Part shown: positions 1 through 64,000 of the stretch, in pieces | Layout of the letters: each line of letters starts with the position of its first letter | Position numbering within the stretch: the first letter of the stretch is position 1 | Origin: Bacteroidaceae bacterium | GTDB lineage: Bacteria; Bacteroidota; Bacteroidia; Bacteroidales; Bacteroidaceae | Reading direction: 5' to 3' | Length of the DNA stretch: 64,000 nt | NCBI GenBank assembly: GCA_045660365.1 | Contig: JAZRDQ010000008.1 | Location: forward strand, 72,506 to 136,505 | Program-made: the position numbers and the translations under genes | The notes under the pieces: generated by a model | Database searches by the model: none | Seen by the model: the letters and a program-made list of their open reading frames with translations, nothing else | What the model was told of the DNA's origin: nothing

Positions 1-1122
1 TTAGGAAAAGAAGTTGCCATTGAGTTACAGCGATATGGCGTGGAGGTAATTGCATTGGATCGTTATGAGAATGCTCCGGCAATGCAGATTGCCCACAGGT
101 CTTATGTACTTTCAATGCTGGATGGCCCCAGACTACGTGAGATAATAGAAAAGGAGAAACCAGATATGATTATCCCAGAAGTAGAAGCTATTGCTACTCC
201 AACTCTTATTGAACTGGAAAAAGAGGGATATAATGTAATTCCAACAGCCCAGGCAACATTCCTGACAATGAACCGTAAGGGAATACGTCAGCTTGCTGCT
301 GAAGAGTTGGGATTGCCTACATCAAAGTATAAGTTTGCTGCTACAAGAGAAGAGTTTGATGCGGCAATTGCTGAGGTTGGAACTCCATGTGTGGTTAAGC
401 CTATTATGAGCTCTTCAGGTCATGGTCAGAGCGTATGCAAGACTCCTGCAGATGCGGATAAATGCTGGAAATATGCTCAGGAGGGAGGCCGTGCAGGCGA
501 AGGTGAAGTTATTGTTGAGGGTTTTGTAAAGTTTGACTACGAAATTACACTTCTGACAGTTCGTCATAGCGCAGGTACATCGTTCCTGAACCCAATAGGA
601 CATCATCAGGTAGATGGTGACTATCGTGAATCATGGCAGGCACAGCCAATGAGCGATATTGCTCTGGCTAAGGCACAGGATATAGCCAAGAAAATTACCG
701 ATGCATTGGGCGGATATGGTATATTTGGTGTTGAGATGTTCATCTGTGGTGATGATGTTCTCTTCAGTGAAGTTTCACCTCGTCCACACGATACCGGTAT
801 GGTAACAATGATATCACAGGATCTTTCAGAATTTGCGCTTCATGCAAGAGCTATTCTGGGTTTGCCTATTCCAAAAATTAATTTCTACGGTCCATCAGCA
901 TCAAAGGCTATCGTAGTGGAAGGTGACGGCACACAGGTTGTGTTTGAAAATCTAGATGAAGTTCTTGCTGAAGAGGATGTACAGATACGTATATTCGGTA
1001 AACCTTTCGTTAAGGGACATCGCCGTATGGGTGTTATCCTTGCAAAGGATGAAACAATAGAAAAAGCGCTGGAAAAGGCAGAGCGTGCCTATGCAAAACT
1101 GAGTGTTAAGGTTGTTGGCTGA
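1..1122 (+). CDS. purT: Formate-dependent phosphoribosylglycinamide formyltransferase (GAR transformylase 2), 5' end cut by the window edge
   Basis: Frame 1 is open from nt 1 ([22 protein letters not shown]...). ATP-grasp blocks [32 protein letters not shown] and SPRPHDTGM fit PurT. Stop codon at 1120-1122. Confidence 0.9.
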
Positions 1123-3073
1123 TAACAAGCTCCTTTTCATTCATACGCTCCAAATATTGCTGAATAACGGCTTTTAGTTCGTCAGCAAGTTCTGAAGCAA
1201 TATCAGGATACCGGTCTTTAAGATTTTCTTTCAGGCCGGTATCTGTTTTAAAGTTATACATGGCCATTACATTGGTTCCATCAAACTGTACTACGTAATC
1301 GCCCTTCATATACTGGAATATTCCATTTATGTAGTTAGCTGCAAAGGTATCTTCATCCTTTGTGTTAAGCAGGTTCTGTCCAAAGCAGATAAATGGAAGG
1401 TCATAACCCAGATAACCTAAAATGGTAGGCAGAATATCGGTCTGCTGTGCTATACAGTTACGTTCACCCTTCAGTTCGCCCGATGGGTCATAGAAGATAA
1501 TAGGCACTCTGAATTTACCAACTTCTGTCTGGTATTCTGCAAATTCTGACTGGTTGGTGTGGTCGGCAGTAAATACAAAGAGTGTGTTGTTGAACCACTC
1601 CTGTTCCTTAGCCTTTTCAAAGAACAGACGCAATCCATTATCGGAATACCTTACACATTTGTGAATAGGCAGGTTGCCTTCTGGAAATTTATCCTTGCTC
1701 CATTCAGGAATAGCGAATGGGTGGTGCGATGTAGCTGTGAAGATGGACGATACGAACGGTTGCTTAAAACTGCCCATTTTATCGCAGAAATATTGCAGAT
1801 AATCTTCATCCCAGATGGCCCATATACCATCGAATTTTGACATTCCGCCATATTGTGGCTCTTCGTTGAATTCAGTCAGACCAAAATAATCAGTGTATCC
1901 TATACTGCGTGAATATGATTTGAATCCCATTGAATTATTTTCTGCACCATGGAAAAATGCTGAATAGTAACCTTTGCCAGCAAGCTCTTCAGCAAGACCG
2001 CTTACATTCTTGTTTATCAGAGTAGGGGTTAGGACAAAGTTTTCTACAAACATCGGGATGCCTGATAGTATTGATGGCATGGCATCAATGCTCTTTCTGC
2101 CGTTTGCAAATGAGTATCTGAAGGTTAAACTTTCCTCTATCAGAGAATCCAGAAATGGGGTGTAGCTTACAAAGTCCGGTTTATCTTTATTTAGCGCACC
2201 TATGTATTCTGTTCCGAAACTTTCCAGTATAAAAACCACAACGTTCTTATCTCTGAAAACAGCGTTGGAATCGGGCAAAACTACACCTGAGAATCTCTTT
2301 TCAAGTTCTTCTTCAGAGAAGTATCTGGTTACAACCATCTGCTTCTTGTCAAGTGTGCGCACAAAACAGAAAGGGGTGTTCAGTACCGCAACAGCTTCTA
2401 CCGGTCTGTTTACATACTGGTTTGCATTGCTCAGTGTAATTGGGTGGCTGCTTGTCCAACCGCCGCGCATACCTACGACGCTCAGCGTTGCCATGATAAT
2501 AAGCGAGAGTGTACGTATAACGTAGTATGATGGAAGATGATTGAATACAATTGTTCGGGGCGTACGTATGGTCTTAACAAGAAAGGCTATTAGCAGCAGG
2601 CCTGTCAATGTTATGTACCAACTGTTTATCACCTCCTTGAATATTATCTGCCCTAAATTTGTTTCGTTTGCAAATTCGGTGAATACAGATATTGTTGTGC
2701 GTTTGCCTGAGAACTGATAATAGACTGTATCTACCAGATTCATTACGATGCCTATGCTGCAGAAAATTATAAGAATCCAGCGGACAAATCTGTAATATCC
2801 CTTTTTCTCCTTGATATGTAATGGCAATAGCATCAGTAATGTATAAAGAACGCTCAGATACATTATTGCTGCGGTGTCAAAGCGCAGACTACCTTTAAAC
2901 ATACTCCACAAAAGTTCTCTGGTAAGATAACCTTCGTACAGGCTATAGTTGTAGCATACAAACACAATTCTGCATATCATAAAGCAGATGTATGCCATTA
3001 GCAGGTTCCAAAGTAGTGTGATTAGCGGCGTTCCCAGTACCGTCTTTATAAAATGCTTAGCTTCTTTTGCCAT
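1106..3073 (-). CDS. LTA-synthase / sulfatase-family membrane protein (phosphoglycerol- or phosphoethanolamine-transferase-like)
   Basis: About five N-terminal hydrophobic helices are followed by an alkaline-phosphatase-superfamily domain ([29 protein letters not shown]). The preferred ATG at 3073 (MAKEAKHF) lies 1 nt after the stop of the upstream kinase gene; the longer ORF reaches 3100. The 3' end overlaps purT convergently by 17 nt. Confidence 0.75.
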
Positions 3074-3074
3074 T

Positions 3075-3998
3075 TTAACTGAATATTTCAGAGATATCAA
3101 TCTCTATGTAATTGTTGGTTGTCTGACAGGCTTTGGTAGCAAATGCAATACCGTATGCAGCTATCTTTTCCCAGTTGCTTTTGCCTAATTTTTCCAGGTT
3201 GTCAGTATAGATTGATTCAGAAATCAGGCTGTAAGCTATTCCTGCATTGAAGTTGTCGCCAGCGCCTATTGTGCTTATTACATTGTCTATCCTTTTGGAT
3301 GGGATGTAATAATAGTTGTCTTTGTCTATAATCTCTACACCCTTTGCTCCGTGGGTCATTATCAGAACGTTACAACGGCCTTTTATATGCTGTTCATAAA
3401 CTTTTTTTATGTCTGATTCTCCGTAGAGGATTTCAAAATCTTCGTCGCTGCCACGTACTATATCTGCCAGACAGAAATTTTCATGGAAGGTGTCATATAG
3501 AGAATCCACTTCACTCTTATGGTTGGCCCGGAAGTTTAAATCATAGTAGAGCAGTGCGCCGCTCTCTTTGGCATGTTTCAGGAATCCGCCTACCTGTCTG
3601 CGTAAAACCGGATTAAGTGCATAGTATGATCCAAAAAGAACTATATCTTCCTTGCTCATTTCCGGTAGTTCAAATTCCAGGCGGATGTTTGGATAGTCTT
3701 TGTAGAAACTGTAATCGGCATTGCTGTTCTGGTCTAAAAATGCCAGTGAAATGGCCGTTTTTTTACCTTCATAACAGGAAAGATAGCGTGTGTCAACGCC
3801 ATTCTTTTCCATGGTCTCCTTTATTATCATTCCCACTCGGTCACTGCCTACTTCACTTATCTGGGTACATTTTACACCAAGCTTTCCAAGTGTCATCAAT
3901 CCATTGAATACTGAGCCACCAGGTACGCCTGCTATTGGCTGACCATCCTTGAAAATAATGTCATATATAGTTTCTCCTATTCCGAAAACTCTTCTCAT
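3075..3998 (-). CDS. PfkB-family carbohydrate kinase (fructokinase/ribokinase-like)
   Basis: 307 aa with an N-terminal GGSVFNG motif and a C-terminal TIGAGDNFNAG PfkB signature. The start overlaps the stop of the upstream SIS gene by 4 nt. Confidence 0.8.
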   Translation of the reverse strand: MRRVFGIGETIYDIIFKDGQPIAGVPGGSVFNGLMTLGKLGVKCTQISEVGSDRVGMIIKETMEKNGVDTRYLSCYEGKKTAISLAFLDQNSNADYSFYKDYPNIRLEFELPEMSKEDIVLFGSYYALNPVLRRQVGGFLKHAKESGALLYYDLNFRANHKSEVDSLYDTFHENFCLADIVRGSDEDFEILYGESDIKKVYEQHIKGRCNVLIMTHGAKGVEIIDKDNYYYIPSKRIDNVISTIGAGDNFNAGIAYSLISESIYTDNLEKLGKSNWEKIAAYGIAFATKACQTTNNYIEIDISEIFS

Positions 3999-4594
3999 AA
4001 TAGTCTTTTTGAACGTAGCCCCAGGTAACCTCCATGGTGCCTTTTGTTATATTCTTCTACTGTAAAGCCAATTCTTTTCATGGTCTCTACCACCAGAATA
4101 TCTCCTATTACAGTCATTACTGTTGTACTGGTTGTAGGTGCCAGACCCAGGGCGCATACCTCCTCCGGTGCACCTGTCAAAAGTAAAACATCGGCCATCT
4201 TTGCCAGTTGGCTGTTCTTTTTGCTAGTAATTACAATGAATTTCAATTCAGGATCAAGTTCCTTGCTCAACTCAATAAGCTCCAGAATTTCTCTGGTCTT
4301 CCCGGAATTCGATATAAGCAGGAACAGGTCATTCTTTTGAACTATTCCCAGATCGCCATGTTGCGCTTCGCTTGGGTGCAGAAATACGGCAGGTGTACCA
4401 GTTGAACAGAATGTGGTTGCCATGTTCATGGCTATCTGTCCGGCTTTACCCATACCGCTGGTTATCAGTTTTCCGTTGTTATTGTGTATATGATCAACTA
4501 TCATATCGATAGCTCTTTCATATTCGTCATCAATTGGTAGGTTGAGTATTGCTTTCGCCTCTTGCTCTATCAAATCTTTAATTGATTCTTTCAT
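3995..4594 (-). CDS. Single SIS-domain sugar-phosphate isomerase, KpsF/GutQ-like (possible arabinose-5-phosphate isomerase without CBS domains)
   Basis: 199 aa. GMGKAGQIAMNMATTFCSTGTPAVFLHPSEAQHGDLGIV and LISNSGKTREI closely resemble the KdsD/KpsF SIS domain. No CBS pair follows. Confidence 0.65.
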   Translation of the reverse strand: MKESIKDLIEQEAKAILNLPIDDEYERAIDMIVDHIHNNNGKLITSGMGKAGQIAMNMATTFCSTGTPAVFLHPSEAQHGDLGIVQKNDLFLLISNSGKTREILELIELSKELDPELKFIVITSKKNSQLAKMADVLLLTGAPEEVCALGLAPTTSTTVMTVIGDILVVETMKRIGFTVEEYNKRHHGGYLGLRSKRLL

Positions 4595-4624
4595 ACTCTT
4601 AGTATTGTAATTGCTGCAAAGATA

Positions 4625-6115
4625 CTATTTGAAAAACTTATTTACAAGCGGAATGGACTTTAGTGGTAAATCCGTCTTTATAATGTACCATACATAACAG
4701 ATAAGCAATAGAGTGTTGATACTCAGTTTTAACACAATATTTGTATCCTTGAACAATGTTGAAATTCCCCATAAGACAGCTGCCAATATGCAATAGATAA
4801 AGATCTCTTTCAGTGGGTATTTGACAGGTTCATAATGTTGACCTACAAAATATGATAGCAACATACATACTCCATAACCTGCAAATCCACCCCACGCACA
4901 GGCAATATATCCGTATTTAGGAACAAACAGTATGTTTATTGCTACCAGCACTGTGCAACCAATGAACGAGAAGAATCCACCCCACCAGGTTTTATCGCTT
5001 AGTTTGTACCAGAATGACAGGTTAAAGTAGATACCCATAAAAATTTCTGCTATCATCACTATAGGTATTACCTTTGCTCCGGCACGGTAGTTCGGACCTA
5101 ATATCAGGAGTAGGATATCCAAATAGAAAACAACTGTCAGAAATGCCAGAATCGCAAAGATTATAAAGTATTTCATTGTGTCTGAATACATTTTGTTCTT
5201 TTCGTCTCTGCTCTCTCTTGTTGCACCGAATACCATAGGTTCATAAGCATATCTGAATGCCTGGATAAGCATGCTCATTATCATGGCAATTTTAACTGCA
5301 GCACCATATTCGCCTAACTGTGCCTGTCCTTCCTGCCCTGTTACAAGGTGCGGATAGAGCATCTTGTCGGCCACCTGATTCAGTATGCCGGCCAGCCCTA
5401 AAATCAGTATAGGAAGGGTATATGCAAACATTTCGCGGAATAATTTAGCGTTAAACCCAAACTTCAGTTCTTTCAGTTCCGGAATGAATGCAAGCAGTGA
5501 AACAGCAGAACAGAACAAGTTTATAAGGAAAGCATATAACACCAGATTGTCTGTTTTAAACCAGCCTGCAAATAGCGCAGAATGGGCAAAATATTCAGGT
5601 ATGAAATAGATGAACAGCAAATTAAGCGCTATATTCAGGAATATTATGGCTAATTTTATGCTTGCAAATTTTAGTGGTCTTTTCTGAAGTCTGAGATATG
5701 AGAATATAACAGCCTGGAAAGCATCAAGTGCCACTACCATTGCCATTATACGAATGAATTCCGGGCGGGCAGTAAACTTTAGTACTAGGGAAACAGGTTC
5801 AGTAAACAGGCAGCATGCCAGTGCGAACAGGAATGAAAGTGTACCTACAAAAATTAATGTTGTGGAGAAAACTTTTCCCTTATGAGCACCCTCTTTGTTT
5901 GCGAAACGGAACATTGTGGTTTCCATTCCAAAAGTCAAAAATACCAACAAAAATGCAGTCCATGCATAGAATGATGTAATCTGCCCATATTCAGACTGAT
6001 CTGTAAGAGTACGGGTGTATAGCGGAGTCAACAGGTAGTTTATAAATCTGCCGACAATGCTGCTTATACCATATATTGCGGTGTCTTTGGCCAGTGCGGC
6101 CATCTTGTTTGCCAT
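4625..6115 (-). CDS. MOP-superfamily polysaccharide/oligosaccharide flippase (Wzx/RfbX-like)
   Basis: 496 aa and polytopic (about 12-14 hydrophobic segments). The N-terminus AKDTAIYGISSIVGRFINYLLTPLYTR is typical of polysaccharide biosynthesis flippases. Confidence 0.75.
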   Translation of the reverse strand: MANKMAALAKDTAIYGISSIVGRFINYLLTPLYTRTLTDQSEYGQITSFYAWTAFLLVFLTFGMETTMFRFANKEGAHKGKVFSTTLIFVGTLSFLFALACCLFTEPVSLVLKFTARPEFIRIMAMVVALDAFQAVIFSYLRLQKRPLKFASIKLAIIFLNIALNLLFIYFIPEYFAHSALFAGWFKTDNLVLYAFLINLFCSAVSLLAFIPELKELKFGFNAKLFREMFAYTLPILILGLAGILNQVADKMLYPHLVTGQEGQAQLGEYGAAVKIAMIMSMLIQAFRYAYEPMVFGATRESRDEKNKMYSDTMKYFIIFAILAFLTVVFYLDILLLILGPNYRAGAKVIPIVMIAEIFMGIYFNLSFWYKLSDKTWWGGFFSFIGCTVLVAINILFVPKYGYIACAWGGFAGYGVCMLLSYFVGQHYEPVKYPLKEIFIYCILAAVLWGISTLFKDTNIVLKLSINTLLLICYVWYIIKTDLPLKSIPLVNKFFK

Positions 6116-6134
6116 ACTTTTTCTGTAGTTTTTG

Positions 6135-6142
6135 CAAACTTA
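6135..6142 (-). promoter_or_regulatory. Candidate Bacteroidetes -7 promoter element (TAAGTTTG on the minus strand) for the flippase operon
   Basis: Plus-strand CAAACTTA is an exact TAnnTTTG on the minus strand, about 20 nt upstream of the ATG at 6115. I found no clean -33 TTTG. Confidence 0.3.
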
Positions 6143-6390
6143 CAAAATAATTGGTTAATAATAGCTGTCTGTTGCATTAAATAGGTTGCACTTCTTGGCG
6201 CTATGTCCTAATTGCAGTAAAATTATTTAACAGCTACCGGTTGTAAGTGTTTTTGTAAAAAAAAATAATAGGCATTAAGGTGTTTTTTAATTGATTTTTT
6301 TGCCTAACTTCGTAGCCTTGTTTTACGCATATGCGCATATATGCGCGAGATAGACGAAAGTTGATGTTAAGAAACAAATAGGTAATTAAC

Positions 6391-7710
6391 GTGAGTAAGG
6401 GACAGAACAACATAATAAGTACATTGATTTTAATATTAACCTCTCATTTTGTTGGGTGGGTTAAGGCTGCGCCTATGAGTCCTGATGTGAATTTGGTTTC
6501 CCAGGACTCATTCTACGTTGATTCAGTCTATATTAATCTTTTTGAAAATTCCACCACAGATGTCCTTTTTAAACTGAATGATGAAAAACTGTATGAAGAC
6601 TACAGAGACAATGCTCTGGCGCTGGATAAGTTGCATCGCATATTGGATTCTGTTGATGTTCAGGATGTTCTGGAAGTGGAAATTGTTGTCCAGTCATCTC
6701 CTGAAGGCGTATATCTTCGAAATAAGTGGCTTACAGAGCATCGTACCCAGGTAATAAGTGATTATATGAATAAAAACTGGCCTGTGCTTGCCGGCAGAAC
6801 CACTTTGCATAGTGTAATAGAGGCCTGGGATGATTTGGAATTCTATGTAAATGAGGATACGTTGTTATCAGACAAAAGCAAACAGAGAATTCTGAATGTG
6901 ATTAATCCAAAAGACAGCATCAGTATAGAGACCAAGAAATGGCGTATGGAGAACAGACTGGGTTATGACCCGGCTGTCGGAGCTGTTTACAGATATCTGT
7001 ATCGCAAATATTATCCAGTCCTGAGAGGTGCAGGTGTGCAGATTAAGTACAAGAATCGTAATGTGCAGACAGTGTTTCCAATGGTTGGACTAACTGTAAA
7101 ACCTTTACCTGATAGAATTGAAGAGAGAGAATATCCTGCGGTGGAAGAACCTGTTGTAAGGAAAGAGCCTGTAATAGTTGCGGCTCTTAAGACCAACCTC
7201 CTGTTTGATGCAGCAATGGCTCCGAACGTAACATTGGAGATACCAATAGGAAAGCATTTCTCAATCCATTTTGAGGATATATTTCCATGGTACAGTAACG
7301 GATACAAGCAGTGTTATGAATTATGGGTTATGGGTCCGGAGGTAAGATTTTGGTTCAGAACTCCTGAAAAGCGCAATGAAAAGTTGCGTGGTCATTTTGT
7401 GGGATTATACGGATATGCCGGTCTCTATGACTTCCAGAACTATTTTGATTTCTGTTATCAGGGCGATTTATGGTCAGTGGGCGCAACATACGGATATTCA
7501 TTCCCTATTGGCAAAAAGAAAAAGTGGAACCTTGAGGCTGCAGCTTCAGTAGGTTATTCAAATATCAACTATCAGCACTATTATCCATCACTTAACTATG
7601 ATCGTTTGATTCGTGATGTGAACAAGGTGGGTAGAATAAAATATCTTGGGCCGACAAATGTAAAAGTTTCATTGGTAAGACCAATCAATTTAAAACTTAA
7701 AAGCAAATAA
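6391..7710 (+). CDS. Outer-membrane beta-barrel protein, DUF3575-like C-terminal half with an OmpA-like N-terminal region; first gene of pilus-like locus 1
   Basis: 439 aa with an N-terminal signal-like segment. The OmpA-like block is VQSSPEGVYLRNKWLTEHRTQVISDYM. The C-terminal block LKTNLLFDAAMAPNVTLEIPIGKHFSIHFEDIFPWY...GPEVRFWF...GHFVGLYGYAGLYDF shows an alternating beta-strand pattern typical of DUF3575. It is paralogous to 46475-47779. Confidence 0.65.
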   Translation: MSKGQNNIISTLILILTSHFVGWVKAAPMSPDVNLVSQDSFYVDSVYINLFENSTTDVLFKLNDEKLYEDYRDNALALDKLHRILDSVDVQDVLEVEIVVQSSPEGVYLRNKWLTEHRTQVISDYMNKNWPVLAGRTTLHSVIEAWDDLEFYVNEDTLLSDKSKQRILNVINPKDSISIETKKWRMENRLGYDPAVGAVYRYLYRKYYPVLRGAGVQIKYKNRNVQTVFPMVGLTVKPLPDRIEEREYPAVEEPVVRKEPVIVAALKTNLLFDAAMAPNVTLEIPIGKHFSIHFEDIFPWYSNGYKQCYELWVMGPEVRFWFRTPEKRNEKLRGHFVGLYGYAGLYDFQNYFDFCYQGDLWSVGATYGYSFPIGKKKKWNLEAAASVGYSNINYQHYYPSLNYDRLIRDVNKVGRIKYLGPTNVKVSLVRPINLKLKSK

Positions 7711-7721
7711 GCTGTACGGAT

Positions 7722-8822
7722 ATGAATAGAAGGGCAAATACATTAATGATGTTTCTGATGACGTTAATTCTTTTGACGTCATGTGAATTGCGTCCGCTCA
7801 GCGATCTTAATAAGAATCTGTTGCTGCGTCTGCGTGTTAATCTACAGATACAGAATGTTACTGAAACTCCAAAGGTTGAGGTAATGCGTGTAATTTTCTA
7901 TGATCCCAAAACAAATCGTCGTTTTACAGAAGATTACGTGCCTTCTGAAGGTGGCTACATAAGTGTACCTCCCGGTGACTATAAGCTTATAATCTACAAC
8001 TTTGATACAGAATCAACCCTAATAAGAAATGATGCGCAATTGTATCAGATGGAGGCTTATACCAATGAGATCTCACAGCAACTTAAGAATAAAGCTTTCA
8101 GTGTAATTGAAAGGTCTAAGTCCGAGATAGAAAAGGGTGCCCCATCTCGCAGGGTGCGTACTCGTGCAGAAGGCGACACTCTCAATATAGAAGATGATGA
8201 TATAGTAGGCGATACAATCTCAAATGAAGATAAGGAGTGGGCAGAATCTATGGATGGTATTGAGAATACCAAAATTGTATATGAACCTGATCATCTTTTT
8301 GTGGCACGCGATAATGTTACCATCTTTAACGATGTGGAAGAGCAGGTGGTGGAGGTTGAGGCCGAAACAGTTGTTGAAACCTATTATTTGAGTGTAAGGG
8401 TAAAGAATATCAAGCACATGGCATCAGCAAATGCATTGCTTACAGGCCAGATAGGTTCTAACTTTATTGGCTATCCGAAGGAGGAGGGTAAATCGGACGA
8501 TAATGTATCGCTATACTTTCCGCTTTATGCAGCAACCGATGAAACTGAAAACGATAAGGTACACAGTACATTCAATACCTTCGGTAAAATGCCGGGTAAA
8601 GAGACAAAATTGTGGCTAACCATATTTCTTACTACCCAATCTGGTCAGACAGTAGAATGGCATAAGGATATTACAGAGGAATTCATTGATAATCCTGACC
8701 ATAAGATTGAGATTGAAGAAGATGCAATTATTGTTCCCGATCCTCCTGCAGGCAGTGGTGGCGGTGGTTTCCAGCCAGGTGTGTCAGAGTGGGAAGAGGA
8801 AAATCATTACATAGAACTATAA
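7722..8822 (+). CDS. Lipoprotein, candidate FimB/Mfa2-type pilus anchor (DUF5119-like)
   Basis: 366 aa with lipobox LLTSC. It lies 11 nt downstream of the barrel gene and ends GGGGFQPGVSEWEEENHYIEL. It is paralogous to 48109-49317 (GGGFNASVENWGNEYNASVTI). The family name is recalled from gene context, not from a search. Confidence 0.5.
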   Translation: MNRRANTLMMFLMTLILLTSCELRPLSDLNKNLLLRLRVNLQIQNVTETPKVEVMRVIFYDPKTNRRFTEDYVPSEGGYISVPPGDYKLIIYNFDTESTLIRNDAQLYQMEAYTNEISQQLKNKAFSVIERSKSEIEKGAPSRRVRTRAEGDTLNIEDDDIVGDTISNEDKEWAESMDGIENTKIVYEPDHLFVARDNVTIFNDVEEQVVEVEAETVVETYYLSVRVKNIKHMASANALLTGQIGSNFIGYPKEEGKSDDNVSLYFPLYAATDETENDKVHSTFNTFGKMPGKETKLWLTIFLTTQSGQTVEWHKDITEEFIDNPDHKIEIEEDAIIVPDPPAGSGGGGFQPGVSEWEEENHYIEL

Positions 8823-8834
8823 TTATAGAGAGAT

Positions 8835-9845
8835 ATGCTAAAGGTATTTAAAAAAATGTCAGTTTTAGGAGTTGCATTGGGAATGTTGTCCTCTTGTGCA
8901 ACGAATGAAACATTTATGCCTGAAACTACAGAAATTGGTTTTAATGCGGTAACAGGTAATGCTACAAAAGCAATATTGTCGGCTGGAACATTACCAACTA
9001 CTGCATCATTTGATGTTTGGGGCTTCTATTCTAACGATGGCTCATTTGCAGAGTTTAGCGATAATTCATTATCAAACTTTATGAGTGGCCTGACAATAGA
9101 GTGGACATCAGGAAATGATGAGAGTCGTCCTGAAGCCTGGCGTAATAAAGAAAAATATTACTACTGGCCAACAACTGGTGTGATAGGTTTCTATGCTCTT
9201 TATCCTTCAGGACTGAATGGAGTACAAAAACCTGAGTTCAAAGGTAGAGGTCTGCAGATAGATGACTACACAATAGACATCACATCAAAGTACACAGACT
9301 TAATGTATGCATACACTATGGGTACAAATCGTACAACTGCATTGCCAATTCAGTTCAAGCATGCTTTATCGCAGATAGAGTTTAAGGTAAAACTTGAAGA
9401 GAACTATCCGGATGTGGAGTTCTATGTAGAAAAGATAGAACTGCAGAATGTTGATTTACAGGCTACATTTAACTATGTACAGCCATCAAGCGTTTCTATA
9501 TGGACAAATAATACTGATAACCAGACAGAGTCGTTGAAATATTCAGATGAATCAATAAAGCTATCTTCTGAAACTCAAGTATATTCTTCGGCTATGGTAA
9601 TGTTGCCTCAACAACTAAGCAAGGCTGATACTGCTGAAACAGCAATCAGCATATTGTATAAAATGGTTCAGGCAGACGGAACAATTATGGATGGAACTAT
9701 GGTGAAAGTTATATCTACTTTGCAACCATCGTGGGAACAAAGTACAAAATATGTATATACACTTAACTTCAATTTGAACGAAATTACATTCAATCCGGAA
9801 ATAACAGACTGGACAGAAATAAGTGTAAACCAGATTATGAAGTGA
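8835..9845 (+). CDS. Fimbrillin-like lipoprotein, paralog 1 (Mfa_like_1-type)
   Basis: Lipobox LSSC. Family blocks: EIGFNAV..ATKA, YYYWP, DLMYAY, FKHALSQIEF, MLPQ, KYVYTLNFNLNEITFNPEITDW. Confidence 0.7.
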   Translation: MLKVFKKMSVLGVALGMLSSCATNETFMPETTEIGFNAVTGNATKAILSAGTLPTTASFDVWGFYSNDGSFAEFSDNSLSNFMSGLTIEWTSGNDESRPEAWRNKEKYYYWPTTGVIGFYALYPSGLNGVQKPEFKGRGLQIDDYTIDITSKYTDLMYAYTMGTNRTTALPIQFKHALSQIEFKVKLEENYPDVEFYVEKIELQNVDLQATFNYVQPSSVSIWTNNTDNQTESLKYSDESIKLSSETQVYSSAMVMLPQQLSKADTAETAISILYKMVQADGTIMDGTMVKVISTLQPSWEQSTKYVYTLNFNLNEITFNPEITDWTEISVNQIMK

Positions 9846-9877
9846 ACCCCAAAAGTTAGACAAAAAACTTTTGGGGT
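9846..9877 (+). terminator. Perfect 12-bp stem-loop directly after paralog 1 (partial terminator or RNA-stability element)
   Basis: ACCCCAAAAGTT (9846-9857) pairs perfectly with AACTTTTGGGGT (9866-9877) across an 8-nt loop. It starts 1 nt after the TGA stop and has no U-tract. Confidence 0.5.
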
Positions 9878-9911
9878 CAGATCAATTAAAGTGCCTTAAA
9901 TAAAAAACAAT

Positions 9912-10892
9912 ATGAAACGGTTTTATTACATTTTGTTAACACTGCTTCCAGCCTTTATGGCTTGTGCAGAGAGAGAGTTCGACTTTGTGCCAGAAGAGAT
10001 TGGATTCAAAGCTGTAACTCGTAACGCAACCAAAGCTAATGTCTTTGGTACAATTGGTACAGCCTATAATGATGTGGAGCATTTTGGCGTGTATGCTTTT
10101 CATGAAGTTTCTGCAGATTCATGGGCTTCGGCTCCATATATGAATAATGTGGAAATAGAAAAAGATACGTTGGACGGATTATGGAGAAATCTGGAGAAGA
10201 AGTATTTCTGGCCATCAGAAGGCAAATTGACTTTTGCATGTTATAGTCCTTATGTGTTTGAAGGAACAGTATCGGCATCGCAAGAAACAGGTATTACAGT
10301 TACTGGATATCTTGCATCGGCAAATGTAAAGCAGCAGATAGATCTTATGGCTTCCGATCTTATAACAGGTTATGATAATAATGTATCGCCAGTTCCGGTA
10401 ACTTTCCGCCATCTGTTGTCGCAGATCAAGTTCAAGGCTCAGAGTAACTTTAACTATTCTGCAGGAACAAATGTGAGTGGCATAACCATAGATAGTTTAA
10501 TAATAGATGGTTTAAATACCAAAGCCGATTATGCTACAACAGACGGCAGACGTGAAAATGGCGCATGGAGTAACTTATCGGACCCAAAGGAGTATTGCGT
10601 GTTGGATAGTGCTGTACAATTGGTTTTAGATGGTAAGAGCCCAGTGGATGTTGGAATACCAATCCTGCCAATTCCTCAGGATATAAGCCAGAGCAATTCT
10701 GTAAAGATTGTATATACCATAACATTTGACAATGGTAGTAAATCTACCGATACCAGATATTTCTCAACTGTTAATGAATGGCAGATAGGATTTATTTACA
10801 CCTATACGATTAAAATAGGATTGAACGAGATTTCATTTGTTCCGAATGTAGAAAAATGGGATTTGGCAAACAATGTTGATGTTGAGATTTAA
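9912..10892 (+). CDS. Fimbrillin-like lipoprotein, paralog 2
   Basis: Lipobox FMAC. Blocks: EIGFKAV..ATKA, KYFWP, DLMAS, FRHLLSQIKF, PIPQ, YTYTIKIGLNEISFVPNVEKW. Confidence 0.7.
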   Translation: MKRFYYILLTLLPAFMACAEREFDFVPEEIGFKAVTRNATKANVFGTIGTAYNDVEHFGVYAFHEVSADSWASAPYMNNVEIEKDTLDGLWRNLEKKYFWPSEGKLTFACYSPYVFEGTVSASQETGITVTGYLASANVKQQIDLMASDLITGYDNNVSPVPVTFRHLLSQIKFKAQSNFNYSAGTNVSGITIDSLIIDGLNTKADYATTDGRRENGAWSNLSDPKEYCVLDSAVQLVLDGKSPVDVGIPILPIPQDISQSNSVKIVYTITFDNGSKSTDTRYFSTVNEWQIGFIYTYTIKIGLNEISFVPNVEKWDLANNVDVEI

Positions 10893-10933
10893 AAAGTAAA
10901 ACCGTAACATATATATAATAAGGAGAAACAATT

Positions 10934-11935
10934 ATGAAAAGAAAGAATATACTGGCAATAGCAGTAGCATCATTAGCAATGATTGCATGTACACAGAATG
11001 AAATAGGTACACCAGAACTTAACGAAGTAGGCTTTAAAGCTGTAGTACGTAAAAATACAAAGGCTATAATAACAGGTACCACTTTTACTGAAAATTTAAA
11101 GTTCAAGGTATGGGGCTTCTATACACAGGAAGGCGATTTTTCAGAGCTGACTGCTGCTGCAGCACCTAACTTTATGAAGGGCGTTGAGATTTCATATATA
11201 GAAAGCGAACAGAAATGGCGCAATGAAACAAACCACTACTACTGGCCAAGCCAGGGTAAGGTTGGCTTCTATGCATTCTATCCTGAAACCTTAACACCAT
11301 CATTTGAATGGGGTACCGGTGCAACAATTGCAGACTATAATCTTACACCAAACAATCAGCTTGTTGATGTAATGTATGCATACAATGTTGGTCCCGATCA
11401 GGCTGCTTTGCCAATGGTATTTAACCATGCACTGAGCCAGATAGAGTTCCGTTATCAGACTAATGCTGCTTACAGCGATGTAACAGTTAAGATTAACTCT
11501 GTAACATTCAAAGGTGTGGATTTGACAGCCGATTTCAACTTTAACGCATCTGCACAGAATGCAACAGCTGAATGGAGCAAAAACACAACTCAGACATCGG
11601 ATTATGTATATTACAACACATTGAGCGATGCAGCTGCAGAAACCGCAACCGGTGCTAATGCTGCAACATACGGTGCACCATTACTGTTTATCCCTCAGGT
11701 GGCATCTGAAGCTGAACTGGTATTCACAGTGTCAATGCTCAATACAGACGACATTACATATACAACAACAATCAACCTTGATCCTGAACTCAGCGCAGCA
11801 AATGCTGCAACAGGCAGTTGGGTTTTGGGTAAGAAATATATCTACACTCTTAACTTTAAGTTAGACGAAATCAACTTTGCTCCAAGTATTACAGACTGGG
11901 TTGATGTAGTGGTAGAGACTATAGACATTGAATAA
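10934..11935 (+). CDS. Fimbrillin-like lipoprotein, paralog 3
   Basis: Lipobox MIAC. Blocks: VGFKAV..NTKA, HYYWP, DVMYAY, FNHALSQIEF, FIPQ, KYIYTLNFKLDEINFAPSITDW. Confidence 0.7.
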   Translation: MKRKNILAIAVASLAMIACTQNEIGTPELNEVGFKAVVRKNTKAIITGTTFTENLKFKVWGFYTQEGDFSELTAAAAPNFMKGVEISYIESEQKWRNETNHYYWPSQGKVGFYAFYPETLTPSFEWGTGATIADYNLTPNNQLVDVMYAYNVGPDQAALPMVFNHALSQIEFRYQTNAAYSDVTVKINSVTFKGVDLTADFNFNASAQNATAEWSKNTTQTSDYVYYNTLSDAAAETATGANAATYGAPLLFIPQVASEAELVFTVSMLNTDDITYTTTINLDPELSAANAATGSWVLGKKYIYTLNFKLDEINFAPSITDWVDVVVETIDIE

Positions 11936-11950
11936 AAAAAAAGACAAGAT

Positions 11951-12997
11951 ATGAAAAAGATTCTTTTGTTGATGAGCACTGCAATGTTACTATTTGCAGG
12001 TTGCGCAAAGGAGGAGCTGACATCAGATCCTCAGGAGATAGGTTTCCGTGCCTATACATTCAAGCAGACCAAAGCTCCTATTGAAGGTGCTGTTTATGGT
12101 GAAACTGATCCAATGTTCAGAGTATTTGCTGCATTGGTAAGAGAAGGAGATTATGCAGTTAAATATGCTTCTTCTGAAAAGTATTTTGAAACAGATGTAA
12201 AATACGATGGTTCAGCCAACTACAAAATCTGGAGACCATGGTCCGGAACTGATTTTATAAAGTATTACTGGCCAATGGAGGGATCTCTGACATTTGTTGC
12301 AGTATCTCCTACTGATGCAACAAGTGCATTTAATAACACAACAGCAACACTTACTGTTACTGATTTTTCATTATCAACAGATGTTGCAGCACAGGCTGAC
12401 TTAATGTATACAAAGATAGCCGATGCTGATAATCTGACTGCAAATACAACTGCATATACAGGTTCAACCAAAAACGGTGTACCAGTAGTGTTTAACCATG
12501 CACTCTCACAAATAAGATTCAAGGCTTATAACAAGGAGGCTGCAGCCAATACAATACAGATTGATAATATTCAGCTGACAAATGTAGCAAACAAGGGAAC
12601 TCTTACAGTTGTTAATGATGCTGTCAGCAATGTTACTCCTTCTGTAGATGGCTGGCTTACAACAACCGACAGCGATGCAGATTTTGTATCTCTTTCAACT
12701 GCAAAAGAAACAACCGGAACAGCTGAAGAATTTGGTCTTCCTGTAATGACGTTGCCTCAGACATTGGCCGATGATATTATGCTGAAGGTTACATATACCA
12801 TGACACATATTAATGGAGAAGATGTTCCGGATACACAGAAAACAGTGTCAAAGAAACTTAGCGAAGTTGTAGGAGCCCAGCTGAATGCAAACAAAAAATA
12901 TACAATTACATTGGGAATTGGTGCCGATGAGATTCTGTTCTCACCAAGTGTAACTGTATGGTCCGATACAGCAGCAGACGAGAGATTTGATTTTTAA
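11951..12997 (+). CDS. Fimbrillin-like lipoprotein, paralog 4
   Basis: Lipobox FAGC. Blocks: EIGFRA..QTKA, KYYWP, DLMY, FNHALSQIRF, TLPQ, KYTITLGIGADEILFSPSVTVW. Confidence 0.7.
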   Translation: MKKILLLMSTAMLLFAGCAKEELTSDPQEIGFRAYTFKQTKAPIEGAVYGETDPMFRVFAALVREGDYAVKYASSEKYFETDVKYDGSANYKIWRPWSGTDFIKYYWPMEGSLTFVAVSPTDATSAFNNTTATLTVTDFSLSTDVAAQADLMYTKIADADNLTANTTAYTGSTKNGVPVVFNHALSQIRFKAYNKEAAANTIQIDNIQLTNVANKGTLTVVNDAVSNVTPSVDGWLTTTDSDADFVSLSTAKETTGTAEEFGLPVMTLPQTLADDIMLKVTYTMTHINGEDVPDTQKTVSKKLSEVVGAQLNANKKYTITLGIGADEILFSPSVTVWSDTAADERFDF

Positions 12998-13024
12998 AAT
13001 AATAATCCTGTAATAGATAAAACT

Positions 13025-14134
13025 ATGAAAAAAAGTATGTTTATAGCTGCAATGGCTGCAATGGTTTTTGCCGGTTGTGCAAAGGATGAATCAATGGTTG
13101 AACCACAGGAGATAGGTTTCCAGCCGGTAGCATATAAGGCTGCTCAGACAAAGGCTAATGTAATTACATCAGCTACATATCCAACAGATGCACCAACATT
13201 TGGTCTGTTTGCTTATCAGTTAACAACAGGTACATTCGATGCAAATAAAGCATCTGCACAATTGTATATAGATAATAAGGAAGTCCGTTATGAAGATAGC
13301 AATTGGCGTACATATCCAAAGAGTTACTGGCCATTGCAGGGTTCATTAACATTTATAGCCTATTCACCATATTCAGAAAACGGTAAGGCTTCACATGAGA
13401 TTACTAATTCTGGAAATTCTGTTTTGACAATAGCAGGTTTCCAGGTTGGTATTACAAAAGAAGAACAGAAAGATTTGATGTGGAGTTATCTTTCAAAAGA
13501 CAAAACTTCAAATGGTACGGAGAATAACTATCCGGAAGCATCACCAACTTATGCAGGTGTGCCAATTCTGTTTAACCATGCACTTTGCCGTATAAAGATT
13601 ACTGCAAAAACTGCAGCAGACTATAGCAGTTTTGCAACATATAAAATAAAGAAGATAGAGGTTGCGAACCTTAAGGATAATGCAACACTGACAGTAACTG
13701 ACGATGTTGCAAGCTGGACAGCTCCAACAACTGCATTGGGTACAGCAAGTGGTAGTGATAAAGTGTTTGATTTCTTTGCTCCAGGTGCCGAAGCAAATTA
13801 CGTAACATTGAATTCTACTACTGCATCTGCAGTAAATTATAAGAGCGAAGAGGCTACAGGCAATGGTCTTTTGGCAATTCCTCAAACACTTGATGCAAAC
13901 GTGAAGTTGTTGGTAACATACACTATGACAGTAGATCCTGATGGTGCAGGCATTGCTCCTGCTGTTGTTACTGAGATTACAAAGCCTGTAACATTAAATA
14001 CACAATTGGCTTCATTGGAGCAGAATAAGGTTTACACATTGAATCTGAGCATCTCTGCAAACGAAATTCTCTATTCACCAGATGTTATTGACTGGACTCC
14101 ACAGGGTGCAGAATATGCAGTACCAGAAGTATAA
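13025..14134 (+). CDS. Fimbrillin-like lipoprotein, paralog 5
   Basis: Lipobox FAGC. Blocks: EIGFQPV..QTKA, SYWPLQGSLTFIAYSP, DLMWS, FNHALCRIKI, AIPQ, VYTLNLSISANEILYSPDVIDW. Confidence 0.7.
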   Translation: MKKSMFIAAMAAMVFAGCAKDESMVEPQEIGFQPVAYKAAQTKANVITSATYPTDAPTFGLFAYQLTTGTFDANKASAQLYIDNKEVRYEDSNWRTYPKSYWPLQGSLTFIAYSPYSENGKASHEITNSGNSVLTIAGFQVGITKEEQKDLMWSYLSKDKTSNGTENNYPEASPTYAGVPILFNHALCRIKITAKTAADYSSFATYKIKKIEVANLKDNATLTVTDDVASWTAPTTALGTASGSDKVFDFFAPGAEANYVTLNSTTASAVNYKSEEATGNGLLAIPQTLDANVKLLVTYTMTVDPDGAGIAPAVVTEITKPVTLNTQLASLEQNKVYTLNLSISANEILYSPDVIDWTPQGAEYAVPEV

Positions 14135-14169
14135 TAAGTTTAAATTGCGAATAAATAAAACAGAAAAAT

Positions 14170-15192
14170 ATGAAAAAGAGTCTATTTTTAGCAGCTATTG
14201 CTACCATAGCATTAGCAAGCTGTACTCAGAATGAATTAACTGTTGAGAGACAGGAGATTGGTTTCTCACCATTGCAGTATAAGGCCGTAAATTCAAAGAC
14301 TATAATAACAGGTAACAAATATCCTTCAAGCCTTCCTTTTGGTTTGTATGCATACCATACTGATGGAACAAACAATAAAGTGTATATAAATAATGCAACC
14401 TGTTCATATGATGAAACAGCTAAAACCTTTGTTTCTAATCCGGTTGCATATTGGCCATTGTCAGGTTCTTTAGGTATGGTTGCATGGTCACCAAAGACGA
14501 TTGCCGCTACATATGAATTAGCTAACAAAAAATTAAGTGTACCATTTGTGGCAGCAGGCAGTGAAGCTAATCCAGTTGATTTAATGTATTCAACTCCATT
14601 ATCTGGATTGGACAAAACTAAACAAACAGTAAATTATGCACCTGAAGATGGTAGTAGTGTTACTGGTGGTGGTGCAGGTGTTGGTATTACATTTAACCAC
14701 GCACTATCTCAGATTGTAGTAAATGCAAAAGTGGCAGATACCTATACAGGTGCAGATTATAAAATTACAGGATTGTCTCTTCAAGGTATGGACGATAATA
14801 ACACTCTGACTGTAACGGAGGCTGCAAGTCCGGTAGCATCCTGGGGAACTGCTTCAGTCAACAATGCAACATTCTCTATCTTTAGCGGCACTACTGAAAC
14901 TTTAGTCACAGGAGGTGCAGATGTAGGTTCTGCAGTGTTGGTTATCCCACAAGCGTTGACTGCAAGTAAGCAAAAGTTGGTGGTAGCTTATCAGATGACA
15001 TACAATGGAGTTACAACATCTACAAGCAGGGATGTTTTCCTGAATTCAGGTGCATCACCATTAACAGCATTGGCTATGGGTAAGAAATATACATTAAACT
15101 TAACCATTTCTGCTGATAAGATTCTGTATTCACCTTCTGTTGCAGAAGATTGGGATACAACTACACCTGCAAAGGATTACGGAGTACAGTAA
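14170..15192 (+). CDS. Fimbrillin-like lipoprotein, paralog 6
   Basis: Lipobox LASC. Blocks: EIGFSPL..NSKT, AYWPLSGSLGMVAWSP, DLMYS, FNHALSQIVV, VIPQ, KYTLNLTISADKILYSPSVAEDW. Confidence 0.7.
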   Translation: MKKSLFLAAIATIALASCTQNELTVERQEIGFSPLQYKAVNSKTIITGNKYPSSLPFGLYAYHTDGTNNKVYINNATCSYDETAKTFVSNPVAYWPLSGSLGMVAWSPKTIAATYELANKKLSVPFVAAGSEANPVDLMYSTPLSGLDKTKQTVNYAPEDGSSVTGGGAGVGITFNHALSQIVVNAKVADTYTGADYKITGLSLQGMDDNNTLTVTEAASPVASWGTASVNNATFSIFSGTTETLVTGGADVGSAVLVIPQALTASKQKLVVAYQMTYNGVTTSTSRDVFLNSGASPLTALAMGKKYTLNLTISADKILYSPSVAEDWDTTTPAKDYGVQ

Positions 15193-15363
15193 TTGCAAAG
15201 AGACTTATAGTACAAGCATTTTACAGAAGAATGCAGAAAGAATATTGATGTTGATTTTGGATGGACTTATGCCGATGAGGTTAGTAAATGACTAATTAAT
15301 TCGTAAAGTCAAGCCAGAAGGCATCAGAAGTCAGTGTAATAAAAAAGTATAAAAGTAAAAGAG

Positions 15364-16470
15364 ATGAATAGGATGTGCAATAGATATTTTAGACTAATAG
15401 TGTTGTTTACAACAATGCTATTGGTGGTGTCGTGTACATTGGATAAACCGGAACCACTGGACAGAAAGGAGAGTATGTCATTCCAGCCGGTAGTAAATAT
15501 GTCACGTACATCGAAAGCAATAATCCAGGGCACAGAATATCCGGCAGCTGAAAGTTTCTTTGTTAGCGCATACTATTATACTAACAATGCCGATGCTCAG
15601 CCACATACAACCTATATCAATAAAAATGAAGTAACCAGAAACGGAACAGTGTGGAGTACCACTACAGATTACTACTGGCCATTGTCGGGCTATATGGATT
15701 TTGTAGCATATTCACCAGGCAGCGTAAATGCTGAAATTGATAAAGATGGAGTAAGTATCCGGAACTTTGGATATGTAATTGATACTCCGGAAAAGACAAG
15801 GGTGGATTTCATGTACTATAAAACAGATGAAAAAGTTTCCTGTGCAACACATCCATCTGCTGTAGGTGTTACATTTAAACATGCGCTTACTCAGGTTGCA
15901 TTCAAAGTGGAACCACAAGCGTATTACACAACAACGGCTGCTGACGGCACAACAAACCAGGTTACCATAACAGTAGATAAGATATCGTTGAAGAACATCT
16001 ATTTTAAAGGTAGCTTTAATCAGAACGCAACCCCTCAGTGGGATGTTTACGATGAAGAGGATCAAAAGATCTATCATGATGCATGTCTGACAAACTACGC
16101 TTTATTGAACAAGGATTCAGGCCATGGAACTGAATTAAAGTATGATGGAGAAAATCCAAAGAGTGTTCCTATTATGCTGGACCAGAACACAGAACTTGCA
16201 GCACTGCTGATTCCGCAAACGTTGAATCAGAATGCAGCGCTCGATGTAACATACTCTGTTACTCAAAAAACAACAAAAGGCGATAAAGTAATAGTAGAAC
16301 CATATACTATCACTTTCAATAACTCAATTCTCATTCAGGGTAATCCACAACAGGTACTTCAGATGGGAAAGAAACTGGTATATAATATTCGTATTGGCCT
16401 TGACGCTATATCACTGGAAGCAACATACGGTGACTGGTCGGGCAACGAAGAGAATGTTGAACCACAATAA
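15364..16470 (+). CDS. Fimbrillin-like lipoprotein, paralog 7 (first gene after a 171-nt gap)
   Basis: Lipobox VVSC. Blocks: MSFQPV..TSKA, YYWPLSGYMDFVAYSP, DFMYY, FKHALTQVAF, LIPQ, LVYNIRIGLDAISLEATYGDW. Confidence 0.65.
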   Translation: MNRMCNRYFRLIVLFTTMLLVVSCTLDKPEPLDRKESMSFQPVVNMSRTSKAIIQGTEYPAAESFFVSAYYYTNNADAQPHTTYINKNEVTRNGTVWSTTTDYYWPLSGYMDFVAYSPGSVNAEIDKDGVSIRNFGYVIDTPEKTRVDFMYYKTDEKVSCATHPSAVGVTFKHALTQVAFKVEPQAYYTTTAADGTTNQVTITVDKISLKNIYFKGSFNQNATPQWDVYDEEDQKIYHDACLTNYALLNKDSGHGTELKYDGENPKSVPIMLDQNTELAALLIPQTLNQNAALDVTYSVTQKTTKGDKVIVEPYTITFNNSILIQGNPQQVLQMGKKLVYNIRIGLDAISLEATYGDWSGNEENVEPQ

Positions 16471-16475
16471 TTGGT

Positions 16476-17534
16476 ATGAGAAGATTTAGATACATATATA
16501 ATTGTACTTTGTTATTGGCAGTATCTCTGTTAATGGCATTGTCAGTATCGTGCAGTCGGGAAGATATAGACTTTTCGGAGAAGATTCCTATATCATTCAC
16601 AAGTAGTGTGGATAATTCAACAAAGGCATTGATAAGTGATGTTGCGGGTATTCAAACTACTGGATTTGGAGTAACTGCATATATAAATCAGAACAGTTCA
16701 TGGTTACCGGTAATGAATAACCAGAAGGTAGTTTATTCTGGTGGTAAGTGGGGATATTCTCCAGTATCATACTGGTCAAAAAATGATAGCTACACTTTTG
16801 CAGCTTATGCTCCTTATGGTTCTGCAACAGTTAATCTTAGTGTAGCAACAATGACGTTTGCTGATGTTCCCCGCTATCAGAATGTAATGACAGATGCAGA
16901 AAAAGCTAATGCAAAAGATATATTGACCGATGTAAAGAGTGGTTCATACAACAGCGAATTCAGAAATGGTGAAGTGCAGTTTGAACTGAAACATGAACTT
17001 GCTTATCTGGAAATCCGTGCAGTTAAGGCAGATATTGCAAGCATGAGAGATGTTACGTTTAAAGTAGCATCCCTTACATTGGGCGATGCACAGGATAAAA
17101 TGGCATCAACTGGTAACTGCACTTTTGTTAAAGGTATTCTGGATAATAATAAAACTACCTGGGGTACTACATCTTATACAGGCGATGGTAAATATACAAT
17201 AATAGGCTCTCTTTTGGATACCCCAATTCCAAATGAAGTTGATAAAAATCCATTGGTTTTATCACAAATGCTTATAGCCCCATTTGAATTTGGTGGAACT
17301 GAGGTTTCTCATAGTCTGCCATTCAATATTAGGTATAATAAGAATGATGGTAAAAATACTCCTTCAAACCACGATATTAAAGGTCATGCTATTACAATTA
17401 AAAAGTTTGAAGCGGGTAAAAAATATATAGTAACACTCAGATTCAACACAGCATCCAAGGTTGAAATAAATACAGTGGTGGTAGAGGACTGGACTGCAGG
17501 CACAACTTACGAACCTCCTGTATTTAACTGGTAA
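16476..17534 (+). CDS. Fimbrillin-like lipoprotein, paralog 8 (divergent)
   Basis: Lipobox SVSC. Blocks: ISFTS..STKA, SYWSKNDSYTFAAYAPY, FELKHELAYLEI, KYIVTLRF...VVVEDW. Confidence 0.6.
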   Translation: MRRFRYIYNCTLLLAVSLLMALSVSCSREDIDFSEKIPISFTSSVDNSTKALISDVAGIQTTGFGVTAYINQNSSWLPVMNNQKVVYSGGKWGYSPVSYWSKNDSYTFAAYAPYGSATVNLSVATMTFADVPRYQNVMTDAEKANAKDILTDVKSGSYNSEFRNGEVQFELKHELAYLEIRAVKADIASMRDVTFKVASLTLGDAQDKMASTGNCTFVKGILDNNKTTWGTTSYTGDGKYTIIGSLLDTPIPNEVDKNPLVLSQMLIAPFEFGGTEVSHSLPFNIRYNKNDGKNTPSNHDIKGHAITIKKFEAGKKYIVTLRFNTASKVEINTVVVEDWTAGTTYEPPVFNW

Positions 17535-17547
17535 AATAGGATAGATA

Positions 17548-18597
17548 ATGAACAGATATATTGACAAAATATTCGGAAAGTGGTTACTACTAGCGCTGTT
17601 TATGGTGCTGGCAGTGGGCTGTGCACAGGAATTCGATGAATGGGATAATGGTGTAAAGATAGAGTTTACTACACCTCATCTGCAGGATTTACAGGTAGAG
17701 ACCAGAGCAGTTTCAGGATATAGTGGAACCATATCCGGTAGTTCAAGCATGGGTGTTTTTGTTAGGGGAATTGTGAATGAAAGTACCATTACTTACAATG
17801 GCAGCAGCTGGGAATCGTCACTTAAACTGGATCCTGCTACATATAATATCTATTCATACATACCAAAGCGTAGCGGTGTGTCATTTAATGCAACAGGCAG
17901 CTACCCTGTAATCACTTTTACAGACGTACCATTTATAACAGATCAGGAGATACTTATCTCTTCCGGTGCAGTAGCAGAAACAGTTACATCAGATGGCGGT
18001 GTTTTTACTCCAAACGACATAACTGGCAGCTTATCTAAAAACAGTTATTCAATACGGGTAGAATCGAAAGAGAACTCCAGGAACTATGTAACCTTTATGA
18101 TGGACAGGGTTATGGCAAAGGTAATCCTGAACTTTAAAGTTCACAGCAAGTATGATGCAATCAGAACTGTAAAGATTAAGAAGGTAACATTGCAGCCAAC
18201 CAGTATTGTTGATATAGCATGTACATTAACCGATAAGGAGATAACATATCAGGGAAGTTCCACACAGTCAGCAACCTTATCTCCATTGGTGTATGACCAT
18301 AGTGGATTTGAGGTAGAAACTGATGCTGATGATGCAAATCCATTTGCAACATTCTATAGTGTACCTGGTGTTGAAAGTACAGTTAAGATGACAGTGGTTT
18401 ATGATGTTTATGATAAGTCGGGTACTTTGATTCGTGCCGATCAGGAGGTTACCAATGCATCAATCAAACTAATAGAATCGGGTACGTTACAGCGTGCCAA
18501 AGAGTATAAACTGAATATAAATATTGTGCCAACATATCTCTATTCTTTAAGCGATACAGATAAGGAAAGTGTTATGTTGATACAGTACAGTAATTAA
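17548..18597 (+). CDS. Fimbrillin-like lipoprotein, paralog 9 (most divergent; possible adaptor or tip-type subunit)
   Basis: Lipobox AVGC. Blocks: IEFTT...ETRA, MDRVMAKVILNF, EYKLNINIVP. It lacks the YYWP block and the terminal EIxFxPxVxDW strand. Confidence 0.5.
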   Translation: MNRYIDKIFGKWLLLALFMVLAVGCAQEFDEWDNGVKIEFTTPHLQDLQVETRAVSGYSGTISGSSSMGVFVRGIVNESTITYNGSSWESSLKLDPATYNIYSYIPKRSGVSFNATGSYPVITFTDVPFITDQEILISSGAVAETVTSDGGVFTPNDITGSLSKNSYSIRVESKENSRNYVTFMMDRVMAKVILNFKVHSKYDAIRTVKIKKVTLQPTSIVDIACTLTDKEITYQGSSTQSATLSPLVYDHSGFEVETDADDANPFATFYSVPGVESTVKMTVVYDVYDKSGTLIRADQEVTNASIKLIESGTLQRAKEYKLNINIVPTYLYSLSDTDKESVMLIQYSN

Positions 18598-18610
18598 ATA
18601 GAAATATAAG

Positions 18611-21600
18611 ATGAATATATCCACAAATAGAAAACAGAAAACTTTGTTGGCAAGGGTACTCCGTCCACTCCTGCTTACACTGTCTGTTGTATGCAGCATG
18701 CCATTGCAGGCGCTCGTAATTAAAGGTGATGTGTATGGTGGCGGAAAGGAAGGTATGGTAGGTGTAGAAGGTACTCCTGCTCAGACCGATGTGGATATTA
18801 ATAGTGGAGAAGTTCGCACAGTATTTGGTGGCGGACAGGACGGAAAAGTGTATGGAACTACATCTGTAGATGTAACTGGTGGAACTATTGGTGCAGAAAA
18901 GTTTAATGGTTCCTTATATGGAGGTGTATATGGTGGTGGCGAAGGTGCTGAAGCTACAGTATTTGGTACTGCAAATGTAAATATGACAGCTGGCACTGTT
19001 GTGAATAATATATATGGCGGTGGTAAGATGGCTGCTTTACAGGGTAATACCAATGTTAAGATTTCTGGCGGTACAGTATCAGGATCTGTGTTTGGTGGTG
19101 CATGTATGGCAGATATTCAGGGCAGAACATACGTATGGATTAATGGTGGTGCTGATGCACTGAACATCGGCGCTGTTTATGGCGGTAACGATATATCTGG
19201 TAATGTATCATCCTATCTTTCAGTTGTGACCAACCCATATACTATACCTGTTGCAGCTATAGCAAATGATGACAACTGGAAAAACTGGAATGCCTTTGTA
19301 AGGGTAACCAAAGGGGCAGGAGAAGTAAATATAGGTTCATTGTATGGCGGCGGTAATGGTGATTATGGTTATGTTGGCACTGAAGGTAACTATTCCATTA
19401 CCTTGAAGGATTTTGCTCCGAATGGCACTGAAACAACAAGAATTCTTACAGTATCAAACAGACCAACATTGGGCAGAGTGCTTGTAGATGTTACAGGTGG
19501 AACATTCAATGCTATATATGGTGGCGGTAATAATGCAACAGTAACATTTTCTACCGATATATATCTTAATGGTGCAAATCTGACTGCAACAAATGTATTT
19601 GGTGGTAACAATAAGGCTGTAATGGCTATTCGCCCTACATGGCACCTGCATGATGCTACTATCACAAACCTCTATTCCGGAGGTAACCGTGGTGATATGA
19701 CCAGCCCGTCAGGTTTGTTACTTGCCATAGAGAGTGCATATCTGACCATAGAAAATGTGTATGGTGGTTGCCGTATGGCAAACGTATCTCCAACTGCTAC
19801 TCCAGGTGCAGAAACATATACAGCAACTGGCGGTAAATCTATCAGCTTCGATGGTGGATATGCAGCCCGCGTCTATATAGGTGGCGGTAAGGTTAAGAAC
19901 GTTTATGGTGGTAATGATATATCCGGTAAGGTGAATTATGGTGCAAACGTAGAGATATACAGTTCAATATCCGGCAGTATATATGGTGCGGGTAATGGTG
20001 CTTATCTTTATACTGACAACCCGGCCAATTCTTCATCTGATTTGTATTATATAAAAGGTGGAAATTCAGTTGCAGCACTATATGATTATCGTCCTCAGGT
20101 GGAAAAGACACTGTTGCATATTGCAGGTCCGGTAAATGATGATGGCACTCCAACTGAAAATCCGTTATATGTAGCAGGAAATGTGTTCTGTGGTGGTAAC
20201 TCAGCTCCACTAAAATCGGATGATACAAACGCAACCACTCAGTTCCGTATAGGTAAGAATGTTGTCATCAATGGTGTCTTCTTAGGTAGTAATGGAGAAC
20301 AGATGGTAGATCCTGAAGTTCTTAAATACTATGCTGATAATGCAAACTCTTCTATTGATTTGACTGATTCAGACCAGATGAAAGGTTATATGGATGGTGT
20401 ATCTGTCAACCTTAAACCATCTTTCTCCGTAGATTGGAAAGAGGAATTAACTCCGGACCAGACAGGAACATATATCGGTTCGCTCTATTTAGGCGGTAAT
20501 GTTGGTAGTTTAACTGCAACAGAGCAGATAGATGTAACTATTCCATCTTCAATCACCATTTATGAAAAGATAGTAGGTGGATCCAACAATGCTATTGTTG
20601 CTGCGAATAGTGGAATTAATGCGGAATATGTAGGTGGTGTAACAGAAACATCTTCTGGTGACTACAAACTGAAGATGACTGTTGCCAGCAGAATGGAACC
20701 TAAAACTCTGAATGCAACACTGGATGGTGAAGGTTATGTAACATCAGCATCGCTTGTCTGGAAAAAGTCAGCACCATCTGGTCTGGCGGAAGAAATTATT
20801 TCTGGTGCTAACATTTATGGTGGTTGTTATCAGAGTGGTGTAGTGAATGGTAATGTAATAATTGATGTAACTGATAATCTTATATCACAGAATATTATCT
20901 CTAAAAATCTCCATAAATATAATAGTGGTAGTACTGCGATAGGTGAATATGTATTTACCAATGCTATTTCTGTATTTGGTGGCGGTTATGGTGCAAACTC
21001 TACTATTAATGGTAACACTACCATCAACCTGAAAGAAAATGCTCAGGTGCTGAAGGTATTTGGAGGTGGTGAATTAGGTGCTGTAACAGGTAATACTTCT
21101 ATTAATCTGGATAAGAACCTGAAACAGCCTGCGGAAGGATTTTATAATGCATTTAAGGTGTATGGTGGTGGCTTGCAGGGTAATGTAGGCGGAACAGCAT
21201 CTGTTAATGTGCAGGGCGGTAAGTTCTTCGATGTATTCGGTGGCAGCTGTTTTGCTGATATTACCGGAACAGCAAAGGTTGTTATTGGTTCAGCAGAATC
21301 AGTGGGCAGCCAGACCCCATTGCTTATTGCTAACAACGTGTATGGAGCTAACGACTTTGGTGGAACAATTGGCGGTTCTGTAAGTTTTGGTCAATTAGCT
21401 TATGGTGGTAAATATGTGATGGCTCAGACAATGGTTCAGTACATATCGGGCGTTATTAATGGTAATATCTTTGGTGGCGCTAATGGTGCTTACGATTACG
21501 CATGGCAGTTCAGTAAAATCAATATGGAGGGAAAATATCCATTGTTGAATAAAGAGATAACTGAAAATAATGCATCATTTATAACCTCTAACACATTTGT

Positions 21601-24600
21601 TCATATAGCATCGCCTTCTACAAAAACAGATCAGATAAAAGGTGCTGTATATGGTGGCGGACAGGGATTCAGTGGTGCAACCGGTATAGTTGATGTAAAA
21701 GATACATACGTTCATCTGGCTGCTACAGGTACATATCAGGATCGTGTAACAAATGGTGCTGGCCCTTTGGTAAATAAGGTGTTTGGCGGAGCATACTATT
21801 CATACGTAGAGAAAACAACGGTTGATGCTGCAAGCGGATACTACAATGAGATATATGGAGGTACATTCGGCGCTACTCACAATGGCCTGCCAGTTGGTAT
21901 ATCCTATGACTGCGGAACTACAAATGTGAACATTTATGGTATGAATAATGCCAGTCTGAATGTTTATGGTGCAGGTGCAAAATCGGGTGCAACAACTACC
22001 AATGTTAAACTGTATGCGGGTAATATAGGTTATGCATACGGCGGATCTTTTGCTGAAGGTTATTGTGGTACAACAAATGTAACTATACCTGCAGGTTCTA
22101 CCATTACCGCAAAAGCTGTCTATGGAGGAAGTGTGGGCTCTGATGCTGGTTTGCCTTGTGATGTTGGACAATCTAATCTGACATTTGCATCAAATACTGC
22201 CTATATAACAGGCGAAGGCCTGTTTGGAGGTAACAAGAGCTATCGTGCTACACATAAAACCAATGTCAATATAACATCTCCTGTTCAGATAATGGCAGGT
22301 GAATATGCAAATGTATATGGTTCCGGACACGGTGAAAACACCATTACAGGTTTTGCAAAGGTTACACTATCAGATGGCGCACAGGTGGCTAATGTATATG
22401 GTGGCGCACTGGATGGTACTGTAAGATATGCATACGATGATAAATCGGGTGCACCAACATATTATGCAACTAATTTTGCTAAGTATGCGCACTGGGAATA
22501 TGAAGATCCTAAAACCGAATTGGAAAACAGAAATACCCGTATTATAATAGAAGAAGGTGCTACCGTTCAGGAGAATGTATTTGGCGGTGGCTATGGTGCT
22601 ACTGCTACGGTACATGGAGCAACAAGTGTAAGCCTTTTAGGAGGTATAGTAGAGGGCGATATTTATGGTGGTGGCTCTATGGGTAACATGGAACTGCTTG
22701 ACAAAGATAATGATGCAGGTAATAATATTCTCTCTATACTGGAAATATATGGTGGTAAGGTACGCCGAGTATTTGGTGGTGGCTTAGAAGGATATATAGA
22801 AGGTGAAACAGATGTACAGATAGGATTGCGCCAACAGGTTGAAGGCGGTAAGATTACCGACAAGGTGTATGCTTTGAATTCTAATAATTTAGTTGAAGCA
22901 GATATCGATTGGGGAAAACCTGCAGTTCTTCGTTCAGCGTATGGTGGTGGTGAACGCGGTAAAGTAACCAATACCAATATTACCATGAATAACGGTTATG
23001 TAGGTTACGATTACGATTATAAAACAGAAAAATATTTTCCGAACGTAAAACTACACAGTCAGGACGATCTGAATCTGCTTGCCAATAATGGTAACCTTTA
23101 TGGTGGTGGCTTTGGTGACGAGGCCTGGACAGTGAACACTCAGGTAACAATGTATGGTGGAAAAATCCGTCACTCACTTTATGGTGGTGGTGAAATAGCT
23201 TCGGTAGGTTTTGCCCCTATGAAGGTAGATGACGGAGTAGTTAAAGAGGTAGATTGGACTAGAACTGGAGAGATTACAGAAGGTAGTACTAAGGTAACAA
23301 TGTATGGCGGTACAGTAGAACGTGATGTATTTGGTGGTGGCCGTGGATTCAGTTATACACTGGCAGGTGCGTTAGAGGTTGAAAACGTATTCTATTCAAG
23401 TGGTTTTGTGTTTGGTAAGACCGAGGTCTATCTGCATCGCGGAACAGTTGGAACCGATGAAACTCTTAAAGACGAAGCAGGAAACGTATTTGGTGGCGGT
23501 AATATTGGTTATGTCTATTCTGTTAAGGGTAAAAAGAATGGTTACTCTCAGCAATTTACCACAGGACACTATTATGATAGAGAAGGAAAATATACAGAAG
23601 ACTGTAAGGTTCTTATCACTCCGGTAACAGTAGCTTTGGAGGATATAACAATAGGATCCAAATCATATAAAGCAGGCGATTTTGTTCCATGTTCCGATTT
23701 GAATACGCTCTATGCTAACGACTCAAGATGGAAGCAGATGGATGAACAGGGTGTTACAGTACGTAATGCAGTCTTTGCCGGTGGTAATGTAATTCAGGGT
23801 ACCGATATTATGACTGCCGATGTAAAGACCGTATTTGGTAATGTAACAGCATCAGTAGTGGATGTATTTGATTGCGATATGGTATCTGTAAGTACCGATA
23901 ATATCGGTGGTTTCTATGGAGATGGTAACTTAAGTCTTGTAGATGGTTACAGAGAACTGAATATAACTAACTATGGCACTGACTATCATAATCTTACACA
24001 TGAAATTACATACGATGATTACCAGAAAATGCATGCAAGAAAGAAAGCATATTATGAACTGAAATATCTATGTCTGGAAGCTCATGATTATAAAGATAAG
24101 AACAATAAAACACACTACTATGTAGAGGGTGATCAGATATCCGGTTCTGTATGGGGCAGCATGCCTGCAGAAGAACAGGCAAAGTGGAAACTTGCAGGTC
24201 TGGCAACACTATACGCAGGCAGAATGATTAACACCATACAGCGTGCCGATTTCTGTGGTGTTGTGGGTAGCAGAGTGGTGTTAAAGGGTGCACGTGATCG
24301 TGAAACAACTACTGCCGACTTTACCATGTACACCATTAACCGTCTGGATGAACTTTCACTGAATGAAGTTAAAACATATCCTATAGCCGGTTATAACCCT
24401 GATGGAACAAAAGACCATGGTTGTTACTTTGGTATATACAATGTGGTGAACTATTTAGGAGCAGTATCTTCCAACCTTAATTATTATACTGATGTTCGTA
24501 AAACACACAGTACAGAAGATATTTATAAGCCAGATCCAGAGAACCAGGATGAAACTTATTATGAATATAAGATGCGTCAGGCAGGAACAAAATTCCGTAA

Positions 24601-27600
24601 TAATGGTGAAAGTTCAAATATAATTGCACTTGCAGGTGGTGTATGGCTTGAAGTTGTAAGATCAATAAATGAACAGACAGGCAAAAAGGATTATGGACCT
24701 ATTACAGGTGTTATCCAGCTTGATCTTATAAATGTAGCACCTGGCGAGGGTGGTGGATATGTGTATGCCAAGAATATCCACGGAAAAAGAACACCTTCCG
24801 GTGAAGTGAACGTTACATTGGCCGAATCCAACAAAGATGCGGTATCGTACAAACTACATAAATATTCAGATGATCAGACTGAGCCATATGCATCATCCGG
24901 TAACTTTGTACATAGCCAGAAGCAGATTGTAGATGATTGCTATCCAAATAACGGCGATAAGAGTTCGCCTGCACACTATTGGTATGTACGTGGCGATTTC
25001 TACGTATATAACCAGACAATCTCTGCATATACCGGTACACCGCAGGCATATTCAGAGGATGTATCAATTCCTTTAACTATCACAGCAGGTGCAAATGGCA
25101 GACTGGAATTACTTGATATCTCCAAAAACTACTATGCATACTATACCGGATTGAATTATGGAGGCAGAGAACTGACTGCAGACGATTCTGTAAGAATTGG
25201 CGGACAGTATTACCATACCAACGATCCTATCAGCAGCTGGGATTATGAAAGACTTGCTACTCCTGAACAGGCCTTCTTTGTAGAGGAGACTTACGTATGT
25301 ATAGACGATGTGGTAAATATTGATGGGGAAGCAAAAGATTCTGAAGGCAGAGATCTGGGTGCGCTTGCGCTTGCATACAGGAAAGGCGATGTAATACTTC
25401 CGGCTAAGTTACAGGAACTGAAGGATTCAACTGTCAGGATTAAGATTCATGATCCGAATGCAAATACTGCCGATGCAACCCAGCTGGTTCCAGTATCCTA
25501 TTTCTTCCATCCAACAAACAATATGAGTAAGGATGAAGGATTCCTGCTTACATTCAAAATTAATAACCCTGCAGTATGGAATGATTACTATACACAGGCA
25601 TCGGGTGCTCCAAACCAGATTAGCTTAGCAACATATAATGATGGTAAAACCAATAAGGAACTATATGTGTCAGGTCCGTCGTTCTTGAATACAACAGGTG
25701 GTATATATGGACAATATACATATAATGCCGGCGATATTATAGATGATGAAGTATATAATGAACAGCAGAATTTGCTGAAGGATGCTACGGATAAGGGAGT
25801 GGCATCTCCAACCGGACAGGCTGTATTTGAAATAGCATACGTGGCAACAGAAAATGTACATGTTAATACCTCCAATGGCAATGGTGGTGAAACAGATATG
25901 TATATTACTGAAGGTAACGTAATTTCAAAAACAGATTATGATAGAGCCAGCAATGAAAAGATACGAAGGCATTTTGAAAAGGCAGTATTGTGTACACAAA
26001 CATTCGAATTTGCTCCGGAAGAGTGGTACTATTATGGTGATATATTGCAGCAGTCTGAATTTGATAAGCTGAATGCATCTGATAAAAAGAATTTCTCTGT
26101 CAATACATGGCTCTGTACCGCTACAGGTAATTTTGGTGGTCACCTGTTTATAGTGCAGAACAGTTATGATGCACTGCAATATGCGGGAGTCCAGCCGGAT
26201 GAGCGTAAGAATTTCTCTTTTAATAAAGATGCTCTGGATTTGTTGAGTACCAATTTCTCAAAAGATCTGCATGGATACGATCCGTCTGCAAATTATGATC
26301 CTAATACAGAAAACGATGGCTATCGTTACAGCAATCCTACAAGAGTTGATTATACAGCGGTTTATAATGGTACAGGTCTGGGTGTTTCCGGTCTGGGAAT
26401 ATCAGATATAGATGGCAACCCATTGGAAGTAATCAGTAAAGGCACAAAACTGAACAATGTGAATTATGAAAAGCTTCCGAATGAGAAGATGAACTTTGCT
26501 CTGGTAAATGTAACCGATGAACATCTGCGTGTTGATAACAATGCAGAGCCACCTAAAGCAAAGAATACATTCTATGTGGTTAAGAAGACATTTAAGGTTG
26601 GCGATGTTTATTATGCAAGGGGCAGAGTGCTTACCGACACAGAATTTACTAAATTACCGGTTGATGATAATGTGAGGAATAATAATGTAATGCATTATAC
26701 ATTCAATTCACAAGGAACTTATTATGTATGTCTGAATGATTTCAGCAACCAGCAGAAACTAATAAAGATTAATCCTGAGAGTGATGGTTCATATAATAGT
26801 GCAAACAATAATAATAAAGCTGATGTTGCTGCAGGAACCATAAAAGAAGGAACTGTTATTACAACCACTTCGTACGCAGAGAACGTAGTGAATATGCAGA
26901 CTAACTTCTCTGTTCAGGGAACTATGCCTACAGAAACATCAACGCTGTATGTTCCAAGAAGTGCCGATGTAAGAGACCTGTCGGAAGATAAGATAGTAAC
27001 AGTTGTATATAAGTATTCTTATCTGGAGAGCGATCTGGCAGGTAACAACTTTGAAGAGATAGTAGAACGTCATATTGTAAATATCAGGGTACACTTTGAG
27101 AGTGGTGTGCCTAAGATTGGCGATCTGCAGACTCCTCAGACAGTATTGCCTGGCGAAGTACTTGGTATGAACACACCTCCTGTAACACCTGGTGCTTACG
27201 AAATTATGGGTGGTGGATTTGAGATCTTTGCTAACGAACAGGATGCATTTGCTCATAAGAATGGTGTTGCATATCAGCAGGGACGTGCTCCACTATACTG
27301 GTATCAGAATGAATACTGGATAGCATACTATGCAAAGACATACTTAGGTAAAACTTATTCAAATCCGGTAAGATTATCCGTTGCCAACTATCATAGACTG
27401 AAAGATGTACTTGAACATCCGGAATATATGTATGTGGATTCTATAACTGATACATATTCAAATAAACCTGCAATGTTGCGTAATCCAAAGATTTACATAA
27501 ATAATGATGTGTTTACAGCAAAAGTAGGTGATGAGGAGAAACAATTTAATGAGTTTGACTACCTGATTAAGTTGTATAATGAACATTTGCATATTGGAAA

Positions 27601-30016
27601 AGATTATGTGCCAGATCCAAATAATAAGCCTGACAGGTATATAAATGGTCAGATACAGTATGCCAAGAATCTGGAATTTATATTGCAGAGTGATGTGGAA
27701 CCATTATACTATAAAGATAAAGACTGGACACTTGGCGGTGATGGTGATAACTGTTTCCAGGGTAATCTGCATGGTGATGGTTACACCATAAGTGGTTTGA
27801 CCCACTCATTGTTCAATAAGCTATGCGGTAATGTATATAACTTAGGTGTTACCGGTTCATTTACAGGTGCAGGTATATCAGACAACGGAGGTGCAGTATA
27901 TAACAGTTGGATTTCAACAACCGGAATTACAACTACTGCTCCGATAATTGCAGATGGTGGCTCTGCTGTCAATTCATATTACAACAGCATACAGTACACT
28001 GGTAGTTATGCTAATGGTGCTACAGCAGCCACAACACGTGAATTTACTGATGGTACAGTAGCCTATAACCTGAATGGATACTATCAGCAGAAGCGCAATG
28101 ATATATCGGCAGGTAAAAAGCGTGATGGTTCCGATGGAGCATATCTGCAGAATAATGGTCTGTCTGTATTACCATCATTGCAGAGTATTGCAGCTACTGC
28201 CACATCAGCTAAGTATGGAAATTCGGATTATGTGGAAGAGCGTATGAAAAGTGGTGATTTCCGTTACGAAAAGGGTGAAGTTCCATACCGTGTAGGCGAA
28301 ATCAGATTTATAGAGGGTAATCCTGATCAGGGCACTGCTGCGAAATTTGTACCTCTGTATCCGGATGATTATATCTTCTTTGGACAGAACCTAACATACG
28401 GTTTAAGTCAGAGTAAAGACCATGATAACCTGCCTGACAGAGTTGCAAAGCGTACCTATAACTATTCAAGGACTGTAGAAGATGTAACTACAAACTATCA
28501 GCCGGAACTGATAGATGCAACAACAGTTGCCGATAACCGTGTATTCCGTGTTCCGGTTTATACAACGCAATCTCCAACAGCAGTAGCAGGTGGTGTTCAC
28601 TACAACAGAGATGCTGTATTTACAGATACCTATAACGCAATTGTTATGGACAGAGATGTAACAGCAATTGACTTTACAGGTAATGCGAGTGCAAGTGACG
28701 CATTGTTTGAAAACAGCCTGCTGGATATGCCTGAGCTACGCAGCTTCTACCTGAAGGGTCTTACAAAGAACCTGTTGGTATATGCTGAAGCAGGAGGAGA
28801 GGCAACTTATAAACTGCTTGACGAAGCTGCTAAGGAACCTGAACTTGATATTCAGCAGAATAACTATAATTCTGTTGACAGAATTGTACAGGAGCCTATG
28901 TTCCATCTGGTAGGTAAACAGATTAATGGAGAATACAGAGCAACATCTGACCACTTTATTGTGGATAAACAGAACTTTGCAGCACCAATATCATATAGCT
29001 TTAATGATAACTACTATATGTGGTATCAGCGCGACCCAGCTTACCATGCCAATAGTAGTTCAGATGGCTGGGAAGGTTTGATTCTTCCATTTACTGCCGA
29101 TCTGGTGACTACACAGGACAAGGGTGAAATAACTCACTTCTATGGAGATTCTGATAAGGGGCATGAGTATTGGCTGCGTGGCTTTACAGGAATATCAGAT
29201 GCTAAAGCACAGTTTGCCCGTCCACAGGAAGGTGCTGGCTATGCAAAGTATGAAGATCATAATGGAAATAATCCATATAGAGTGAGCAATAGTTATCTGT
29301 ATGACACATATTACAGTAAGAACAGCAGAAACGATAAAAACAGTGATAAATACTTTGAGTATTACAATGGTACACGTGAATATTCAGATTACCTGCTGAC
29401 TACTCAGAATATGCCATATATTGTGGCTTATCCTGGTGTGGCATACTATGAATTTGATATGTCAGGTAAATTTGTTCCAGGGAATACTGCAACACCTGCT
29501 CCGGAAGAACTGGATAAGCAGATAGTAACCTATGTCTCTGTAGCTAATCAGGTAATTCCTGTATATAATGCGTCAGGTCTGGTAACATCTGCAGGTGGAT
29601 ATACATTGTATGGTTCTTATCTGAATACCGACATTGCAGATGCAGATTACAAAGTTGATGCAACAGGTGCCGGATTTGAACGTGTGCAGAATTCCGATGT
29701 GGCTGTACCATTCCGTGTATATCTGAAGAAGAACGGATCTGCAGCACCAACCAGAGGAAATGTTCTTGATTATATTCCAATAAGTGGCAGTGAAGATTAT
29801 ATAGCAGAACAGGCACCATTGAAGGGATTGAATATCTATGGCAGGAACAATGTAATATACATAGAATCTGCTCTTGACTATGAAACTATGGTTACAATAT
29901 ATTCAACATCGGGACAGATTATTGCAAGAGTGAAGGTGGCTCCGGGAACTACGGTAAAAGTGCCTGTTAATGCAAATGGAGTATATATTGCAAATAGACA
30001 GAAGATAGTTATATAA
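18611..30016 (+). CDS. Giant (3801 aa) secreted GG-repeat (predicted parallel beta-helix) surface protein with a T9SS-type C-terminal sorting domain
   Basis: One uninterrupted 11.4-kb ORF starting 13 nt after paralog 9, with a Sec signal (LLLTLSVVCSMPLQA). Dozens of V[YF]GGG-centred repeats run from about nt 18725 to about 23930. A non-repetitive central region follows. Near 27751-27960 there is a GLUG-like stretch (FQGNLHGDGYTISGL...NLGVTGSF). The last about 70 aa (LNIYGRNNVIYIES...VTIYSTSGQIIARVKVAPGTTVKVPVNANGVYIANRQKIVI) look like a type A T9SS CTD. Confidence 0.8.
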   Translation: MNISTNRKQKTLLARVLRPLLLTLSVVCSMPLQALVIKGDVYGGGKEGMVGVEGTPAQTDVDINSGEVRTVFGGGQDGKVYGTTSVDVTGGTIGAEKFNGSLYGGVYGGGEGAEATVFGTANVNMTAGTVVNNIYGGGKMAALQGNTNVKISGGTVSGSVFGGACMADIQGRTYVWINGGADALNIGAVYGGNDISGNVSSYLSVVTNPYTIPVAAIANDDNWKNWNAFVRVTKGAGEVNIGSLYGGGNGDYGYVGTEGNYSITLKDFAPNGTETTRILTVSNRPTLGRVLVDVTGGTFNAIYGGGNNATVTFSTDIYLNGANLTATNVFGGNNKAVMAIRPTWHLHDATITNLYSGGNRGDMTSPSGLLLAIESAYLTIENVYGGCRMANVSPTATPGAETYTATGGKSISFDGGYAARVYIGGGKVKNVYGGNDISGKVNYGANVEIYSSISGSIYGAGNGAYLYTDNPANSSSDLYYIKGGNSVAALYDYRPQVEKTLLHIAGPVNDDGTPTENPLYVAGNVFCGGNSAPLKSDDTNATTQFRIGKNVVINGVFLGSNGEQMVDPEVLKYYADNANSSIDLTDSDQMKGYMDGVSVNLKPSFSVDWKEELTPDQTGTYIGSLYLGGNVGSLTATEQIDVTIPSSITIYEKIVGGSNNAIVAANSGINAEYVGGVTETSSGDYKLKMTVASRMEPKTLNATLDGEGYVTSASLVWKKSAPSGLAEEIISGANIYGGCYQSGVVNGNVIIDVTDNLISQNIISKNLHKYNSGSTAIGEYVFTNAISVFGGGYGANSTINGNTTINLKENAQVLKVFGGGELGAVTGNTSINLDKNLKQPAEGFYNAFKVYGGGLQGNVGGTASVNVQGGKFFDVFGGSCFADITGTAKVVIGSAESVGSQTPLLIANNVYGANDFGGTIGGSVSFGQLAYGGKYVMAQTMVQYISGVINGNIFGGANGAYDYAWQFSKINMEGKYPLLNKEITENNASFITSNTFVHIASPSTKTDQIKGAVYGGGQGFSGATGIVDVKDTYVHLAATGTYQDRVTNGAGPLVNKVFGGAYYSYVEKTTVDAASGYYNEIYGGTFGATHNGLPVGISYDCGTTNVNIYGMNNASLNVYGAGAKSGATTTNVKLYAGNIGYAYGGSFAEGYCGTTNVTIPAGSTITAKAVYGGSVGSDAGLPCDVGQSNLTFASNTAYITGEGLFGGNKSYRATHKTNVNITSPVQIMAGEYANVYGSGHGENTITGFAKVTLSDGAQVANVYGGALDGTVRYAYDDKSGAPTYYATNFAKYAHWEYEDPKTELENRNTRIIIEEGATVQENVFGGGYGATATVHGATSVSLLGGIVEGDIYGGGSMGNMELLDKDNDAGNNILSILEIYGGKVRRVFGGGLEGYIEGETDVQIGLRQQVEGGKITDKVYALNSNNLVEADIDWGKPAVLRSAYGGGERGKVTNTNITMNNGYVGYDYDYKTEKYFPNVKLHSQDDLNLLANNGNLYGGGFGDEAWTVNTQVTMYGGKIRHSLYGGGEIASVGFAPMKVDDGVVKEVDWTRTGEITEGSTKVTMYGGTVERDVFGGGRGFSYTLAGALEVENVFYSSGFVFGKTEVYLHRGTVGTDETLKDEAGNVFGGGNIGYVYSVKGKKNGYSQQFTTGHYYDREGKYTEDCKVLITPVTVALEDITIGSKSYKAGDFVPCSDLNTLYANDSRWKQMDEQGVTVRNAVFAGGNVIQGTDIMTADVKTVFGNVTASVVDVFDCDMVSVSTDNIGGFYGDGNLSLVDGYRELNITNYGTDYHNLTHEITYDDYQKMHARKKAYYELKYLCLEAHDYKDKNNKTHYYVEGDQISGSVWGSMPAEEQAKWKLAGLATLYAGRMINTIQRADFCGVVGSRVVLKGARDRETTTADFTMYTINRLDELSLNEVKTYPIAGYNPDGTKDHGCYFGIYNVVNYLGAVSSNLNYYTDVRKTHSTEDIYKPDPENQDETYYEYKMRQAGTKFRNNGESSNIIALAGGVWLEVVRSINEQTGKKDYGPITGVIQLDLINVAPGEGGGYVYAKNIHGKRTPSGEVNVTLAESNKDAVSYKLHKYSDDQTEPYASSGNFVHSQKQIVDDCYPNNGDKSSPAHYWYVRGDFYVYNQTISAYTGTPQAYSEDVSIPLTITAGANGRLELLDISKNYYAYYTGLNYGGRELTADDSVRIGGQYYHTNDPISSWDYERLATPEQAFFVEETYVCIDDVVNIDGEAKDSEGRDLGALALAYRKGDVILPAKLQELKDSTVRIKIHDPNANTADATQLVPVSYFFHPTNNMSKDEGFLLTFKINNPAVWNDYYTQASGAPNQISLATYNDGKTNKELYVSGPSFLNTTGGIYGQYTYNAGDIIDDEVYNEQQNLLKDATDKGVASPTGQAVFEIAYVATENVHVNTSNGNGGETDMYITEGNVISKTDYDRASNEKIRRHFEKAVLCTQTFEFAPEEWYYYGDILQQSEFDKLNASDKKNFSVNTWLCTATGNFGGHLFIVQNSYDALQYAGVQPDERKNFSFNKDALDLLSTNFSKDLHGYDPSANYDPNTENDGYRYSNPTRVDYTAVYNGTGLGVSGLGISDIDGNPLEVISKGTKLNNVNYEKLPNEKMNFALVNVTDEHLRVDNNAEPPKAKNTFYVVKKTFKVGDVYYARGRVLTDTEFTKLPVDDNVRNNNVMHYTFNSQGTYYVCLNDFSNQQKLIKINPESDGSYNSANNNNKADVAAGTIKEGTVITTTSYAENVVNMQTNFSVQGTMPTETSTLYVPRSADVRDLSEDKIVTVVYKYSYLESDLAGNNFEEIVERHIVNIRVHFESGVPKIGDLQTPQTVLPGEVLGMNTPPVTPGAYEIMGGGFEIFANEQDAFAHKNGVAYQQGRAPLYWYQNEYWIAYYAKTYLGKTYSNPVRLSVANYHRLKDVLEHPEYMYVDSITDTYSNKPAMLRNPKIYINNDVFTAKVGDEEKQFNEFDYLIKLYNEHLHIGKDYVPDPNNKPDRYINGQIQYAKNLEFILQSDVEPLYYKDKDWTLGGDGDNCFQGNLHGDGYTISGLTHSLFNKLCGNVYNLGVTGSFTGAGISDNGGAVYNSWISTTGITTTAPIIADGGSAVNSYYNSIQYTGSYANGATAATTREFTDGTVAYNLNGYYQQKRNDISAGKKRDGSDGAYLQNNGLSVLPSLQSIAATATSAKYGNSDYVEERMKSGDFRYEKGEVPYRVGEIRFIEGNPDQGTAAKFVPLYPDDYIFFGQNLTYGLSQSKDHDNLPDRVAKRTYNYSRTVEDVTTNYQPELIDATTVADNRVFRVPVYTTQSPTAVAGGVHYNRDAVFTDTYNAIVMDRDVTAIDFTGNASASDALFENSLLDMPELRSFYLKGLTKNLLVYAEAGGEATYKLLDEAAKEPELDIQQNNYNSVDRIVQEPMFHLVGKQINGEYRATSDHFIVDKQNFAAPISYSFNDNYYMWYQRDPAYHANSSSDGWEGLILPFTADLVTTQDKGEITHFYGDSDKGHEYWLRGFTGISDAKAQFARPQEGAGYAKYEDHNGNNPYRVSNSYLYDTYYSKNSRNDKNSDKYFEYYNGTREYSDYLLTTQNMPYIVAYPGVAYYEFDMSGKFVPGNTATPAPEELDKQIVTYVSVANQVIPVYNASGLVTSAGGYTLYGSYLNTDIADADYKVDATGAGFERVQNSDVAVPFRVYLKKNGSAAPTRGNVLDYIPISGSEDYIAEQAPLKGLNIYGRNNVIYIESALDYETMVTIYSTSGQIIARVKVAPGTTVKVPVNANGVYIANRQKIVI

Positions 30017-30040
30017 GGTTCCAAAACCGGAATTAATGAT

Positions 30041-30081
30041 AAAAATCCTCGGTTCACTTCATAATGGACCGAGGTTTTTTT
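30041..30081. terminator. Bidirectional intrinsic terminator between the convergent giant gene and the GT2-Stealth gene
   Basis: CCTCGGT (30047-30053) pairs with ACCGAGG (30068-30074). An A-run lies upstream and a T7 run downstream (30075-30081). Confidence 0.65.
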
Positions 30082-31870
30082 ACTTTTCAAAACAGCTTTT
30101 GTTAGGGAAACAGGATTGGAGAAATTCTACCATTCTCCTGCGGTCGCTGTCGGTAGTGCCTTCACCATCGTTCATACATACCATCAGAGGCTTGTATTTC
30201 TTTAGAACATAATTGTAATCTTTTGTGTTGACAGGAATACAGCGTGAATAGGATGAGGCCTTTTTCATAATAGCTCTGCCAGTGGCTATCATATAGTATC
30301 CTATGTAGCTTCTGTGCATATCGGAGTCGTTACGGAAACGGCTGTACGATGTTTTGCTCCATTCCTGTGTATGGCAACTGGCTATACACTCCCTGATAAT
30401 GCTTTTAGAGTACAGGTCAAAACAGTGGTGTGGCGCATACTGAATCTTCTTTCCATATTCTTCTGCAATAAGATTCTGCATTCTGTCAATTTTTATGGCG
30501 TAATTACCTTTACGCTTTGCCTTACGTTTGTTGAAACGGTGGCTGTTCAGACGGACAACAGGACGTCCGTCTTCAGAAAAGAGATCTTCTGCCCCTAAGT
30601 TTCCTGTAAAAAACATATCATCATTTCCCAGAAAGAAATATTCACTCAGTTCATCTATGTTGCAGGTGCTGTTCTCTATTGCTGTGGAATTGAAGGTGGG
30701 CAGAGCATCGGCCGGCAGTATCTGATTGTGATTGACCAGAACAACTTTTGGGTGTGTGGTATCAAGCCATTCAGGACACTGACCATCTGTTACTATAAAT
30801 ATGCGGTTAATCCATGGGGCAAATTTTTCGATGGAACGGAGTGAATACTTCAGTTCATCGTTCTCTATCCATCGTGCCTCAATGGTTCCCTGATTTTTAG
30901 TTGCACTGCCTAAGTATCTGTCACGTTTGGCCTGCCATGCGGGGTCATTGCCATCTACCCACATATAGACTATATCTACGGGAGTGGTTATCCTGCTTTT
31001 TGCAGGGGCTTTCCAGAAATATAGCGGTATGGCGTCAAAAAGCCGCAGGGTGCGCCTGTTATTCTTCTCTTTTATCTTCCACAGACAGATGCCACAAACG
31101 GTGTTATGGCTTACTGTGATATTTCTCTCTTTATTGGGTATAGTCAATCCGTTTGCTGATGCGTAGTCAACCATCGATTTATGTGCCTGATACTTCTGTA
31201 GCTGTTTGGAGCGGGTCTGTTTTGATTTTACCGTAGAACTGCTGTTCAGTACATATCTGTAGAATAGATCCGGTACTGTAACCAGTCTGCCGCTTTCACA
31301 GATGGCGCGGAATACAAACATTACATCTTCATACTGAACTCCTTCAGCAAATCTAAGCCCTGTGCGTTCCAGCATCTCTCTGCGATACAGTTTATTTACC
31401 GGATGAAATTCAGGTGGGCATTTGCAGATTTTCAGCTTATCATCAGTTGTAGTTATAACTTTGCTCTCCCTGAATTCAATGACTGTTCTGTTACCACCCG
31501 GTTTCTCCTTTATTATCCCGCAGATAGCTATATCGGCATTCGCTGTTTTTGCTGCGTTGTACAGGGTTTCAAAATAGTTGGCGGGGATATAGTCATCACT
31601 ATCTATCATTCCTATATATTCGCCACGTGCAATAGCCATTGCTGCATTTCTTGCTTTACCCTGACGGCCATTTTGCTGATGAATGACTGTTATGCGGCTG
31701 TCTCTCTTTGCCCACTCATCCAGAACCTGCGCCGAATGGTCTGTTGAACCATCGTTTACACATATTATCTCAGTGTCTGTAAGTGTCTGCTCTGTGACAC
31801 TCTGCAAACAGCGTGGCAAAAGTTCCGCTGTGTTATATACGGGGATTATTATGCTTACCTTTGCTGACAT
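30080..31870 (-). CDS. Bifunctional glycosyltransferase family 2 / Stealth-family (hexose-1-phosphate transferase-like) fusion protein
   Basis: 596 aa. The N-terminus is GT2-like (VSIIIPVYNTAELLPRCLQSV...ICVNDGSTDHS). The C-terminal half carries Stealth CR1 (VDIVYMWVDGNDPAW), CR2 (NDELKYSLRSIEKFAPWINRIFIVTDGQCPEWL...LPTFNSTAIE...LGNDDMFF), CR3 (YAPHHCFDLYSK) and CR4-like (MVCMNDG). Confidence 0.8.
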   Translation of the reverse strand: MSAKVSIIIPVYNTAELLPRCLQSVTEQTLTDTEIICVNDGSTDHSAQVLDEWAKRDSRITVIHQQNGRQGKARNAAMAIARGEYIGMIDSDDYIPANYFETLYNAAKTANADIAICGIIKEKPGGNRTVIEFRESKVITTTDDKLKICKCPPEFHPVNKLYRREMLERTGLRFAEGVQYEDVMFVFRAICESGRLVTVPDLFYRYVLNSSSTVKSKQTRSKQLQKYQAHKSMVDYASANGLTIPNKERNITVSHNTVCGICLWKIKEKNNRRTLRLFDAIPLYFWKAPAKSRITTPVDIVYMWVDGNDPAWQAKRDRYLGSATKNQGTIEARWIENDELKYSLRSIEKFAPWINRIFIVTDGQCPEWLDTTHPKVVLVNHNQILPADALPTFNSTAIENSTCNIDELSEYFFLGNDDMFFTGNLGAEDLFSEDGRPVVRLNSHRFNKRKAKRKGNYAIKIDRMQNLIAEEYGKKIQYAPHHCFDLYSKSIIRECIASCHTQEWSKTSYSRFRNDSDMHRSYIGYYMIATGRAIMKKASSYSRCIPVNTKDYNYVLKKYKPLMVCMNDGEGTTDSDRRRMVEFLQSCFPNKSCFEK

Positions 31871-32742
31871 ACTGTTGCACTATTATATGCCAATGATAGG
31901 TCTATCATATTGCCAAACAGTAGGTCTGATTCCGGCAGTCTCTTTGTGTCATATCCGCTTGCAGGGAAGAAGGTCATCTCTCCAAAATAGATTTTGCCAT
32001 CCACATTGTAGAAATCCACTCTTACAAATGGTATTCCCTTTGACAGTTCTGAAGCCAGTTCAAACATCTTCTCCATATTTGACGGTTTGGGCAGAGTGAA
32101 TCCTTCCGGAGCCTCTTTGCCTCTTTTGTTGTAGCGTTTCAGATTCCATTCTCTGTCAAAGAAGTAGAATTTGGGGCTTCCGGCCTGTCGGTCTATGCAT
32201 AGCAGAACAGCATCTACGCTGCCGTTGTAGCAGTAGAATTTGTAGTCAACCAGATCGTCGCCCAGATACATTTCTGCAAAGATGCGTTTCTTTACATTCT
32301 TGTATGGCCACTCTCTGTAGTTGCGGTGCAGGTCAGTACGCAGTGATTTGTTCAGCTTATTGATGGTCTCTTCCATGTTCAGATTGTTCTTGTCCTTGCA
32401 TATAATGACACCCTTATTGCCACCGCTGTGGTTAGTTTTTAGTACAAACTGCTGTGGAAGTGTCTCCAGATCTATATCATTTGTACTGTTCCAGACAGCA
32501 AGTGTGGGTACTATATATTTTGCACCTATTCTGGCTGCTATGTATCCTTTTACATCAATCTTGTCAACAATGGTGGTGTACTCCGGTCTTCTGTTGTACA
32601 GTTTCAGCCATTGCAACTTTTCATTCATTGTAACGGGGTTCTTCAGATTGAGCTTTTTACCTGTCTCAATCTTGTACATCCACTTAACGAATTGTCTGTC
32701 CGGAATTATCGGGCTGAATTTTCTAAGCAAATTGCGTCTCAT
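31855..32742 (-). CDS. TupA-like ATP-grasp amidoligase family protein
   Basis: 295 aa. NEKLQWLKLYNRRPEYTTIVDKIDVKGYI, FVLKTNHSGGNKGVIIC and VRVDFYNVDGKIYFGEMTFFPASG fit the ATPgrasp_TupA pattern. It overlaps the downstream gene by 16 nt and the upstream gene by 4 nt. Confidence 0.75.
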   Translation of the reverse strand: MRRNLLRKFSPIIPDRQFVKWMYKIETGKKLNLKNPVTMNEKLQWLKLYNRRPEYTTIVDKIDVKGYIAARIGAKYIVPTLAVWNSTNDIDLETLPQQFVLKTNHSGGNKGVIICKDKNNLNMEETINKLNKSLRTDLHRNYREWPYKNVKKRIFAEMYLGDDLVDYKFYCYNGSVDAVLLCIDRQAGSPKFYFFDREWNLKRYNKRGKEAPEGFTLPKPSNMEKMFELASELSKGIPFVRVDFYNVDGKIYFGEMTFFPASGYDTKRLPESDLLFGNMIDLSLAYNSATVCQQR

Positions 32743-33818
32743 TCTATTGCATCTTTAATGTCCTGAACTGTAACATTGTCCTTGCCAAGAAGGTACTGTA
32801 TGGTTCGGGCGTTCTCTCTGAAATCAGTTTTTAGCAGTGCTGAAGCAAGTGCAAGTATTCCCTCCTGGATGGATGTATCCAGCCCCAGTATCCTGCCTAT
32901 GGAAATGTACAGGCCCAATCCCATTGGAACATCTTCCAAAAGGTATCTGTGATTTACAAATGATGGTCCTTTGTTTGATGAATCGGCAAACGATTTAAAT
33001 ACTGTCATTGCGTCAATATCCAGATTCTCTTCATTTCTCCATTTTGCCGCTTCAAAATAGTCCAGAGGTTTGCAACCGAACGCCTGGAGCATCTTGTTCT
33101 TCTCTACGTCGAAAGATTTGATTACGTTTACTACGGAATCTGTGAATGCCTCTTTATACATCCAGAATTCACCCTTGCTGTACTCTATTCTGGATGCAGA
33201 GAAGAGTATTCCTATAGGGTGTACAATCATATTTGGATTATGTATGGCAGATTCCAGAATGTTCTGTCTCAGATATTTTGTGTTTGGGAAACAACCGGAA
33301 AGCAGGGAAATTACCCTCTGCTCCTCTCTTTTTGGCCATGCCGATACTGCATTTCTTGGGTTGTAAAAACTAATTCTTACATATTCGGAATTCATTATTC
33401 TGCCATTGTATGCAGTGGTTTCCCATTCGCTGTATGTTACGTTCTGCTTAATGTATTTCCTGAAGATCAGACTTCCTAAATAGCCCGGAGTGAGGCAGAT
33501 AAGCTGACCTTCCTTTACGTATGGAGCTATCAGTGCTGCTATCTGTTCGTGTTGCAGGGTTGTGGTCATCACCATGATAATATCTGCAAACTCTACAGCA
33601 ACTTTTGCCTCTCTTGTAATGATGGCCGGCTGAGCAAAGTATCGGTTTCCATTGTTGGTGTCGTCCAATACATTATAACCACCATCGGATACTATTTTGT
33701 CAAAGAATTGACTGTTTGTTGCAGAGGTCTTTAAAAGTGCCACTTTATGACCGAACTCAATCAATTTTGCTGCGTGTATCAATCCTGCATTTCCGCAACC
33801 GATAACAGTTATATTCAT
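32739..33818 (-). CDS. NAD(P)-dependent octopine/nopaline (opine) dehydrogenase-family protein
   Basis: 359 aa with a Rossmann motif NITVIGCGNAGLIHAAKL. The C-terminal block NPNMIVHP...HRYLLEDVPMGLG is characteristic of the opine dehydrogenase family. Confidence 0.7.
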   Translation of the reverse strand: MNITVIGCGNAGLIHAAKLIEFGHKVALLKTSATNSQFFDKIVSDGGYNVLDDTNNGNRYFAQPAIITREAKVAVEFADIIMVMTTTLQHEQIAALIAPYVKEGQLICLTPGYLGSLIFRKYIKQNVTYSEWETTAYNGRIMNSEYVRISFYNPRNAVSAWPKREEQRVISLLSGCFPNTKYLRQNILESAIHNPNMIVHPIGILFSASRIEYSKGEFWMYKEAFTDSVVNVIKSFDVEKNKMLQAFGCKPLDYFEAAKWRNEENLDIDAMTVFKSFADSSNKGPSFVNHRYLLEDVPMGLGLYISIGRILGLDTSIQEGILALASALLKTDFRENARTIQYLLGKDNVTVQDIKDAIE

Positions 33819-33931
33819 ATTGCAAAAGCTTTTCTCTTTTTAATGTTTATGACGCAAATTTCGGAATATTTATTGACTTCTGCTAACAATTCATAATAAA
33901 TGTATCTCCGCGCGTAAACCATTGGAGCTAA

Positions 33932-33966
33932 TTTGTTGTATCTTACAATGATAATTCGTATATTTG
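33932..33966 (+). promoter_or_regulatory. Candidate pnp promoter (TTTG ... TATATTTG)
   Basis: An exact TAnnTTTG lies at 33959-33966, 33 nt before the pnp ATG. TTTG lies at 33932-33935; the 23-nt spacer is slightly long. Confidence 0.4.
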
Positions 33967-33998
33967 CCACAATTTACTTATTTATACGTTTTTAAAAG

Positions 33999-36242
33999 AT
34001 GAACATTGTAACAAAAGAAATCCAGCTTCCTGACGGAAGAATTGTGAAGCTGGAGACCGGGAAACTGGCAAAACAAGCCGATGGAGCAGTTATGCTGACT
34101 TGCGGTAAGACTATGCTTCTGGCCACTGTATGTGCCGCTAAAGATGCAGTTCCCGGAACAGATTTTATGCCTTTACAGGTAGAGTACAGAGAAAAGTATG
34201 CAGCTATCGGCCGCTATCCGGGTGGCTTTACAAAGCGCGAAGGTCGTCCTTCAGATTATGAAATTCTGACCTGTCGTCTGGTTGACCGTGCTTTGCGTCC
34301 TCTCTTCCCTGATAACTACCACGCAGAAGTTTATGTAAACATCATACTCTATTCAGCCGATGGCGAACAGATGCCTGATGCATTTGCAGGCTTGGCAGCA
34401 TCGGCAGCTCTTGCAGTATCTGATATCCCATTCCAGGGTCCGATTTCAGAGGTACGTGTTGCCCGCATTGATGGTGAATATGTAATTAACCCAACCTTCA
34501 AACAGCTTGAAGAGGCTGATATGGATGTAATGGTTGCCGCTACATACGACAACATTATGATGGTTGAGGGTGAAATGAAGGAGGTTTCAGAAGCTGACCT
34601 GCTGGGCGCAATGAAGGCTGCTCACGAAGAGATTAAGAAACACTGTCAGGTTCAGATGGAGCTGACAGAGGCTGTTGGCAAGACAGTAAAGCGCGAATAT
34701 TGCCACGAAGTTAATGACGAAGAACTGCGTCAGGCTGTTAAGGATGCATGCTACCAGAAATCATACGAACTGGCTGCTGCTGGTAACACAGACAAGCATT
34801 CACGTCAGGAGAACTTTGATGCTGTTCGCGATGAATTCAAGGCTGCTTACAATGAGGCTCATGCCGATATGGATGAAGCAGAACTTGCTGAAAAGAATGC
34901 TCTGATTGACCGTTACTACCACGATGTAGAGCGCGATGCTATGCGTCGTTGCATTTTGGACGAAGGTAAACGTCTGGATGGTCGTCAGACAACAGAAATC
35001 CGTCCTATCTGGTGCGAAGCAGGTTATCTGCCAGGTCCTCATGGTTCTTCAGTATTTACCCGTGGTGAAACTCAGGCTCTCTGCTCTGTAACACTGGGTA
35101 CAAAGGACGATGAAAAGATGGTTGATGATGTTCTGGATCAGCATGATGAGCGTTTCCTGTTGCACTATAACTTCCCTCCATTCTGTACTGGTGAAGCTAA
35201 GGCACAGCGCAGCACAGGCCGTCGTGAAATAGGTCACGGTCATCTGGCATGGCGTGCATTGAAAGGCCAGATTCCTGCAGATTATCCATACTGCGTTCGC
35301 GTAGTTTCTGATATTCTGGAATCAAACGGTTCTTCATCAATGGCTACAGTTTGTGCAGGTACACTGGCTCTGATGGATGCAGGTGTAAAGATTTCAAATC
35401 CTGTATCAGGTATCGCAATGGGTCTTATCAAGAATCCAGGCGAAGATAAATATGCAGTTCTTAGCGATATCCTTGGTGATGAAGATCATCTTGGTGATAT
35501 GGACTTTAAGACAACAGGTACTGTTAAAGGTCTGACAGCTACTCAGATGGATATTAAGTGTGATGGTCTTTCATACGAAATCCTGGAGAAGGCTCTGGCA
35601 CAGGCTAAAGCAGGCCGCGAACATATCCTTGGCAAAATCCAGGAGTGTCTGGCTGAACCACGTGCTGACCTGAAACCACATGCTCCACGCATTGAAACAA
35701 TGATCATCCCTAAGGAGTTCATTGGTGCAGTGATTGGCCCGGGCGGAAAGATTATCCAGGGTATGCAGGAAGAAACCGGTGCAAACATCAGCATTGAAGA
35801 GATTGATGGTGCAGGCAGAATTGAGATTGCTGCAACCAACAAGGAGAGCATCGATGCAGCTATCGCAAAGATTCGTGCTATAGTAGCTGTTCCTGAAGTA
35901 GGTGAAATTTACGATGGTACTGTTCGCAGCGTAATGCCTTACGGTCTGTTCGTTGAATTTATGCCAGGTAAGGATGGATTGCTCCACATTTCAGAAATCG
36001 ACTGGAAACGTTACGAAACAATTGAGCAGACTGAAATCAAGGAAGGCGATAAGATTCAGGTTAAACTTATCGATATTGACCAGAAGACAGGTAAGTTCAA
36101 ATTGTCACGCAGAGTCCTGATTGAAAAACCGGAAGGTTATCAGGAGCGCGAACGTCCACAGCGTCCTCCACGCGGACCACGCCAGGAGAGAGGTGAGGGC
36201 GGTAACTTCCGTAACAACAGAAAGGAAAATGAAGAGAAGTAA
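33999..36242 (+). CDS. pnp: Polyribonucleotide nucleotidyltransferase (PNPase)
   Basis: 747 aa with two RNase PH domains (GRxxEIGHGxLAxRAL), KH ([13 protein letters not shown]) and S1 ([20 protein letters not shown]) domains, and an RG-rich tail. Confidence 0.95.
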
Positions 36243-37398
36243 TATACCTTTTTTACTCTCAGTATTACTAATAACAGTGGCCTGTCAGCAGCAAGTTGAC
36301 AGGTTCACTATTGATGGAGCAATACTGGAAGCCGAAAACAAAACTCTCTATTTAGATAAGGTGGGAGCTGACAAAACAGAGACAATAGACTCTGTAAAAC
36401 TGGATGATGAAGGAGCTTTCAGCTTTTCACACCCGGCAACTCCTGACTGTTTTGAGTTTTATCGACTGCGCGTAGATAAACAATTTATCAATATAGTTGT
36501 AGATTCTACTGAGACTATTACGGTGTATTCTTCATTGCCTTCAATGGCTGTTTCCTACAGAGTAGATGGTTCTGCAAGCAGTAATCGCCTAAAGGATCTG
36601 GTAATGGAACAGATAGGTATCTCGCAGGAGGTAAACAGAATGTTGCAGGGATTTAACGGCCTGGAGGTTGGTGTATTGAGCAACCAGCTTCAGGAAAAGA
36701 TAGATGTGTTTAAAACCAAGATAAAGAATGAATATATTCTTTCTAATCCCGGGACTCCTGCAGCCTACTACGCTCTGTTTATGACTGTGAGAGGCAGTGC
36801 ATTGTTTAATGCTCAGGTTGACAGGCAGGATGCAAAATGTTTTGCTGCTGTAGCCACCCAGATGGATCTGCATTATCCAGATGCGGTGCGTACAAAACAT
36901 ATTCACAACATTGCCCTGAAGGGAATGTCTATGACTGCTCCTTCACAGCCTGCTTCCGAAGAGACGGTAGCTCAACTGGAGCAGATAACTATGGAGACTG
37001 GTATCATAGATATAAAACTGCCGGATTACAGAGGAGTAGAGCAGAAATTGTCAGATTTAAAGGGTCAGGTAGTACTGCTGGATTTTACAGTTTTCAATAG
37101 TGATTATTCGCCCGGATATAATTTGATGTTGCGTAGCCTGTATGACAAGTATGCCGCTGATGGATTTACAATTTATCAGGTTTCATTGGACTCCAATGAG
37201 CATTTCTGGATTACGGGAGCTGCTAATCTGCCATGGACCTGCGTGCGCGATGAATATGGTGCAAGATCTACAGTTGCAGCAAGTTACAGGGTTTCGGCTC
37301 TGCCATCGGCCTTCCTTATAAACAGAGAGGGTGAGCTTGTAGAGCGTCTGCAGGCAATGAAAGGTCTGGAAGAGAAAATAGAAAATCTACTAAAATGA
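36229..37398 (+). CDS. TlpA/AhpC-like thioredoxin-fold lipoprotein lacking the CXXC active site
   Basis: The ATG at 36229 gives [19 protein letters not shown] (lipobox). The C-terminal block [41 protein letters not shown] aligns to the VLLDFWASWCGPC... region of TlpA-family proteins, but the cysteines are absent. The start overlaps the pnp 3' end by 14 nt. The track ORF start at 36121 lies inside pnp and is rejected. Confidence 0.6.
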
Positions 37399-37415
37399 TT
37401 TTGTTAGGCTAAAAG

Positions 37416-37447
37416 TTTGGATATATAGAATAAACATTATATCTTTG
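37416..37447 (+). promoter_or_regulatory. Canonical Bacteroidetes promoter TTTG-N20-TATCTTTG upstream of greA
   Basis: TTTG at 37416-37419, an exact 20-nt spacer, then TAnnTTTG at 37440-37447. Confidence 0.55.
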
Positions 37448-37476
37448 CGTAGAAGCAAACAAGATAAATAAAAGGG

Positions 37477-37525
37477 TTCCAACACCAGTCGCGGTGTGTT
37501 GGAATTCTTTTTTCATCTTTTTTTT
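37477..37525 (+). terminator. Hairpin plus long T-run in the greA leader (leader terminator/attenuator, or terminator of the upstream gene)
   Basis: TTCCAACACC (37477-37486) pairs with GGTGTGTTGGAA (37493-37504) with a 2-nt bulge. TTCTTTTTTCATCTTTTTTTT follows. It lies between the predicted promoter and the greA ATG at 37554. Confidence 0.55.
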
Positions 37526-37553
37526 AAGTGTAACAATTAAAAATATATCAGAT

Positions 37554-38018
37554 ATGGCTTATATGTCGGAAGAAGGCTACAAGAAATTGTTGGCCGAATT
37601 ACAGTATTTGGAGAATGTACGTCGTCCGGAGGTGATACAGCAGATAGCTGAGGCTCGCGATAAGGGCGATTTGTCTGAGAATGCTGAGTATGATGCAGCT
37701 AAAGAGGCACAGGCAATGCTTGAATCCAAGATTGCCCAGCTTAAATTACAGATAGCTGATGCTAAATTGATAGATGAATCAATGATTGATACATCTACAG
37801 TTCAGATATTGACAAAGGTTAAATTGCGTAATACAAAGAACAACTCAGTAGTAACATACACTATCGTTCCAGAGAGTGAGGCAGATCTTAAAGCTGGAAA
37901 AATATCTTGCAATACACCTATTGCAAAGGGCTTGTTAGGTAAGAGTGCAGGTGAAACTGCTGAAATAACAATCCCAAGCGGAAAAATTGGTTTCGAAATT
38001 CTGGAGATAACTATCTGA
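37554..38018 (+). CDS. greA: Transcription elongation factor GreA
   Basis: MAYMSEEGYKKLLAELQYLENVRRPEV...ARDKGDLSENAEYDAAKE is a typical GreA N-terminal coiled coil. The protein is 154 aa from the ATG at 37554; the track ORF begins further upstream at 37494. Confidence 0.9.
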   Translation: MAYMSEEGYKKLLAELQYLENVRRPEVIQQIAEARDKGDLSENAEYDAAKEAQAMLESKIAQLKLQIADAKLIDESMIDTSTVQILTKVKLRNTKNNSVVTYTIVPESEADLKAGKISCNTPIAKGLLGKSAGETAEITIPSGKIGFEILEITI

Positions 38019-38027
38019 TAAACTGCT

Positions 38028-38417
38028 ATGACTATCTTCAGTAGAATTATAAACGGAGAGATTCCCTGCTACAAGATAGCAGAGAATGAGAATTGCTTTG
38101 CGTTTCTGGATATCAATCCAATGGTCAAGGGGCATACTCTTGTTATTCCCAAGCGTGAAGTAGATTATCTGTTTGATCTGACCGATCAGGAGCTGGCAGA
38201 TCTTCAGCTTTTTGCAAAGAAGATAGCCACGGCTCAGAAGAAGGCTATTCCTTGTTTGCGAGTTGGTCAGGCAGTTTTAGGCCTGGAGGTGCCACATGCA
38301 CATATTCATCTTATTCCAATGCAGAGTGAAAAGGATATGTTGTTCAGCAATCCAAAGCTTAAATTAACGAACGAAGAGTTTGTACAGATAGCTGAATCAA
38401 TCAAATCAATGTTATAA
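38028..38417 (+). CDS. HIT-family (histidine triad) protein
   Basis: 129 aa with the histidine triad VPHAHIHLIP and an N-terminus IFSRIINGEIPCYKIAENE. Confidence 0.9.
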   Translation: MTIFSRIINGEIPCYKIAENENCFAFLDINPMVKGHTLVIPKREVDYLFDLTDQELADLQLFAKKIATAQKKAIPCLRVGQAVLGLEVPHAHIHLIPMQSEKDMLFSNPKLKLTNEEFVQIAESIKSML

Positions 38418-38435
38418 CTTTAAAAACTGTTTATT

Positions 38436-38951
38436 ATGAGAATTAAATCGTTGGTTTTAGTTGCGCTTGTTACAATAGTAACATTTGCTTCATGTGGTGT
38501 TTTGGGTAGCTCAATGGGTACTTCAACTGCTTCTAAAAGCGGTCATTCATCGGGTGTGGCATTGAGAAATCTATATTCATCATACAAAGAATCAGGAAGT
38601 CTTGATATGACCAATATGTCAACAATGCTTCAGTTGGCAACATTGGTAAATGGTGTTCAGTCTTTGAAGACTACAACAGATAAATCATCTTTCTATACAG
38701 ACTTTGCATCCGGATTGATAACAGGTTCAAACAATTTAGTAAATCACTCTAATTCTACTAATGTTATGAATACATTGACTACAATGTCTAATCTGGATCT
38801 GTCTGCTATAACAAGTGCCGCTTCAAATGCTGCAAATAATGCTACTCAGCAGGTAACTCCGGCATTGTCAAATATTGTAACAGCTTCAGAAAATGTAGGA
38901 CAGGCTGTAAGTTCTCTGAATTCAATCTTTAGCCTGTTTGGTGGCAATTAA
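38436..38951 (+). CDS. Hypothetical Ser/Thr/Asn-rich lipoprotein
   Basis: 171 aa with a signal peptide and lipobox (TFASC). I recognised no family. Confidence 0.5.
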   Translation: MRIKSLVLVALVTIVTFASCGVLGSSMGTSTASKSGHSSGVALRNLYSSYKESGSLDMTNMSTMLQLATLVNGVQSLKTTTDKSSFYTDFASGLITGSNNLVNHSNSTNVMNTLTTMSNLDLSAITSAASNAANNATQQVTPALSNIVTASENVGQAVSSLNSIFSLFGGN

Positions 38952-39111
38952 TTCTAAAACAGAAGGATTATGTTCTGGTCATTAAGTTCAGATATTAAAG
39001 CTTTAGGCAAGCCAAACAGAAAGTACAAGTTTCATGATACTTGTATGCTAAAGTCCAAGGATGATAAGGAAAATACTGAGTCTCACGAATGAGAAGGACT
39101 TATGTGAAATA

Positions 39112-39147
39112 AAAAACGGAGGGAGTTTGAAACTCTCTCCATTTTTT
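39112..39147. terminator. Bidirectional terminator hairpin downstream of tRNA-Leu (minus strand) and the lipoprotein gene (plus strand)
   Basis: GGAGGGAG (39118-39125) pairs with CTCTCTCC (39133-39140), including one G-U pair. An A-run lies 5' and a T-run 3', so either strand reads hairpin plus U-tract. Confidence 0.6.
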
Positions 39148-39148
39148 G

Positions 39149-39230
39149 TACCCAGACCCGGGGTCGAACCGGGATGGGTTGCCCCACTGGTGTTTGAGAC
39201 CAGCGCGTCTACCGATTCCGCCATCTGGGC
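39149..39230 (-). tRNA. tRNA-Leu (anticodon CAA), class II with a long variable arm
   Basis: Manual cloverleaf: acceptor GCCCAGA/TCTGGGT, anticodon stem CTGGT/ACCAG, loop CTCAAAC, variable arm tGGGgcaaCCCat, T arm CCCGG-TTCGACC-CCGGG, discriminator A. No CCA is encoded. The track ORF 39048-39317 is a shadow of this gene. Confidence 0.9.
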
Positions 39231-39245
39231 GTCAATTTGACACTG

Positions 39246-39253
39246 CAAAGATA
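39246..39253 (-). promoter_or_regulatory. Candidate -7 element (TATCTTTG on the minus strand) for tRNA-Leu
   Basis: Plus-strand CAAAGATA is an exact TAnnTTTG on the minus strand, ending 16 nt upstream of the tRNA 5' end. The -33 position reads TTAG (one mismatch). Confidence 0.4.
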
Positions 39254-39377
39254 GTATAAAATATCTATAGTTGCTAAAATAATCTCTATAATTTTCATAG
39301 AAAAGGTTAAAATACAATGTAAAAATTTGATTCTTAAGCTATAAGTGTTAACTTCGTGCAAACGAAAATATGATTTT

Positions 39378-40466
39378 ATGTTCAATTCAGATAATTATTG
39401 CATTGTTTTAGCAGGTGGAAAGGGTACCAGACTGTGGCCTCTTAGCAGAAAAGAGATGCCAAAGCAGTTTATAGATTTTAATGGAGATGGCACCACCCTG
39501 TTAAGAAAGATAGTTGACAGACTCTCTAAGCTGTTTGAACTTGAAAATATAATAGTATCTACAAATCTGGATTATTACGATACGGTTTGTCAGTTATTGC
39601 CTTTTTTGAATCCGCAGCAGATTTTGCGGGAACCGGCAATGAAAGGTACGGCTCCTGGATTGGCTATGGCTGCATATCATATCAGAGATCTGAATCCAAA
39701 TGCAAATGTACTTGTCGTGCCATCTGACGTAGTTGTTTCAGAGGATAAGGATTTTGACCATATAGTTGAGCAGGGAATGCATTTTGTGGAGAATAATCAT
39801 GGTCTGTTGACTATAGGAATTAAACCAACTCATCCTGAAACACGTTTTGGTTATATTCAGGCAGACGAAAAGATGCTTGACGGAATGTATAAGGTGCGTA
39901 CTTTTACTGAGAAGCCAGATGAGAATTTTGCAAGGATATTTGTAGAGAGTGGGGAATTTTACTGGAATTCAGGTATGCTTATGTGGAATGTTGAAACCTT
40001 TATCAACACCGTAAGAGTATGTATGCCTGATATGATGGCGCAGTTTGATAATATTTACGACAATCATCATAATCGTGATGCGCGCCGAAAACTGCTCTAT
40101 TCTGTTTTTGAATCCTTCCCTCACAGATCTATAGATTTTGGTGTGCTGGAAAAGGCTGAGAATGTTTATGTAACATTGGGTGAGTTCTATTGGAATGATA
40201 TAGAGAGCTGGGGCTTGCTGTACGATTATTGCAGAAAGGACGAAAATGGTAACTACGTGGGAGCTTCCAAGAATCAGGTTTACAACTGTAATAATAATGT
40301 GGTGATTGAGACAAACGAAAAGAAACTGATAGTGATTGATGATTTGTCTGACTTTATAATTGTGGATACAGACGATGTCCTATTGATATGTCGTAGAGAG
40401 AATGAGGCTGGTTTCAGACGTTATGTGAATGATGCTTCAATTAAATACGGTGGTGAGTTTACATAA
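39378..40466 (+). CDS. Mannose-1-phosphate guanylyltransferase-like nucleotidyltransferase
   Basis: The ATG at 39378 gives MFNSDNYCIVLAGGKGTRLWPLSRKEMPKQF, an NTP-transferase signature. About 362 aa, with no cupin/PMI domain. Confidence 0.8.
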   Translation: MFNSDNYCIVLAGGKGTRLWPLSRKEMPKQFIDFNGDGTTLLRKIVDRLSKLFELENIIVSTNLDYYDTVCQLLPFLNPQQILREPAMKGTAPGLAMAAYHIRDLNPNANVLVVPSDVVVSEDKDFDHIVEQGMHFVENNHGLLTIGIKPTHPETRFGYIQADEKMLDGMYKVRTFTEKPDENFARIFVESGEFYWNSGMLMWNVETFINTVRVCMPDMMAQFDNIYDNHHNRDARRKLLYSVFESFPHRSIDFGVLEKAENVYVTLGEFYWNDIESWGLLYDYCRKDENGNYVGASKNQVYNCNNNVVIETNEKKLIVIDDLSDFIIVDTDDVLLICRRENEAGFRRYVNDASIKYGGEFT

Positions 40467-40474
40467 ACAGGTAA

Positions 40475-40509
40475 AAAAGAAAAGAGGTCTTTTGAACCTC
40501 TTTTCTTTT
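40475..40509. terminator. Perfect 14-bp hairpin, bidirectional terminator between the manC-like gene and tRNA-Asn
   Basis: AAAAGAAAAGAGGT (40475-40488) pairs perfectly with ACCTCTTTTCTTTT (40496-40509) across a 7-nt loop. It abuts the tRNA-Asn 3' end. Confidence 0.7.
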
Positions 40510-40510
40510 G

Positions 40511-40584
40511 CTCTCCCTCTTGGACTTGAACCAAGGACCCTCTGATTAACAGTCAGATGCTCTAACCGACTGAGCTAAGGAAGA
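40511..40584 (-). tRNA. tRNA-Asn (anticodon GTT)
   Basis: Manual 74-nt cloverleaf: acceptor TCTTCCT/AGGGAGA (one G-U pair), D arm GCTC-AGTCGGTTA-GAGC, anticodon stem TCTGA/TCAGA, loop CTGTTAA, T arm CTTGG-TTCAAGT-CCAAG, discriminator G. Confidence 0.9.
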
Positions 40585-40726
40585 ATCACTTCTTGAGTAA
40601 CTTTGTTGCTCAATTGCGGTGCAAAATTACAGCCTTTTTTCAAATATGCAATAGCTTTTCGTAAAAAAATCATCATTCAGTGAAAAAAAATCATACCTTC
40701 GCAGACAGATAAGCAAAAACAGGGCA

Positions 40727-42391
40727 ATGAAACGTAGTAGAGTATCATTTATAATAGTATTCCTGTCGTCAGCACTGATTACACTGGCGGCAACAAGAAA
40801 TCAGGATTTAAGATTTCAGGCATCTAAAAGTTCAGATATATTCCATTCAATATTAAGGGAACTAAATATGCTTTATGTTGATACGGTAGATTTGGAGGAG
40901 GCGGTAAATAAAGGTATAGATGCCATGCTCTCTTCTCTGGATCCGTACACAGAGTTCTATTCTGAACAGGAGGAGACCGATCTGAAGATGATGACAACAG
41001 GAAAGTATGCGGGAATTGGTGCAATCATAAGACAATATCCTGAAAAGAATATGATAGCCATAGAAGAACCCTACGAAGGAATGCCAGCCGCAAGATATGG
41101 ATTAAAGGCCGGTGATTTGATTCTTCGTATAGATGGTGAAGATATGCGTGGCAAGACAAATTCAGAGGTGAGTGATAGATTGCGAGGTGAACCTGATACT
41201 AAATTTGTGATCACCATAGAACGTCCGGGAGTTTCAGATTCGCTGGAAATTGAAATAGTCCGCAGTGTGATAGCTCTTCCTGCTGTACCATATTATGGAA
41301 TGACTGCAGGAAAATACGGATATATTCTATTGGAGAGTTTTACAGATGGCTGTTCAAAAGATGTGAGAAAGGCTATTGAAGAACTGCTCTCTCAGGACGC
41401 AGAAGGATTGATTCTTGACTTGCGTGGGAATGGCGGTGGCCTGTTGACTGAAGCCATAGAGATAGTAGGCCTGTTCGTGCCAAAAGGTACAAAGGTTGTT
41501 GAAACAAAAGGCAGGGCACCACAATCATCCAGAACATATTCTACCGGTCGTGCTCCGATTGTTCCTGAACTGCCTCTGGTGGTAATGGTTGATGAACAGT
41601 CTGCTTCGGCTTCTGAAATTGTGTCCGGTGCATTGCAGGATCTGGACAGAGCTGTAATTGTGGGTAACAGAACATTTGGCAAGGGACTGGTTCAGAGTAC
41701 CCGTCCGCTTCCTTACAACGGAACCCTGAAATTGACTACATCCAAGTATTATATACCAAGCGGACGCTGTATTCAGAAGGTAGATTATGCTGCACGCAGA
41801 AAAGGTACTGATAGCAAGCAGGGTGCAGATACTATATCTGATAAATTTTATACACTTTCAGGACGCCCGGTAAAGTCTGATGGTGGAATTTATCCCGATT
41901 CTGTATGTAAACTGGATACAATGCCTGATATTCTCTACAGGCTGACAACCGATGTGGTACTGTTTGACTTTGTAAACAAATTCTGTATAGAGAACAAGCA
42001 GATTGCACCAATGGAAGAGTTTGAGGTTACAGATGCCCTCTTTGATGAATTTGTTGACTATGTTCATAATTCGGACTTTAAGTTTGAAAGCAATAGCAGC
42101 AAGGCTCTGGATTTGTTGAAGGATATGGCAAAACTTGAGGGATTGGCAGATAAGGCTACCGATGAGTTCAAAGCTCTGGAGGAAAAACTCCAGTATAATA
42201 TGGATAAGGACTTAGAGGTATTCCGTAAGGATATTAAGCGTCTGCTTGCCGTAGAGATTGCAACAAGATACTATTATCAGCGTGGTGGAATATATCATGG
42301 TTTGAAGGATGATATTTGTCTTGATCTGGCTGTAGGTATCCTGAACAATCAGGAGCAATATAATAATATATTAAAGGTGGTTAAGGATTAG
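40727..42391 (+). CDS. S41-family carboxyl-terminal processing peptidase (tail-specific protease) with a PDZ domain
   Basis: 554 aa. Signal/anchor, a PDZ-like segment (GLKAGDLILRIDGEDM), and S41 catalytic blocks LILDLRGNGGG, DEQSASASEIVSGALQD and GNRTFGKG. Confidence 0.85.
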   Translation: MKRSRVSFIIVFLSSALITLAATRNQDLRFQASKSSDIFHSILRELNMLYVDTVDLEEAVNKGIDAMLSSLDPYTEFYSEQEETDLKMMTTGKYAGIGAIIRQYPEKNMIAIEEPYEGMPAARYGLKAGDLILRIDGEDMRGKTNSEVSDRLRGEPDTKFVITIERPGVSDSLEIEIVRSVIALPAVPYYGMTAGKYGYILLESFTDGCSKDVRKAIEELLSQDAEGLILDLRGNGGGLLTEAIEIVGLFVPKGTKVVETKGRAPQSSRTYSTGRAPIVPELPLVVMVDEQSASASEIVSGALQDLDRAVIVGNRTFGKGLVQSTRPLPYNGTLKLTTSKYYIPSGRCIQKVDYAARRKGTDSKQGADTISDKFYTLSGRPVKSDGGIYPDSVCKLDTMPDILYRLTTDVVLFDFVNKFCIENKQIAPMEEFEVTDALFDEFVDYVHNSDFKFESNSSKALDLLKDMAKLEGLADKATDEFKALEEKLQYNMDKDLEVFRKDIKRLLAVEIATRYYYQRGGIYHGLKDDICLDLAVGILNNQEQYNNILKVVKD

Positions 42392-42803
42392 TACCTGTAT
42401 AATCTGTTCCCTCTTTGCTGATTATCAGTTTTTCTCCTTCTTCTGATAGTTCTATCAGACTGACTATGTCAGATTCGCCATCTACTATCAGCAATGTGCT
42501 TTCATCTGCAAATCGGTCTATGTTCAGAGTGAATGTGGTAGATGGTGTGCCGCTGAATATGAGACTGTCATTTACATACATCTGTAGTGGTTTGTTTAGA
42601 GTGGTTTCGTCCAGGACAAATTCATATCGTTCGTGATATTTTTTATCAAGGTTCATTTTACGGTCAATTCTGAATGCCCAGAGAATAAAAATCAGTACAA
42701 TCAGGAAGACCATTACCATCATTGCTATTCCTCCTAATAAAAATGCGTTGTTTGCTTTTGTTGTGAGTTTGCCCATATCCGATAGCTTGTAATTTATGGG
42801 CAA
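42381..42803 (-). CDS. Hypothetical single-pass membrane protein
   Basis: 140 aa with one strong TM segment (FLLGGIAMMVMVFLIVLIFILWAF). An alternative start is at 42776 (MGKLTT). Its 3' end overlaps the peptidase gene convergently by 11 nt. Confidence 0.45.
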   Translation of the reverse strand: MPINYKLSDMGKLTTKANNAFLLGGIAMMVMVFLIVLIFILWAFRIDRKMNLDKKYHERYEFVLDETTLNKPLQMYVNDSLIFSGTPSTTFTLNIDRFADESTLLIVDGESDIVSLIELSEEGEKLIISKEGTDYTGTNP

Positions 42804-42871
42804 AAGTAATGGAAAAGTGTCATTTTTCTTGCAGAAATCCGTTTTTATTGCGAAAATTGCATTTTAAATAA

Positions 42872-43729
<858 letters not shown>

Positions 43730-43750
43730 TATTAAAAGCATGATAAAATT

Positions 43751-43783
43751 AACTGAGGCAGGGATTATTTCCTTGCCTCAGTT
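43751..43783. terminator. Hairpin between the convergent esterase gene and AraC-type regulator 1
   Basis: AACTGAGGCAGG (43751-43762) pairs with CCTTGCCTCAGTT (43771-43783) with one mismatch. The right arm encodes the last codons of the regulator. Confidence 0.5.
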
Positions 43784-45000
43784 TCAATTTGGTTAGTAAT
43801 GGTTATCCATTCGCGGATTGTTACTCCTTCGAATTCTTTTATCTTTCTTGCCATCTGTTGGGTGGATTGGAAACCACTTTTGCTGGCAATGTCATCAATT
43901 TTCATACTTCCTTTTGTCTCTATCAGGAGATTTTTTGCATACTCAACACGTTTGGAATTTATATAATCCGGGAAGCTCTTCTTATATACGTTGTTTACCA
44001 ATAATGATATGTATGTTTTATTGGTTTTCATAATTTTGGCTACGTCGTCAAGTGTTAATCCCTTTGTAGTATAGTAGTGCTCTTTCTCCATGAGATTTGC
44101 AAACATTTCACTCAGTTTGCTCTGATTGTCCAGAAACTTCTTGCTAATGGAAAGGTCCAGTTCCAGATGTTCTTCATTGTTGCTGTTAACAGGTTCAGGA
44201 ATAGTTATGGCATTTATTGGATGTAATATTGCAAAAGCCTTGATCATAGGCATTTTGACAAAGATCTCTACGTAGCCAACAATAAGTATAGTAATACATA
44301 GCGCCAGAGAGATAATGCAGGATGCTACGGCATAGTCGTGAATAAATGATTTTTTCAGCATAAAACGTGTGTACACCATTATGATGAAGATAATCAGGAA
44401 AAGAAGTTGAAGATTATGTCTCTCCATCTTCTCCTTTTTAAAGAAACCTGTAATATATGACCATTTTACCTCTCTTTTGTACAGACAGAAAATGGTGTAA
44501 ATAAGTGAACAGATATATAAGGTGTGGGTATATATCCAGTACACCGGAACTGCAAATATATAGTGTATTCTGTAAATGTTTGTGTTGTACAGTGGAGAGT
44601 CTATGCCATTGTTCCTGTCCGTGTAGAATTGTATGCAGTTGTCTTTGCCAATTAAGGATGCAGAGTATGCAATGATTGTTACTATAATTACTGCCAGAAT
44701 CAGTAGCGTTGTTATCCACTTGGAGTAATATTTGTGAAATGCAACACGTCTTGCATACAGCATTATTACAGAGGGTAGCGTCAATGCTGCAAACCTGTAT
44801 ATAAAATCGGAAATCATCAATGCATTTTTACTGTCCAGTCCGGCAAAGAGGAATGTTTCCGAATACAGGTATATGGTGGTTGTGAACATTAGCAAACTGA
44901 AAATCCAGTATCTGTAAGTTCGGGCTCTGCTCATTACATTTATCAATCCCCAGATAAAGCAGAATATGCTGGGCGCTAATAATATGGCTGTCTCTATCAT
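43765..45000 (-). CDS. Polytopic-membrane AraC/XylS-family transcriptional regulator, paralog 1
   Basis: About 8 N-terminal hydrophobic helices, then a C-terminal AraC HTH (LTLDDVAKIMKTNKTYISLLVNNVYKKSFPDYINSKRVEYAKNLL...IASKSGFQSTQQMARKIKEFEGVTIREW). The ATG at 45000 forms an ATGA overlap with the stop of paralog 2. The longer ORF reaches 45036. Confidence 0.75.
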   Translation of the reverse strand: MIETAILLAPSIFCFIWGLINVMSRARTYRYWIFSLLMFTTTIYLYSETFLFAGLDSKNALMISDFIYRFAALTLPSVIMLYARRVAFHKYYSKWITTLLILAVIIVTIIAYSASLIGKDNCIQFYTDRNNGIDSPLYNTNIYRIHYIFAVPVYWIYTHTLYICSLIYTIFCLYKREVKWSYITGFFKKEKMERHNLQLLFLIIFIIMVYTRFMLKKSFIHDYAVASCIISLALCITILIVGYVEIFVKMPMIKAFAILHPINAITIPEPVNSNNEEHLELDLSISKKFLDNQSKLSEMFANLMEKEHYYTTKGLTLDDVAKIMKTNKTYISLLVNNVYKKSFPDYINSKRVEYAKNLLIETKGSMKIDDIASKSGFQSTQQMARKIKEFEGVTIREWITITNQIETEARK

Positions 45001-46229
45001 AATGGGGTAATAAATTTTCTGTTTGATTTTTGCCATTGACGTGGTGATTGCCCTGTAATCTCTTTGAACTTTCTGGTAAATTGGGATACAGTAGAGAATC
45101 CACTCTTTATGGCTACATATTCTAAAACTGCATTAGGTTCATCCGTGAGCAGTTGCTTTGCATACTTTATGCGCCTGTTGTTGATATAGTCAGGAAACGA
45201 TGAATTGTATGTTCTGTTTAGCAATCGCGAGATATATACGCGGTTAGTTCCAATCTCCTTAGCTATGCGATCTACAGAGATTCCTGGCGTAAGATATATG
45301 TGGTTGTTTTCCATCAGATCTATAAATTTCTGATTTATCTGTTGATAGAAAATAATGGATTCCTTGGTCTCTGAAGCTAATAGATCTGCAATATCTTCTG
45401 AACTTAAATTGTTGGGTGCCGATTCGTATATTTTACGTACAGGATTAAACAGGCTTCTTAGCGGTATCATCTCTTCTGTGAAGAATAGTTCTATAAAGCC
45501 TAGTGTAAAGACAGCTATAGCCTGAATAAAGAACATTATGGTTGAGATTGTGCTGTTCTCAATTAAGAAGAAACGTCCCATATAGCTTCTTGCAGCAGAA
45601 AGAACACAAATTGCAATAATTGTGTTGCCGATAATTGTAGGCTTGTCTATACTTTTGCGTATAAACAGATAATATCTGCCTCTCTTTCCCTTATTGCGTT
45701 GAAAAAGCTTTACTGAGATGAATATAGAAAGCAGTGCTGCGCTGAAAATGACAACGTATGTAAACAGTTGCGAACAGAAAAAGAAGTAGTTTCTGTATGC
45801 AGCAGTGTCATATCCTGCAGGGAAACGTGTGTGCTGTGTCTCCTTGGCAATTATGTAGTCCTGCATATTGTCAAATCCTATATAGAAAATTGAAAAAAGT
45901 GCTACAGTGCTTATGACTATGGCAGGGAAATAGAATACATATTCTATCGCATTTGCTTTGTTTAAATTAAGAGTCCTTTTAAAGTATGAGTAGCTTACCG
46001 GAAAAATAAGCGGAATTATGACTTTTGATATTGTATCTGTTATAACCAGATGGTCGTAGTTTACTAATGGTGATGTGTATCCGGCAGAGATGTAGAAATG
46101 TATTACAAAAATGAACATAATTATTCCAAAGGCTTTGTGGCGGAAGTCTTTGTTCGTGCGCGTGGTTGATAAAATAAACCACATAATGCACAAAATACAT
46201 GGGATGAGTGTAAATGTCAGGTTTAACAT
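44997..46229 (-). CDS. Polytopic-membrane AraC/XylS-family transcriptional regulator, paralog 2
   Basis: Same architecture, with HTH ISVDRIAKEIGTNRVYISRLLNRTYNSSFPDYINNRRIKYAKQLL...VAIKSGFSTVSQFTRKFKEITGQSPRQW. The ATG at 46229 (MLNLTFTLIP) aligns with the paralog 1 start and gives 410 aa against 411 aa. The track start at 46265 is a TTG. Confidence 0.75.
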   Translation of the reverse strand: MLNLTFTLIPCILCIMWFILSTTRTNKDFRHKAFGIIMFIFVIHFYISAGYTSPLVNYDHLVITDTISKVIIPLIFPVSYSYFKRTLNLNKANAIEYVFYFPAIVISTVALFSIFYIGFDNMQDYIIAKETQHTRFPAGYDTAAYRNYFFFCSQLFTYVVIFSAALLSIFISVKLFQRNKGKRGRYYLFIRKSIDKPTIIGNTIIAICVLSAARSYMGRFFLIENSTISTIMFFIQAIAVFTLGFIELFFTEEMIPLRSLFNPVRKIYESAPNNLSSEDIADLLASETKESIIFYQQINQKFIDLMENNHIYLTPGISVDRIAKEIGTNRVYISRLLNRTYNSSFPDYINNRRIKYAKQLLTDEPNAVLEYVAIKSGFSTVSQFTRKFKEITGQSPRQWQKSNRKFITPL

Positions 46230-46262
46230 CCTGTTAAAATCAACGGAAATACATTTTGTATG

Positions 46263-46270
46263 CAAAAGTA
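46263..46270 (-). promoter_or_regulatory. Candidate -7 element (TACTTTTG on the minus strand) for the AraC-type regulator pair
   Basis: Plus-strand CAAAAGTA is an exact TAnnTTTG on the minus strand, 34 nt upstream of the ATG at 46229. The -33 element is imperfect. Confidence 0.35.
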
Positions 46271-46474
46271 TTAATAATCTTTAAATTAACAATGTTGTGA
46301 TAGTGTATTTTTTAATAATTTGCAATTTGTGTTTTATGAATTGCGCTAAAATTTACGAATTTAGCTAAGGTGTGCCACCTTATTTATACATAATGCGATA
46401 AAATATATATAACCATTCGTAAATGTTATTAGTGAAATTTTAGAACTTTGCGGAGTGAACTGAATAGTCTTAAT

Positions 46475-47779
46475 ATGGGTTTTGTTTTGCATAAGCGTTT
46501 GGCCTGTCTGCATTTTGTGCTTTTGTTTGCGGCTCAGGTGTTGGTTGCGCAGGATTTTCTGTCTGAAGGGTCCTATTCCTACAGAGCAGATATACATTTC
46601 AGACTTGACGATATTAAACTGGATTATACATATCTGGATAATGATGTTTCGTTTACTCAGTTGGCTGATGTCATAGATTCAATAGGTGTAGGTAGTATTC
46701 TCTCTATAGAATTAATTTCCCAGTCATCTCCAGAGGGCTCCTACAGACATAATAAGTGGCTTACAGAGAGGCGTGCACAGGTTGTGTATGATTCGCTTGT
46801 TTTCAGATATACAAATCTGGAACCGTTGCTCAATATTCGCAAAATTGCTGAGTCGTGGGATGATTTGCGTTGCTATGTAGTTGCAGACTCAATTTTATCA
46901 GAAGAATCAAAACGGAAAATTCTCTCTGTGATAGATGGTGCCTATAGTGATCCTGATGCTGCAGAACTGGCAATGAAAAAAAGTCTGGGTACAGATCCTT
47001 ACGTGGGTGATTTGTATAAATATCTTTTTGCAACTTATTATCCTGTTATCAGAAATACGGCAATATGTATAACGCATTTCTATGGTGCCTTTAAGCCGGT
47101 AGGTCTTGCCCGGACTGATCAACTCAAGGGGTCTGTACCTGATATCTATTATCCTCCAAATAAGATTGAATGTTATCAGGAAAGGCGTTCATTGCTGGCT
47201 GTAAAGACGAATATACTCTATAATTTATTCTTTACCCCTGATCTGGGTTATGCGCCTATATGGAATGTAGAGCTTGAACTCTATCCTAAATCTGCTGGGC
47301 GCTGGTCCTGTTTGCTTGAGTATGAATTTCCCTGGTATGAAAAGGAACAGAAACATCAATATCTGCAACTGCTTAATCTGCAGCTTGAGGCGCGCAGATA
47401 CTTTAAGTCTGATAATGGTTATTCTGGCCATTATTTGTCTGTCTATTCTATGGCAAATTTGTATGATATATGCTTGAATACAAATGGTAGTGGTTTTCAG
47501 GGAGAAGGCTTTGGTGCAGGAGTGGGGTATGGCTATGTTCTGCCTCTTGGAGAGAAGAGACGCTGGAAACTGGAATTCTCTGTGAAAGGAGGTTTTTATG
47601 AAAGTTATTATGATCCATACGATGCCGGTAATCCGTATCTGGGTAAGTACTATTATCACTGGTTTGACGACCCTAACAAATTTGTAGAAAGAAACTGGCG
47701 TCTCAGGTATTTTGGTCCTACAGGGGTTGGCCTCTCTGTCAGTTATGACCTTATAACTGTTAAGGAGAGAAGAAAATAA
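46475..47779 (+). CDS. Outer-membrane beta-barrel protein, DUF3575-like with OmpA-like N-terminal region; first gene of pilus-like locus 2
   Basis: The ATG at 46475 gives a signal peptide (MGFVLHKRLACLHFVLLFAAQVLVAQD). It is paralogous to 6391-7710: ELISQSSPEGSYRHNKWLTERRAQVVYDSL, AESWDDLRCYVVADSILSEESKRKILSVI, LAVKTNILYNLFFTPDLGYAPIWNVELE. Confidence 0.65.
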   Translation: MGFVLHKRLACLHFVLLFAAQVLVAQDFLSEGSYSYRADIHFRLDDIKLDYTYLDNDVSFTQLADVIDSIGVGSILSIELISQSSPEGSYRHNKWLTERRAQVVYDSLVFRYTNLEPLLNIRKIAESWDDLRCYVVADSILSEESKRKILSVIDGAYSDPDAAELAMKKSLGTDPYVGDLYKYLFATYYPVIRNTAICITHFYGAFKPVGLARTDQLKGSVPDIYYPPNKIECYQERRSLLAVKTNILYNLFFTPDLGYAPIWNVELELYPKSAGRWSCLLEYEFPWYEKEQKHQYLQLLNLQLEARRYFKSDNGYSGHYLSVYSMANLYDICLNTNGSGFQGEGFGAGVGYGYVLPLGEKRRWKLEFSVKGGFYESYYDPYDAGNPYLGKYYYHWFDDPNKFVERNWRLRYFGPTGVGLSVSYDLITVKERRK

Positions 47780-47809
47780 GCGGAGTATTTTGTATTGAAT
47801 GAATTTATA

Positions 47810-47860
47810 CATCGGCATAGGTACCCTATGTTGATGCCTTGTCTTTTTGTTCTTTGTTTG
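47810..47860 (+). terminator. Hairpin plus T-rich tract after the locus 2 barrel gene
   Basis: CATCGGCATAGG (47810-47821) pairs with CCTATGTTGATG (47825-47836), including two G-U pairs. CCTTGTCTTTTTGTTCTTTGTTTG follows. Confidence 0.5.
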
Positions 47861-48074
47861 TGATATTAAGATTTGTGTCAAACTTGTTAACATTCGTGTA
47901 AGTGTCTAAAAATCAGATTTGTAAGAAAGGAATTGTTATTTTGTAATCAAAGATTTGCTAATATGTTTACTGTTTTTTAGAAAATTTTGCTTTTGTGTAA
48001 ATTTAATCATTGAATTGAATAAAATTGAACTTTTTCTTTTATGTGTTGAAAATAATAGCGCGTGCGTATGTAAA

Positions 48075-48082
48075 TAACTTTG
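48075..48082 (+). promoter_or_regulatory. Candidate -7 element (TAACTTTG) for the anchor-like and fimbrillin genes of locus 2
   Basis: An exact TAnnTTTG 27 nt upstream of the ATG at 48109. No clean -33 TTTG sits at the canonical spacing. Confidence 0.35.
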
Positions 48083-48108
48083 CATCGTAATCGATTGCAA
48101 AAAACAAA

Positions 48109-49317
48109 ATGACACAACAGAAAACAAACAAATCAGTAATAATTCAGGTAACCCTTTACCTGCTCTTGCTTGTTGTGTCAACTTTTACCAGCTGTACCCG
48201 TAAGGACCTGTTCCTAAGAATTGACCAGTCTGAAATCAGAATTAACATCAACGACATACGTCTGGATATGCTTTGGGGTATTGACTGGCAGACTTCAATG
48301 CTTTACAACTGGGATGAACAGGTTCACGGTCGTTTAGGTTACACTGAACCGGAATGGATTCGTGCAACTATCTATGATCTTAATTCAGCAGATTTCACCA
48401 GAACAGGTAGTTTCAACCGAAATTTTACAAGAGCAGGAGGCAGAGTATCTCTCACAGCTGGCCAATGGTATGATATGCTTTTCTATAATGCCGATACGGA
48501 ATATGTGATTTTCGGTCAGAATGATTTGAACTCTGATTATATGGCAACAACACGTTCTACATCTCTGAATGTTTATACTCGTGCTACTGAAGACAATATG
48601 CAACTTCCGTCAAGAAGTTATGCAGACTTTAATCAGCCTGATGAACTATTTGGAAGTTTTATTGACGATATGCAGGTTTCAGAAGATCCTGACCATTATG
48701 AACAAACAATTGATTCATTGGGTAACATAGTTAATGTGTTTAATATTGAAACATCTCTTCAACCATATACGTTTATCTATCTGATTCAGGTTGTAGTAAT
48801 GAACAATCAGGACGAAAAAGGAACCAGGATAGTTGGTGGCCAGGGTATGACTGTTACAGGTCTGGCTAAAGGTGTGGAACTCTTTTCGCGCAGAACAAAT
48901 TCAGAAGTTGTTTCAGTAACTTCAGAAGATATAAAGCCGACACAGTCTTTTACCGATCTGGAACTTCCGGATGGTACAAAAGCAGATTGTGAGGTGTTTG
49001 CTTCACGTATCCTCACCTGGGGGCTCCCAAATGTAGCTCCTTTAGCTGAGCGTACAAGATCATCCGTAGAAGTAGTAGAAGATAATTTCATTGGAGTTGG
49101 TTTGCTTACTCGTTCCGGTTACGTTTACAACTATACAGCAAACATAACAGAACAGATGCATCAGCATCCTGCAGGAGGTGTTATTACTGTAGTGATAGAT
49201 GCGGGACAGATTGATAATAAGTATATTGATAAACCTCAGTCAGAGAACAGGGGTGGTGGTTTTAACGCTTCTGTAGAAAACTGGGGTAACGAATATAATG
49301 CAAGTGTAACAATTTAA
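48109..49317 (+). CDS. Lipoprotein, candidate FimB/Mfa2-type anchor (DUF5119-like), paralog of 7722-8822
   Basis: 402 aa with lipobox TFTSC. The shared C-terminal motif is GGGFNASVENWGNEYNASVTI. It holds the same position relative to the barrel gene as in locus 1. Confidence 0.5.
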   Translation: MTQQKTNKSVIIQVTLYLLLLVVSTFTSCTRKDLFLRIDQSEIRININDIRLDMLWGIDWQTSMLYNWDEQVHGRLGYTEPEWIRATIYDLNSADFTRTGSFNRNFTRAGGRVSLTAGQWYDMLFYNADTEYVIFGQNDLNSDYMATTRSTSLNVYTRATEDNMQLPSRSYADFNQPDELFGSFIDDMQVSEDPDHYEQTIDSLGNIVNVFNIETSLQPYTFIYLIQVVVMNNQDEKGTRIVGGQGMTVTGLAKGVELFSRRTNSEVVSVTSEDIKPTQSFTDLELPDGTKADCEVFASRILTWGLPNVAPLAERTRSSVEVVEDNFIGVGLLTRSGYVYNYTANITEQMHQHPAGGVITVVIDAGQIDNKYIDKPQSENRGGGFNASVENWGNEYNASVTI

Positions 49318-49432
49318 AATAACGACTAAAAACTAAACAATTATGAAACTGAAGAAAATTAACATTAACGGTGTGATTAACGGAGTAAATGAGTTTAACA
49401 AATTAATTAATAACAATCAAAAACAAAACATT

Positions 49433-50431
49433 ATGAAAAAGAGTTTTTTATTTCTAGCAGTTGCTGCTTCTTTCGCAGCTTGTACTTCAAACGATCAGAT
49501 CAACGACGATTTGCAGGGTGATGAAATTCGTTTTGATCAGGTATTGAACAAAACCACAAAGGCAGAGATTGTTGACGAGGCAGCTCTTGCTTCAGAAGGT
49601 GGCTTCGCAGTGTTTGGTTACAAATCAACAGATGGCTTTGTAAGCAATGTAACACCAGTGTTTAATGGTGATAATGTTAAACTGGTAGATGGTGTATGGA
49701 AATATGACAACACCAGATATTGGGATAAAACTACTACCTATAACTTCTATGCGATTGCACCATACGAAGCAGTACCTAACTATTCATTAACAGATGGCAA
49801 GTTTGTAATTAACAATGTGGCTTCTGGTCTGGCAGCAGATTCAAAGGATTATGTGATAGACCGTACATTCAATGATGAATCAGGTATTGCAGGAAATGGA
49901 ACTCAGTCAAAGATTGGATTTGAATTCCATCACGTAATGGCAAAGGTTTCATTTGCAGTTAAGACAACTATTGCTGACGCTACAATCATAGTGCAGAACC
50001 TTACAATGACAGGTTGGGATGCAGGTTTAGGTAAATTCACACAGAGCAAAATAGATGGTACATGGAGAGAATTGAATGTTAGTGAATGGAATATTGCTGT
50101 TCCGTTGGCAGGTAGCGCAACACTGATAGGAGACGGTTCTGGAAATGCTGATGATATCACATTGTCATCAACAGCTCAGGATTTGAAAGACGTTTATATT
50201 ATGGTACCTCAGGTAATTGCGGCAAAAAAATTGACTTTTACAGTTGATTATACAATTAATGGCGAACCTTTTACAAATCAGGTATCTGCTTTAGCTGCAG
50301 CTCAGACATGGGGAACAGACTCTTATACCAAATATACATTGGCTATAGGTCCATCAGCTATCGAGTTTGATGTTGAATCTGTATGCGATTTCTGTTATAC
50401 AGCTCCTGAGCAGACTCCAAACGTACAATAA
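49433..50431 (+). CDS. Fimbrillin-like lipoprotein, locus 2 paralog Q1
   Basis: The ATG at 49433 gives MKKSFLFLAVAASFAAC. Blocks: IRFDQV..TTKA, TRYWDK..YNFYAIAPY, FEFHHVMAKVSF, MVPQ, KYTLAIGPSAIEFDVESV. Confidence 0.65.
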   Translation: MKKSFLFLAVAASFAACTSNDQINDDLQGDEIRFDQVLNKTTKAEIVDEAALASEGGFAVFGYKSTDGFVSNVTPVFNGDNVKLVDGVWKYDNTRYWDKTTTYNFYAIAPYEAVPNYSLTDGKFVINNVASGLAADSKDYVIDRTFNDESGIAGNGTQSKIGFEFHHVMAKVSFAVKTTIADATIIVQNLTMTGWDAGLGKFTQSKIDGTWRELNVSEWNIAVPLAGSATLIGDGSGNADDITLSSTAQDLKDVYIMVPQVIAAKKLTFTVDYTINGEPFTNQVSALAAAQTWGTDSYTKYTLAIGPSAIEFDVESVCDFCYTAPEQTPNVQ

Positions 50432-50491
50432 TCTTATCGGAATTATACTATTGATGAAATAACAAAGAACAAAATTAAAATAAGAAGAATT

Positions 50492-51583
50492 ATGAAAAAG
50501 AGTTTTTTAATTTTAGCAACTGCTGCAATGTTTGCAGCATGTACAAACGATTCATTTCGTAGTGATATTGAAGAATCACAGGTAGAGATTGGTTTTTCAA
50601 CCTATATTCAGAAGCCTGTAGCTACCAAAGCTGATAACTCAGCAGCAACCGAAGCTAATAGCCTAAGTGCATATCATACTACATTCGTGGTTAATGGTTA
50701 TAAAACAGTAGGCGGTTCAAATGAAACAGTATTCAATAATCAAGAGGTATCATACAGCTCTTCTGCCTGGACCTATTCTCCAAAAAAAATCTGGGATAAA
50801 TCAGCATCAGGATATTCATTTTTTGCTGCTGCTCCTTTTTCAGCGAATTGGGCTTATGCTGCTGGAAAATATAAATACACAGATTTTGAACTTACAGGTA
50901 GCTCTTTGGAGCCTACTACAGAATTAAATGCAGCAGCAGTATTTGGTGCAGAAGATTTGATGATTGCAACAGACGTAACAGATTATAAAACTTACGAAAG
51001 TGCACCTGTGAATTTCAGTTTCAACCATATCTTATCAAGATTGAATATTGCAGTTAAATGTACAGGTTTTGATTCTGATTATGATGTTCTTCTAAAAGAA
51101 CTTAAGGTTTATAACATGGTCAGCAATGGCTCTTTTAATGAGGCTGCAGATATTGAAACAGATGTACTTGCTAATGGCACAATTAAACGTTGGGCTGCTG
51201 CTACAGCTCCTGCTAAATATACAACAGGTGTTGGTTATACAAGTGCTGAAGGACTTAATATTGACGGAACCGCAAACTATGTATATCAGGCATTGATAAT
51301 TCCTCAGGAAGTGGCTTATGTTGCTAATGTGGCTCTTAATGGTACCGGTCTTAGTGCTGAGAGTGCTCCATATCTTAATATTAAATATACTGTCAATGGT
51401 GAAAACTTTAATTACTTCTATAACCTGGCAGATATGTTTAATGGTGCAGAAACAACAAATGTAAAATTCTGTGAAGGTTGGCAGAACAATCTTACAATAA
51501 ACATTGGTATGGCAGAAATCAACTTTGATGCAGATGTTTACAAGTGGAGTACAAAGGAAAGTGGCTCTTTTGATGTAGATTAA
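50492..51583 (+). CDS. Fimbrillin-like lipoprotein, locus 2 paralog Q2
   Basis: Lipobox FAAC. Blocks: EIGFST..ATKA, KIWDK..YSFFAAAPF, DLMIA, FSFNHILSRLNI, IIPQ, LTINIGMAEINFDADVYKW. Confidence 0.65.
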   Translation: MKKSFLILATAAMFAACTNDSFRSDIEESQVEIGFSTYIQKPVATKADNSAATEANSLSAYHTTFVVNGYKTVGGSNETVFNNQEVSYSSSAWTYSPKKIWDKSASGYSFFAAAPFSANWAYAAGKYKYTDFELTGSSLEPTTELNAAAVFGAEDLMIATDVTDYKTYESAPVNFSFNHILSRLNIAVKCTGFDSDYDVLLKELKVYNMVSNGSFNEAADIETDVLANGTIKRWAAATAPAKYTTGVGYTSAEGLNIDGTANYVYQALIIPQEVAYVANVALNGTGLSAESAPYLNIKYTVNGENFNYFYNLADMFNGAETTNVKFCEGWQNNLTINIGMAEINFDADVYKWSTKESGSFDVD

Positions 51584-51593
51584 ATAATTTAAT

Positions 51594-51632
51594 CCAGGGT
51601 GCGGAAGAGCGCGAGCCCCAACCGCACTCTGG
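51594..51632 (+). other. GC-rich intergenic stem-loop after Q2
   Basis: CCAGGGTGCGG (51594-51604) pairs with CCGCACTCTGG (51622-51632), including one G-U pair, across a 17-nt GC-rich loop. The surrounding spacer is AT-rich. Confidence 0.45.
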
Positions 51633-51675
51633 TTAAAACAGGATAATTAACTATATAAATAACGATTTTAGAAAG

Positions 51676-53205
51676 ATGAAAAAAAGTTTGCAGTTTGTAG
51701 GTATGGCACTGCTTATGGCAGGTTGCTCTGAGAGTGCTATGCTTGATGGTATTAACGAAAACACGAAAGATTATTCTAAACTGATTGAGTTTGCCAGCAC
51801 ATTTGTTGAGAATCAGACTCGTACATCATTAAAGGTGGGCCAGACATTTCCTGCCGGTTCAAAGATGGCTGTGTATGGTTTTCAGATAACAGACAATGCA
51901 GAAGAGGTGCTGTTTGATAATCAGATGGTAGAGTGTACAGATGGTGAAGCGGGAGTGTGGACATATTCTCCCAAAAAACCCTGGAACCGTGAATCTACAT
52001 ACGAATTCTATGGTTTCTATCCATACTCAGAAGATGGATTGTATGAATTCAATGCAGAGAAAAAATTAATTTCAATAGAATCTTATACAGTGAAGGATGC
52101 TATTACTGAACAGGAAGATCTGATGATTGCACAGCGTAATTATGCAAATCCATTCAATACTGTTCATACAAACTTTAACCATATTCTGAGTAATGTAAAC
52201 TTCTACGCTAAGGTTGCTCCGAATGTGGATATGACAGGTATCAGCAGTATTGATATACTGAATCTGGATGTACAGGGCATAGCAAACAGTGGCTCATACA
52301 CCCAATCAGGGTGGGCTAATAACCATGTGCCAGTTGGCAAATGGAGTATTAAAGAGGGTACCTATTATGATTTTCCGGGTATTTCAAATACAACAATGTC
52401 ATTGACTACAGAAAGGAAAGATGTAGCAGTGGATATGTTGCTTATGCCTCAGATTTTATTCTTTCACGAGTATGCTGATAAAAAGGACCCTGTTCTTACT
52501 GTCGTATATAAGATATCATACGATGATGGAACATCTGCGACAATGGAAAAGGAAGTTCGTTTATCGAGTATTAAAGGTGTTAAGACAAAGAGTGACACAA
52601 ATGAAAGCCTGCCAATTTATGAATGGTTGCCAAATAATAAGTATAATTACATTGTTGCAATCAATCCTGAGCAGACTACCCGTAAATGGGGTACAGACTG
52701 GGATGGCTCAAATGGAGGAGGTGATAAGGTTCCTAATGAAGAGTCAAGCTACAATCCTGATACTCCAAATGTAATCGTAGTCTGGGAAGACAAGAATGAA
52801 AATGGTCAGGTTGATGATGGTGAAATTACTGAATATCCTCTTGCCTGGGAAGATATTGATGGAGATGGTATGCTGGAAGGTGGTATAGACACCGATGGCG
52901 ATGGTCAGATAGACGATGTTGACAAGGATAATGGTTGTGTTTCAGTAGAGAAGGATTCTAATTCAACAGATAGTAATCCTACTGATGGCGACAGGGAGAA
53001 TAATCCTGATGATAAGGATGCTATACTGGTTTATGTTGATACAGATGGTGACGGGGAACCTGATGATTGGCGTCAGCTTGAAAAGGATCCGGACACAGGT
53101 GTGGTTACTCCTGAAAAGGAACAGGAAGACTCCTTTATTGAATTCTCAGCAGAAGTTATTGACTGGGTAGAGGAGTATAACGTAGATTATGAAGTAAAGA
53201 ACTAG
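51676..53205 (+). CDS. Fimbrillin-like lipoprotein Q3 with a about 150-aa acidic DxDxDG (calcium-loop-like) insert before the C-terminal strand
   Basis: Lipobox MAGC. Blocks: IEFAS..QTRT, KPWNR..YEFYGFYPY, DLMIA, TNFNHILSNVNF, LMPQ, KYNYIVAIN. The insert spans about nt 52681-53127 and contains DKNENGQVDDGE, DIDGDGMLE, DTDGDGQIDD and DTDGDGEPDD. The family terminal strand IEFSAEVIDW follows. Confidence 0.7.
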   Translation: MKKSLQFVGMALLMAGCSESAMLDGINENTKDYSKLIEFASTFVENQTRTSLKVGQTFPAGSKMAVYGFQITDNAEEVLFDNQMVECTDGEAGVWTYSPKKPWNRESTYEFYGFYPYSEDGLYEFNAEKKLISIESYTVKDAITEQEDLMIAQRNYANPFNTVHTNFNHILSNVNFYAKVAPNVDMTGISSIDILNLDVQGIANSGSYTQSGWANNHVPVGKWSIKEGTYYDFPGISNTTMSLTTERKDVAVDMLLMPQILFFHEYADKKDPVLTVVYKISYDDGTSATMEKEVRLSSIKGVKTKSDTNESLPIYEWLPNNKYNYIVAINPEQTTRKWGTDWDGSNGGGDKVPNEESSYNPDTPNVIVVWEDKNENGQVDDGEITEYPLAWEDIDGDGMLEGGIDTDGDGQIDDVDKDNGCVSVEKDSNSTDSNPTDGDRENNPDDKDAILVYVDTDGDGEPDDWRQLEKDPDTGVVTPEKEQEDSFIEFSAEVIDWVEEYNVDYEVKN

Positions 53206-53232
53206 TTTGGTTTAATAGTTAGTGTTAATAGG

Positions 53233-53261
53233 CCGGTGGGGGTTGAATGTTCCCCCTCCGG
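53233..53261 (+). other. GC-rich intergenic stem-loop after Q3
   Basis: CCGGTGGGGG (53233-53242) pairs with CCCCCTCCGG (53252-53261) with one T-T mismatch, across a 9-nt loop. Confidence 0.4.
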
Positions 53262-53286
53262 TCACCAAGAGAAAAATGATTGGAAT

Positions 53287-55110
53287 ATGAAAAAACTTTA
53301 TACAGTATTATTTGTAGTGGCAATGTCTCTATTTGTGAGTTGCGATAGAGAAAATCCTGATGGCATTTCTAACGAAATGGCTATTAAAATGTCTGTGTCA
53401 GTGGATAAGACTAAAGCTATACTTACCACAGATAATATAATAAACACCTCTATCGGTGTGTTTGGCTATAAAGAACAGATTTCCAATCAAAACAATAAGT
53501 ATCTGGTATTTAATAATGAGAAATTATCATTCGAATCAGATTCTTGGGCTTATTCGCCTGTAAGATATTGGGATACACAGACAGCATATTCGTTTATTGC
53601 ATACGCTCCATATCAGGAGAATTCAGATGATGTTTTAGTGAATGATTTTGAGGGCATTACTATTAATGGCATTCCACAATGGCAAGATGCAGATGATGCG
53701 GAATCAAAAGACTATGTAGTTGCGTTGACAGACAGTGCCGCAACAAACTATATAAATAATGGTGGAGTAGATTTGAAATTTCATCATATATTGGCAAATC
53801 TTAAGATAACGGCTTTTAAAGAGGGTGATTCAGATTTTGAGATACAGAATATAACAATAGGGGCGGATATAGATAATCAAAGAGTTCCGGCAGTTGATGC
53901 AGAGCGCAGCTATGTACAAAACTTTGGACATGAAAGAGCTGATGGCTCGTTCAGCAATGTGACCCTAAATGGAATACCTATTTCATTGTTTGCAGGTAAT
54001 ATGGCAGTAGAATCTGCTATAAGTAAAGTGGCGAATCTTTTGGTGGCTCCATTTATTGCAGGAGCAGATTTGCCACTGACTATTACCTATACTGAAAATG
54101 GAACAGAAAAGAGTGCTGTAGTTAATTCCGGTATTACAGAATTTAAGAGTGATGCCGTATATACCGTAAACCTGAAATTCACTTCTACAGAAGCCGATGA
54201 ACCTTTGGGTCCTTCCGGTCCTGGTATAGAAGTAGTTCCGGGATTTTCCTATGCGATATCTGATGGTGGTAGAAATAATATATTAGCATTTAGTTATAAT
54301 AATGGTAATCCCGTCCTAAAAACTTCATATGCAGAACATCCTGATAATATATTATGGCAATCAACAGGTGATTTGCTTGGTGATGAATTGCAACAACTAT
54401 GTATAGAACTAAAAATGGATGCGGTGACAACTATAAAGTATTATTTAGCATTTGATGAAAATGGAAATGTTAAATTGACTGATGATGTTAATAGCGCATT
54501 TGGATTTAAAAATGTAGCACCAAATAATCCGGGAATGTCAATTGGTTGTTTTGATGCGAATGGAAATTATATGGGTAGACTAAAGTATATTGAATCTGAA
54601 AGATCATTTAAGGTTATTAGCGAACAATACGTAGGGCAAGATAGTTGGATATGGTCAGCTGTTAATGTTGCTGATTGCAAAGTAGTAGATGGTTATGCCG
54701 GTCCGCTGATATATGTCAATAATAATAGTAGTTTTACAGAAGGTAAGTACAATGTGGGTGCAAAGCAACTGTCAGTAGGTGGCAGTGTAAATTTTGACGT
54801 TATTGCATCGGAAAAGACTTTTCAGTACTATTATGATGGCAATATGTCCCGATTCTTTTTTGATGGTTGTAAAAGTATGTATGAATATCCGACGGATCAG
54901 CTTTATACAAATTGGATATGGAATTTGGAAGGGGCAGATGGTTATGCTACGATAGTTAATGATGGTACTCTTGTTTACAATAATCAATCTCCAAATGATA
55001 TACTGGTAAAGATCAGTGCTACTGCTATAATTGTAGTATCTTACAATCCATATACAACTAAATCTATAACGGGTTATTATGAAGTACTGTTAAAAGGTAG
55101 TAGTAATTAG
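53287..55110 (+). CDS. Fimbrillin-like lipoprotein Q4 with a about 300-aa C-terminal extension (candidate tip adhesin)
   Basis: The ATG at 53287 gives MKKLYTVLFVVAMSLFVSC. Blocks: IKMSVS..KTKA, RYWDT..YSFIAYAPY, LKFHHILANLKI, VYTVNLKF. Then PLGPSGPG and an unrecognised domain replace the EIxFxPxVxDW terminal strand. Confidence 0.6.
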   Translation: MKKLYTVLFVVAMSLFVSCDRENPDGISNEMAIKMSVSVDKTKAILTTDNIINTSIGVFGYKEQISNQNNKYLVFNNEKLSFESDSWAYSPVRYWDTQTAYSFIAYAPYQENSDDVLVNDFEGITINGIPQWQDADDAESKDYVVALTDSAATNYINNGGVDLKFHHILANLKITAFKEGDSDFEIQNITIGADIDNQRVPAVDAERSYVQNFGHERADGSFSNVTLNGIPISLFAGNMAVESAISKVANLLVAPFIAGADLPLTITYTENGTEKSAVVNSGITEFKSDAVYTVNLKFTSTEADEPLGPSGPGIEVVPGFSYAISDGGRNNILAFSYNNGNPVLKTSYAEHPDNILWQSTGDLLGDELQQLCIELKMDAVTTIKYYLAFDENGNVKLTDDVNSAFGFKNVAPNNPGMSIGCFDANGNYMGRLKYIESERSFKVISEQYVGQDSWIWSAVNVADCKVVDGYAGPLIYVNNNSSFTEGKYNVGAKQLSVGGSVNFDVIASEKTFQYYYDGNMSRFFFDGCKSMYEYPTDQLYTNWIWNLEGADGYATIVNDGTLVYNNQSPNDILVKISATAIIVVSYNPYTTKSITGYYEVLLKGSSN

Positions 55111-55212
55111 AACTGTATGGGGAAAATAGGTTGCAGGTAGGCAGAAAAATGTAAGTGAAATGAAGAAAGTGAATATTGTAAATAATTTAGTTTTTGGTTG
55201 TTCCAATGAGTG

Positions 55213-55241
55213 GTATTCTTCACATTTATGGTGAAGAGTAC
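55213..55241 (+). terminator. Candidate terminator hairpin about 100 nt after locus 2
   Basis: GTATTCTTCAC (55213-55223) pairs with GTGAAGAGTAC (55231-55241), including one G-U pair. T-rich sequence follows. Confidence 0.4.
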
Positions 55242-55393
55242 TGCTCTTTGATTGTTTGTGAACAATGACTTTGTTTTGTGTATTATATATAAGGTGTATT
55301 GCATAGGTGTATAAATAAGAAATGTATAATGTTAGTTTTGTTATAGGAATGCATAATTATCATTATGAACGATAACATATTTTGTTTGGGTGC

Positions 55394-55425
55394 GCGACGC
55401 AGTGATTGCGTTGCACACTTTTTTG
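55394..55425 (+). terminator. Hairpin plus T-run just upstream of the rimP promoter
   Basis: GCGACGCA (55394-55401) pairs with TGCGTTGC (55407-55414), including one G-U pair. ACACTTTTTTG follows. Confidence 0.35.
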
Positions 55426-55433
55426 TATAAAAA

Positions 55434-55465
55434 TTTGTGGGAATGATATAATATCACTACTTTTG
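55434..55465 (+). promoter_or_regulatory. Canonical Bacteroidetes promoter TTTG-N20-TACTTTTG for rimP-nusA-infB
   Basis: TTTG at 55434-55437, an exact 20-nt spacer, then TAnnTTTG at 55458-55465. Confidence 0.55.
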
Positions 55466-55486
55466 CACTGAATTAGATGATGTGTT

Positions 55487-55511
55487 GAGGGGCTCGAGAG
55501 CCTCTCTTTTT
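55487..55511 (+). terminator. Terminator-like leader hairpin between the promoter and the rimP start (candidate attenuator)
   Basis: GAGGGGCT (55487-55494) pairs with AGCCTCTC (55499-55506), including one G-U pair, across a 4-nt loop. TTTTT (55507-55511) follows. The rimP ATG is at 55531. Confidence 0.5.
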
Positions 55512-55530
55512 CGTTATTAAAATAGAATAT

Positions 55531-56001
55531 ATGATAGACAAACTTCAAGTTCGTGAGTTGGTAACAAAGTGGTTGGAAACCAAAGAGGGGTATTTCTTGG
55601 TAGATGCTGATGTCAGTGCAGACAACAGAATTCTGGTAGAAATAGATCACCCGGAAGGTGTTTGGATAGACGATTGTGTAGAGTTGAGCAGACATATTGA
55701 ATCCAATTTTGACAGAGAAATTGAAGATTATGAACTCGAAGTGGGTTCTGCCGGCATTGGTCAGCCTTTCAAGGTTTTACAACAGTATGTAAACCATGTG
55801 GGCAGCGAAGTAGAGGTCCTGCCTAAAAGTGGTACCAAACTGAAAGGTGTTCTGGTAAGTGCCGACGAAAATGGTTTTGTTTTGCAAACTAAGGTAAAAC
55901 AGACTGTAGAAGGTTCAAAACGTCCAAAAATGGTGGAAGTGGAGATGCCTTTCAAATATGAAGAAATTAAATATACAAAATACGTAATAAGCTTAAAGTA
56001 A
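55531..56001 (+). CDS. rimP: Ribosome maturation factor RimP
   Basis: 156 aa, positioned directly before nusA. The sequence (LEVGSAGIGQPFKVLQQY..G.EVEV) fits RimP. Confidence 0.85.
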   Translation: MIDKLQVRELVTKWLETKEGYFLVDADVSADNRILVEIDHPEGVWIDDCVELSRHIESNFDREIEDYELEVGSAGIGQPFKVLQQYVNHVGSEVEVLPKSGTKLKGVLVSADENGFVLQTKVKQTVEGSKRPKMVEVEMPFKYEEIKYTKYVISLK

Positions 56002-56003
56002 TT

Positions 56004-57281
56004 ATGGCTAAGAAGGTAGAGATGATCTCATTGATTGAGACATTCCAGGAGTTCAAGGAACAGAAGAACATAGACCGTGCTACTTTGGTAAGTGTTCTTG
56101 AAGAGAGTTTCCGCAATGTCATTTCAAAGATGTTCGGAACAGACGAAAACTATTCTGTTATTGTTAACCCTGATAAGGGTGACTGCGAAATTCAGCGTAC
56201 TCGCGTAGTGGTAGAAGATGCCGAAGTGGAAGATACAAACACTCAGATTCCACTAAGTGAAGCTGCTCAGATAGACCCGGATTTTGAGGTTGGCGAAGAG
56301 GTTACAGAACCTATTGATTTTGCATTGTTTGGCCGCAGAGCTATTTTGACCCTGCGTCAGACACTGGCTTCAAAGATATTGGAACTTGAAAAAGATAGTT
56401 TATACAACAAGTATATAGAGAAGGTTGGAACTGTTATAGTTGCAGAAGTTTATCAGGTATGGAAGAAAGAGGTACTTCTGTTGGACGAAGAGGGTAATGA
56501 ACTGTTGTTGCCAAAATCAGAACAGATTCCATCAGATTTCTTCCGTAAAGGAGAATCAGTACGTGCTGTAATAGACAAAGTAGAGAATGTAAATAACCCT
56601 AAGATATTGTTAAGCCGTACATCACCAGTATTCCTACAGAGATTATTCGAGCAGGAGGTTCCGGAAATCAATGATGGTCTGATTACTATAAAGAAGATAG
56701 CACGTATCCCGGGTGAAAGAGCAAAAATTGCAGTAGAATCTTACGATGATCGCATTGATCCGGTAGGTGCTTGTGTAGGTGTAAAAGGCTCACGTATTCA
56801 TGGCATAGTACGCGAATTGCGTAATGAAAACATTGATGTTATTAACTATACATCAAATCTGGAATTGTTTATTAAGCGTGCTCTCAGCCCTGCAAAGATT
56901 TCAGAGTTGAATATTGTAGAAGACGAAAAACGTGTAGAGGTATATCTGCGTCAGGATCAGGTATCGCTTGCAATAGGTAAAAATGGCTTGAATATCAAGC
57001 TTGCAAGTATGCTTACAGGTTATACAATTGATGTATTCCGTCAGTTGGACGAAGTTCAGGAAGAAGATGTTTACCTGGATGATTTCCGTGGCGATATTGA
57101 GGACTGGATTGTTGATGCATTGCACAATGCAGGCTTTGATACAGCTAAGACAGTGCTTCGTGCACCACGTGAGATATTATTGGAGAGTGCAGACCTTGAA
57201 GAGGAACAGATTGACGAAATACTGGCAATCCTGGCTTCAGAGTTTGCGGATGAAGAAGAATTTCAGGGATTCTTGAGATAA
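56004..57281 (+). CDS. nusA: Transcription termination/antitermination factor NusA
   Basis: 425 aa. The N-terminal domain, S1, two KH domains (VGACVGVKGSRIHGIVREL; LAIGKNGLNIKLASMLTG) and an acidic C-terminus are all recognisable. Confidence 0.95.
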   Translation: MAKKVEMISLIETFQEFKEQKNIDRATLVSVLEESFRNVISKMFGTDENYSVIVNPDKGDCEIQRTRVVVEDAEVEDTNTQIPLSEAAQIDPDFEVGEEVTEPIDFALFGRRAILTLRQTLASKILELEKDSLYNKYIEKVGTVIVAEVYQVWKKEVLLLDEEGNELLLPKSEQIPSDFFRKGESVRAVIDKVENVNNPKILLSRTSPVFLQRLFEQEVPEINDGLITIKKIARIPGERAKIAVESYDDRIDPVGACVGVKGSRIHGIVRELRNENIDVINYTSNLELFIKRALSPAKISELNIVEDEKRVEVYLRQDQVSLAIGKNGLNIKLASMLTGYTIDVFRQLDEVQEEDVYLDDFRGDIEDWIVDALHNAGFDTAKTVLRAPREILLESADLEEEQIDEILAILASEFADEEEFQGFLR

Positions 57282-57311
57282 TTAACAGTTATTTATTAAA
57301 GTTTCTTATAG

Positions 57312-60300
57312 ATGGCAATAAGAATAGGAAAAATAGCAAGAGAATTGAATGTGGGAGTCAAGACAATATTTGATTTCCTGCAGAAGAAGGGGTATGAGGA
57401 TGTTCCTGTAGATAATCCAAACTATAAACTCTCTGATGAACAGGAGAATCTTTTGGTTGTAGAGTTTAGTCAGGATAAAGTTAGAAAAGAGGAGGCAATG
57501 AACAGAATGCGTCCAAAACAGAAATCTGTTGAAACCAAAGCTGCTGTTGAAACTGTAGAAGAAGTGGAGATTAAGATTGAAAAACCTGCTGAACCTGTTA
57601 TCAAATTTAAAACTGTTGGTAAGATTCAGCTGGACGAATCTATGGTATCAGAGTCTCCATATGTAGAGTCTGTAAGAGAGGAGGCAGCAAAGAAAGAGCA
57701 GAAGCCTGTTCAGAAAAGCGGACCAAAATCTGCTCCTGTACAGAATCAGAAGCCGGTGAAAGCAGAAATGCAGGAAAAACCTGCCGTAGAGGAGAAACCT
57801 GTAAAAAAGGAAGATAAACCAGTTGAAAAGATGGTTGAGAATGAACTCAAACCGGTAGAGAAACCTATACAAAAGGTTGATAAACCTGAACAAAAAGTGG
57901 ATAAACCAGTAGAAAAACCAGTTCAGCAGGAGGTTAAGAATAACGCTCAGCCGGAAAATGCAGAACCTAAGACAGAGGGTGTAACCAAGGGCCCGGATGT
58001 ATTTAAACTTGATGCCCCAAAATCCAATTTGAACTTAAAAACAGTTGGTAAGATAGATTTGAGTGCCATCAATCAATCTACCAGACCAAAGAAGAAGTCA
58101 AAAGAGGAGAAGAGAAAGGAACGCGAGGCTAAGGAGCAGCAGCGTCAGCAGCAGCGCGAGGCTTACAAGGAGTCAATAATGAAGGAGATTAGCAATAAGT
58201 CTAATAACTCTTCCAATAACAATAAGAACACCGGTGGAAATAACAACAATGGCAAGCAGCAGAATAATGATGCTCCAAGAAAGAAAAACCGTGTTCGTAT
58301 AGGTGGCGAAAAGGTTGATATCAACAAAGCTTCATCTTTCAATCCTGGAGGTGGAGAACAGCCATACGGTGGTGGAAAGAAGAACCATTCTGAACATCAG
58401 GACAAGCAGGACAAAAAAGGCAAGGGTGGTGGCAGAAACTCAAAAGACCATCGTCATGCAAAGACTGAGAAAGACTTTAGCAGCGAAGATGTAAACCGTC
58501 AGATTAAGGAGACATTCTCAAAGTTTGCCAAAGGTAAAACAAAGTCTTCAAAATACAGAAAGGATAAGCGTGAAGTGGCTCAGATGCGTCAGCAGGAGAT
58601 GCTTGAGCAGGAGATGGCTGAAAGCACAGTATTGAAGCTTACTGAATTTGTTACAGCCAACGAACTGGCTACCATGATGAATATCCCTGTAACTCAGGTT
58701 ATTGCAACCTGTATGAGCGTGGGTATCATGGTCTCAATCAACCAGCGTCTCGATGCAGAAACTATCAACATAGTGGCAGAAGAGCATGGCTTTACAACTG
58801 AATATGTAAGTGCAGAGGTTGCTCAGCAGATTCAGGAAGAGGAGGACAAGGCAGAAGATTTGAAACCACGTGCTCCAATTGTAACAGTAATGGGACACGT
58901 TGACCATGGTAAGACTTCACTTCTTGACTACATCCGTAAGGCAAATGTAATTGCAGGCGAAGCCGGTGGTATTACACAGCACATTGGTGCTTACAATGTT
59001 AAGCTGGAGGATGGACGTAAGATTACATTCCTGGATACTCCTGGTCACGAAGCGTTTACCGCTATGCGTGCCCGCGGTGCTCAGGTTACCGATATTGCCA
59101 TCATCATTGTGGCTGCTGACGACAATGTGATGCCTCAGACAAAAGAGGCTATTGCACACGCAACAGCTGCTGGTGTTCCTATAGTATTTGCTATCAACAA
59201 GGTAGATAAACCTGCTGCCGATCCTGAACGTATCAAACAGGAGCTGGCACAGCTGAACTTCCTGGTTGAAGACTGGGGTGGTAAGTATCAGTCTCAGGAT
59301 ATATCAGCAAAGCATGGTATGGGTGTGCCTGAACTTATGGAGAAGGTGCTTCTTGAAGCAGAAATGCTTGATCTGAAGGCAAATCCAAACCGTAAGGCTA
59401 CAGGTTCAATTATTGAATCATCACTGGATAAAGGTCGTGGTTATGTAGCTACAGTACTGGTATCAAACGGTACTCTGAAGATGGGTGATATAGTGATAGC
59501 AGGAACCTTCTGGGGTAAAGTGAAGGCTATGTTCAACGAACGTAATCAGAAGATTAAGTCTGCTGCACCTGCTGAACCGGTATTGATTCTGGGTATGAAT
59601 GGTGCACCTCAGGCAGGTGTTACATTCCACGTGGTAGATACTGAACGTGAAGCTCGTGAAATTACCAGCAAGCGTGAACAGTTGCAGCGTGAACAGGGTA
59701 TCAGAACTACTACAACACTTACTCTTGATGAACTTGGCCGCAGAATTGCGATGGGCGATTTCCACGAACTGAACCTGATTGTAAAAGCCGACGTGGATGG
59801 TTCTGCCGAAGCATTGAGCGATTCACTCATAAAGCTATCTACACCACAGGTACAGGTAAATGTTATGTACAAGGCTGTAGGTGCTATCTCTGAAAGTGAC
59901 GTCAGTCTGGCTGCTGCATCGAATGCGATTATCGTTGGTTTCAATGTGCGTCCTTCAGGTGCTGCAAAACGTCAGGCAGAACAGAACGATGTGGATATCA
60001 GAATCTACTCAATCATCTATGATGCTATAGACGAAGTTAAGGCGGCTATGGAGGGTCTGCTTGCTCCAACAGTGAAGGAGGAGGTTACATCAACCATAGA
60101 AGTACTGGAAGTATTCCATATCTCAAAGGTTGGTATGGTGGCCGGTGGCCGTGTTCGTGAAGGTAAGGTTTCACGTAATGACCGTGCCCGCGTAATTCGT
60201 GATGGTATTGTAATACATAATGGTAATATCCAGACTCTGAAACGTTATAAGGACGATGTTAAGGAGGTATCAGCAGGTGTTGACTGCGGTATCAGCCTGG

Positions 60301-60374
60301 TATCATATAACGATCTGAAAGAGGGCGATATGATTGAAACATATACTCAGATAGAGGTTAAACAGACACTTTGA
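57312..60374 (+). CDS. infB: Translation initiation factor IF-2
   Basis: 1020 aa. A low-complexity K/E/P/N-rich N-terminal region is followed by a GTPase domain ([28 protein letters not shown]) and conserved C-terminal domains. Confidence 0.95.
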
Positions 60375-60375
60375 T

Positions 60376-60939
60376 ATGGAGGATTTCTTCACATCGTTGA
60401 ATACGCTGGACTATATTATCCTGATATTGCTGCTGATAGGCCTTATCACAGGATTTGCACAAGGGGTAATCAAACAGGCTTTCGGATTGGGAGGCCTGCT
60501 TGGTGGCCTGGTGTGCGGAGCCCTGCTCTATAAACCGGCAGCAGTATTCCTTCAGGATGTGGTCGATATGGACGATAATGTGGCTCAGGTAGTGGCATTC
60601 ATTGTAATATTGATACTGGTTCCGGTGGTCTTTTCGATAGTGGGAAATCTGCTTTCAAAGTTGGTACATATAATCTCTTTAGGATTTGTTGATCGTCTTT
60701 TGGGAGGAATCTTTGGTGTGGTTAAGTTCTTTATTGTGATAGGTTTGTGTATCCAGCTGCTGGAGATGACCGGTGTAGCTGACAAATTGATACGCAACAG
60801 TGAGAAAAAAGAGTCGCTTCTGTACGAACAGGCCCGCGTAATCTCCGACAACTGTCTTAGATGGACCTGGAACAAGGTGTTGCCACACGTTGAAGAGAAA
60901 GATGAAAGTAACGGAAACGGAACTGAAAAAATTATTTGA
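60376..60939 (+). CDS. cvpA: CvpA-family membrane protein
   Basis: 187 aa with four hydrophobic segments. The N-terminus [24 protein letters not shown] is typical of CvpA. Confidence 0.75.
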
Positions 60940-62405
60940 CGATGAAACAGAATGACAATACTGATAATAGTCTTGTCAGGGAGATATCGAACGAGAAATA
61001 TAAATACGGTTTTACTACAGATGTTCACACAGAGATAATAGAGCGTGGACTGAATGAGGATGTAATCCGTATGATTTCTGCCAAGAAGGGTGAACCGGAA
61101 TGGCTGCTAGAATTCAGGTTGAAAGCCTATAACTACTGGCTCACACTTGAAATGCCAAAATGGGCTCATCTTGATATTCCTGAAATAGATTATCAGAATA
61201 TATCATATTATGCCGATCCTACAGTGAAAAAGGACGGCCCAAAATCTTTGGACGAAATAGATCCGCAGCTGATGAGCACCTTCGACAAGCTGGGTATTCC
61301 GCTTGAAGAGCGTCTGGCACTAAGCGGTGGTGTGGCAGTAGATGCTGTTATGGACTCTGTATCGGTAAAGACAACTTTTAAGAAGACACTTTCTGAAAAG
61401 GGTATCATCTTTTGTTCTATAAGCGAAGCTGTACGTGAACATCCCGAACTGGTAAAACAGTACCTGGGAAGTGTTGTCAATTACAGAGATAACTTCTATG
61501 CTGCATTGAACAGCGCGGTATTCAGTGATGGATCTTTTGTATATATTCCAAAAGGTGTGCGTTGCCCGATGGAGTTATCTACCTATTTCCGTATCAATGC
61601 TGCCGGTACAGGACAGTTTGAAAGAACTCTGATTGTTGCAGATGATGATAGTTATGTATCATATCTGGAAGGTTGTACCGCTCCAATGCGCGATGAGAAC
61701 CAACTGCATGCAGCAATAGTGGAGATAGTGGTACTGGACAGAGCAGAGGTAAAGTACAGTACTGTTCAGAATTGGTATCCGGGCGATGAAAACGGAAAAG
61801 GAGGTGTATATAACTTTGTTACTAAACGTGGCCATCTGCGCGGCGTGAACAGTAAACTGTCATGGACCCAGGTGGAAACAGGTTCTGCAATAACATGGAA
61901 ATATCCAAGCTGTATTCTCTCCGGTGATGGTTCACAGGGAGAATTCTACTCCGTGGCGCTGACCAATAACTATCAGCAGGCCGATACCGGTACAAAGATG
62001 ATTCATCTGGGAAAGAATACCAGCAGTACAATTATCAGTAAAGGTATATCGGCAGGACATAGCCAGAATTCATATCGTGGACTGGTAAAGGTTGGAAAGA
62101 ATGCTGATGGTGCACGTAACTACAGTCAGTGCGACTCTCTGCTGCTGGGTAGTAATTGCGGCGCACATACATTCCCGTATATGGATATTCAAAATGAGAC
62201 TGCTGTTGTTGAACACGAAGCAACAACTTCAAAGATTTCAGAAGATCAGCTGTTCTATTGTAATCAGCGTGGTATTCCAATGGAGGAATCGATAGGTCTT
62301 ATAGTGAATGGTTATGCAAAAGAGGTTTTGAATAAACTGCCCATGGAGTTTGCGGTTGAGGCGCAGCGTCTGTTAGCAGTATCTTTAGAAAATACAATTG
62401 GTTGA
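60936..62405 (+). CDS. sufB: Fe-S cluster assembly protein SufB
   Basis: 489 aa with strong SufB blocks ([37 protein letters not shown]). Confidence 0.95.
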
Positions 62406-62411
62406 TTTAGT

Positions 62412-63173
62412 ATGCTTAAAATAGAGAATCTACATGCAAGTATAAATGGCAAAGAGATACTGAAAGGTATAAATTTGCAGGTGAACCCGGGTGAAGTCCA
62501 TGCTATTATGGGCCCGAATGGTTCCGGAAAGAGTACAATGAGCAATGTGCTTGTTGGTCATCCATCGTATCAGGTTACAGAGGGTAGTGTTACATACAAA
62601 GGTAAGAATCTGCTTGATATGGCTGTGGAACAACGCAGTCATGAAGGTCTGTTCCTCTCATTCCAGTATCCTGTAGAGATTCCTGGAGTAAGCATGACCA
62701 ATTTTATGCGTACAGCAATCAATGAAAAACGTAAATATCTGGAGTTGCCACCTTTGTCACCATCAGATTTTCTGAAGCTTATCAAGGCCAAGAGAGATTT
62801 GGTAAAGCTGGACAGTAAGTTTATGAATCGTTCTGTAAATGAAGGATTCAGTGGCGGTGAAAAGAAACGTAATGAGATATTCCAGATGGCAATGCTGGAA
62901 CCATCGTTAAGTATTCTTGATGAAACCGATTCAGGTCTGGATATTGATGCTCTGCGTATAGTGGCAGAGGGCGTTAATAAATTGAAAACCCCTGAAACTT
63001 CTGTGATTGTAATTACCCATTATCAGAGGTTGTTGGATTATATCAAACCGGATATAGTTCACGTGCTCTATTCAGGTCGCATCATCAAGACAGCAGGTCC
63101 TGAACTGGCACTGGAACTTGAAGAGCGTGGATACGATTGGTTGATTAAGGAGTTTGAAGATTCACAGAAATGA
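62412..63173 (+). CDS. sufC: Fe-S cluster assembly ATPase SufC
   Basis: 253 aa with Walker A GPNGSGKST, ABC signature FSGGEKKR and Walker B SILDETDSGLD. Confidence 0.95.
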   Translation: MLKIENLHASINGKEILKGINLQVNPGEVHAIMGPNGSGKSTMSNVLVGHPSYQVTEGSVTYKGKNLLDMAVEQRSHEGLFLSFQYPVEIPGVSMTNFMRTAINEKRKYLELPPLSPSDFLKLIKAKRDLVKLDSKFMNRSVNEGFSGGEKKRNEIFQMAMLEPSLSILDETDSGLDIDALRIVAEGVNKLKTPETSVIVITHYQRLLDYIKPDIVHVLYSGRIIKTAGPELALELEERGYDWLIKEFEDSQK

Positions 63174-64000
63174 GTGTAAGCGATATATATATAGATCTGT
63201 TCCGTAACAACAGGCAGACTATTGATGCAGGGATTGCCCCGGTTATAAATGGCTGCAGGGAGAGGGCATTGCAGGCTCTTTCGGAATATGGTCTCCCTAA
63301 TAAAAAGCTGGAGGAGTATCTGCACTTTGATGCAGAACAACTGTTTGCTCCCGACTGGGGTATGAATCTTGGCAGATTAAAAATGGCTGTAGATTATACA
63401 GAGGCATTCCGTTGTAATGTTCCTAATCTCAGCACTCTGTTGTACTATCTTGCAGGCGATACACTGGTACAATCGGAATCGGCAGCAAGGGTGCAATTGG
63501 ATAATGGTGTGCTTATAGGCAGTCTGAACAGCATGGCAAAGGATTATCCGGAGCTAGTGGAGAAGTATTATGCCGGAATTGCCAATATGGAGCGTTCGGG
63601 TATAGCATCCATAAATACCATGTTTGCTCAGGATGGTCTGTTTGTATATGTTCCCGATGGGGTTGTAGTGGAAAAACCGGTGCAGCTGGTCTCTCTGTTG
63701 CAATCTAAAGTGGATATGATGGTAAATCGCAGAATTCTGGTTGTTCTGGGCAATGGTGCGCAGTTAAAACTGCTGTTGTGTGACCACTCTATAGATAGCA
63801 GAAATGCACTCTCTGTTCAGGTGGTAGAGGCTTACGTAGGCAGTGGTGCTTCATTCAGCTATTATGATCTGGAGGAGACTCACACTGCAAATCATCGTAT
63901 CAATGAACTCTTCATAGAGCAACAGTCAGATAGTAATGTGGAACTTAAAACCATTACTCTGCATAATGGCAAAACCAGAAATACCATATTTGCTACATTA
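63170..64000 (+). CDS. sufD: Fe-S cluster assembly protein SufD, 3' end cut by the window edge
   Basis: The ATG at 63170 overlaps the sufC stop (ATGA). Frame 2 stays open to nt 64000 (MSVSDIYIDLFRNNRQTIDAG...). It is absent from the ORF track because no stop falls in the window. The sufBCD order supports the call. Confidence 0.8.
   Translation, partial: MSVSDIYIDLFRNNRQTIDAGIAPVINGCRERALQALSEYGLPNKKLEEYLHFDAEQLFAPDWGMNLGRLKMAVDYTEAFRCNVPNLSTLLYYLAGDTLVQSESAARVQLDNGVLIGSLNSMAKDYPELVEKYYAGIANMERSGIASINTMFAQDGLFVYVPDGVVVEKPVQLVSLLQSKVDMMVNRRILVVLGNGAQLKLLLCDHSIDSRNALSVQVVEAYVGSGASFSYYDLEETHTANHRINELFIEQQSDSNVELKTITLHNGKTRNTIFATL

Follow-up and report, generated by a model that had tools for sequence, protein, structure and literature searches.

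A twelve-gene Bacteroidaceae locus predicted to encode an enlarged type V pilus, ending in a giant protein with a T9SS-type tail

Even in Porphyromonas gingivalis it has not been solved how a T9SS cargo protein like Mfa5 becomes part of a type V pilus, and the locus analyzed here raises the same problem with a much larger protein. It occupies positions 6391-30016 of a 64-kb window (the whole stretch of DNA that was analyzed, 64,000 nt) and consists of twelve co-directional plus-strand open reading frames (ORFs), the last of which encodes 3,801 residues. Do these genes build a single fibre, and does the giant at their end belong to it? The reading preferred here, held at a probability of about 0.6, is that the twelve genes form one operon for a type V pilus of the FimA/Mfa class, laid out as an enlarged Mfa1-5 plan, and that the pilus would assemble with the giant and display it. 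The source is the metagenome-assembled genome of a Bacteroidaceae bacterium from the herbivore gut, as yet uncultured. The ORFs, numbered g1 to g12 in order, and the non-coding features that accompany them are as follows.

6116-6390, plus strand: upstream non-coding region, a 275-nt AT-rich gap from a divergent Wzx-like gene to g1, presumed to be the promoter region of the operon
6391-7710, plus strand: g1 (439 aa), outer-membrane protein, C-terminal domain DUF3575 (Pfam), N-terminal half OmpA-like
7722-8822, plus strand: g2 (366 aa), anchor-type pilin lipoprotein of the FimB/Mfa2 class (Pfam and PDB match)
8835-9845, 9912-10892, 10934-11935, 11951-12997, 13025-14134 and 14170-15192, plus strand: g3-g8 (336, 326, 333, 348, 369 and 340 aa), six stalk-type fimbrillin paralogs (Mfa_like_1, BLASTP)
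15193-15363, no strand assigned: long intergenic gap of 171 nt between g8 and g9
15364-16470, plus strand: g9 (368 aa), seventh stalk-type fimbrillin paralog (Mfa_like_1, E 7.8e-21)
16476-17534, plus strand: g10 (352 aa), accessory (adaptor-type) pilin with the C-terminus Y/F/H-N-W (Mfa_like_1, E 3.8e-21)
17548-18597, plus strand: g11 (349 aa), second accessory pilin, with the C-terminal signature P-T/S-Y/F-L-x-x-L-S-D/N/E-x-D
18611-30016, plus strand: g12 (3,801 aa), secreted giant with a Sec signal, Gly-rich repeats and a T9SS type A-like tail
30041-30081, no strand assigned: bidirectional, intrinsic-terminator-like hairpin (AAAAA, stem CCTCGGT...ACCGAGG, TTTTTTT)

An earlier note on this DNA had described twelve co-directional genes lying 5-66 nt apart with one 171-nt gap, and the ORF list of the window agrees exactly, the successive distances from g1 to g12 being 11, 12, 66, 41, 15, 27, 35, 171, 5, 13 and 13 nt. 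The shared direction and the short gaps argue for a single operon, as do a terminator scan, in which no intergenic plus-strand terminator-like site was found within the locus, and the hairpin after g12. This hairpin starts 25 nt past the g12 stop codon, faces a convergent glycosyltransferase gene and, being terminator-like, would close the operon. At the other end, the presumed promoter region contains a single sequence close to the -7 box of Bacteroides (TAACTTCG, position 6305), and a scan for sigma-70 promoters returned a number of sites not above chance, as expected for Bacteroidota. No Rfam family was found within the locus.

Two non-coding elements were considered as possible signs of regulation or gene loss. 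An imperfect inverted repeat of 22 nt (6142-6163 and 6431-6452) lies around the upstream region and the start of g1; an invertible promoter was rejected for want of evidence, since the upstream segment has the same orientation in all six strain contigs. The 171-nt gap could hold an internal promoter and could split the locus into two transcripts; its first ~75 nt are kept among strains, even where g8 has been swapped for a 40%-identical allele. Two loci from sister species, L007 and L008, have one more fimbrillin gene, of 354 aa, at exactly this position between g8 and g9. The proposal that the gap holds a remnant of that paralog was rejected, as neither blastn nor tblastn gave a match.

Profile searches at the head of the operon returned the families that had been proposed for checking, DUF3575, DUF5119 and Mfa2. 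Residues 264-429 of g1 match DUF3575 (PF12099; 111 bits, E 4e-32), and g1 shares 33% identity across 395 aa with the DUF3575 protein of a second pilus locus in the window. OmpA hits are faint or weak among the relatives of g1, a sequence search of the PDB with g1 gave no match, and no functional study of DUF3575 was found in the literature searched. The product of g2 matches DUF5119 (PF17145) above its cutoff (86.5 bits, E 2.6e-24), Mfa2 (PF08842) at 32 bits against a cutoff of 21.2 (E 1.3e-7) and the PDB entry 5cag (BACOVA_02677) at 2e-13. Its lipobox is LLTSC, its identity is 100% among six strain contigs, and by these matches it is an anchor-class pilin.

A lipoprotein signal is present in all of g2-g11, in the form of a hydrophobic stretch followed by [ASG]C at residues 18-26. 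The earlier note had counted nine of these lipoproteins as stalk-type paralogs sharing the same motif blocks. The blocks are all present and in order in seven of them (g3-g9) and weak in g10, and g11 is kin at the level of the fold only; the number of stalk-type paralogs was accordingly revised to seven, with g10 and g11 set apart as a conserved accessory pair tied to the giant. In each of g3-g8 the lipobox Cys is followed by an acidic stretch, by an E-I-G-F strand and by a conserved Lys (T/S-K-A/T), and the C-terminus carries an E-I-x-F-x-P-x-V-x-D-W block; g9 carries every block in variant form. The C-terminal block is found throughout g3-g9, with a variant in g10, and the Lys lies 22-25 residues past the Cys in g3-g10, with an Arg 28 residues past the Cys in g11.

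Assignment to the fimbrillin family was upheld by Pfam for six of the nine lipoproteins: Mfa_like_1 (PF13149) hits g3, g4, g5, g8, g9 and g10 at 75-97 bits against a cutoff of 27, with E 1e-21 to 1e-27 for g3, g4, g5 and g8. The products of g6 and g7 had no hit in Pfam and are tied in by BLASTP against the other paralogs (E 1e-16 to 1e-55) and by the family profile A2 (1e-87 to 1e-90), which itself matches the PDB type V pilins 4qb7 (6e-20) and 4k4k (2e-10). The strong divergence attributed to the paralogs was likewise found, with full-length pairwise identities of 22-39% among g3-g9 (BLASTP E 1e-13 to 1e-64) and of 23-27% between g9 and g3-g8 (E 1e-14 to 1e-17); chance could not account for similarity at this level. 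The absence of any DNA-level tandem repeat in the locus indicates that the duplications are old. L007 and L008 have 1:1 orthologues of g3-g11 at 62-79% identity, far above the identity between paralogs, which argues that each copy is both old and maintained. Recent tandem amplification and silent cassettes were rejected on the same evidence, namely the lack of DNA repeats, the low identities, the intact signals and the sister-species orthologues.

Structure prediction gave the same assignment. The AlphaFold model of g5 (pLDDT 84, pTM 0.76) is all-beta and fits the pilin fold of two beta-sandwich domains, and its top Foldseek matches are, as the earlier note had anticipated, type V pilins (3t2l, 4qb7, 4k4k, 3ufi and Mfa4); 17 matches reach E<=1e-3, each of them either Mfa4 or a type V pilin from Bacteroidales. 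The model of g11 is weaker (pLDDT 63) and to that extent weaker evidence, and its target set is that of g5 plus FimA, headed by type V pilins that include 4qb7 (2e-8) and the FimA prepilin 6jzk (6e-7). Mfa3 and Mfa4 are not matched better than generic pilins by either model, and Gram-positive pilins appear with low probability and TM-scores below 0.25. A SusE/F-like or other non-pilin fold was rejected because the significant structural matches of both models are all type V pilins. Judged from motifs, profiles and models, g3-g9 are seven old, diverged stalk-type fimbrillins.

The two genes that follow are of a different kind. The product of g10 has weak links to g3-g9 (BLASTP E 1e-4 to 1e-6) and degenerate motif blocks (YWS, DILT, LKHELAYL and IAP), and still matches the Mfa_like_1 profile, with the conserved Lys in place and a C-terminal ...DW strand like that of the stalk pilins. 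That of g11 had no hit in Pfam or NCBIfam, has its only BLASTP link within the locus to g10 (7e-4), and has lost most of the blocks apart from an N-terminal I-x-F strand, the Arg at the K/R position and KEYKLNI. The order g10-g11-giant was found in 16 related loci (L007-L012, L018, L019, L021-L025 and L026-L028), counted where the sequence reaches that far upstream; L026-L028 were reached independently, via the giant's own N-terminus. A g10-like gene lies two genes ahead of the giant in 16 of 16 and always ends in ...[YFH]NW, a g11-family gene lies directly upstream of the giant in every related locus, distant giants included, and the signature C-termini of both are kept in all 16. In the loci examined, g10 and g11 are two distinct pilin-fold lipoproteins and constant companions of the giant, and this conserved synteny supports the "Mfa5 position" that had been assigned to g12.

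The giant itself is divided into the following parts, all encoded on the plus strand.

aa 1-35: Sec signal, read off the sequence
aa 41-1650 (nt 18731-23560): about 32 Gly-rich V-Y-G-G-G repeats, from a repeat listing
between the repeats and the C-terminal module: non-repetitive region
aa 3001-3715 (nt 27611-29755): conserved C-terminal module
aa 3716-3801 (nt 29756-30013): T9SS type A-like tail, with TIGR04183 below cutoff

The N-terminus, MNISTNRKQKTLLARVLRPLLLTLSVVCSMPLQA, in which the Sec signal was judged by eye, is followed by the first repeat, and relatives have the same layout. Searched whole or in pieces (1,000 aa; four pieces in Pfam), g12 had no match in Pfam (E<=10), NCBIfam or, by phmmer, the PDB, and a nine-sequence profile of the g12 family had no match in the PDB. 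No vWA domain or other Pfam domain was found in it, and no similarity to Mfa5 was detected in a PDB that includes Mfa5 N-terminal structures (PMC7835359). The designation of g12 as T9SS cargo gained support for the family and fell short for the protein's own tail, which scores 20.3 bits (E 4e-4) on TIGR04183 (Por_Secre_tail), under the cutoff of 23; a scan of the whole protein gave no TIGR04183 hit. The same profile matches 24 of 27 family tails (best 2.4e-7), and a G-V-Y-I-V...K-K-x-x-V-K pattern is present in the tails of nearly all full-length relatives. In a search of the PDB, the family-tail profile reached the T9SS cargo HBP35 at E 0.5, which is not significant. The predicted T9SS tail is therefore convincing at the family level only. 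No T9SS component gene was found within the 64-kb window. Homologues of the giant were sought with its last 800 aa and its first 1,200 aa as queries, the latter returning a family of 817 representative clusters, mostly 3,300-4,700 aa in length.

The layout recurs in many uncultured herbivore-gut bacteria, and no description of this 12-gene layout was found in the literature searched. The earlier note, too, was aware of no described system of this kind. The locus is nevertheless no one-off, as the giant-bearing layout recurs in at least 16 loci. DUF3575 and DUF5119 are commonly followed by arrays of at least five fimbrillin genes, and the window's own second, smaller locus combines DUF3575, DUF5119 and several Mfa_like_1 genes, so the locus is not unique. 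The same combination was found in L013, L015 and L016, whose long arrays end in FimE_C-type tip proteins of 500-1,100 aa and have no T9SS giant.

Whether the giant belongs to the pilus is the point at which the preferred reading meets its most serious competitor. In that alternative, g12 is an independent T9SS adhesin that is exported, loses its C-terminal domain and is fixed via anionic LPS, with g10 and g11 as its lipoprotein partners or chaperones and the pilus of g2-g9 a separate, merely co-transcribed structure. Type A T9SS cargo is by default attached to LPS (PMC10202324), and a regular-expression search found no pilin-type donor-strand motif inside g12. In addition, the sequence covered upstream of the triad of g10, g11 and giant holds one stalk-type gene each in L009, L010 and L012 and none that was recognized in L025, L026 and L028, which means that recognizable stalk genes may be scarce or lacking in the neighbourhood of a triad. 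However, the triad comes after fimbrillin genes, and where seen also after DUF3575 and an anchor, in every locus that extends far enough upstream (L009, L010, L011, L019-L024 and L027); the profile, Lys and C-terminal strand of g10 are those expected of a polymer subunit; and Mfa5 provides a precedent for T9SS cargo joining a type V fibre (PMC8512630). An independent adhesin is on this evidence unlikely, and a pilus that includes the giant is retained as the preferred reading.

The variation among strains bears on what the lipoproteins themselves do. Alleles of g8 from strains of one species share only 40% identity. For g6-g11, alleles of a single species differ as much as orthologues of different species do, and the same alleles occur in more than one species; such deep allelic lineages single these proteins out as under strong diversifying selection, which fits exposed antigens. 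Allele replacement of this kind would suit a surface set of pilin-fold lipoproteins that do not polymerize or form only short oligomers, acting as binding proteins or as a coat that provides binding breadth or antigenic variety. Many Bacteroidales "fimbrillin family" proteins have never been shown to polymerize, and for one such locus the Comstock review notes that no typical fimbriae were seen with antisera to its subunits (PMC12632263). This alternative is nevertheless improbable, given that strand exchange depends on just those blocks that are best conserved (N-terminal strand, Lys cleavage position and C-terminal strand), that an anchor-class gene is present and that the fold matches polymerizing pilins, FimA included. 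Very improbable is the idea that g3-g9 are alternatives, with a stalk made mainly from one or a few of them through post-transcriptional choice or competition and an array kept for antigenic or phage-receptor variation: the allelic pattern of g6-g11 and a flexible copy number, as seen from the one additional paralog of L007 and L008, are in its favour, but starts and lipoprotein signals are intact in all the genes, which share one direction at spacings of 5-66 nt, no invertible element was detected, and the 1:1 sister-species orthologue of every paralog argues for a maintained, non-redundant role.

If the twelve genes do encode one pilus, its assembly can be sketched from type V pilus biology. 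The ten lipoproteins would be lipidated and flipped to the cell surface, where a Lys/Arg-specific surface protease would cut on the C-terminal side of the conserved Lys, or of the Arg in g11, some 22-28 residues past the lipid-bearing Cys. The cut would remove the N-terminal strand and open a groove, to be filled by the C-terminal strand (E-I-x-F-x-P-x-V-x-D-W) of the next subunit, and the fibre would grow from tip to base until closed and tethered by the still-lipidated anchor g2. Because conservation among the seven paralogs g3-g9 is highest in their N- and C-terminal strand motifs, they are probably mutually compatible and probably co-assemble into a mixed stalk; the earlier note had suggested that the fibre could be heteropolymeric or combinatorial. 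The giant would cross the outer membrane through the T9SS, and g10 and g11 would together capture it at the far end of the fibre, in a role like that of Mfa3/Mfa4 towards Mfa5. Its N-terminal Gly-rich repeats probably form a long beta-solenoid rod, which would carry the non-repetitive C-terminal region outward as the binding part. The weakest step concerns g1, which may be an outer-membrane and cell-wall-tethered base and not an usher; its DUF3575 domain, at about 170 residues, would seem too small for an usher-like pore.

A broader proposal is offered tentatively, at clearly less than even odds. It holds that a g10-type pilin, a g11-type pilin and a giant make up a widespread undescribed module that couples two Bacteroidota export systems. 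Dedicated adaptor pilins would receive a T9SS-secreted beta-solenoid of 3,000-5,500 residues, which would then form the functional far end of a composite fibre. The stalk beneath would be no homopolymer but an ordered heteropolymer, its paralogs following one another in gene order at one or a few copies each. In herbivore-gut Bacteroidaceae the giant is a likely major surface structure and probably helps the cells to attach to plant fibre, to host mucus or to other microbes. For the question of how T9SS cargo joins a type V pilus, the locus family offers hundreds of natural variants, each with two signature adaptor pilins. The locus also indicates that type V pilus operons can far exceed the studied loci of 2-6 genes, with seven stalk paralogs here and eight in the sister species, and the retention of these paralogs raises the question of whether type V stalks are heteropolymers.

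Among known systems, the Mfa1 fimbria of Porphyromonas gingivalis is likewise a type V pilus with a stalk, an anchor and two accessory pilin-fold proteins (Mfa3 and Mfa4), and the last gene of the mfa operon likewise encodes a large non-pilin protein, Mfa5, with a T9SS C-terminal domain. Export of Mfa5 needs that domain and PorU, the protein is located at the fimbrial tip, and Mfa3 binds Mfa1, Mfa4 and Mfa5 (PMC8512630). The mfa5 gene is variable and sometimes duplicated, and L012 similarly has a second large ORF after the giant. The two operons differ in size (five genes against twelve), in the number of stalk genes (one against seven) and in order, since here the anchor comes first among the pilins and the DUF3575 gene heads the operon. 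The accessory pilins g10 and g11 have no specific similarity to Mfa3 or Mfa4, and Mfa5 is a protein of 1,228 aa with a vWA domain, whereas g12, more than three times as long, has neither that domain nor detectable similarity to Mfa5. For this reason g12 is best regarded as a putative Mfa5 analogue by position and export route only, not as a member of its family.

The type V pili of gut Bacteroidales follow an anchor, stalk and tip logic (PMC12632263). Loci such as BVU2678-2683 of Phocaeicola vulgatus and BT3147-3148 of B. thetaiotaomicron resemble the present one in pilin fold and families, and the best PDB matches were BVU_2522, BF1858, BACUNI_00621 and BACOVA_04980. The FimA superfamily and the type V pilus loci of gut Bacteroidales were reportedly treated by Xu et al. 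in 2016. The described gut loci have 2-6 genes against twelve here, and several are switched by invertible promoters, none of which was detected in this locus.

Flavobacterium SprB is also a very large, repeat-rich cell-surface protein exported by the T9SS, but its C-terminal domain is of type B, it travels on the gliding machinery and it is not known to be linked to pilin genes. The tail of g12 is type A-like, and its two pilin-fold partner genes are strictly conserved. The tip fibrillae of chaperone-usher pili (PapK-E-F-G) are comparable by analogy only: their fold, export route and assembly machinery are unrelated, and the locus contains no usher or chaperone. They too consist of several paralogous subunits encoded in one operon. 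Strand complementation links these subunits in a defined order, and the resulting heteropolymer presents an adhesin; the composite fibre tentatively proposed here would, if true, be the type V counterpart of that ordered tip fibrillum.

The twelve genes g1 to g12 (window 6391-30016, + strand) are a real, recurrent type V pilus variant, undescribed in the searched literature, and would join a very large T9SS cargo to the pilus. We put the probability of this overall model, a giant-bearing type V pilus operon, at roughly 0.6. The genes, which the earlier note had listed as co-directional, were recovered at the same coordinates from the ORF list and translations, from g1 (6391-7710) to g12 (18611-30016). 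They encode a DUF3575 protein (g1), an anchor (g2), seven stalk-type pilins (g3-g9), two adaptor pilins (g10, g11) and a giant of 3,801 aa (g12). Intergenic gaps are, in order, 11, 12, 66, 41, 15, 27, 35, 171, 5, 13 and 13 nt, the g8-g9 gap (15193-15363) being the sole long one. No intergenic + strand terminator-like site was found inside the locus; 25 nt past the g12 stop there is a hairpin with a T-run behind it. No regulator gene adjoins the operon, which sits between surface-glycan genes:

1106-6115, - strand: upstream neighbours, encoding a sulfatase-family protein, a PfkB kinase, an SIS isomerase and a Wzx-like flippase
30080-33818, - strand: downstream convergent neighbours, encoding a GT2-Stealth fusion, a TupA-like ATP-grasp protein and an octopine-dehydrogenase-like protein

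A 22-nt imperfect inverted repeat (6142-6163 and 6431-6452, 82% complementary) encloses the upstream sequence together with g1's first 20 codons, which is the layout of an invertible promoter. Since the region has one orientation in 6/6 strain contigs, the repeat may be a chance match.

All of g2-g11 begin with a lipoprotein signal ending in a Cys. The nine lipoproteins g3-g11 had been described as stalk-type paralogs sharing the same motif blocks. This holds for g3-g9, which carry the complete set; the blocks are degenerate in g10 and mostly absent from g11, and the count becomes seven stalk-type and two adaptor pilins. In all-against-all BLASTP searches, g3-g9 align over their full length at 22-39% pairwise identity (E 1e-13 to 1e-64), g10 is linked weakly to them (E 1e-4 to 1e-6), and g11 is linked to g10 only (E 7e-4). 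No DNA tandem repeats were found at the locus, which indicates that the duplications are old. The proposed fimbrillin (Mfa_like_1) family is confirmed by Pfam for six of the nine (g3, g4, g5, g8, g9 and g10; 75-97 bits, cutoff 27), while g6, g7, g11 and g12 have no Pfam match even at E<=10. By BLASTP, g6 and g7 are plain paralogs despite this, and a fimbrillin profile (A2) built from g5 homologues and the window's own paralogs matches them at E 1e-87 to 1e-90. At sequence level, this profile also hits Bacteroides pilins of solved structure (4qb7, 6e-20; 4k4k, 2e-10; 3ufi; 3t2l). The structural comparison that the earlier note had proposed agrees. An all-beta AlphaFold model of g5 (pLDDT 84, pTM 0.76) gives 17/17 Foldseek matches to type V pilins at E<=1e-3, including BF1858, BVU_2522, BACUNI_00621, BACOVA_04980 and Mfa4. 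The weaker g11 model (pLDDT 63) retrieves g5's target set together with the FimA prepilin and FimA pilus (E 2e-8 to 5e-6). These Pfam, profile, BLASTP and Foldseek matches therefore assign the type V pilin fold to all nine lipoproteins. A SusE/F-like fold for the paralogs is excluded, the g5 and g11 models matching type V pilins.

Behind the Cys, g3-g10 carry an acidic stretch (e.g. CAKEE or CAKDE), which we take to resemble the surface-export signal of Bacteroidota lipoproteins. A short E-I-G-F strand comes next, then a conserved T/S-K-A/T 22-25 residues past the Cys and, at the C-terminus, E-I-x-F-x-P-x-V-x-D-W. Type V pilins have a pro-segment strand, an Arg/Lys cleavage site and a donor strand used in assembly (PMC12632263, PMC13655056), and the elements of g3-g10 match these in position. 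The assembly-related elements are the best-conserved blocks among the paralogs, the pattern that would be expected if the paralogs insert into one another. In this model g3-g10 would be cleaved and polymerised, the stalk would be heteropolymeric and the giant would be physically displayed on the fibre.

The barrel and anchor-like families named in the earlier note are recovered by Pfam as DUF3575 in g1 (E 4e-32) and DUF5119 (2.6e-24) with Mfa2 (1.3e-7) in g2. The anchor matches PDB entry 5cag (BACOVA_02677) at E 2e-13; no solved relative of g1 was found in PDB, and the searched literature holds no functional study of DUF3575. The g1 protein is 33% identical to the window's second DUF3575 protein (46448-47779). 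In both, a conserved N-terminal half (about 200 residues) with an OmpA-like motif (S-S-P-E-G...N-K-W-L-T-E-x-R) precedes the DUF3575 domain, and longer relatives (634-817 aa) give faint or weak OmpA Pfam matches. Placing the motif before the DUF3575 domain reverses the OmpA domain order.

The giant g12 is laid out as follows:

N-terminus: Sec-type signal
Residues 41-1650: about 32 repeats, spaced about 26-35 residues
After the repeats: about 2,000 non-repetitive residues, then the tail

The repeats, which follow the pattern ...G-G-x-h-x-x-x-[VIL]-[YF]-G-G-[GAS]-x-x-G-x-V-x-G-x-T-x-V..., suggest a beta-solenoid. Neither the complete g12 protein, nor pieces of it, nor a 9-sequence profile has a match in Pfam, NCBIfam or PDB. 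At E<=1e-3 an exhaustive search with its first 1,200 aa returns 817 representative clusters, and at 1e-30 it returns 184; they are mostly of 3,300-4,700 aa (longest 5,576 aa). A signal peptide, an I-G-G-N-V-Y-G-G-G-N start and a CTD-like tail are shared by almost every full-length member. TIGR04183 matches 24/27 family tails (best 2.4e-7), which end in the usual ...G-V-Y-I-V...K-K-x-x-V-K, and NCBI labels two of the 117 homologues of the last 800 aa of g12 as T9SS type A sorting domain proteins. A T9SS tail is thus predicted with a good case at the family level, g12's own isolated tail scoring 20.3 bits (E 4e-4), below the cutoff of 23. The C-terminal 800-aa module (residues 3001-3715; 27611-29755) is also found on 900-1,390-aa Prevotella and Bacteroidaceae gene calls, many of them fragments on short contigs; P0037 (1,387 aa, on a 226-kb contig) is an exception. 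It contains the stretch C-F-x-G-x-L-H-G-x-G-Y-T-I-x-G-L, which we take to recall GLUG-type motifs and for which Pfam gives no match.

Same-species copies of the locus are present on six metagenome contigs (L001-L006). When species-representative genomes are scanned with the g11-family alignment, uncultured Bacteroidaceae or Bacteroidales of buffalo, yak, reindeer and horse origin yield six loci. A metagenome scan adds nine, of which seven (L018, L019, L021-L025) are long enough for analysis, and three distant giants found via their own N-termini add L026-L028. The order g10-like, g11-like, giant occurs in 16/16 loci analysed outside the source species, where the g10 family always has a C-terminal [YFH]-N-W and the g11 family, towards its end, always has P-[TS]-[YF]-L-x-x-L-S-[DNE]-x-D. 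The three genes therefore form a conserved module. Upstream of this triad, 0 to at least 7 further fimbrillin-type lipoprotein genes are present within the sequence examined: L009 and L010 show the small version in full, with DUF3575, an anchor and a single fimbrillin ahead of the triad, and L019, L021, L022 and L027 have at least 6 more within the 10-kb flank. In L012 (Candidatus Colenecus caballi, 3672-13656) the giant has just 1,859 aa and a second large ORF (>1,469 aa) follows directly; in L027 a 981-aa Mfa_like_1 and Flg_new_2 protein (24388-27333) follows a 4,698-aa giant.

The sister-species loci L007 and L008 hold 1:1 orthologues of g3-g11 (62-79% identity), so the seven stalk paralogs are old and individually retained. 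An extra 354-aa fimbrillin gene (L007 6735-7799; L008 6741-7805) occupies the exact position of the window's 171-nt gap, which retains no trace of it. Strains conserve the initial ~75 nt of this gap, including where it adjoins a replaced g8 allele. Same-species strains agree at 97-100% identity in g1-g5 and in the flanking genes. Identity falls to 75% for g6 and g7 in L001, to 40% for g8 in L002-L005 (365 aa long there, 340 aa in the window), to 73% for g10 and to 79-80% for g11; the deeply diverged alleles lie in g6-g11 (11951-18597). Some are nearer the sister-species orthologues than the window's copy. This looks like either long-lived allelic lineages (trans-species polymorphism) or pilin-gene recombination between species, both usual for exposed antigens.

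A smaller type V pilus locus also lies in the window:

43765-46265, - strand: two AraC-family regulator genes, divergent from the locus
46448-55110, + strand: DUF3575 (443 aa), DUF5119 (402 aa) and four Mfa_like_1 genes (362, 363, 509 and 624 aa)

The pairing of two AraC regulators with DUF3575 recurs in L013, L015 and L016 (other Bacteroidales), which house close g5 homologues. There, DUF5119 and five Mfa_like_1 genes are followed by proteins of ~495, 750-830 and >900 aa, the last with FimE_C. Because these loci and the window's second one have it, a dedicated barrel with an anchor and many fimbrillins is a standard layout, annotated but unstudied. The earlier view of g1-g12 as unusual stands for its array length and T9SS giant and falls away for that layout; the distinguishing traits are the array length and the T9SS giant with two adaptors. 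Type V pilus loci described in the searched literature have 2-6 genes, and searches there for Mfa5-like proteins, or giant T9SS proteins with fimbrillins, returned nothing.

The closest known system is the mfa operon of P. gingivalis, with stalk Mfa1, anchor Mfa2 and accessory pilins Mfa3 and Mfa4 (PMC8512630). Its fifth part, Mfa5, is T9SS-dependent, has a C-terminal domain and lies at the tip, with Mfa3 as the bridge between Mfa1, Mfa4 and Mfa5 (PMC8512630). The giant g12 has neither the vWA domain of Mfa5 nor any sequence similarity to it, which places g12 outside the Mfa5 family; g10 and g11 likewise have no specific likeness to Mfa3 or Mfa4. In plan, the g1-g12 locus is like the mfa operon.

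Follow-up and report, generated by a model that had tools for sequence, protein, structure and literature searches.

Two pilus-like loci in the analysed window, the whole stretch of 64,000 nucleotides, are headed by the same pair of genes. The product of the first gene is predicted to combine the modules of OmpA and OprF in reverse order, an OmpA-like domain followed by a small outer-membrane barrel, and the product of the second gene appears to be an anchor-class pilin. We consider it possible, with a probability of about 45%, that the barrel protein fastens the outer membrane to the cell wall as a tether dedicated to the pilus, which sits at the base of the pilus and docks the anchor pilin, and that pilins do not pass through it. 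Domain composition, predicted folds, gene order and the relation between fused and split forms of the protein are the basis of this reading. Type V pili serve gut and oral Bacteroidales as their principal adhesive fibres, and in the available text of PMC13655056 their retention in the outer membrane and their building are still described as partly unknown. If the reading is true, the type V pilus would stand on a foot that is tethered to the cell wall; if it is wrong, the head pair would be a conserved accessory.

The preliminary description had both loci opening with the same two genes in the same order, and ORFs were found at all four positions. The loci, referred to as A and B, contain the following genes.

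6391..7710, + strand: gene for the predicted barrel protein, head of locus A (GTG start, 439 aa)
7722..8822, + strand: gene for the anchor-class lipoprotein of locus A (366 aa; 11-bp gap after the barrel gene)
8835..17534, + strand: eight stalk-like fimbrillin paralogs of locus A, all lipoproteins (6 of the 8 match Mfa_like_1 in Pfam)
17548..18597, + strand: last small lipoprotein of locus A (ETRA site present; C-terminal W motif absent)
18611..30016, + strand: giant ORF of 3801 aa closing locus A (C-terminus weakly T9SS-sorting-domain-like)
43765..46265, - strand: two AraC-type HTH genes, divergent, upstream of locus B (Pfam HTH_18, HTH_AraC)
46475..47779, + strand: gene for the predicted barrel protein, head of locus B (ATG start; the longest ORF begins at TTG 46448)
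48109..49317, + strand: gene for the anchor-class lipoprotein of locus B (402 aa; 329-bp gap after the barrel gene)
49343..55110, + strand: the four fimbrillin genes of locus B, all of the Mfa_like_1 family (Pfam; termini read)

The barrel proteins of the two loci are paralogs with 33% sequence identity over 395 aa (E 3e-56). Their C-terminal halves, which had been described as alternating strands resembling DUF3575, both match this family (PF12099) in Pfam, with E 4e-32 for locus A and E 1.2e-18 for locus B; the scores of 111.4 and 67.4 bits exceed the gathering score of 21.1. The locus A protein consists of a signal peptide (aa ~1-26), an OmpA-like periplasmic domain (~46-222) with a helical insertion of about 55 residues, a disordered linker (231-256) and the DUF3575 barrel of about 8 predicted strands (~260-435). 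The locus B protein has the same succession of signal peptide, OmpA-like domain and C-terminal DUF3575 barrel, and it matches the HMMs built here for the N-domain (E 1.5e-56) and for the barrel (E 5.4e-48). In the AF2 model of the locus A protein, which has a pLDDT of 83, strands run across residues 261-435. In the structure comparison (VIA), residues 262-432 match OmpW (8qxp, Z 12.4) and the N-terminal barrel of OprF (4rlc, Z 12.4, 131 of 135 aligned). A small outer-membrane barrel of about 175 residues is thus predicted, which resembles the 8-stranded barrels of OmpW, OprF-N, NspA and CarO (Z 10-12.4).

The N-terminal part is OmpA-like in its predicted structure and in profile comparison. 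Residues 46-222 match the OmpA-like domain of A. baumannii (3td3) with Z 12.9 and an rmsd of 2.5 (119 of 120 aligned), and the domain scores Z 11-13 against 3td3, 5u1h and 4rha (VIA). The barrel family profile finds the C-domains of OprF, RmpM and OmpA with E-values between 4e-5 and 9e-3 (4e-5 for 5u1h). The motif SSPEGxxxxNKWLTExR, which had been noticed as OmpA-like in the first protein, is present in both paralogs, and S103, P104, E105, N111, L114 and R118 never vary among 60 homologs. OmpA-like domains bind diaminopimelate by a pair of Asp and Arg, as in A. baumannii OmpA. The alignment places R118 at the position of the peptidoglycan-binding Arg; the canonical Asp position is occupied by the invariant Ser103, and the invariant Glu105 follows two residues further on. 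Pfam OmpA (PF00691) matches neither barrel protein at E ≤ 0.1. Because of the exchange of Asp for Ser103 and the missing Pfam OmpA match, peptidoglycan binding by the barrel protein is considered putative. Canonical OmpA membership was rejected, also because NCBIfam assigns none of the four head-gene products (both barrels, both lipoproteins) to a family. One homolog of the barrel protein (P0110) carries a precomputed PF00691, and a protein atlas queried with the N-domain returned OmpA labels only at a low share (11-13% of members, scores 0.90-0.91), which adds little.

In OmpA and OprF, an N-terminal 8-stranded barrel is combined with a C-terminal peptidoglycan-binding domain. Both folds are predicted here, and the barrel proteins retain N..L...R from the binding motif. 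The differences are, besides the insertion and the deviations just named, the reversed order of the two modules and the linkage of the gene to a pilus operon.

The second gene of each locus had been described as coding for an anchor-like lipoprotein with a conserved GGG(G)F...V(S/E)xW end, and both parts of this description agree with the results. A lipobox cysteine occurs in both proteins (LTSC in locus A, FTSC in locus B), with C21 being nearly invariant in the family alignment, and the C-terminal strand reads GGGGFQPGVSEW in 7722-8822 and GGGFNASVENW in 48109-49317. Among 48 homologs of the lipoprotein, no exchange occurs at G349, F350, V354 or W357, and the locus B protein has the same invariant columns. 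Both proteins match DUF5119 in Pfam (E 2.6e-24 and E 3.8e-11, respectively). The locus A protein also matches Mfa2 (E 1.3e-7, 32 bits versus a cut-off of 21.2), and that of locus B matches DUF5119 only. Despite this shared Pfam family, the two proteins show only weak BLASTP likeness, located at the C-terminus (E 1e-3). The best fold and sequence matches of the locus A lipoprotein are FimB/Mfa2 anchors and BACOVA_02677: the top Foldseek matches of its model are 5cag (BACOVA_02677), 3pay, 3gf8, 4qdg and 5nfi (Mfa2), and its family profile matches 5cag with E 1e-26. Anchors of the FimB/Mfa2 type are lipoproteins built from two beta-sandwich domains, and a Trp close to their C-terminus is conserved (PMC5789003). 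Sequence and models argue for a FimB/Mfa2 anchor-class pilin as the second gene product of each locus. The locus A protein differs from FimB and Mfa2 by its DUF5119 subfamily, by the glycine-rich motif GGG(G)F at its C-terminus, by an acidic insertion that is modelled with low confidence (aa 146-154) and by its position as gene 2 of the operon. The F350/V354/W357-type motif is common to the anchor lipoproteins and the C-termini of the fimbrillins, and both anchor-class lipoproteins lack the (T/S)(K/R)A motif of the neighbouring fimbrillins, which may be a protease site.

As had been proposed in the preliminary description, a complex of the barrel protein with the anchor-like lipoprotein was modelled. 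It scored 0.58, while the best of 3 controls scored 0.07. Among 157 solved complexes, 116 reach the mark for this score, as do 2 of 215 mismatched pairs; these counts hold only roughly, since alignments made here were used. At scores of 0.60 or below there are only 18 of the passing solved complexes but both of the passing mismatches, so that passes in this range are more often wrong unless the guess was already likely. At least 34% of the contacts agreed between runs and the partners had a pLDDT of at least 75, and no interface was returned. The modelling weakly suggests a contact between barrel and anchor.

Association with pilus genes was analysed for 55 DUF3575 matches with E ≤ 1e-17, which come from 150 genomes of the order. 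All 18 long-form genes are directly followed by genes of type V pilus families, often with an overlap or a very short gap (-8 to +40 bp). Five short-form genes are positioned directly before a DUF5119 gene. Among the remaining 32 short forms, pilin genes occur within 4 ORFs in 15 cases and none are nearby in 14, so the barrel and the OmpA-like module are not exclusive to pili. A second sample consisted of the best 80 loci in named MAGs, 76 of which have at least 900 bp of downstream sequence. Pilus genes are found downstream in 72 of these 76 (57 with an A2-type anchor as next ORF, 15 with a fimbrillin after a gap of about 1 kb, 4 being without), a count that is not independent of the query, as the loci were ranked by their match to the query family and the HMMs were made from the window proteins and their relatives. 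The suspected co-occurrence of DUF3575 genes with fimbrillin genes is thus seen as a strong synteny.

The distribution also bears on the view that the barrel protein stabilises the envelope in a general, OmpA-like manner, is co-expressed with a heavy traffic of surface lipoproteins and has no physical link to the pilus. This view is favoured by the 14 short forms away from pilin genes, which are found, for example, beside CarboxypepD_reg/OmpA and giant multi-barrel proteins, and by a stand-alone protein in the genome of the window, which carries the OmpA-like module and TPR repeats. Nevertheless, the invariable and often tight placement of the long forms before pilus genes argues against it, as does the complex score, which is far above the controls though a weak argument. 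We consider a general envelope function unlikely.

Precise comparison of the 55 loci revealed that the OmpA-like module of 6391-7710 occurs in two arrangements. It is part of the barrel ORF at 10 loci, is found in the very next ORF at 25 and later in the operon at 1; it was not found at the five short-form loci directly before DUF5119. In the split pair of other Bacteroidales, a short DUF3575 gene is followed by a DUF3868-OmpA-TPR gene, and the OmpA-like module in this next ORF is homologous to residues 48-224 of 6391-7710 (31% identity, BLASTP E 8e-18). The split form seems to correspond to two published gene arrangements, fimX-pgmA of Porphyromonas gingivalis and BT1066-BT1064 of B. thetaiotaomicron, and it was through the other Bacteroidales that the FimX/PgmA type was compared. 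FimX is probably a DUF3575 protein, as indicated by two DUF3575 proteins in W83 OMV lists, by the one FimX paralog of P. gingivalis (PMC1887533) and by the homology of BT1066 to PGN0178 (PMC2954217). Compared with the FimX/PgmA type, the OmpA-like part and the barrel form one polypeptide here, with the OmpA-like part first, and DUF3868 and TPR are absent. The gene association itself is already known in print: Xu 2010 (PMC2954217) reported the cluster of BT1066/65/63/62 and related it to PGN0178/0179. It is the fused-versus-split pattern of the OmpA-like module and the DUF3575 barrel that is new, and it would join FimX-like and PgmA-like head genes into one functional unit with the shape of a reversed OmpA. 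The papers found to mention DUF3575 or DUF5119 give no function for either family.

The fim cluster of P. gingivalis starts with the genes of FimX (PG2130/PGN_0178) and PgmA (PG2131/PGN_0179), a position like that of the head genes described here, which lie on the strand of their pilus genes. PgmA is reported from the outer-membrane fraction, with an annotated OmpA domain, in the available text of PMC3436787 and PMC1887533. The anchor gene comes after the stalk gene in fim and mfa, whereas here it directly follows the barrel gene and precedes the stalk genes. According to the accessible part of Nagano 2012 (PMC3436787), fimX and pgmA are dispensable for FimA fimbriation, the addition of both neither changed nor promoted fimbriation, and fimA alone led to fimbriae in a mutant devoid of the whole fim cluster.

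The same species provides the argument for a different role, namely that the head genes mainly regulate pilus expression, comparable to the action through PG2130 that has been proposed for the FimR cascade. FimR binds the pg2130 promoter and not the fimA promoter, and fimA is transcribed less when fimX or pgmA is lost (Nishikawa 2004, as cited in the available text of PMC1974823, PMC2430334 and PMC3436787). However, pg2130, pg2131 and fimA are on one polycistronic mRNA (PMC2430334), and polar effects could therefore account for these transcription data. In addition, the modules found here are exported membrane or periplasmic ones, Pfam, AF2 and VIA revealed no DNA-binding or signalling domain, and separate AraC-type regulators exist upstream of locus B. 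A mainly regulatory role is quite unlikely in our view.

As a tether, the barrel protein would link the outer membrane to the cell wall by means of its periplasmic OmpA-like domain and the flexible linker. The anchor lipoprotein would remain in the outer membrane and act, through its C-terminal GGGF..V..W, as strand donor for the last subunit of the stalk. By docking this lipid-anchored pilin, the barrel protein may provide a load-bearing foot for the fibre, with peptidoglycan binding, anchor contact and mechanics being the conditional parts of this proposal. Of the assembly or anchoring platform that had been suggested for the head pair, anchoring remains plausible, while assembly or translocation does not agree with an 8-stranded-like barrel and with the dispensability of fimX and pgmA in P. 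gingivalis.

It is improbable that barrel and OmpA-like module, fused or split, form a dedicated outer-membrane station by which type V pilins are surfaced and polymerised. The anchor pilin would be held over a fixed cell-wall point, and the lipid anchors of pilins would perhaps be flipped or positioned; if true, the barrel would be the outer-membrane factor that has long been missing for the biogenesis of type V pili. The apparent dispensability in P. gingivalis would then be due to redundancy of paralogs, and paralogs of the head genes do exist in that organism (PMC1887533, PMC2954217). We give even less credence to a dedicated helper function in which the barrel exposes or positions the lipid anchors of pilins at the cell surface. 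Some OmpW-like barrels carry hydrophobic molecules, and the barrel gene comes first in operons with up to 11 lipoproteins. The evidence is circumstantial, as is the description of the sorting mechanism as unknown in the available text of PMC13655056, and the P. gingivalis genetics, as far as given in the accessible part of PMC3436787, oppose an essential role. Many pilin genes and loci, such as the solo fimbrillin on contig C20 of the window's genome, are devoid of a DUF3575 barrel.

Chaperone-usher ushers such as FimD and PapC form large pores of 24 strands and have a plug as well as periplasmic domains, and their sole likeness to the protein described here is an outer-membrane barrel encoded in a pilus operon; a small barrel of ~175 residues with an OmpA-like domain does not have the size of an usher pore. 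The lumen of an 8-stranded barrel is too narrow for a folded or unfolded pilin. There is hardly any chance that the barrel is the missing usher-like device for outer-membrane assembly or translocation of type V pilins, even though its gene is the first of the operon, synteny with pilin genes is conserved and surface sorting of pilin lipoproteins is still described as unknown (available text of PMC13655056); this reading was rejected because of barrel size and the P. gingivalis genetics, where fimA suffices in the fim-cluster deletion mutant (accessible part of PMC3436787), and the solo fimbrillin on contig C20 has no adjoining barrel.

The termini of the locus A fimbrillins carry two motifs, EIGF...TKA on the N-terminal side and (N/D)EIxFxPxVxxW on the C-terminal side, and these may represent the cleavage site and the donor strand. 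The product of 17548..18597, for which a Pfam search gave zero matches, is a candidate tip subunit, since it is devoid of the C-terminal W motif, by analogy with Mfa4 and Mfa5, from which donor strands are absent (available text of PMC13655056). The final fimbrillin of locus B (53236-55110) is also without the C-terminal W motif. The C-terminus of the giant ORF matches TIGR04183 below threshold (E 7.7e-4, 19.4 bits; cut-off 23), and Pfam gave zero matches with the whole protein, the first 500 aa or the last 120 aa. The two AraC-type HTH genes are candidate regulators. When 6050-6450, 46200-46520 and 47740-48150 were scanned for inverted repeats of a phase-variable promoter, only short AT-rich pairs were obtained, none of them convincing. 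In the whole genome, which is 86% complete, there are two DUF3575 and two DUF5119 matches, all at loci A and B, and 10 of the 11 Mfa_like_1 matches fall within these two loci.

Both type V pilus gene clusters of the window, locus A and locus B, are headed by a barrel gene (gene 1) and the gene of an anchor-like lipoprotein (gene 2). The coordinates of all four ORFs in the preliminary description were borne out by an ORF check:

6391-7710, +, locus A gene 1, product P0001 (439 aa), Pfam DUF3575 at aa 264-429 (E 4e-32)
7722-8822, +, locus A gene 2, product P0002, Pfam DUF5119 (E 2.6e-24) and Mfa2 (E 1.3e-7)
46475-47779, +, locus B gene 1, product P0003, Pfam DUF3575 (E 1.2e-18)
48109-49317, +, locus B gene 2, product P0004, Pfam DUF5119 (E 3.8e-11)

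The Pfam matches in P0001 and P0003 agree with the DUF3575-like C-terminal half described for gene 1. Both motifs quoted in that description are genuine, with S103, P104, E105, N111, L114 and R118 invariant among 60 gene 1 homologs and G349, F350, V354 and W357 of the gene 2 C-terminus among 48. P0001 and P0003 share 33% identity across 395 aa (E 3e-56); P0002 and P0004 resemble each other weakly (BLASTP E 1e-3), the Pfam family nonetheless being common to both. Downstream, locus A has nine further genes of ~340 aa each (six with an Mfa_like_1 match) and then a 3801-aa ORF, and locus B has four Mfa_like_1 genes. In the organism's own genome (1.98 Mb, 86% complete), DUF3575 is matched by P0001 and P0003 only and DUF5119 by P0002 and P0004 only, and 10 of 11 Mfa_like_1 matches fall within the two loci. 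The gap between genes 1 and 2 is 329 bp in locus B (47780-48108), compared to 11 bp in locus A, and nothing but short AT-rich inverted repeats was found in it.

The AF2 model of P0001 (60-sequence alignment as input, pLDDT 83) starts with an N-terminal helix, read as a signal peptide, continues with a confidently predicted alpha/beta domain (residues 50-222) and a disordered linker (231-256), and ends in a barrel of some eight strands (261-435). Foldseek and VIA searches were concordant for both domains. Model residues 46-222 match the OmpA-like domain of A. baumannii (3td3; Z 12.9, rmsd 2.5 Å, 119/120 residues) and additionally OprF-C, Pal, TagL, MotB and PorE-C. Residues 262-432 match OmpW (8qxp, Z 12.4) and the N-terminal barrel of OprF (4rlc, Z 12.4, 131/135 residues), as well as NspA, CarO and the OmpA barrel. 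With an OmpA-like domain fold and an OprF-type barrel fold, the gene 1 product is, as modelled, a protein with both OmpA/OprF modules in reversed order. The gene 1 family profile matches the C-domains of OprF, RmpM and OmpA (E 4e-5 to 9e-3); Pfam OmpA has no match in P0001 or P0003. In the HMMER alignment with OprF, Asn, Leu and Arg of the gene 1 motif are in register, and the canonical Asp of the OmpA 'TD' aligns with the invariant Ser103. The OmpA-like domain of gene 1 departs from the canonical form, with ~55 residues inserted.

For gene 2, the profile of 48 homologs matched BACOVA_02677 (5cag) with E 1e-26, and the best fold matches of the AF2 model (pLDDT 84) were 5cag, 3pay, 3gf8, 4qdg and Mfa2 (5nfi). 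Hall et al. 2018 (PMC5789003) set 3pay, 3gf8 and 4qdg beside Mfa2 as anchor proteins and describe a conserved Trp preceding the C-terminal tail; in gene 2 proteins this Trp lies within GGG(G)F..V..W. The adjacent fimbrillins have an N-terminal EIGF...TKA and a C-terminal (N/D)EIxFxPxVxxW. A TKA-type site is absent from the termini of P0002 and P0004, which would fit uncleaved, lipid-anchored terminators.

Pfam family searches of the own genome and of 150 others from across the order found DUF3575 in 57 and DUF5119 in 15 of the 151. DUF3575 is encoded directly upstream on the same strand for 16 of the 22 DUF5119 hits outside the own genome, 5 kb off for one, and not found for five. ORFs were called around each of the 55 DUF3575 hits (E <= 1e-17) that lie outside the own genome, and up to four downstream same-strand ORFs per locus were compared with Pfam (counts are raw). 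All 18 long forms (at least 300 aa) are directly followed by a gene of a type V pilus family (12 DUF5119, 3 weak Mfa2, 1 Mfa_like_1, 2 DUF6562). Five short forms are immediately 5' of DUF5119. The other 32 have pilin genes within four ORFs in 15 cases and none in 14, while three were left unclassed (contig end or no Pfam match). At two of the long-form loci (L025, L028) a DUF6562 protein replaces DUF5119/Mfa_like_1; since one of the two has a weak Mfa2 match (E 2.5e-5), DUF6562 may be another pilin-like family. In five pilin-free cassettes (L022, L023, L026, L035, L042) a short DUF3575 is followed by proteins of 670-1117 aa with an OmpA-like module, which carry CarboxypepD_reg except in L042, where the protein is without Pfam match. 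In L022 and L023 an additional protein of 941-959 aa follows, with OMP_b-brl in L022.

An HMM built from the P0001 N-domain (aa 45-225) placed the OmpA-like module inside the barrel ORF at 10 of the 55 loci, in the ORF immediately after it at 25 and further along the operon at one. The module-bearing neighbours (~360-740 aa) are of the DUF3868-OmpA-TPR or CarboxypepD_reg-OmpA type. P0001 residues 48-224 match one of them at 31% identity (BLASTP E 8e-18, insertion included), and the N-domain matches another with an hhalign probability of 94%. The split order (short DUF3575, DUF3868-OmpA-TPR, stalk pilin, Mfa2 anchor) agrees with published clusters of the BT1066/65/63/62 and fimX-pgmA type. That such head genes go with pilus operons is already known, as are the names FimX (PG2130/PGN0178) and PgmA (PG2131/PGN0179) for the head genes of the P. 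gingivalis fim cluster. Xu et al. 2010 (PMC2954217) described the conserved cluster BT1066/65/63/62, with PGN0178 homologous to BT1066 and PGN0179 to BT1064. In Gupta 2007 (PMC1887533), PG2131 is entered as an OmpA/COG2885 protein and PG2130 as having one paralog, and W83 OMV tables contain two DUF3575 proteins with accession numbers adjoining that of FimB (PMC12937337). From these papers we infer that FimX itself is a DUF3575 protein. Both families are rarely mentioned in the literature: our search found DUF3575 in four papers, in tables alone, and DUF5119 in one paper on an unrelated subject. It found no description of the single-polypeptide reversed-OmpA form directly 5' of a DUF5119 anchor, or of module and barrel being fused at some loci and split at others.

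A scan of named genomes gave 579 relatives among 602 matched stretches. The best 80 of the 579, a sample tied to the query and not independent of it, carry the fused N-domain in 79 cases. For 76 of these 80 the sequence extends 900 bp or more downstream; the anchor HMM matches the following ORF in 57, fimbrillin matches lie beyond a ~1 kb gap in 15 more, and neither match was found downstream in four. Labels of the best 80 are chiefly gut/rumen MAGs of Bacteroidaceae, Alistipes/Rikenellaceae, Cryptobacteroides, Muribaculaceae and others. The contigs of several such Bacteroidales-type loci (L062, L067, L106-L108, L123) bear Firmicutes labels (Acetatifactor, Ruminococcus, Butyricicoccaceae, Acutalibacteraceae, Faecalibacillus), which probably reflects mistakes in binning or labelling, not gene transfer.

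The pair had been proposed as an outer-membrane platform for assembly or anchoring. An usher-like pore is rejected, as an eight-strand barrel cannot serve as one and fimA suffices in P. gingivalis: according to Nagano 2012 (PMC3436787), fimA alone restored long fimbriae after deletion of the entire fim cluster, adding back fimX and pgmA did not change fimbriation, and PgmA was in the outer-membrane fraction. Papers citing Nishikawa 2004 report that fimA is transcribed less when fimX or pgmA is mutated; this may be a polar effect, because a single mRNA carries pg2130, pg2131 and fimA (PMC2430334). The anchoring part of the proposal survives in the best-fitting reading, to which we give a probability of roughly 45%: the gene 1 product would be a pilus-dedicated tether between outer membrane and cell wall, docking the lipid-anchored anchor pilin encoded by gene 2. 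The suggested complex prediction of barrel and anchor lends weak support (score 0.58; best of three controls 0.07). Of 157 solved complexes 116 passed the mark, as did 2 of 215 mismatched pairs, counts that are only approximate because our own alignments were used, and scores up to 0.60 came from only 18 of the 116 and from both passing mismatches. Runs were concordant in at least 34% of contacts, with partner pLDDT of at least 75, and the output named no interface. Counting against the tether are the Asp-to-Ser change at Ser103, the DUF3575 cassettes without pili, and the five short barrels 5' of DUF5119, for which no OmpA-like module was found in the locus.

Several further observations concern pilins, tips and solitary relatives. 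The fimbrillin paralogs at 8835-17534 (+) share an N-terminal EIGF(K/R/S)A...T/S-K-A ~20 residues past the lipobox Cys, where a maturation protease specific for Lys/Arg may cleave. The final small lipoprotein gene of each locus (17548-18597 and 53236-55110, +) is without the C-terminal F.P.V..W motif common to the other paralogs, as one would predict for tip subunits, in which a donor strand is not required. The 3801-aa ORF (18611-30016, +) begins 13 bp past the last small pilin-like gene of locus A. No Pfam family was found in it, and its last ~55 residues weakly match TIGR04183 (T9SS type A sorting domain; E 7.7e-4, below cut-off); the protein may be a giant tip adhesin exported by the T9SS, comparable to Mfa5. 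Elsewhere in the own genome, a third pilus-type OmpA-like module (E 2e-17) with TPR repeats (C13:14287-16002, -; L055:5285-6973) is solitary beside integrase and dprA, without adjacent barrel or pilins. A lone Mfa_like_1 fimbrillin (C20:111871-112923, +; L056:2884-3927), without adjacent barrel, anchor or other pilins, has a CarboxypepD_reg + OMP_b-brl_3 protein 1.7 kb downstream. In another genome (L038:1980-6490; G122:C10), the genes after those for a long-form barrel and its weak-Mfa2 anchor encode an Mfa_like_1 + FGE-sulfatase-fold protein, then an HRDC protein and then a reverse transcriptase, an arrangement that resembles a diversity-generating retroelement acting on the pilus tip, of the kind described in Bacteroides (bioRxiv 10.1101/2024.11.15.621889).

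Follow-up and report, generated by a model that had tools for sequence, protein, structure and literature searches.

The locus described here raises the question of what a gene of 11.4 kb, encoding a protein of 3801 residues with an apparent T9SS sorting signal, is doing at the end of an operon of pilus-type genes. The window (the whole stretch of DNA that was analysed, 64 kb in length) contains a gene that is real, and its product is one member of a family of giant surface proteins that is widely conserved and had not been described before. The interpretation we favour, and consider rather probable, is that this protein is a giant fibre or adhesin, exported by the T9SS and working together with a type V pilus, and is an analogue, not a homologue, of the fimbrial protein Mfa5 of P. 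gingivalis. The features on which the discussion draws are collected in Table 1.

Table 1. Features of the giant gene and its operon (window positions; aa, residues of the giant protein).
Feature	Position	Strand	Basis or remarks
DUF3575 outer-membrane-like protein, first operon gene	6391..7710	+	PF12099 E = 4e-32
DUF5119/Mfa2-like lipoprotein, candidate pilus anchor	7722..8822	+	PF17145 2.6e-24; PF08842 (Mfa2) 1.3e-7
Eight fimbrillin-like lipoprotein paralogues	8835..17534	+	PF13149, lipoprotein signals; 8835-9845, 9912-10892, 10934-11935, 11951-12997, 13025-14134, 14170-15192, 15364-16470, 16476-17534
FIM9, divergent fimbrillin-like lipoprotein	17548..18597	+	directly 5' of giant gene
Giant ORF	18611..30016	+	ATG start, 3801 aa + stop codon, 0 internal stops
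Probable Sec (signal peptidase I type) signal peptide, aa 1-35	18611..18715	+	by-eye reading
GG-repeat region, aa 41-1650	18731..23560	+	~28-aa units, motif count
Conserved central core, aa ~1700-2180	23708..25150	+	YAGRxMNTIQRADFCG...TINRxxExSLN...HGxYFGIY...GGGxVYAKNxH...PAHYW
Most variable segment, aa ~2200-2780	25208..26950	+	identity 0.23-0.31 per 100-aa block vs 62 homologues
C-terminal module, aa ~2570-3724	26318..29782	+	also occurs as stand-alone T9SS cargo proteins, 1000-1700 aa
CFxGxLHGDGYTISGL...NLGVTGSF motif, aa 3048-3084	27752..27862	+	invariant in homologues
Type A T9SS CTD (long-CTD type), last ~77 aa, aa ~3725-3801	29783..30013	+	TIGR04183 in homologues, motifs, fold
Terminator-like hairpin then T-run	30047..30084	+	31 nt past giant stop codon, operon end

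The first-pass annotation had described the gene as a single intact ORF, while naming collapsed repeats in the assembly as a possible source of error, and the description held. Homologues of the protein were collected by three regional searches (N-terminal, central and C-terminal), and 62 of them proved to be full-length single ORFs of 3605-4355 aa, colinear with the window copy from end to end and present as one per species-level genome. Their sources were rumen and gut Prevotella/Bacteroidaceae MAGs together with the isolates Prevotella sp. tf2-5 and tc2-28. The species-representative genomes hold at least 358 matching loci for the family, and the related loci all came from Prevotella, Prevotellaceae, Alloprevotella or related MAGs. 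A look-up by exact sequence returned no record for the 3801-aa protein. Across the 62 homologues, conservation reaches at least 95% at 509 positions, which are spread over the whole length of the protein, the conserved residues being mostly G, Y, N and P. A suspicion of misassembly, or of a pseudogene in decay, might arise from two metagenome loci (L003 and L004), where the gene is split into two overlapping ORFs; no homopolymer tract of the kind that suggests phase variation was found at the frameshift junctions of these copies. Against that suspicion stand the same architecture, as one intact ORF, in 62 independent assemblies that include the two isolates, the conservation along the full length, and a lack of DNA-level tandem repeats that could have collapsed, the only one within the gene being a trivial repeat of 24 nt. 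The reading of the ORF as an artefact or pseudogene is refuted.

The position of the giant gene as the last of a type V pilus-like operon, also proposed in the first-pass annotation, was borne out by the genes for DUF3575, DUF5119/Mfa2 and nine fimbrillin-like proteins that precede it on the same strand, while the next gene beyond the terminator-like hairpin (30080-31870) lies on the strand opposite to the giant gene. A DUF3575 gene comes first in the related loci too, wherever the flank extends far enough. The eight fimbrillin paralogues of the window share pairwise identities of 21-39% and carry lipoprotein signal peptides with a conserved Cys, as well as an invariant 'TKA' site. PF13149 (Mfa_like_1) matched three of the four paralogues tested (those beginning at 8835, 15364 and 16476) at about 1e-21, and the fourth, at 13025, had no Pfam match. 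This array is also conserved in two related loci (L005 and L008); the genes upstream of the family in Prevotella-type loci mostly have no Pfam match, and few recognisable fimbrillins are found among them.

The ninth fimbrillin-like gene, FIM9, is the constant companion of the giant gene: an orthologue directly precedes it in all 73 related loci for which upstream sequence was available. Profile comparison identifies FIM9 as a true fimbrillin homologue: it aligned with the other fimbrillins of the window in hhalign with a probability of 98.6% (E = 4.9e-16), its family profile matched PDB 3sy6, the fimbrial protein BF1861 (E = 1.5e-3), and PF13149 matched 10 of 40 orthologues. The lipobox cysteine (Cys25) is invariant in the FIM9 family, and R53, within 'TRA', nearly so. 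The gap between FIM9 and the giant gene is 13 nt in the window and ranges from -50 to +100 nt in about 60 loci. Gene adjacency by itself is no proof of a physical association between the giant protein and a pilus.

Invariance and adjacency of the partner gene would also fit a reading in which the fimbrillin-like lipoproteins build no pilus and form instead, at the outer membrane, a platform that docks or chaperones the giant cargo, comparable to the PorP/SprF partners of SprB-like proteins. The scarcity of recognisable fimbrillins in Prevotella-type loci, and the DUF3575/OmpA-like outer-membrane proteins at the head of the operon, fit such a platform as well. It is nevertheless improbable, given that the FIM9 family and its paralogues still carry a lipobox as well as the basic 'T[RK]A' sequence at which polymerising type V pilins are typically cleaved, and that a gene for an Mfa2-like anchor is present. 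In addition, PorP/SprF partners are beta-barrels and serve type B CTDs, whereas the CTD of the giant protein is type A.

Turning to the protein itself, its N-terminus, MNISTNRKQKTLLARVLRPLLLTLSVVCSMPLQA followed across the predicted cleavage site by LVIKG, shows by eye a basic n-region, a hydrophobic core of about 14 residues and an AxA-like site (PLQA/L). The context of Cys28, 'SVVC', is no canonical lipobox. Beyond the signal peptide, the strict motif [VILFAM][YFW]GG occurs in 37 copies at aa 41-1626, against a mean of 1.4 +/- 1.2 and a maximum of 6 in 2000 shuffled sequences. The spacing of the motif has a mode of 28 aa, widening to 53-61 aa across a degenerate unit, and the unit consensus is hYGGGxxGxhxGxTxhxhxGGxhxxx; a motif-poor insert lies at about aa 460-735. 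The short GG repeats claimed earlier are thus present, with a period of about 28 aa in place of the 20-25 aa that had been given. Self-BLAST detected no internal repeats past about aa 1800.

Among 633 homologues of the GG region, none carried a Pfam domain covering the repeats, and profile searches of the PDB with N-terminal and repeat-unit alignments retrieved no relatives. The AF2 model of aa 1401-1870 was all-beta, with short, regularly spaced strands and pLDDT values mostly of 75-95, apart from a few low-confidence blocks. Used as a Foldseek query, this model matched nothing in the PDB at E < 0.01 and nothing among viral models; the top PDB matches, HpmA (4w8s) and an adhesin-annotated C-terminal domain (4wa0), were insignificant (E = 0.35-1.5, probability <0.1). 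Rows for alphavirus E2 and a vault protein, with rmsd values above 20 A, were disregarded. The beta-helix suggested in the first-pass annotation is at most compatible with the all-beta model of the repeats.

Next to the repeats lies the central core, among the best-conserved stretches of the protein, which occurs in just 233 clusters (50% identity) among 1.84 billion, mostly in proteins of 3000-4700 aa or in shorter fragments. It had no Pfam or PDB match, including in a profile search of PDB chains, and Pfam run singly on 33 central-region homologues gave nothing consistent. AF2 modelled aa 1870-2170 of the core at very low confidence, so that a hidden catalytic domain could lie there.

After the variable segment, and partly overlapping it, comes a C-terminal module that is also found in stand-alone proteins. 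Its 190 homologues were 33-42% identical across the full query, and a 1214-aa protein of locus L002 aligned to aa 2570-3793 of the giant protein. The module was modelled by AF2 with a pLDDT of 72.8 and a pTM of 0.72, and outside the CTD this model had no significant fold match in the PDB by Foldseek. Within the module, a stretch in nt 27751-27960 had been labelled GLUG-like. The motif is there (CFQGNLHGDGYTISGL...NLGVTGSF in the window copy), with C249, F250, H255, G256 and G258 invariant in its alignment (A1). The GLUG identity was not sustained: no GLUG or Peptidase_M26_N HMM of Pfam matched the tile covering the motif at E <= 10, and the resemblances found were a weak match of the region to PDB 3n6z, a 'putative IgA1 protease' (E = 1e-3), and 31 columns in common with a Peptidase_M26_N-bearing neighbour protein in L002 (hhalign probability 12%).

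From these resemblances the giant protein might be taken for a secreted enzyme or toxin, such as a beta-helix polysaccharide-degrading enzyme or a relative of M26-type proteases, instead of a structural fibre. Relatives of the module do adjoin proteins with Peptidase_M26_N and CHB_HEX_C_1 domains, and the giant family has invariant polar clusters, for example KGEITHFY...GHEYWLR and EFDxSG. Yet the match to 3n6z falls in a non-catalytic N-terminal region, the motif in common with the M26_N protein is only those 31 columns long, and no enzyme family was recognised in any region or homologue tested by Pfam, NCBIfam, PHROGs or PDB profiles, nor does an HExxH motif occur anywhere in the giant protein. 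An enzymatic role is therefore quite unlikely. Scans of the whole protein and of eight tiles with Pfam and NCBIfam gave nothing but a sub-threshold CTD, with no vWA/MIDAS, and PHROGs gave no match. Rows for FabI and Glyco_hydro_3_C were rejected, being short, far under the cutoffs and absent from the homologues.

The extreme C-terminus of the giant protein is a divergent type A T9SS sorting domain, recognised at the level of the family. The first-pass annotation had seen the general shape of a type A CTD in the window copy itself, where the evidence is weaker: TIGR04183 scored 19.4-20.2 bits (E = 4e-4 to 8e-4), below its cutoff of 23, and PF18962 did not match. Across the family the assignment stood, as TIGR04183 matched the C-termini of 29 of 31 homologues at E <= 0.01 (best 4e-8), two homologues are named 'T9SS type A sorting domain-containing protein' by NCBI, and the domain occupies the extreme C-terminus in all 62 full-length homologues. 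In the CTD alignment (A3), G57, Y81 and K87 are invariant and G79, I52 and P67 nearly so. By the criteria published for Prevotella CTDs (PMC11969387), motifs B (Gly, in a hydrophobic/Tyr context), D (GxY-I) and E (Lys) are present, the window sequence reading ...VTIYSTSGQII...NGVYIANRQKIVI. AF2 folded the last 80 or so residues into seven strands that form an Ig-like beta-sandwich, for which Foldseek found the CTD of RemA (8gl6_D; TMt 0.55, probability 1.0, though the E-value was only 1.2e-2) and also DUF3244 Ig-like sandwiches. No further CTD proteins were detected in the window or the fetched loci with a specialised CTD HMM, and no T9SS core genes among the scanned ORFs of the window. The T9SS is active in Prevotella, and in P. 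intermedia about 80 proteins are predicted to be its cargo (PMC11969387).

A sorting domain of this type leaves room for a protein that has no physical connection with pili. Cargo with type A CTDs is normally cleaved and then attached to a surface glycolipid (PMC11969387, PMC7835359), and the giant protein could be a free-standing adhesin on lipopolysaccharide, like RemA or gingipain-type cargo, that is exported by the T9SS and only co-regulated with the pilus genes, the fimbrillins forming a separate structure. The C-terminal module does occur in stand-alone cargo away from fimbrillin genes (L002), and no part of the giant protein resembles a pilin (an HMM of fimbrillins made from 227 locus proteins gave it at most 2.5 bits), so that the usual strand exchange into a pilus would not be possible. 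Co-regulation alone, however, hardly explains why FIM9 is adjacent in every one of the 73 loci, with very short gaps, when most of the FIM9 partners are only 21-37% identical to one another, and Mfa5 provides a precedent for CTD cargo as a fimbrial component (PMC7835359). A free-standing adhesin deserves to be taken seriously, even if it is the less likely arrangement. The T9SS tag, together with a position always after a pilus-subunit-like gene, suggests that two export pathways are probably joined in one surface fibre.

Under the favoured reading, that of a giant fibre or adhesin working with the pilus, the protein would pass the inner membrane via Sec by means of its N-terminal signal peptide. 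Its beta-sandwich CTD would then be recognised by the T9SS, leading to passage across the outer membrane and removal of the CTD by a PorU-type sortase; in P. intermedia, cargo with a glycan adduct at the C-terminus has been seen. The mature protein may be an elongated, glycine-rich, all-beta fibre, consisting of a GG-repeat stalk of about 1650 aa, the family-specific core, the variable segment and the C-terminal module of about 1150 aa, which is used in shorter T9SS cargo as well. The giant gene is presumably co-transcribed with the type V pilus set (DUF3575, the Mfa2-like anchor and the lipoprotein-route fimbrillins), and the giant protein would work with this set, most probably through FIM9, which would tether or adapt it to the pilus or the cell surface. 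The role of the giant protein would be that of Mfa5 for Mfa1 fimbriae, performed by a passenger that is unrelated to Mfa5 and over three times the size. A bolder version, which we regard as speculative and on balance doubtful, is a composite surface organelle in which a lipoprotein-pathway pilus shaft, with nine paralogues here, carries a T9SS fibre of about 3800 residues, of folds without a solved relative, through FIM9 as adaptor pilin.

If this bolder version is true, a coupling of T9SS cargo to pili that is independent of Mfa5 would be widespread in rumen and gut Prevotellaceae, and the giant fibre would probably play a leading part in attaching the bacteria to plant fibre, mucus or other cells. 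The proteins belong to dominant rumen bacteria, in which fibre degradation depends on surface attachment. Each of them comprises about 3700 conserved residues without Pfam, NCBIfam or PDB coverage. Two carriers of the family are in culture, which makes it experimentally accessible: Prevotella sp. tf2-5 (NZ_FOWK01), with the giant gene on the reverse strand inside NZ_FOWK01000001.1:479827-503132, and tc2-28 (NZ_FNRE01). The closest MAG with the family is CALEFD01.

Three groups of known proteins resemble parts of the giant protein. Like SprB and RemA of Flavobacteria, it is a very large, repetitive surface protein with a CTD that marks it for T9SS export, and its CTD model resembles that of RemA. 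It differs from them in that no type B CTD or SprB-repeat model of Pfam or NCBIfam matched it, only type A TIGR04183 being retrieved, in its hosts, which are non-gliding anaerobes, and in its gene, which sits in a pilus operon with no pairing of the sprF/porP type. With the chlamydial Pmp proteins (GGA[ILV]/FxxN repeats) and the two-partner-secretion haemagglutinins, it shares short repeats centred on glycine, one every 20-30 residues, and the character of a very long surface protein, non-enzymatic and probably all-beta, but tiled Pfam and NCBIfam scans gave no Pmp/POMP-repeat match (E <= 10), and its C-terminus is a T9SS CTD in place of an autotransporter barrel or a two-partner-secretion domain. 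The likeness to 3n6z (the N-terminal domain of a Bacteroides 'putative IgA1 protease') and to Peptidase_M26_N and GLUG proteins consists of a common motif, F-x-G-x-(L/F)-x-G-x-G-x-x-I-x-G-L...LF..L.G.V.N, and stays at the level of that motif, the giant protein containing neither GLUG nor M26_N nor HExxH.

The closest parallel is Mfa5, the accessory tip protein of Mfa1 type V fimbriae and the only fimbrial protein of P. gingivalis with a T9SS CTD, whose export stops when the T9SS is blocked and for which structures are available (PDB 6tnj, 6to1) (PMC7835359). In both cases the gene closes a type V fimbrial operon, and the protein is far larger than the pilins and has a Sec signal and a T9SS CTD without a lipoprotein signal, hence a route unlike that of the pilins (PMC7835359). 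The differences are considerable: the giant protein has neither the vWA/MIDAS nor the IgG-like domains of Mfa5 and shows no detected sequence similarity to it, its passenger, made of GG repeats and family-specific regions, exceeds that of Mfa5 in length by a factor of more than three, and it has a dedicated fimbrillin-like partner in every locus. No Mfa5 chain came up when PDB chains were searched with profiles from the N-terminal, central and C-terminal alignments; this result, together with the lack of a vWA match, agrees with the earlier view that this is not a simple orthologue of Mfa5. Mfa5 is the sole studied case of a T9SS protein entering a type V pilus (PMC7835359), and the giant family would be a second, independent case, found far more widely and paired with an identifiable, invariant partner pilin.

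The giant gene lies in a type V pilus operon and is rated here, from its sequence and gene context, as encoding a putative pilus accessory protein that depends on the T9SS. The first-pass annotation had assigned the gene to the position of Mfa5, the accessory protein of the P. gingivalis Mfa1 fimbria that carries a T9SS C-terminal sorting domain (CTD), and the genes upstream on the same strand bear this out, comprising DUF3575, DUF5119/Mfa2-like and lipoprotein paralogues. The single intact ORF described there was recovered as such, 13 nt after the end of the preceding gene, and the gene beyond its terminator-like hairpin lies on the opposite strand. The N-terminus, MNISTNRKQKTLLARVLRPLLLTLSVVCSMPLQA/LVIKG, is Sec-type and, read by eye, resembles a signal-peptidase-I signal. 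The protein holds 37 copies of the strict motif [VILFAM][YFW]GG between aa 41 and 1626, while same-residue shuffles gave 1.4 +/- 1.2 copies (maximum 6 in 2000 shuffles). The spacing of these repeats, originally put at 20-25 aa, has a mode of 28 aa, with 53-61 aa across degenerated units; the unit consensus is hYGGGxxGxhxGxTxhxhxGGxhxxx, and an insert at about aa 460-735 is poor in the motif. Self-BLAST found no internal repeats beyond about aa 1800, and there is no collapsible DNA-level tandem repeat in the gene.

Features of the window around the giant gene and the second pilus-like locus
Feature	Position (nt)	Strand	Remarks
Inverted repeat	6142-6163 and 6431-6452		22 nt, 82% complementary, 267 nt apart
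DUF3575 gene	6391-7710	+	first of operon
DUF5119/Mfa2-like gene	7722-8822	+	
Nine lipoprotein paralogues	8835-18597	+	about 330-370 aa; last one is FIM9 (17548-18597)
Giant ORF	18611..30016	+	ATG start, 3801 residues, zero internal stops
Conserved central segment	23708-25150		includes low-pLDDT aa ~1870-2170
Terminator-like hairpin	30047-30074		T-run after; 31 nt past giant ORF stop
Three genes convergent with giant gene	30080-33818	-	
Two AraC-family regulator genes	43765-46265	opposite	before second pilus-like locus
DUF3575, second pilus-like locus	46448-47779		
DUF5119, second pilus-like locus	48109-49317		
Four Mfa_like_1 genes, second pilus-like locus	49343-55110		last two 509 and 624 aa

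Regional homologue searches with the giant protein returned 633 N-terminal, 47 central and 190 C-terminal matches, whose fragments tile the whole protein colinearly. None of these homologues has a precomputed Pfam domain over the matched region, and the Pfam domains present in four of them are all unrelated. Matches in this database reached no more than about 1730 aa. Many members of 3500-4700 aa exist in genomes and in the representative library, so the homologue database seems to lack the full-length proteins or to have them in fragments, hiding the family architecture there. Scanning species by species, with a single genome for each, detected 358 related loci, 80 of which were fetched and subjected to ORF calling and BLAST. 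In 62 of these a single unbroken ORF, 3605-4355 aa long (median 3876), has the same N-terminal, central and C-terminal architecture. The sources are rumen or hindgut MAGs from cattle, yak, buffalo, goat, sheep and deer, labelled Prevotella, Prevotellaceae, Alloprevotella, Bacteroidaceae or Bacteroidales, together with the isolates Prevotella sp. tf2-5 (L062) and tc2-28 (L069). The closest relative, L005 (CALEFD010000019.1), shares 83% identity. That the giant ORF is an artefact is barely conceivable: all 63 giant proteins align colinearly and are conserved to 95% or more at 509 window positions, so the first-pass proviso that collapsed repeats might have produced it in assembly falls away. Glycine accounts for 179 of the 509, with Tyr, Asn, Pro and Asp also frequent, and the most variable segments are aa 1-300, about 1000-1100 and 2200-2780. 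Two metagenome copies are split by frameshifts into overlapping ORFs, of 1515 and 2457 aa in L003 (10001-21863) and of 1221 and 2648 aa in L004 (10001-21572). The frameshift positions differ and neither junction has a slippery or homopolymer tract, which makes sequencing errors or pseudogenes (occasional decay) the probable cause, not programmed events.

The type A CTD proposed at first pass is clear at the level of the family, while the window copy by itself falls narrowly short, scoring 19.4-20.2 bits against TIGR04183 (cutoff 23) and having no PF18962 match. TIGR04183 was matched by 29 of 31 homologous C-termini (best 4e-8), and two homologues are named 'T9SS type A sorting domain-containing protein' by NCBI. 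With an HMM built from the family, the domain was detected no further than 10 residues from the C-terminal end of all 62 full-length proteins. Its invariant or near-invariant residues (G57 in ...IYSTSG, G79-x-Y81-I82 and K87) correspond to motifs B, D and E defined for Prevotella intermedia CTDs (PMC11969387), and the motif B-to-D distance, about 21 aa, agrees with the 'long CTD' class of that paper. At its C-terminal end the AF2 model of aa 2800-3801 forms a beta-sandwich, which Foldseek matched to 8gl6_D, the CTD of RemA in the T9SS substrate complex (TMt 0.55, probability 1.0, E-value no better than 1.2e-2); against PDB chains the CTD family profile gave weak matches to RemA (E = 0.11) and HBP35 (E = 0.54). 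Only the type A model was retrieved for the giant protein, not type B.

The most informative result is that an orthologue of FIM9, the divergent fimbrillin-like lipoprotein encoded directly 5' of the giant gene, and no other paralogue, directly precedes it in every one of the 73 loci whose sequence extends upstream. The gap between the fimbrillin-like gene and the giant gene is -50 to +100 nt in about 60 loci, and DUF3575 is the first operon gene wherever the flank extends far enough. The window's lipoprotein paralogues have lipoprotein signals with a conserved Cys and share 21-39% identity; three of the five tested matched Mfa_like_1 by Pfam at about 1e-21. FIM9 alone has no Pfam match. Its family aligned by hhalign with the other fimbrillins of the window (probability 98.6%, E = 4.9e-16, 281 columns), its profile matched the B. 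fragilis fimbrial protein BF1861 (3sy6, E = 1.5e-3), and 10 of 40 orthologues matched PF13149; judged by such profiles, it is a true fimbrillin. The lipobox Cys is invariant, the C-terminus has a conserved PTYLYxLSDxDLDNP, and the near-invariant Arg of a 'TRA' site lines up with the 'TKA' that is invariant in the other paralogues; in type V pilins the N-terminal prosequence is cleaved at this site, opening the groove for strand exchange. With these pilin features, it is improbable that the fimbrillin-like proteins form a docking platform and no pilus. The two closest relatives (L005 and L008) retain every gene of the nine-paralogue array; in more distant Prevotella loci, DUF3575 and the FIM9 orthologue are separated by only four to five genes, which are larger and more divergent, most lacking a Pfam match.

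For the giant protein outside its CTD, no meaningful match was obtained with Pfam and NCBIfam (whole protein and tiles), PHROGs, or Pfam on 33 central homologues, and sequence profiles of the N-terminal region, repeat unit and central region found no PDB relatives. The stretch previously called GLUG-like, CFQGNLHGDGYTISGL...NLGVTGSF (aa 3048-3084, nt 27752-27862), retains a motif-level resemblance but not family membership, as the C-terminal profile gave one weak match, to a Bacteroides 'putative immunoglobulin A1 protease' (3n6z, E = 1e-3), sitting exactly on the CFxGxLHGDGYTISGL motif, and a 31-column motif match with the Peptidase_M26_N-bearing neighbour of a relative had a probability of 12%. 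Despite this protease-annotated match, a hidden enzyme is a distinctly improbable reading; the HExxH motif is absent from the giant protein. In the AF2 run on aa 1401-2600 (pLDDT 63.8), the last GG repeats (aa 1401-1870) formed short regular beta-strands, mostly of high confidence, and aa 2180-2540 small alpha/beta units; aa 1870-2170, a stretch with some of the strongest conservation in the family, had a pLDDT of only 25-35, even with 54 sequences aligned. Foldseek with this model returned nothing significant, the top rows being HpmA (4w8s) and an adhesin-annotated C-terminal domain (4wa0) at E = 0.35-1.5, and a viral-model structure search gave no match. A beta-solenoid is thus a candidate fold, compatible with the data. 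The central core, searched for exhaustively by HMM among 1.84 billion representative proteins, gave only 233 matches. Most of these are 3000-4700 aa long and carry the core near position 1700-2800, the others being shorter fragments, so the core appears restricted to the giant family.

The C-terminal ~1200 aa also occur as stand-alone proteins of 1000-1700 aa, some adjoining CHB_HEX_C_1/Fn3_assoc and Peptidase_M26_N giant proteins. Some loci have module relatives of ~1200-1400 aa followed by giant CHB_HEX_C_1/Fn3_assoc and >2600-aa Peptidase_M26_N proteins, and in several Prevotella loci a CHB_HEX_C_1/Fn3_assoc/Big_3 protein lies directly 3' of the full giant gene (L002, 1-23645; L001, 3289-17452; L062, 21982-23307; L004, 21569-23666). 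The L002 cluster adjoins genes resembling those of phages or mobile elements (VapE, DNA pol A, PDDEXK).

Elsewhere in the window, a second type V pilus-like locus (43765-55110) has no giant CTD gene, which would make it a useful comparison for the first within one genome. The inverted repeat flanks the immediate upstream region and first codons of the first operon's DUF3575 gene, and its geometry resembles, by a weak match, that of invertible promoters phase-varying Bacteroidales surface structures. The convergent genes encode a fused GT2 glycosyltransferase-Stealth protein (CR1/CR2/CR4), a TupA-like ATP-grasp and an octopine/nopaline-dehydrogenase-like protein, and look like a small cluster for surface-polysaccharide or phosphoglycan modification.

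The giant protein would be exported through Sec and then the T9SS, with removal of its CTD; the window ORFs scanned include no T9SS core genes. The mature protein, glycine-rich and presumably all-beta, may form a long fibre; with one coil per 28-aa unit, each rising about 0.48 nm, the repeat region alone would measure ~25-30 nm. The three variable segments are candidate ligand-contact sites. No pilin-like domain was found in the giant protein, and Mfa5 itself is not expected to enter the fimbria through strand exchange (PMC7835359). A free-standing LPS-anchored adhesin, merely co-regulated with the pilus, is a possible if rather unlikely reading, to be set against the invariant FIM9 partner. 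On the preferred reading, as a pilus accessory protein, the fibre would be held on the type V pilus, or at its base, via the FIM9-type pilin.

Mfa5 offers the precedent: among the fimbrial proteins of P. gingivalis it alone has a CTD, and its export is blocked when the T9SS is blocked (PMC7835359). By analogy the giant protein may work like Mfa5, but it lacks the vWA/MIDAS and IgG-like domains of that protein and therefore does not belong with it, in agreement with the initial view that it is no Mfa5 ortholog. As a putative giant T9SS adhesin it is like SprB and RemA, but is without their repeats, type B CTD and gliding context, and its likeness to Pmp-type beta-helical passengers is limited to the glycine-centred repeats. 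Full-text searches of the literature on Mfa5, type V pili, DUF3575/fimbrillins, the T9SS and rumen Prevotella CTD cargo turned up no account of the family. As a type V pilus accessory protein it would be unusual for its size, its wide distribution and its uncharted structure.
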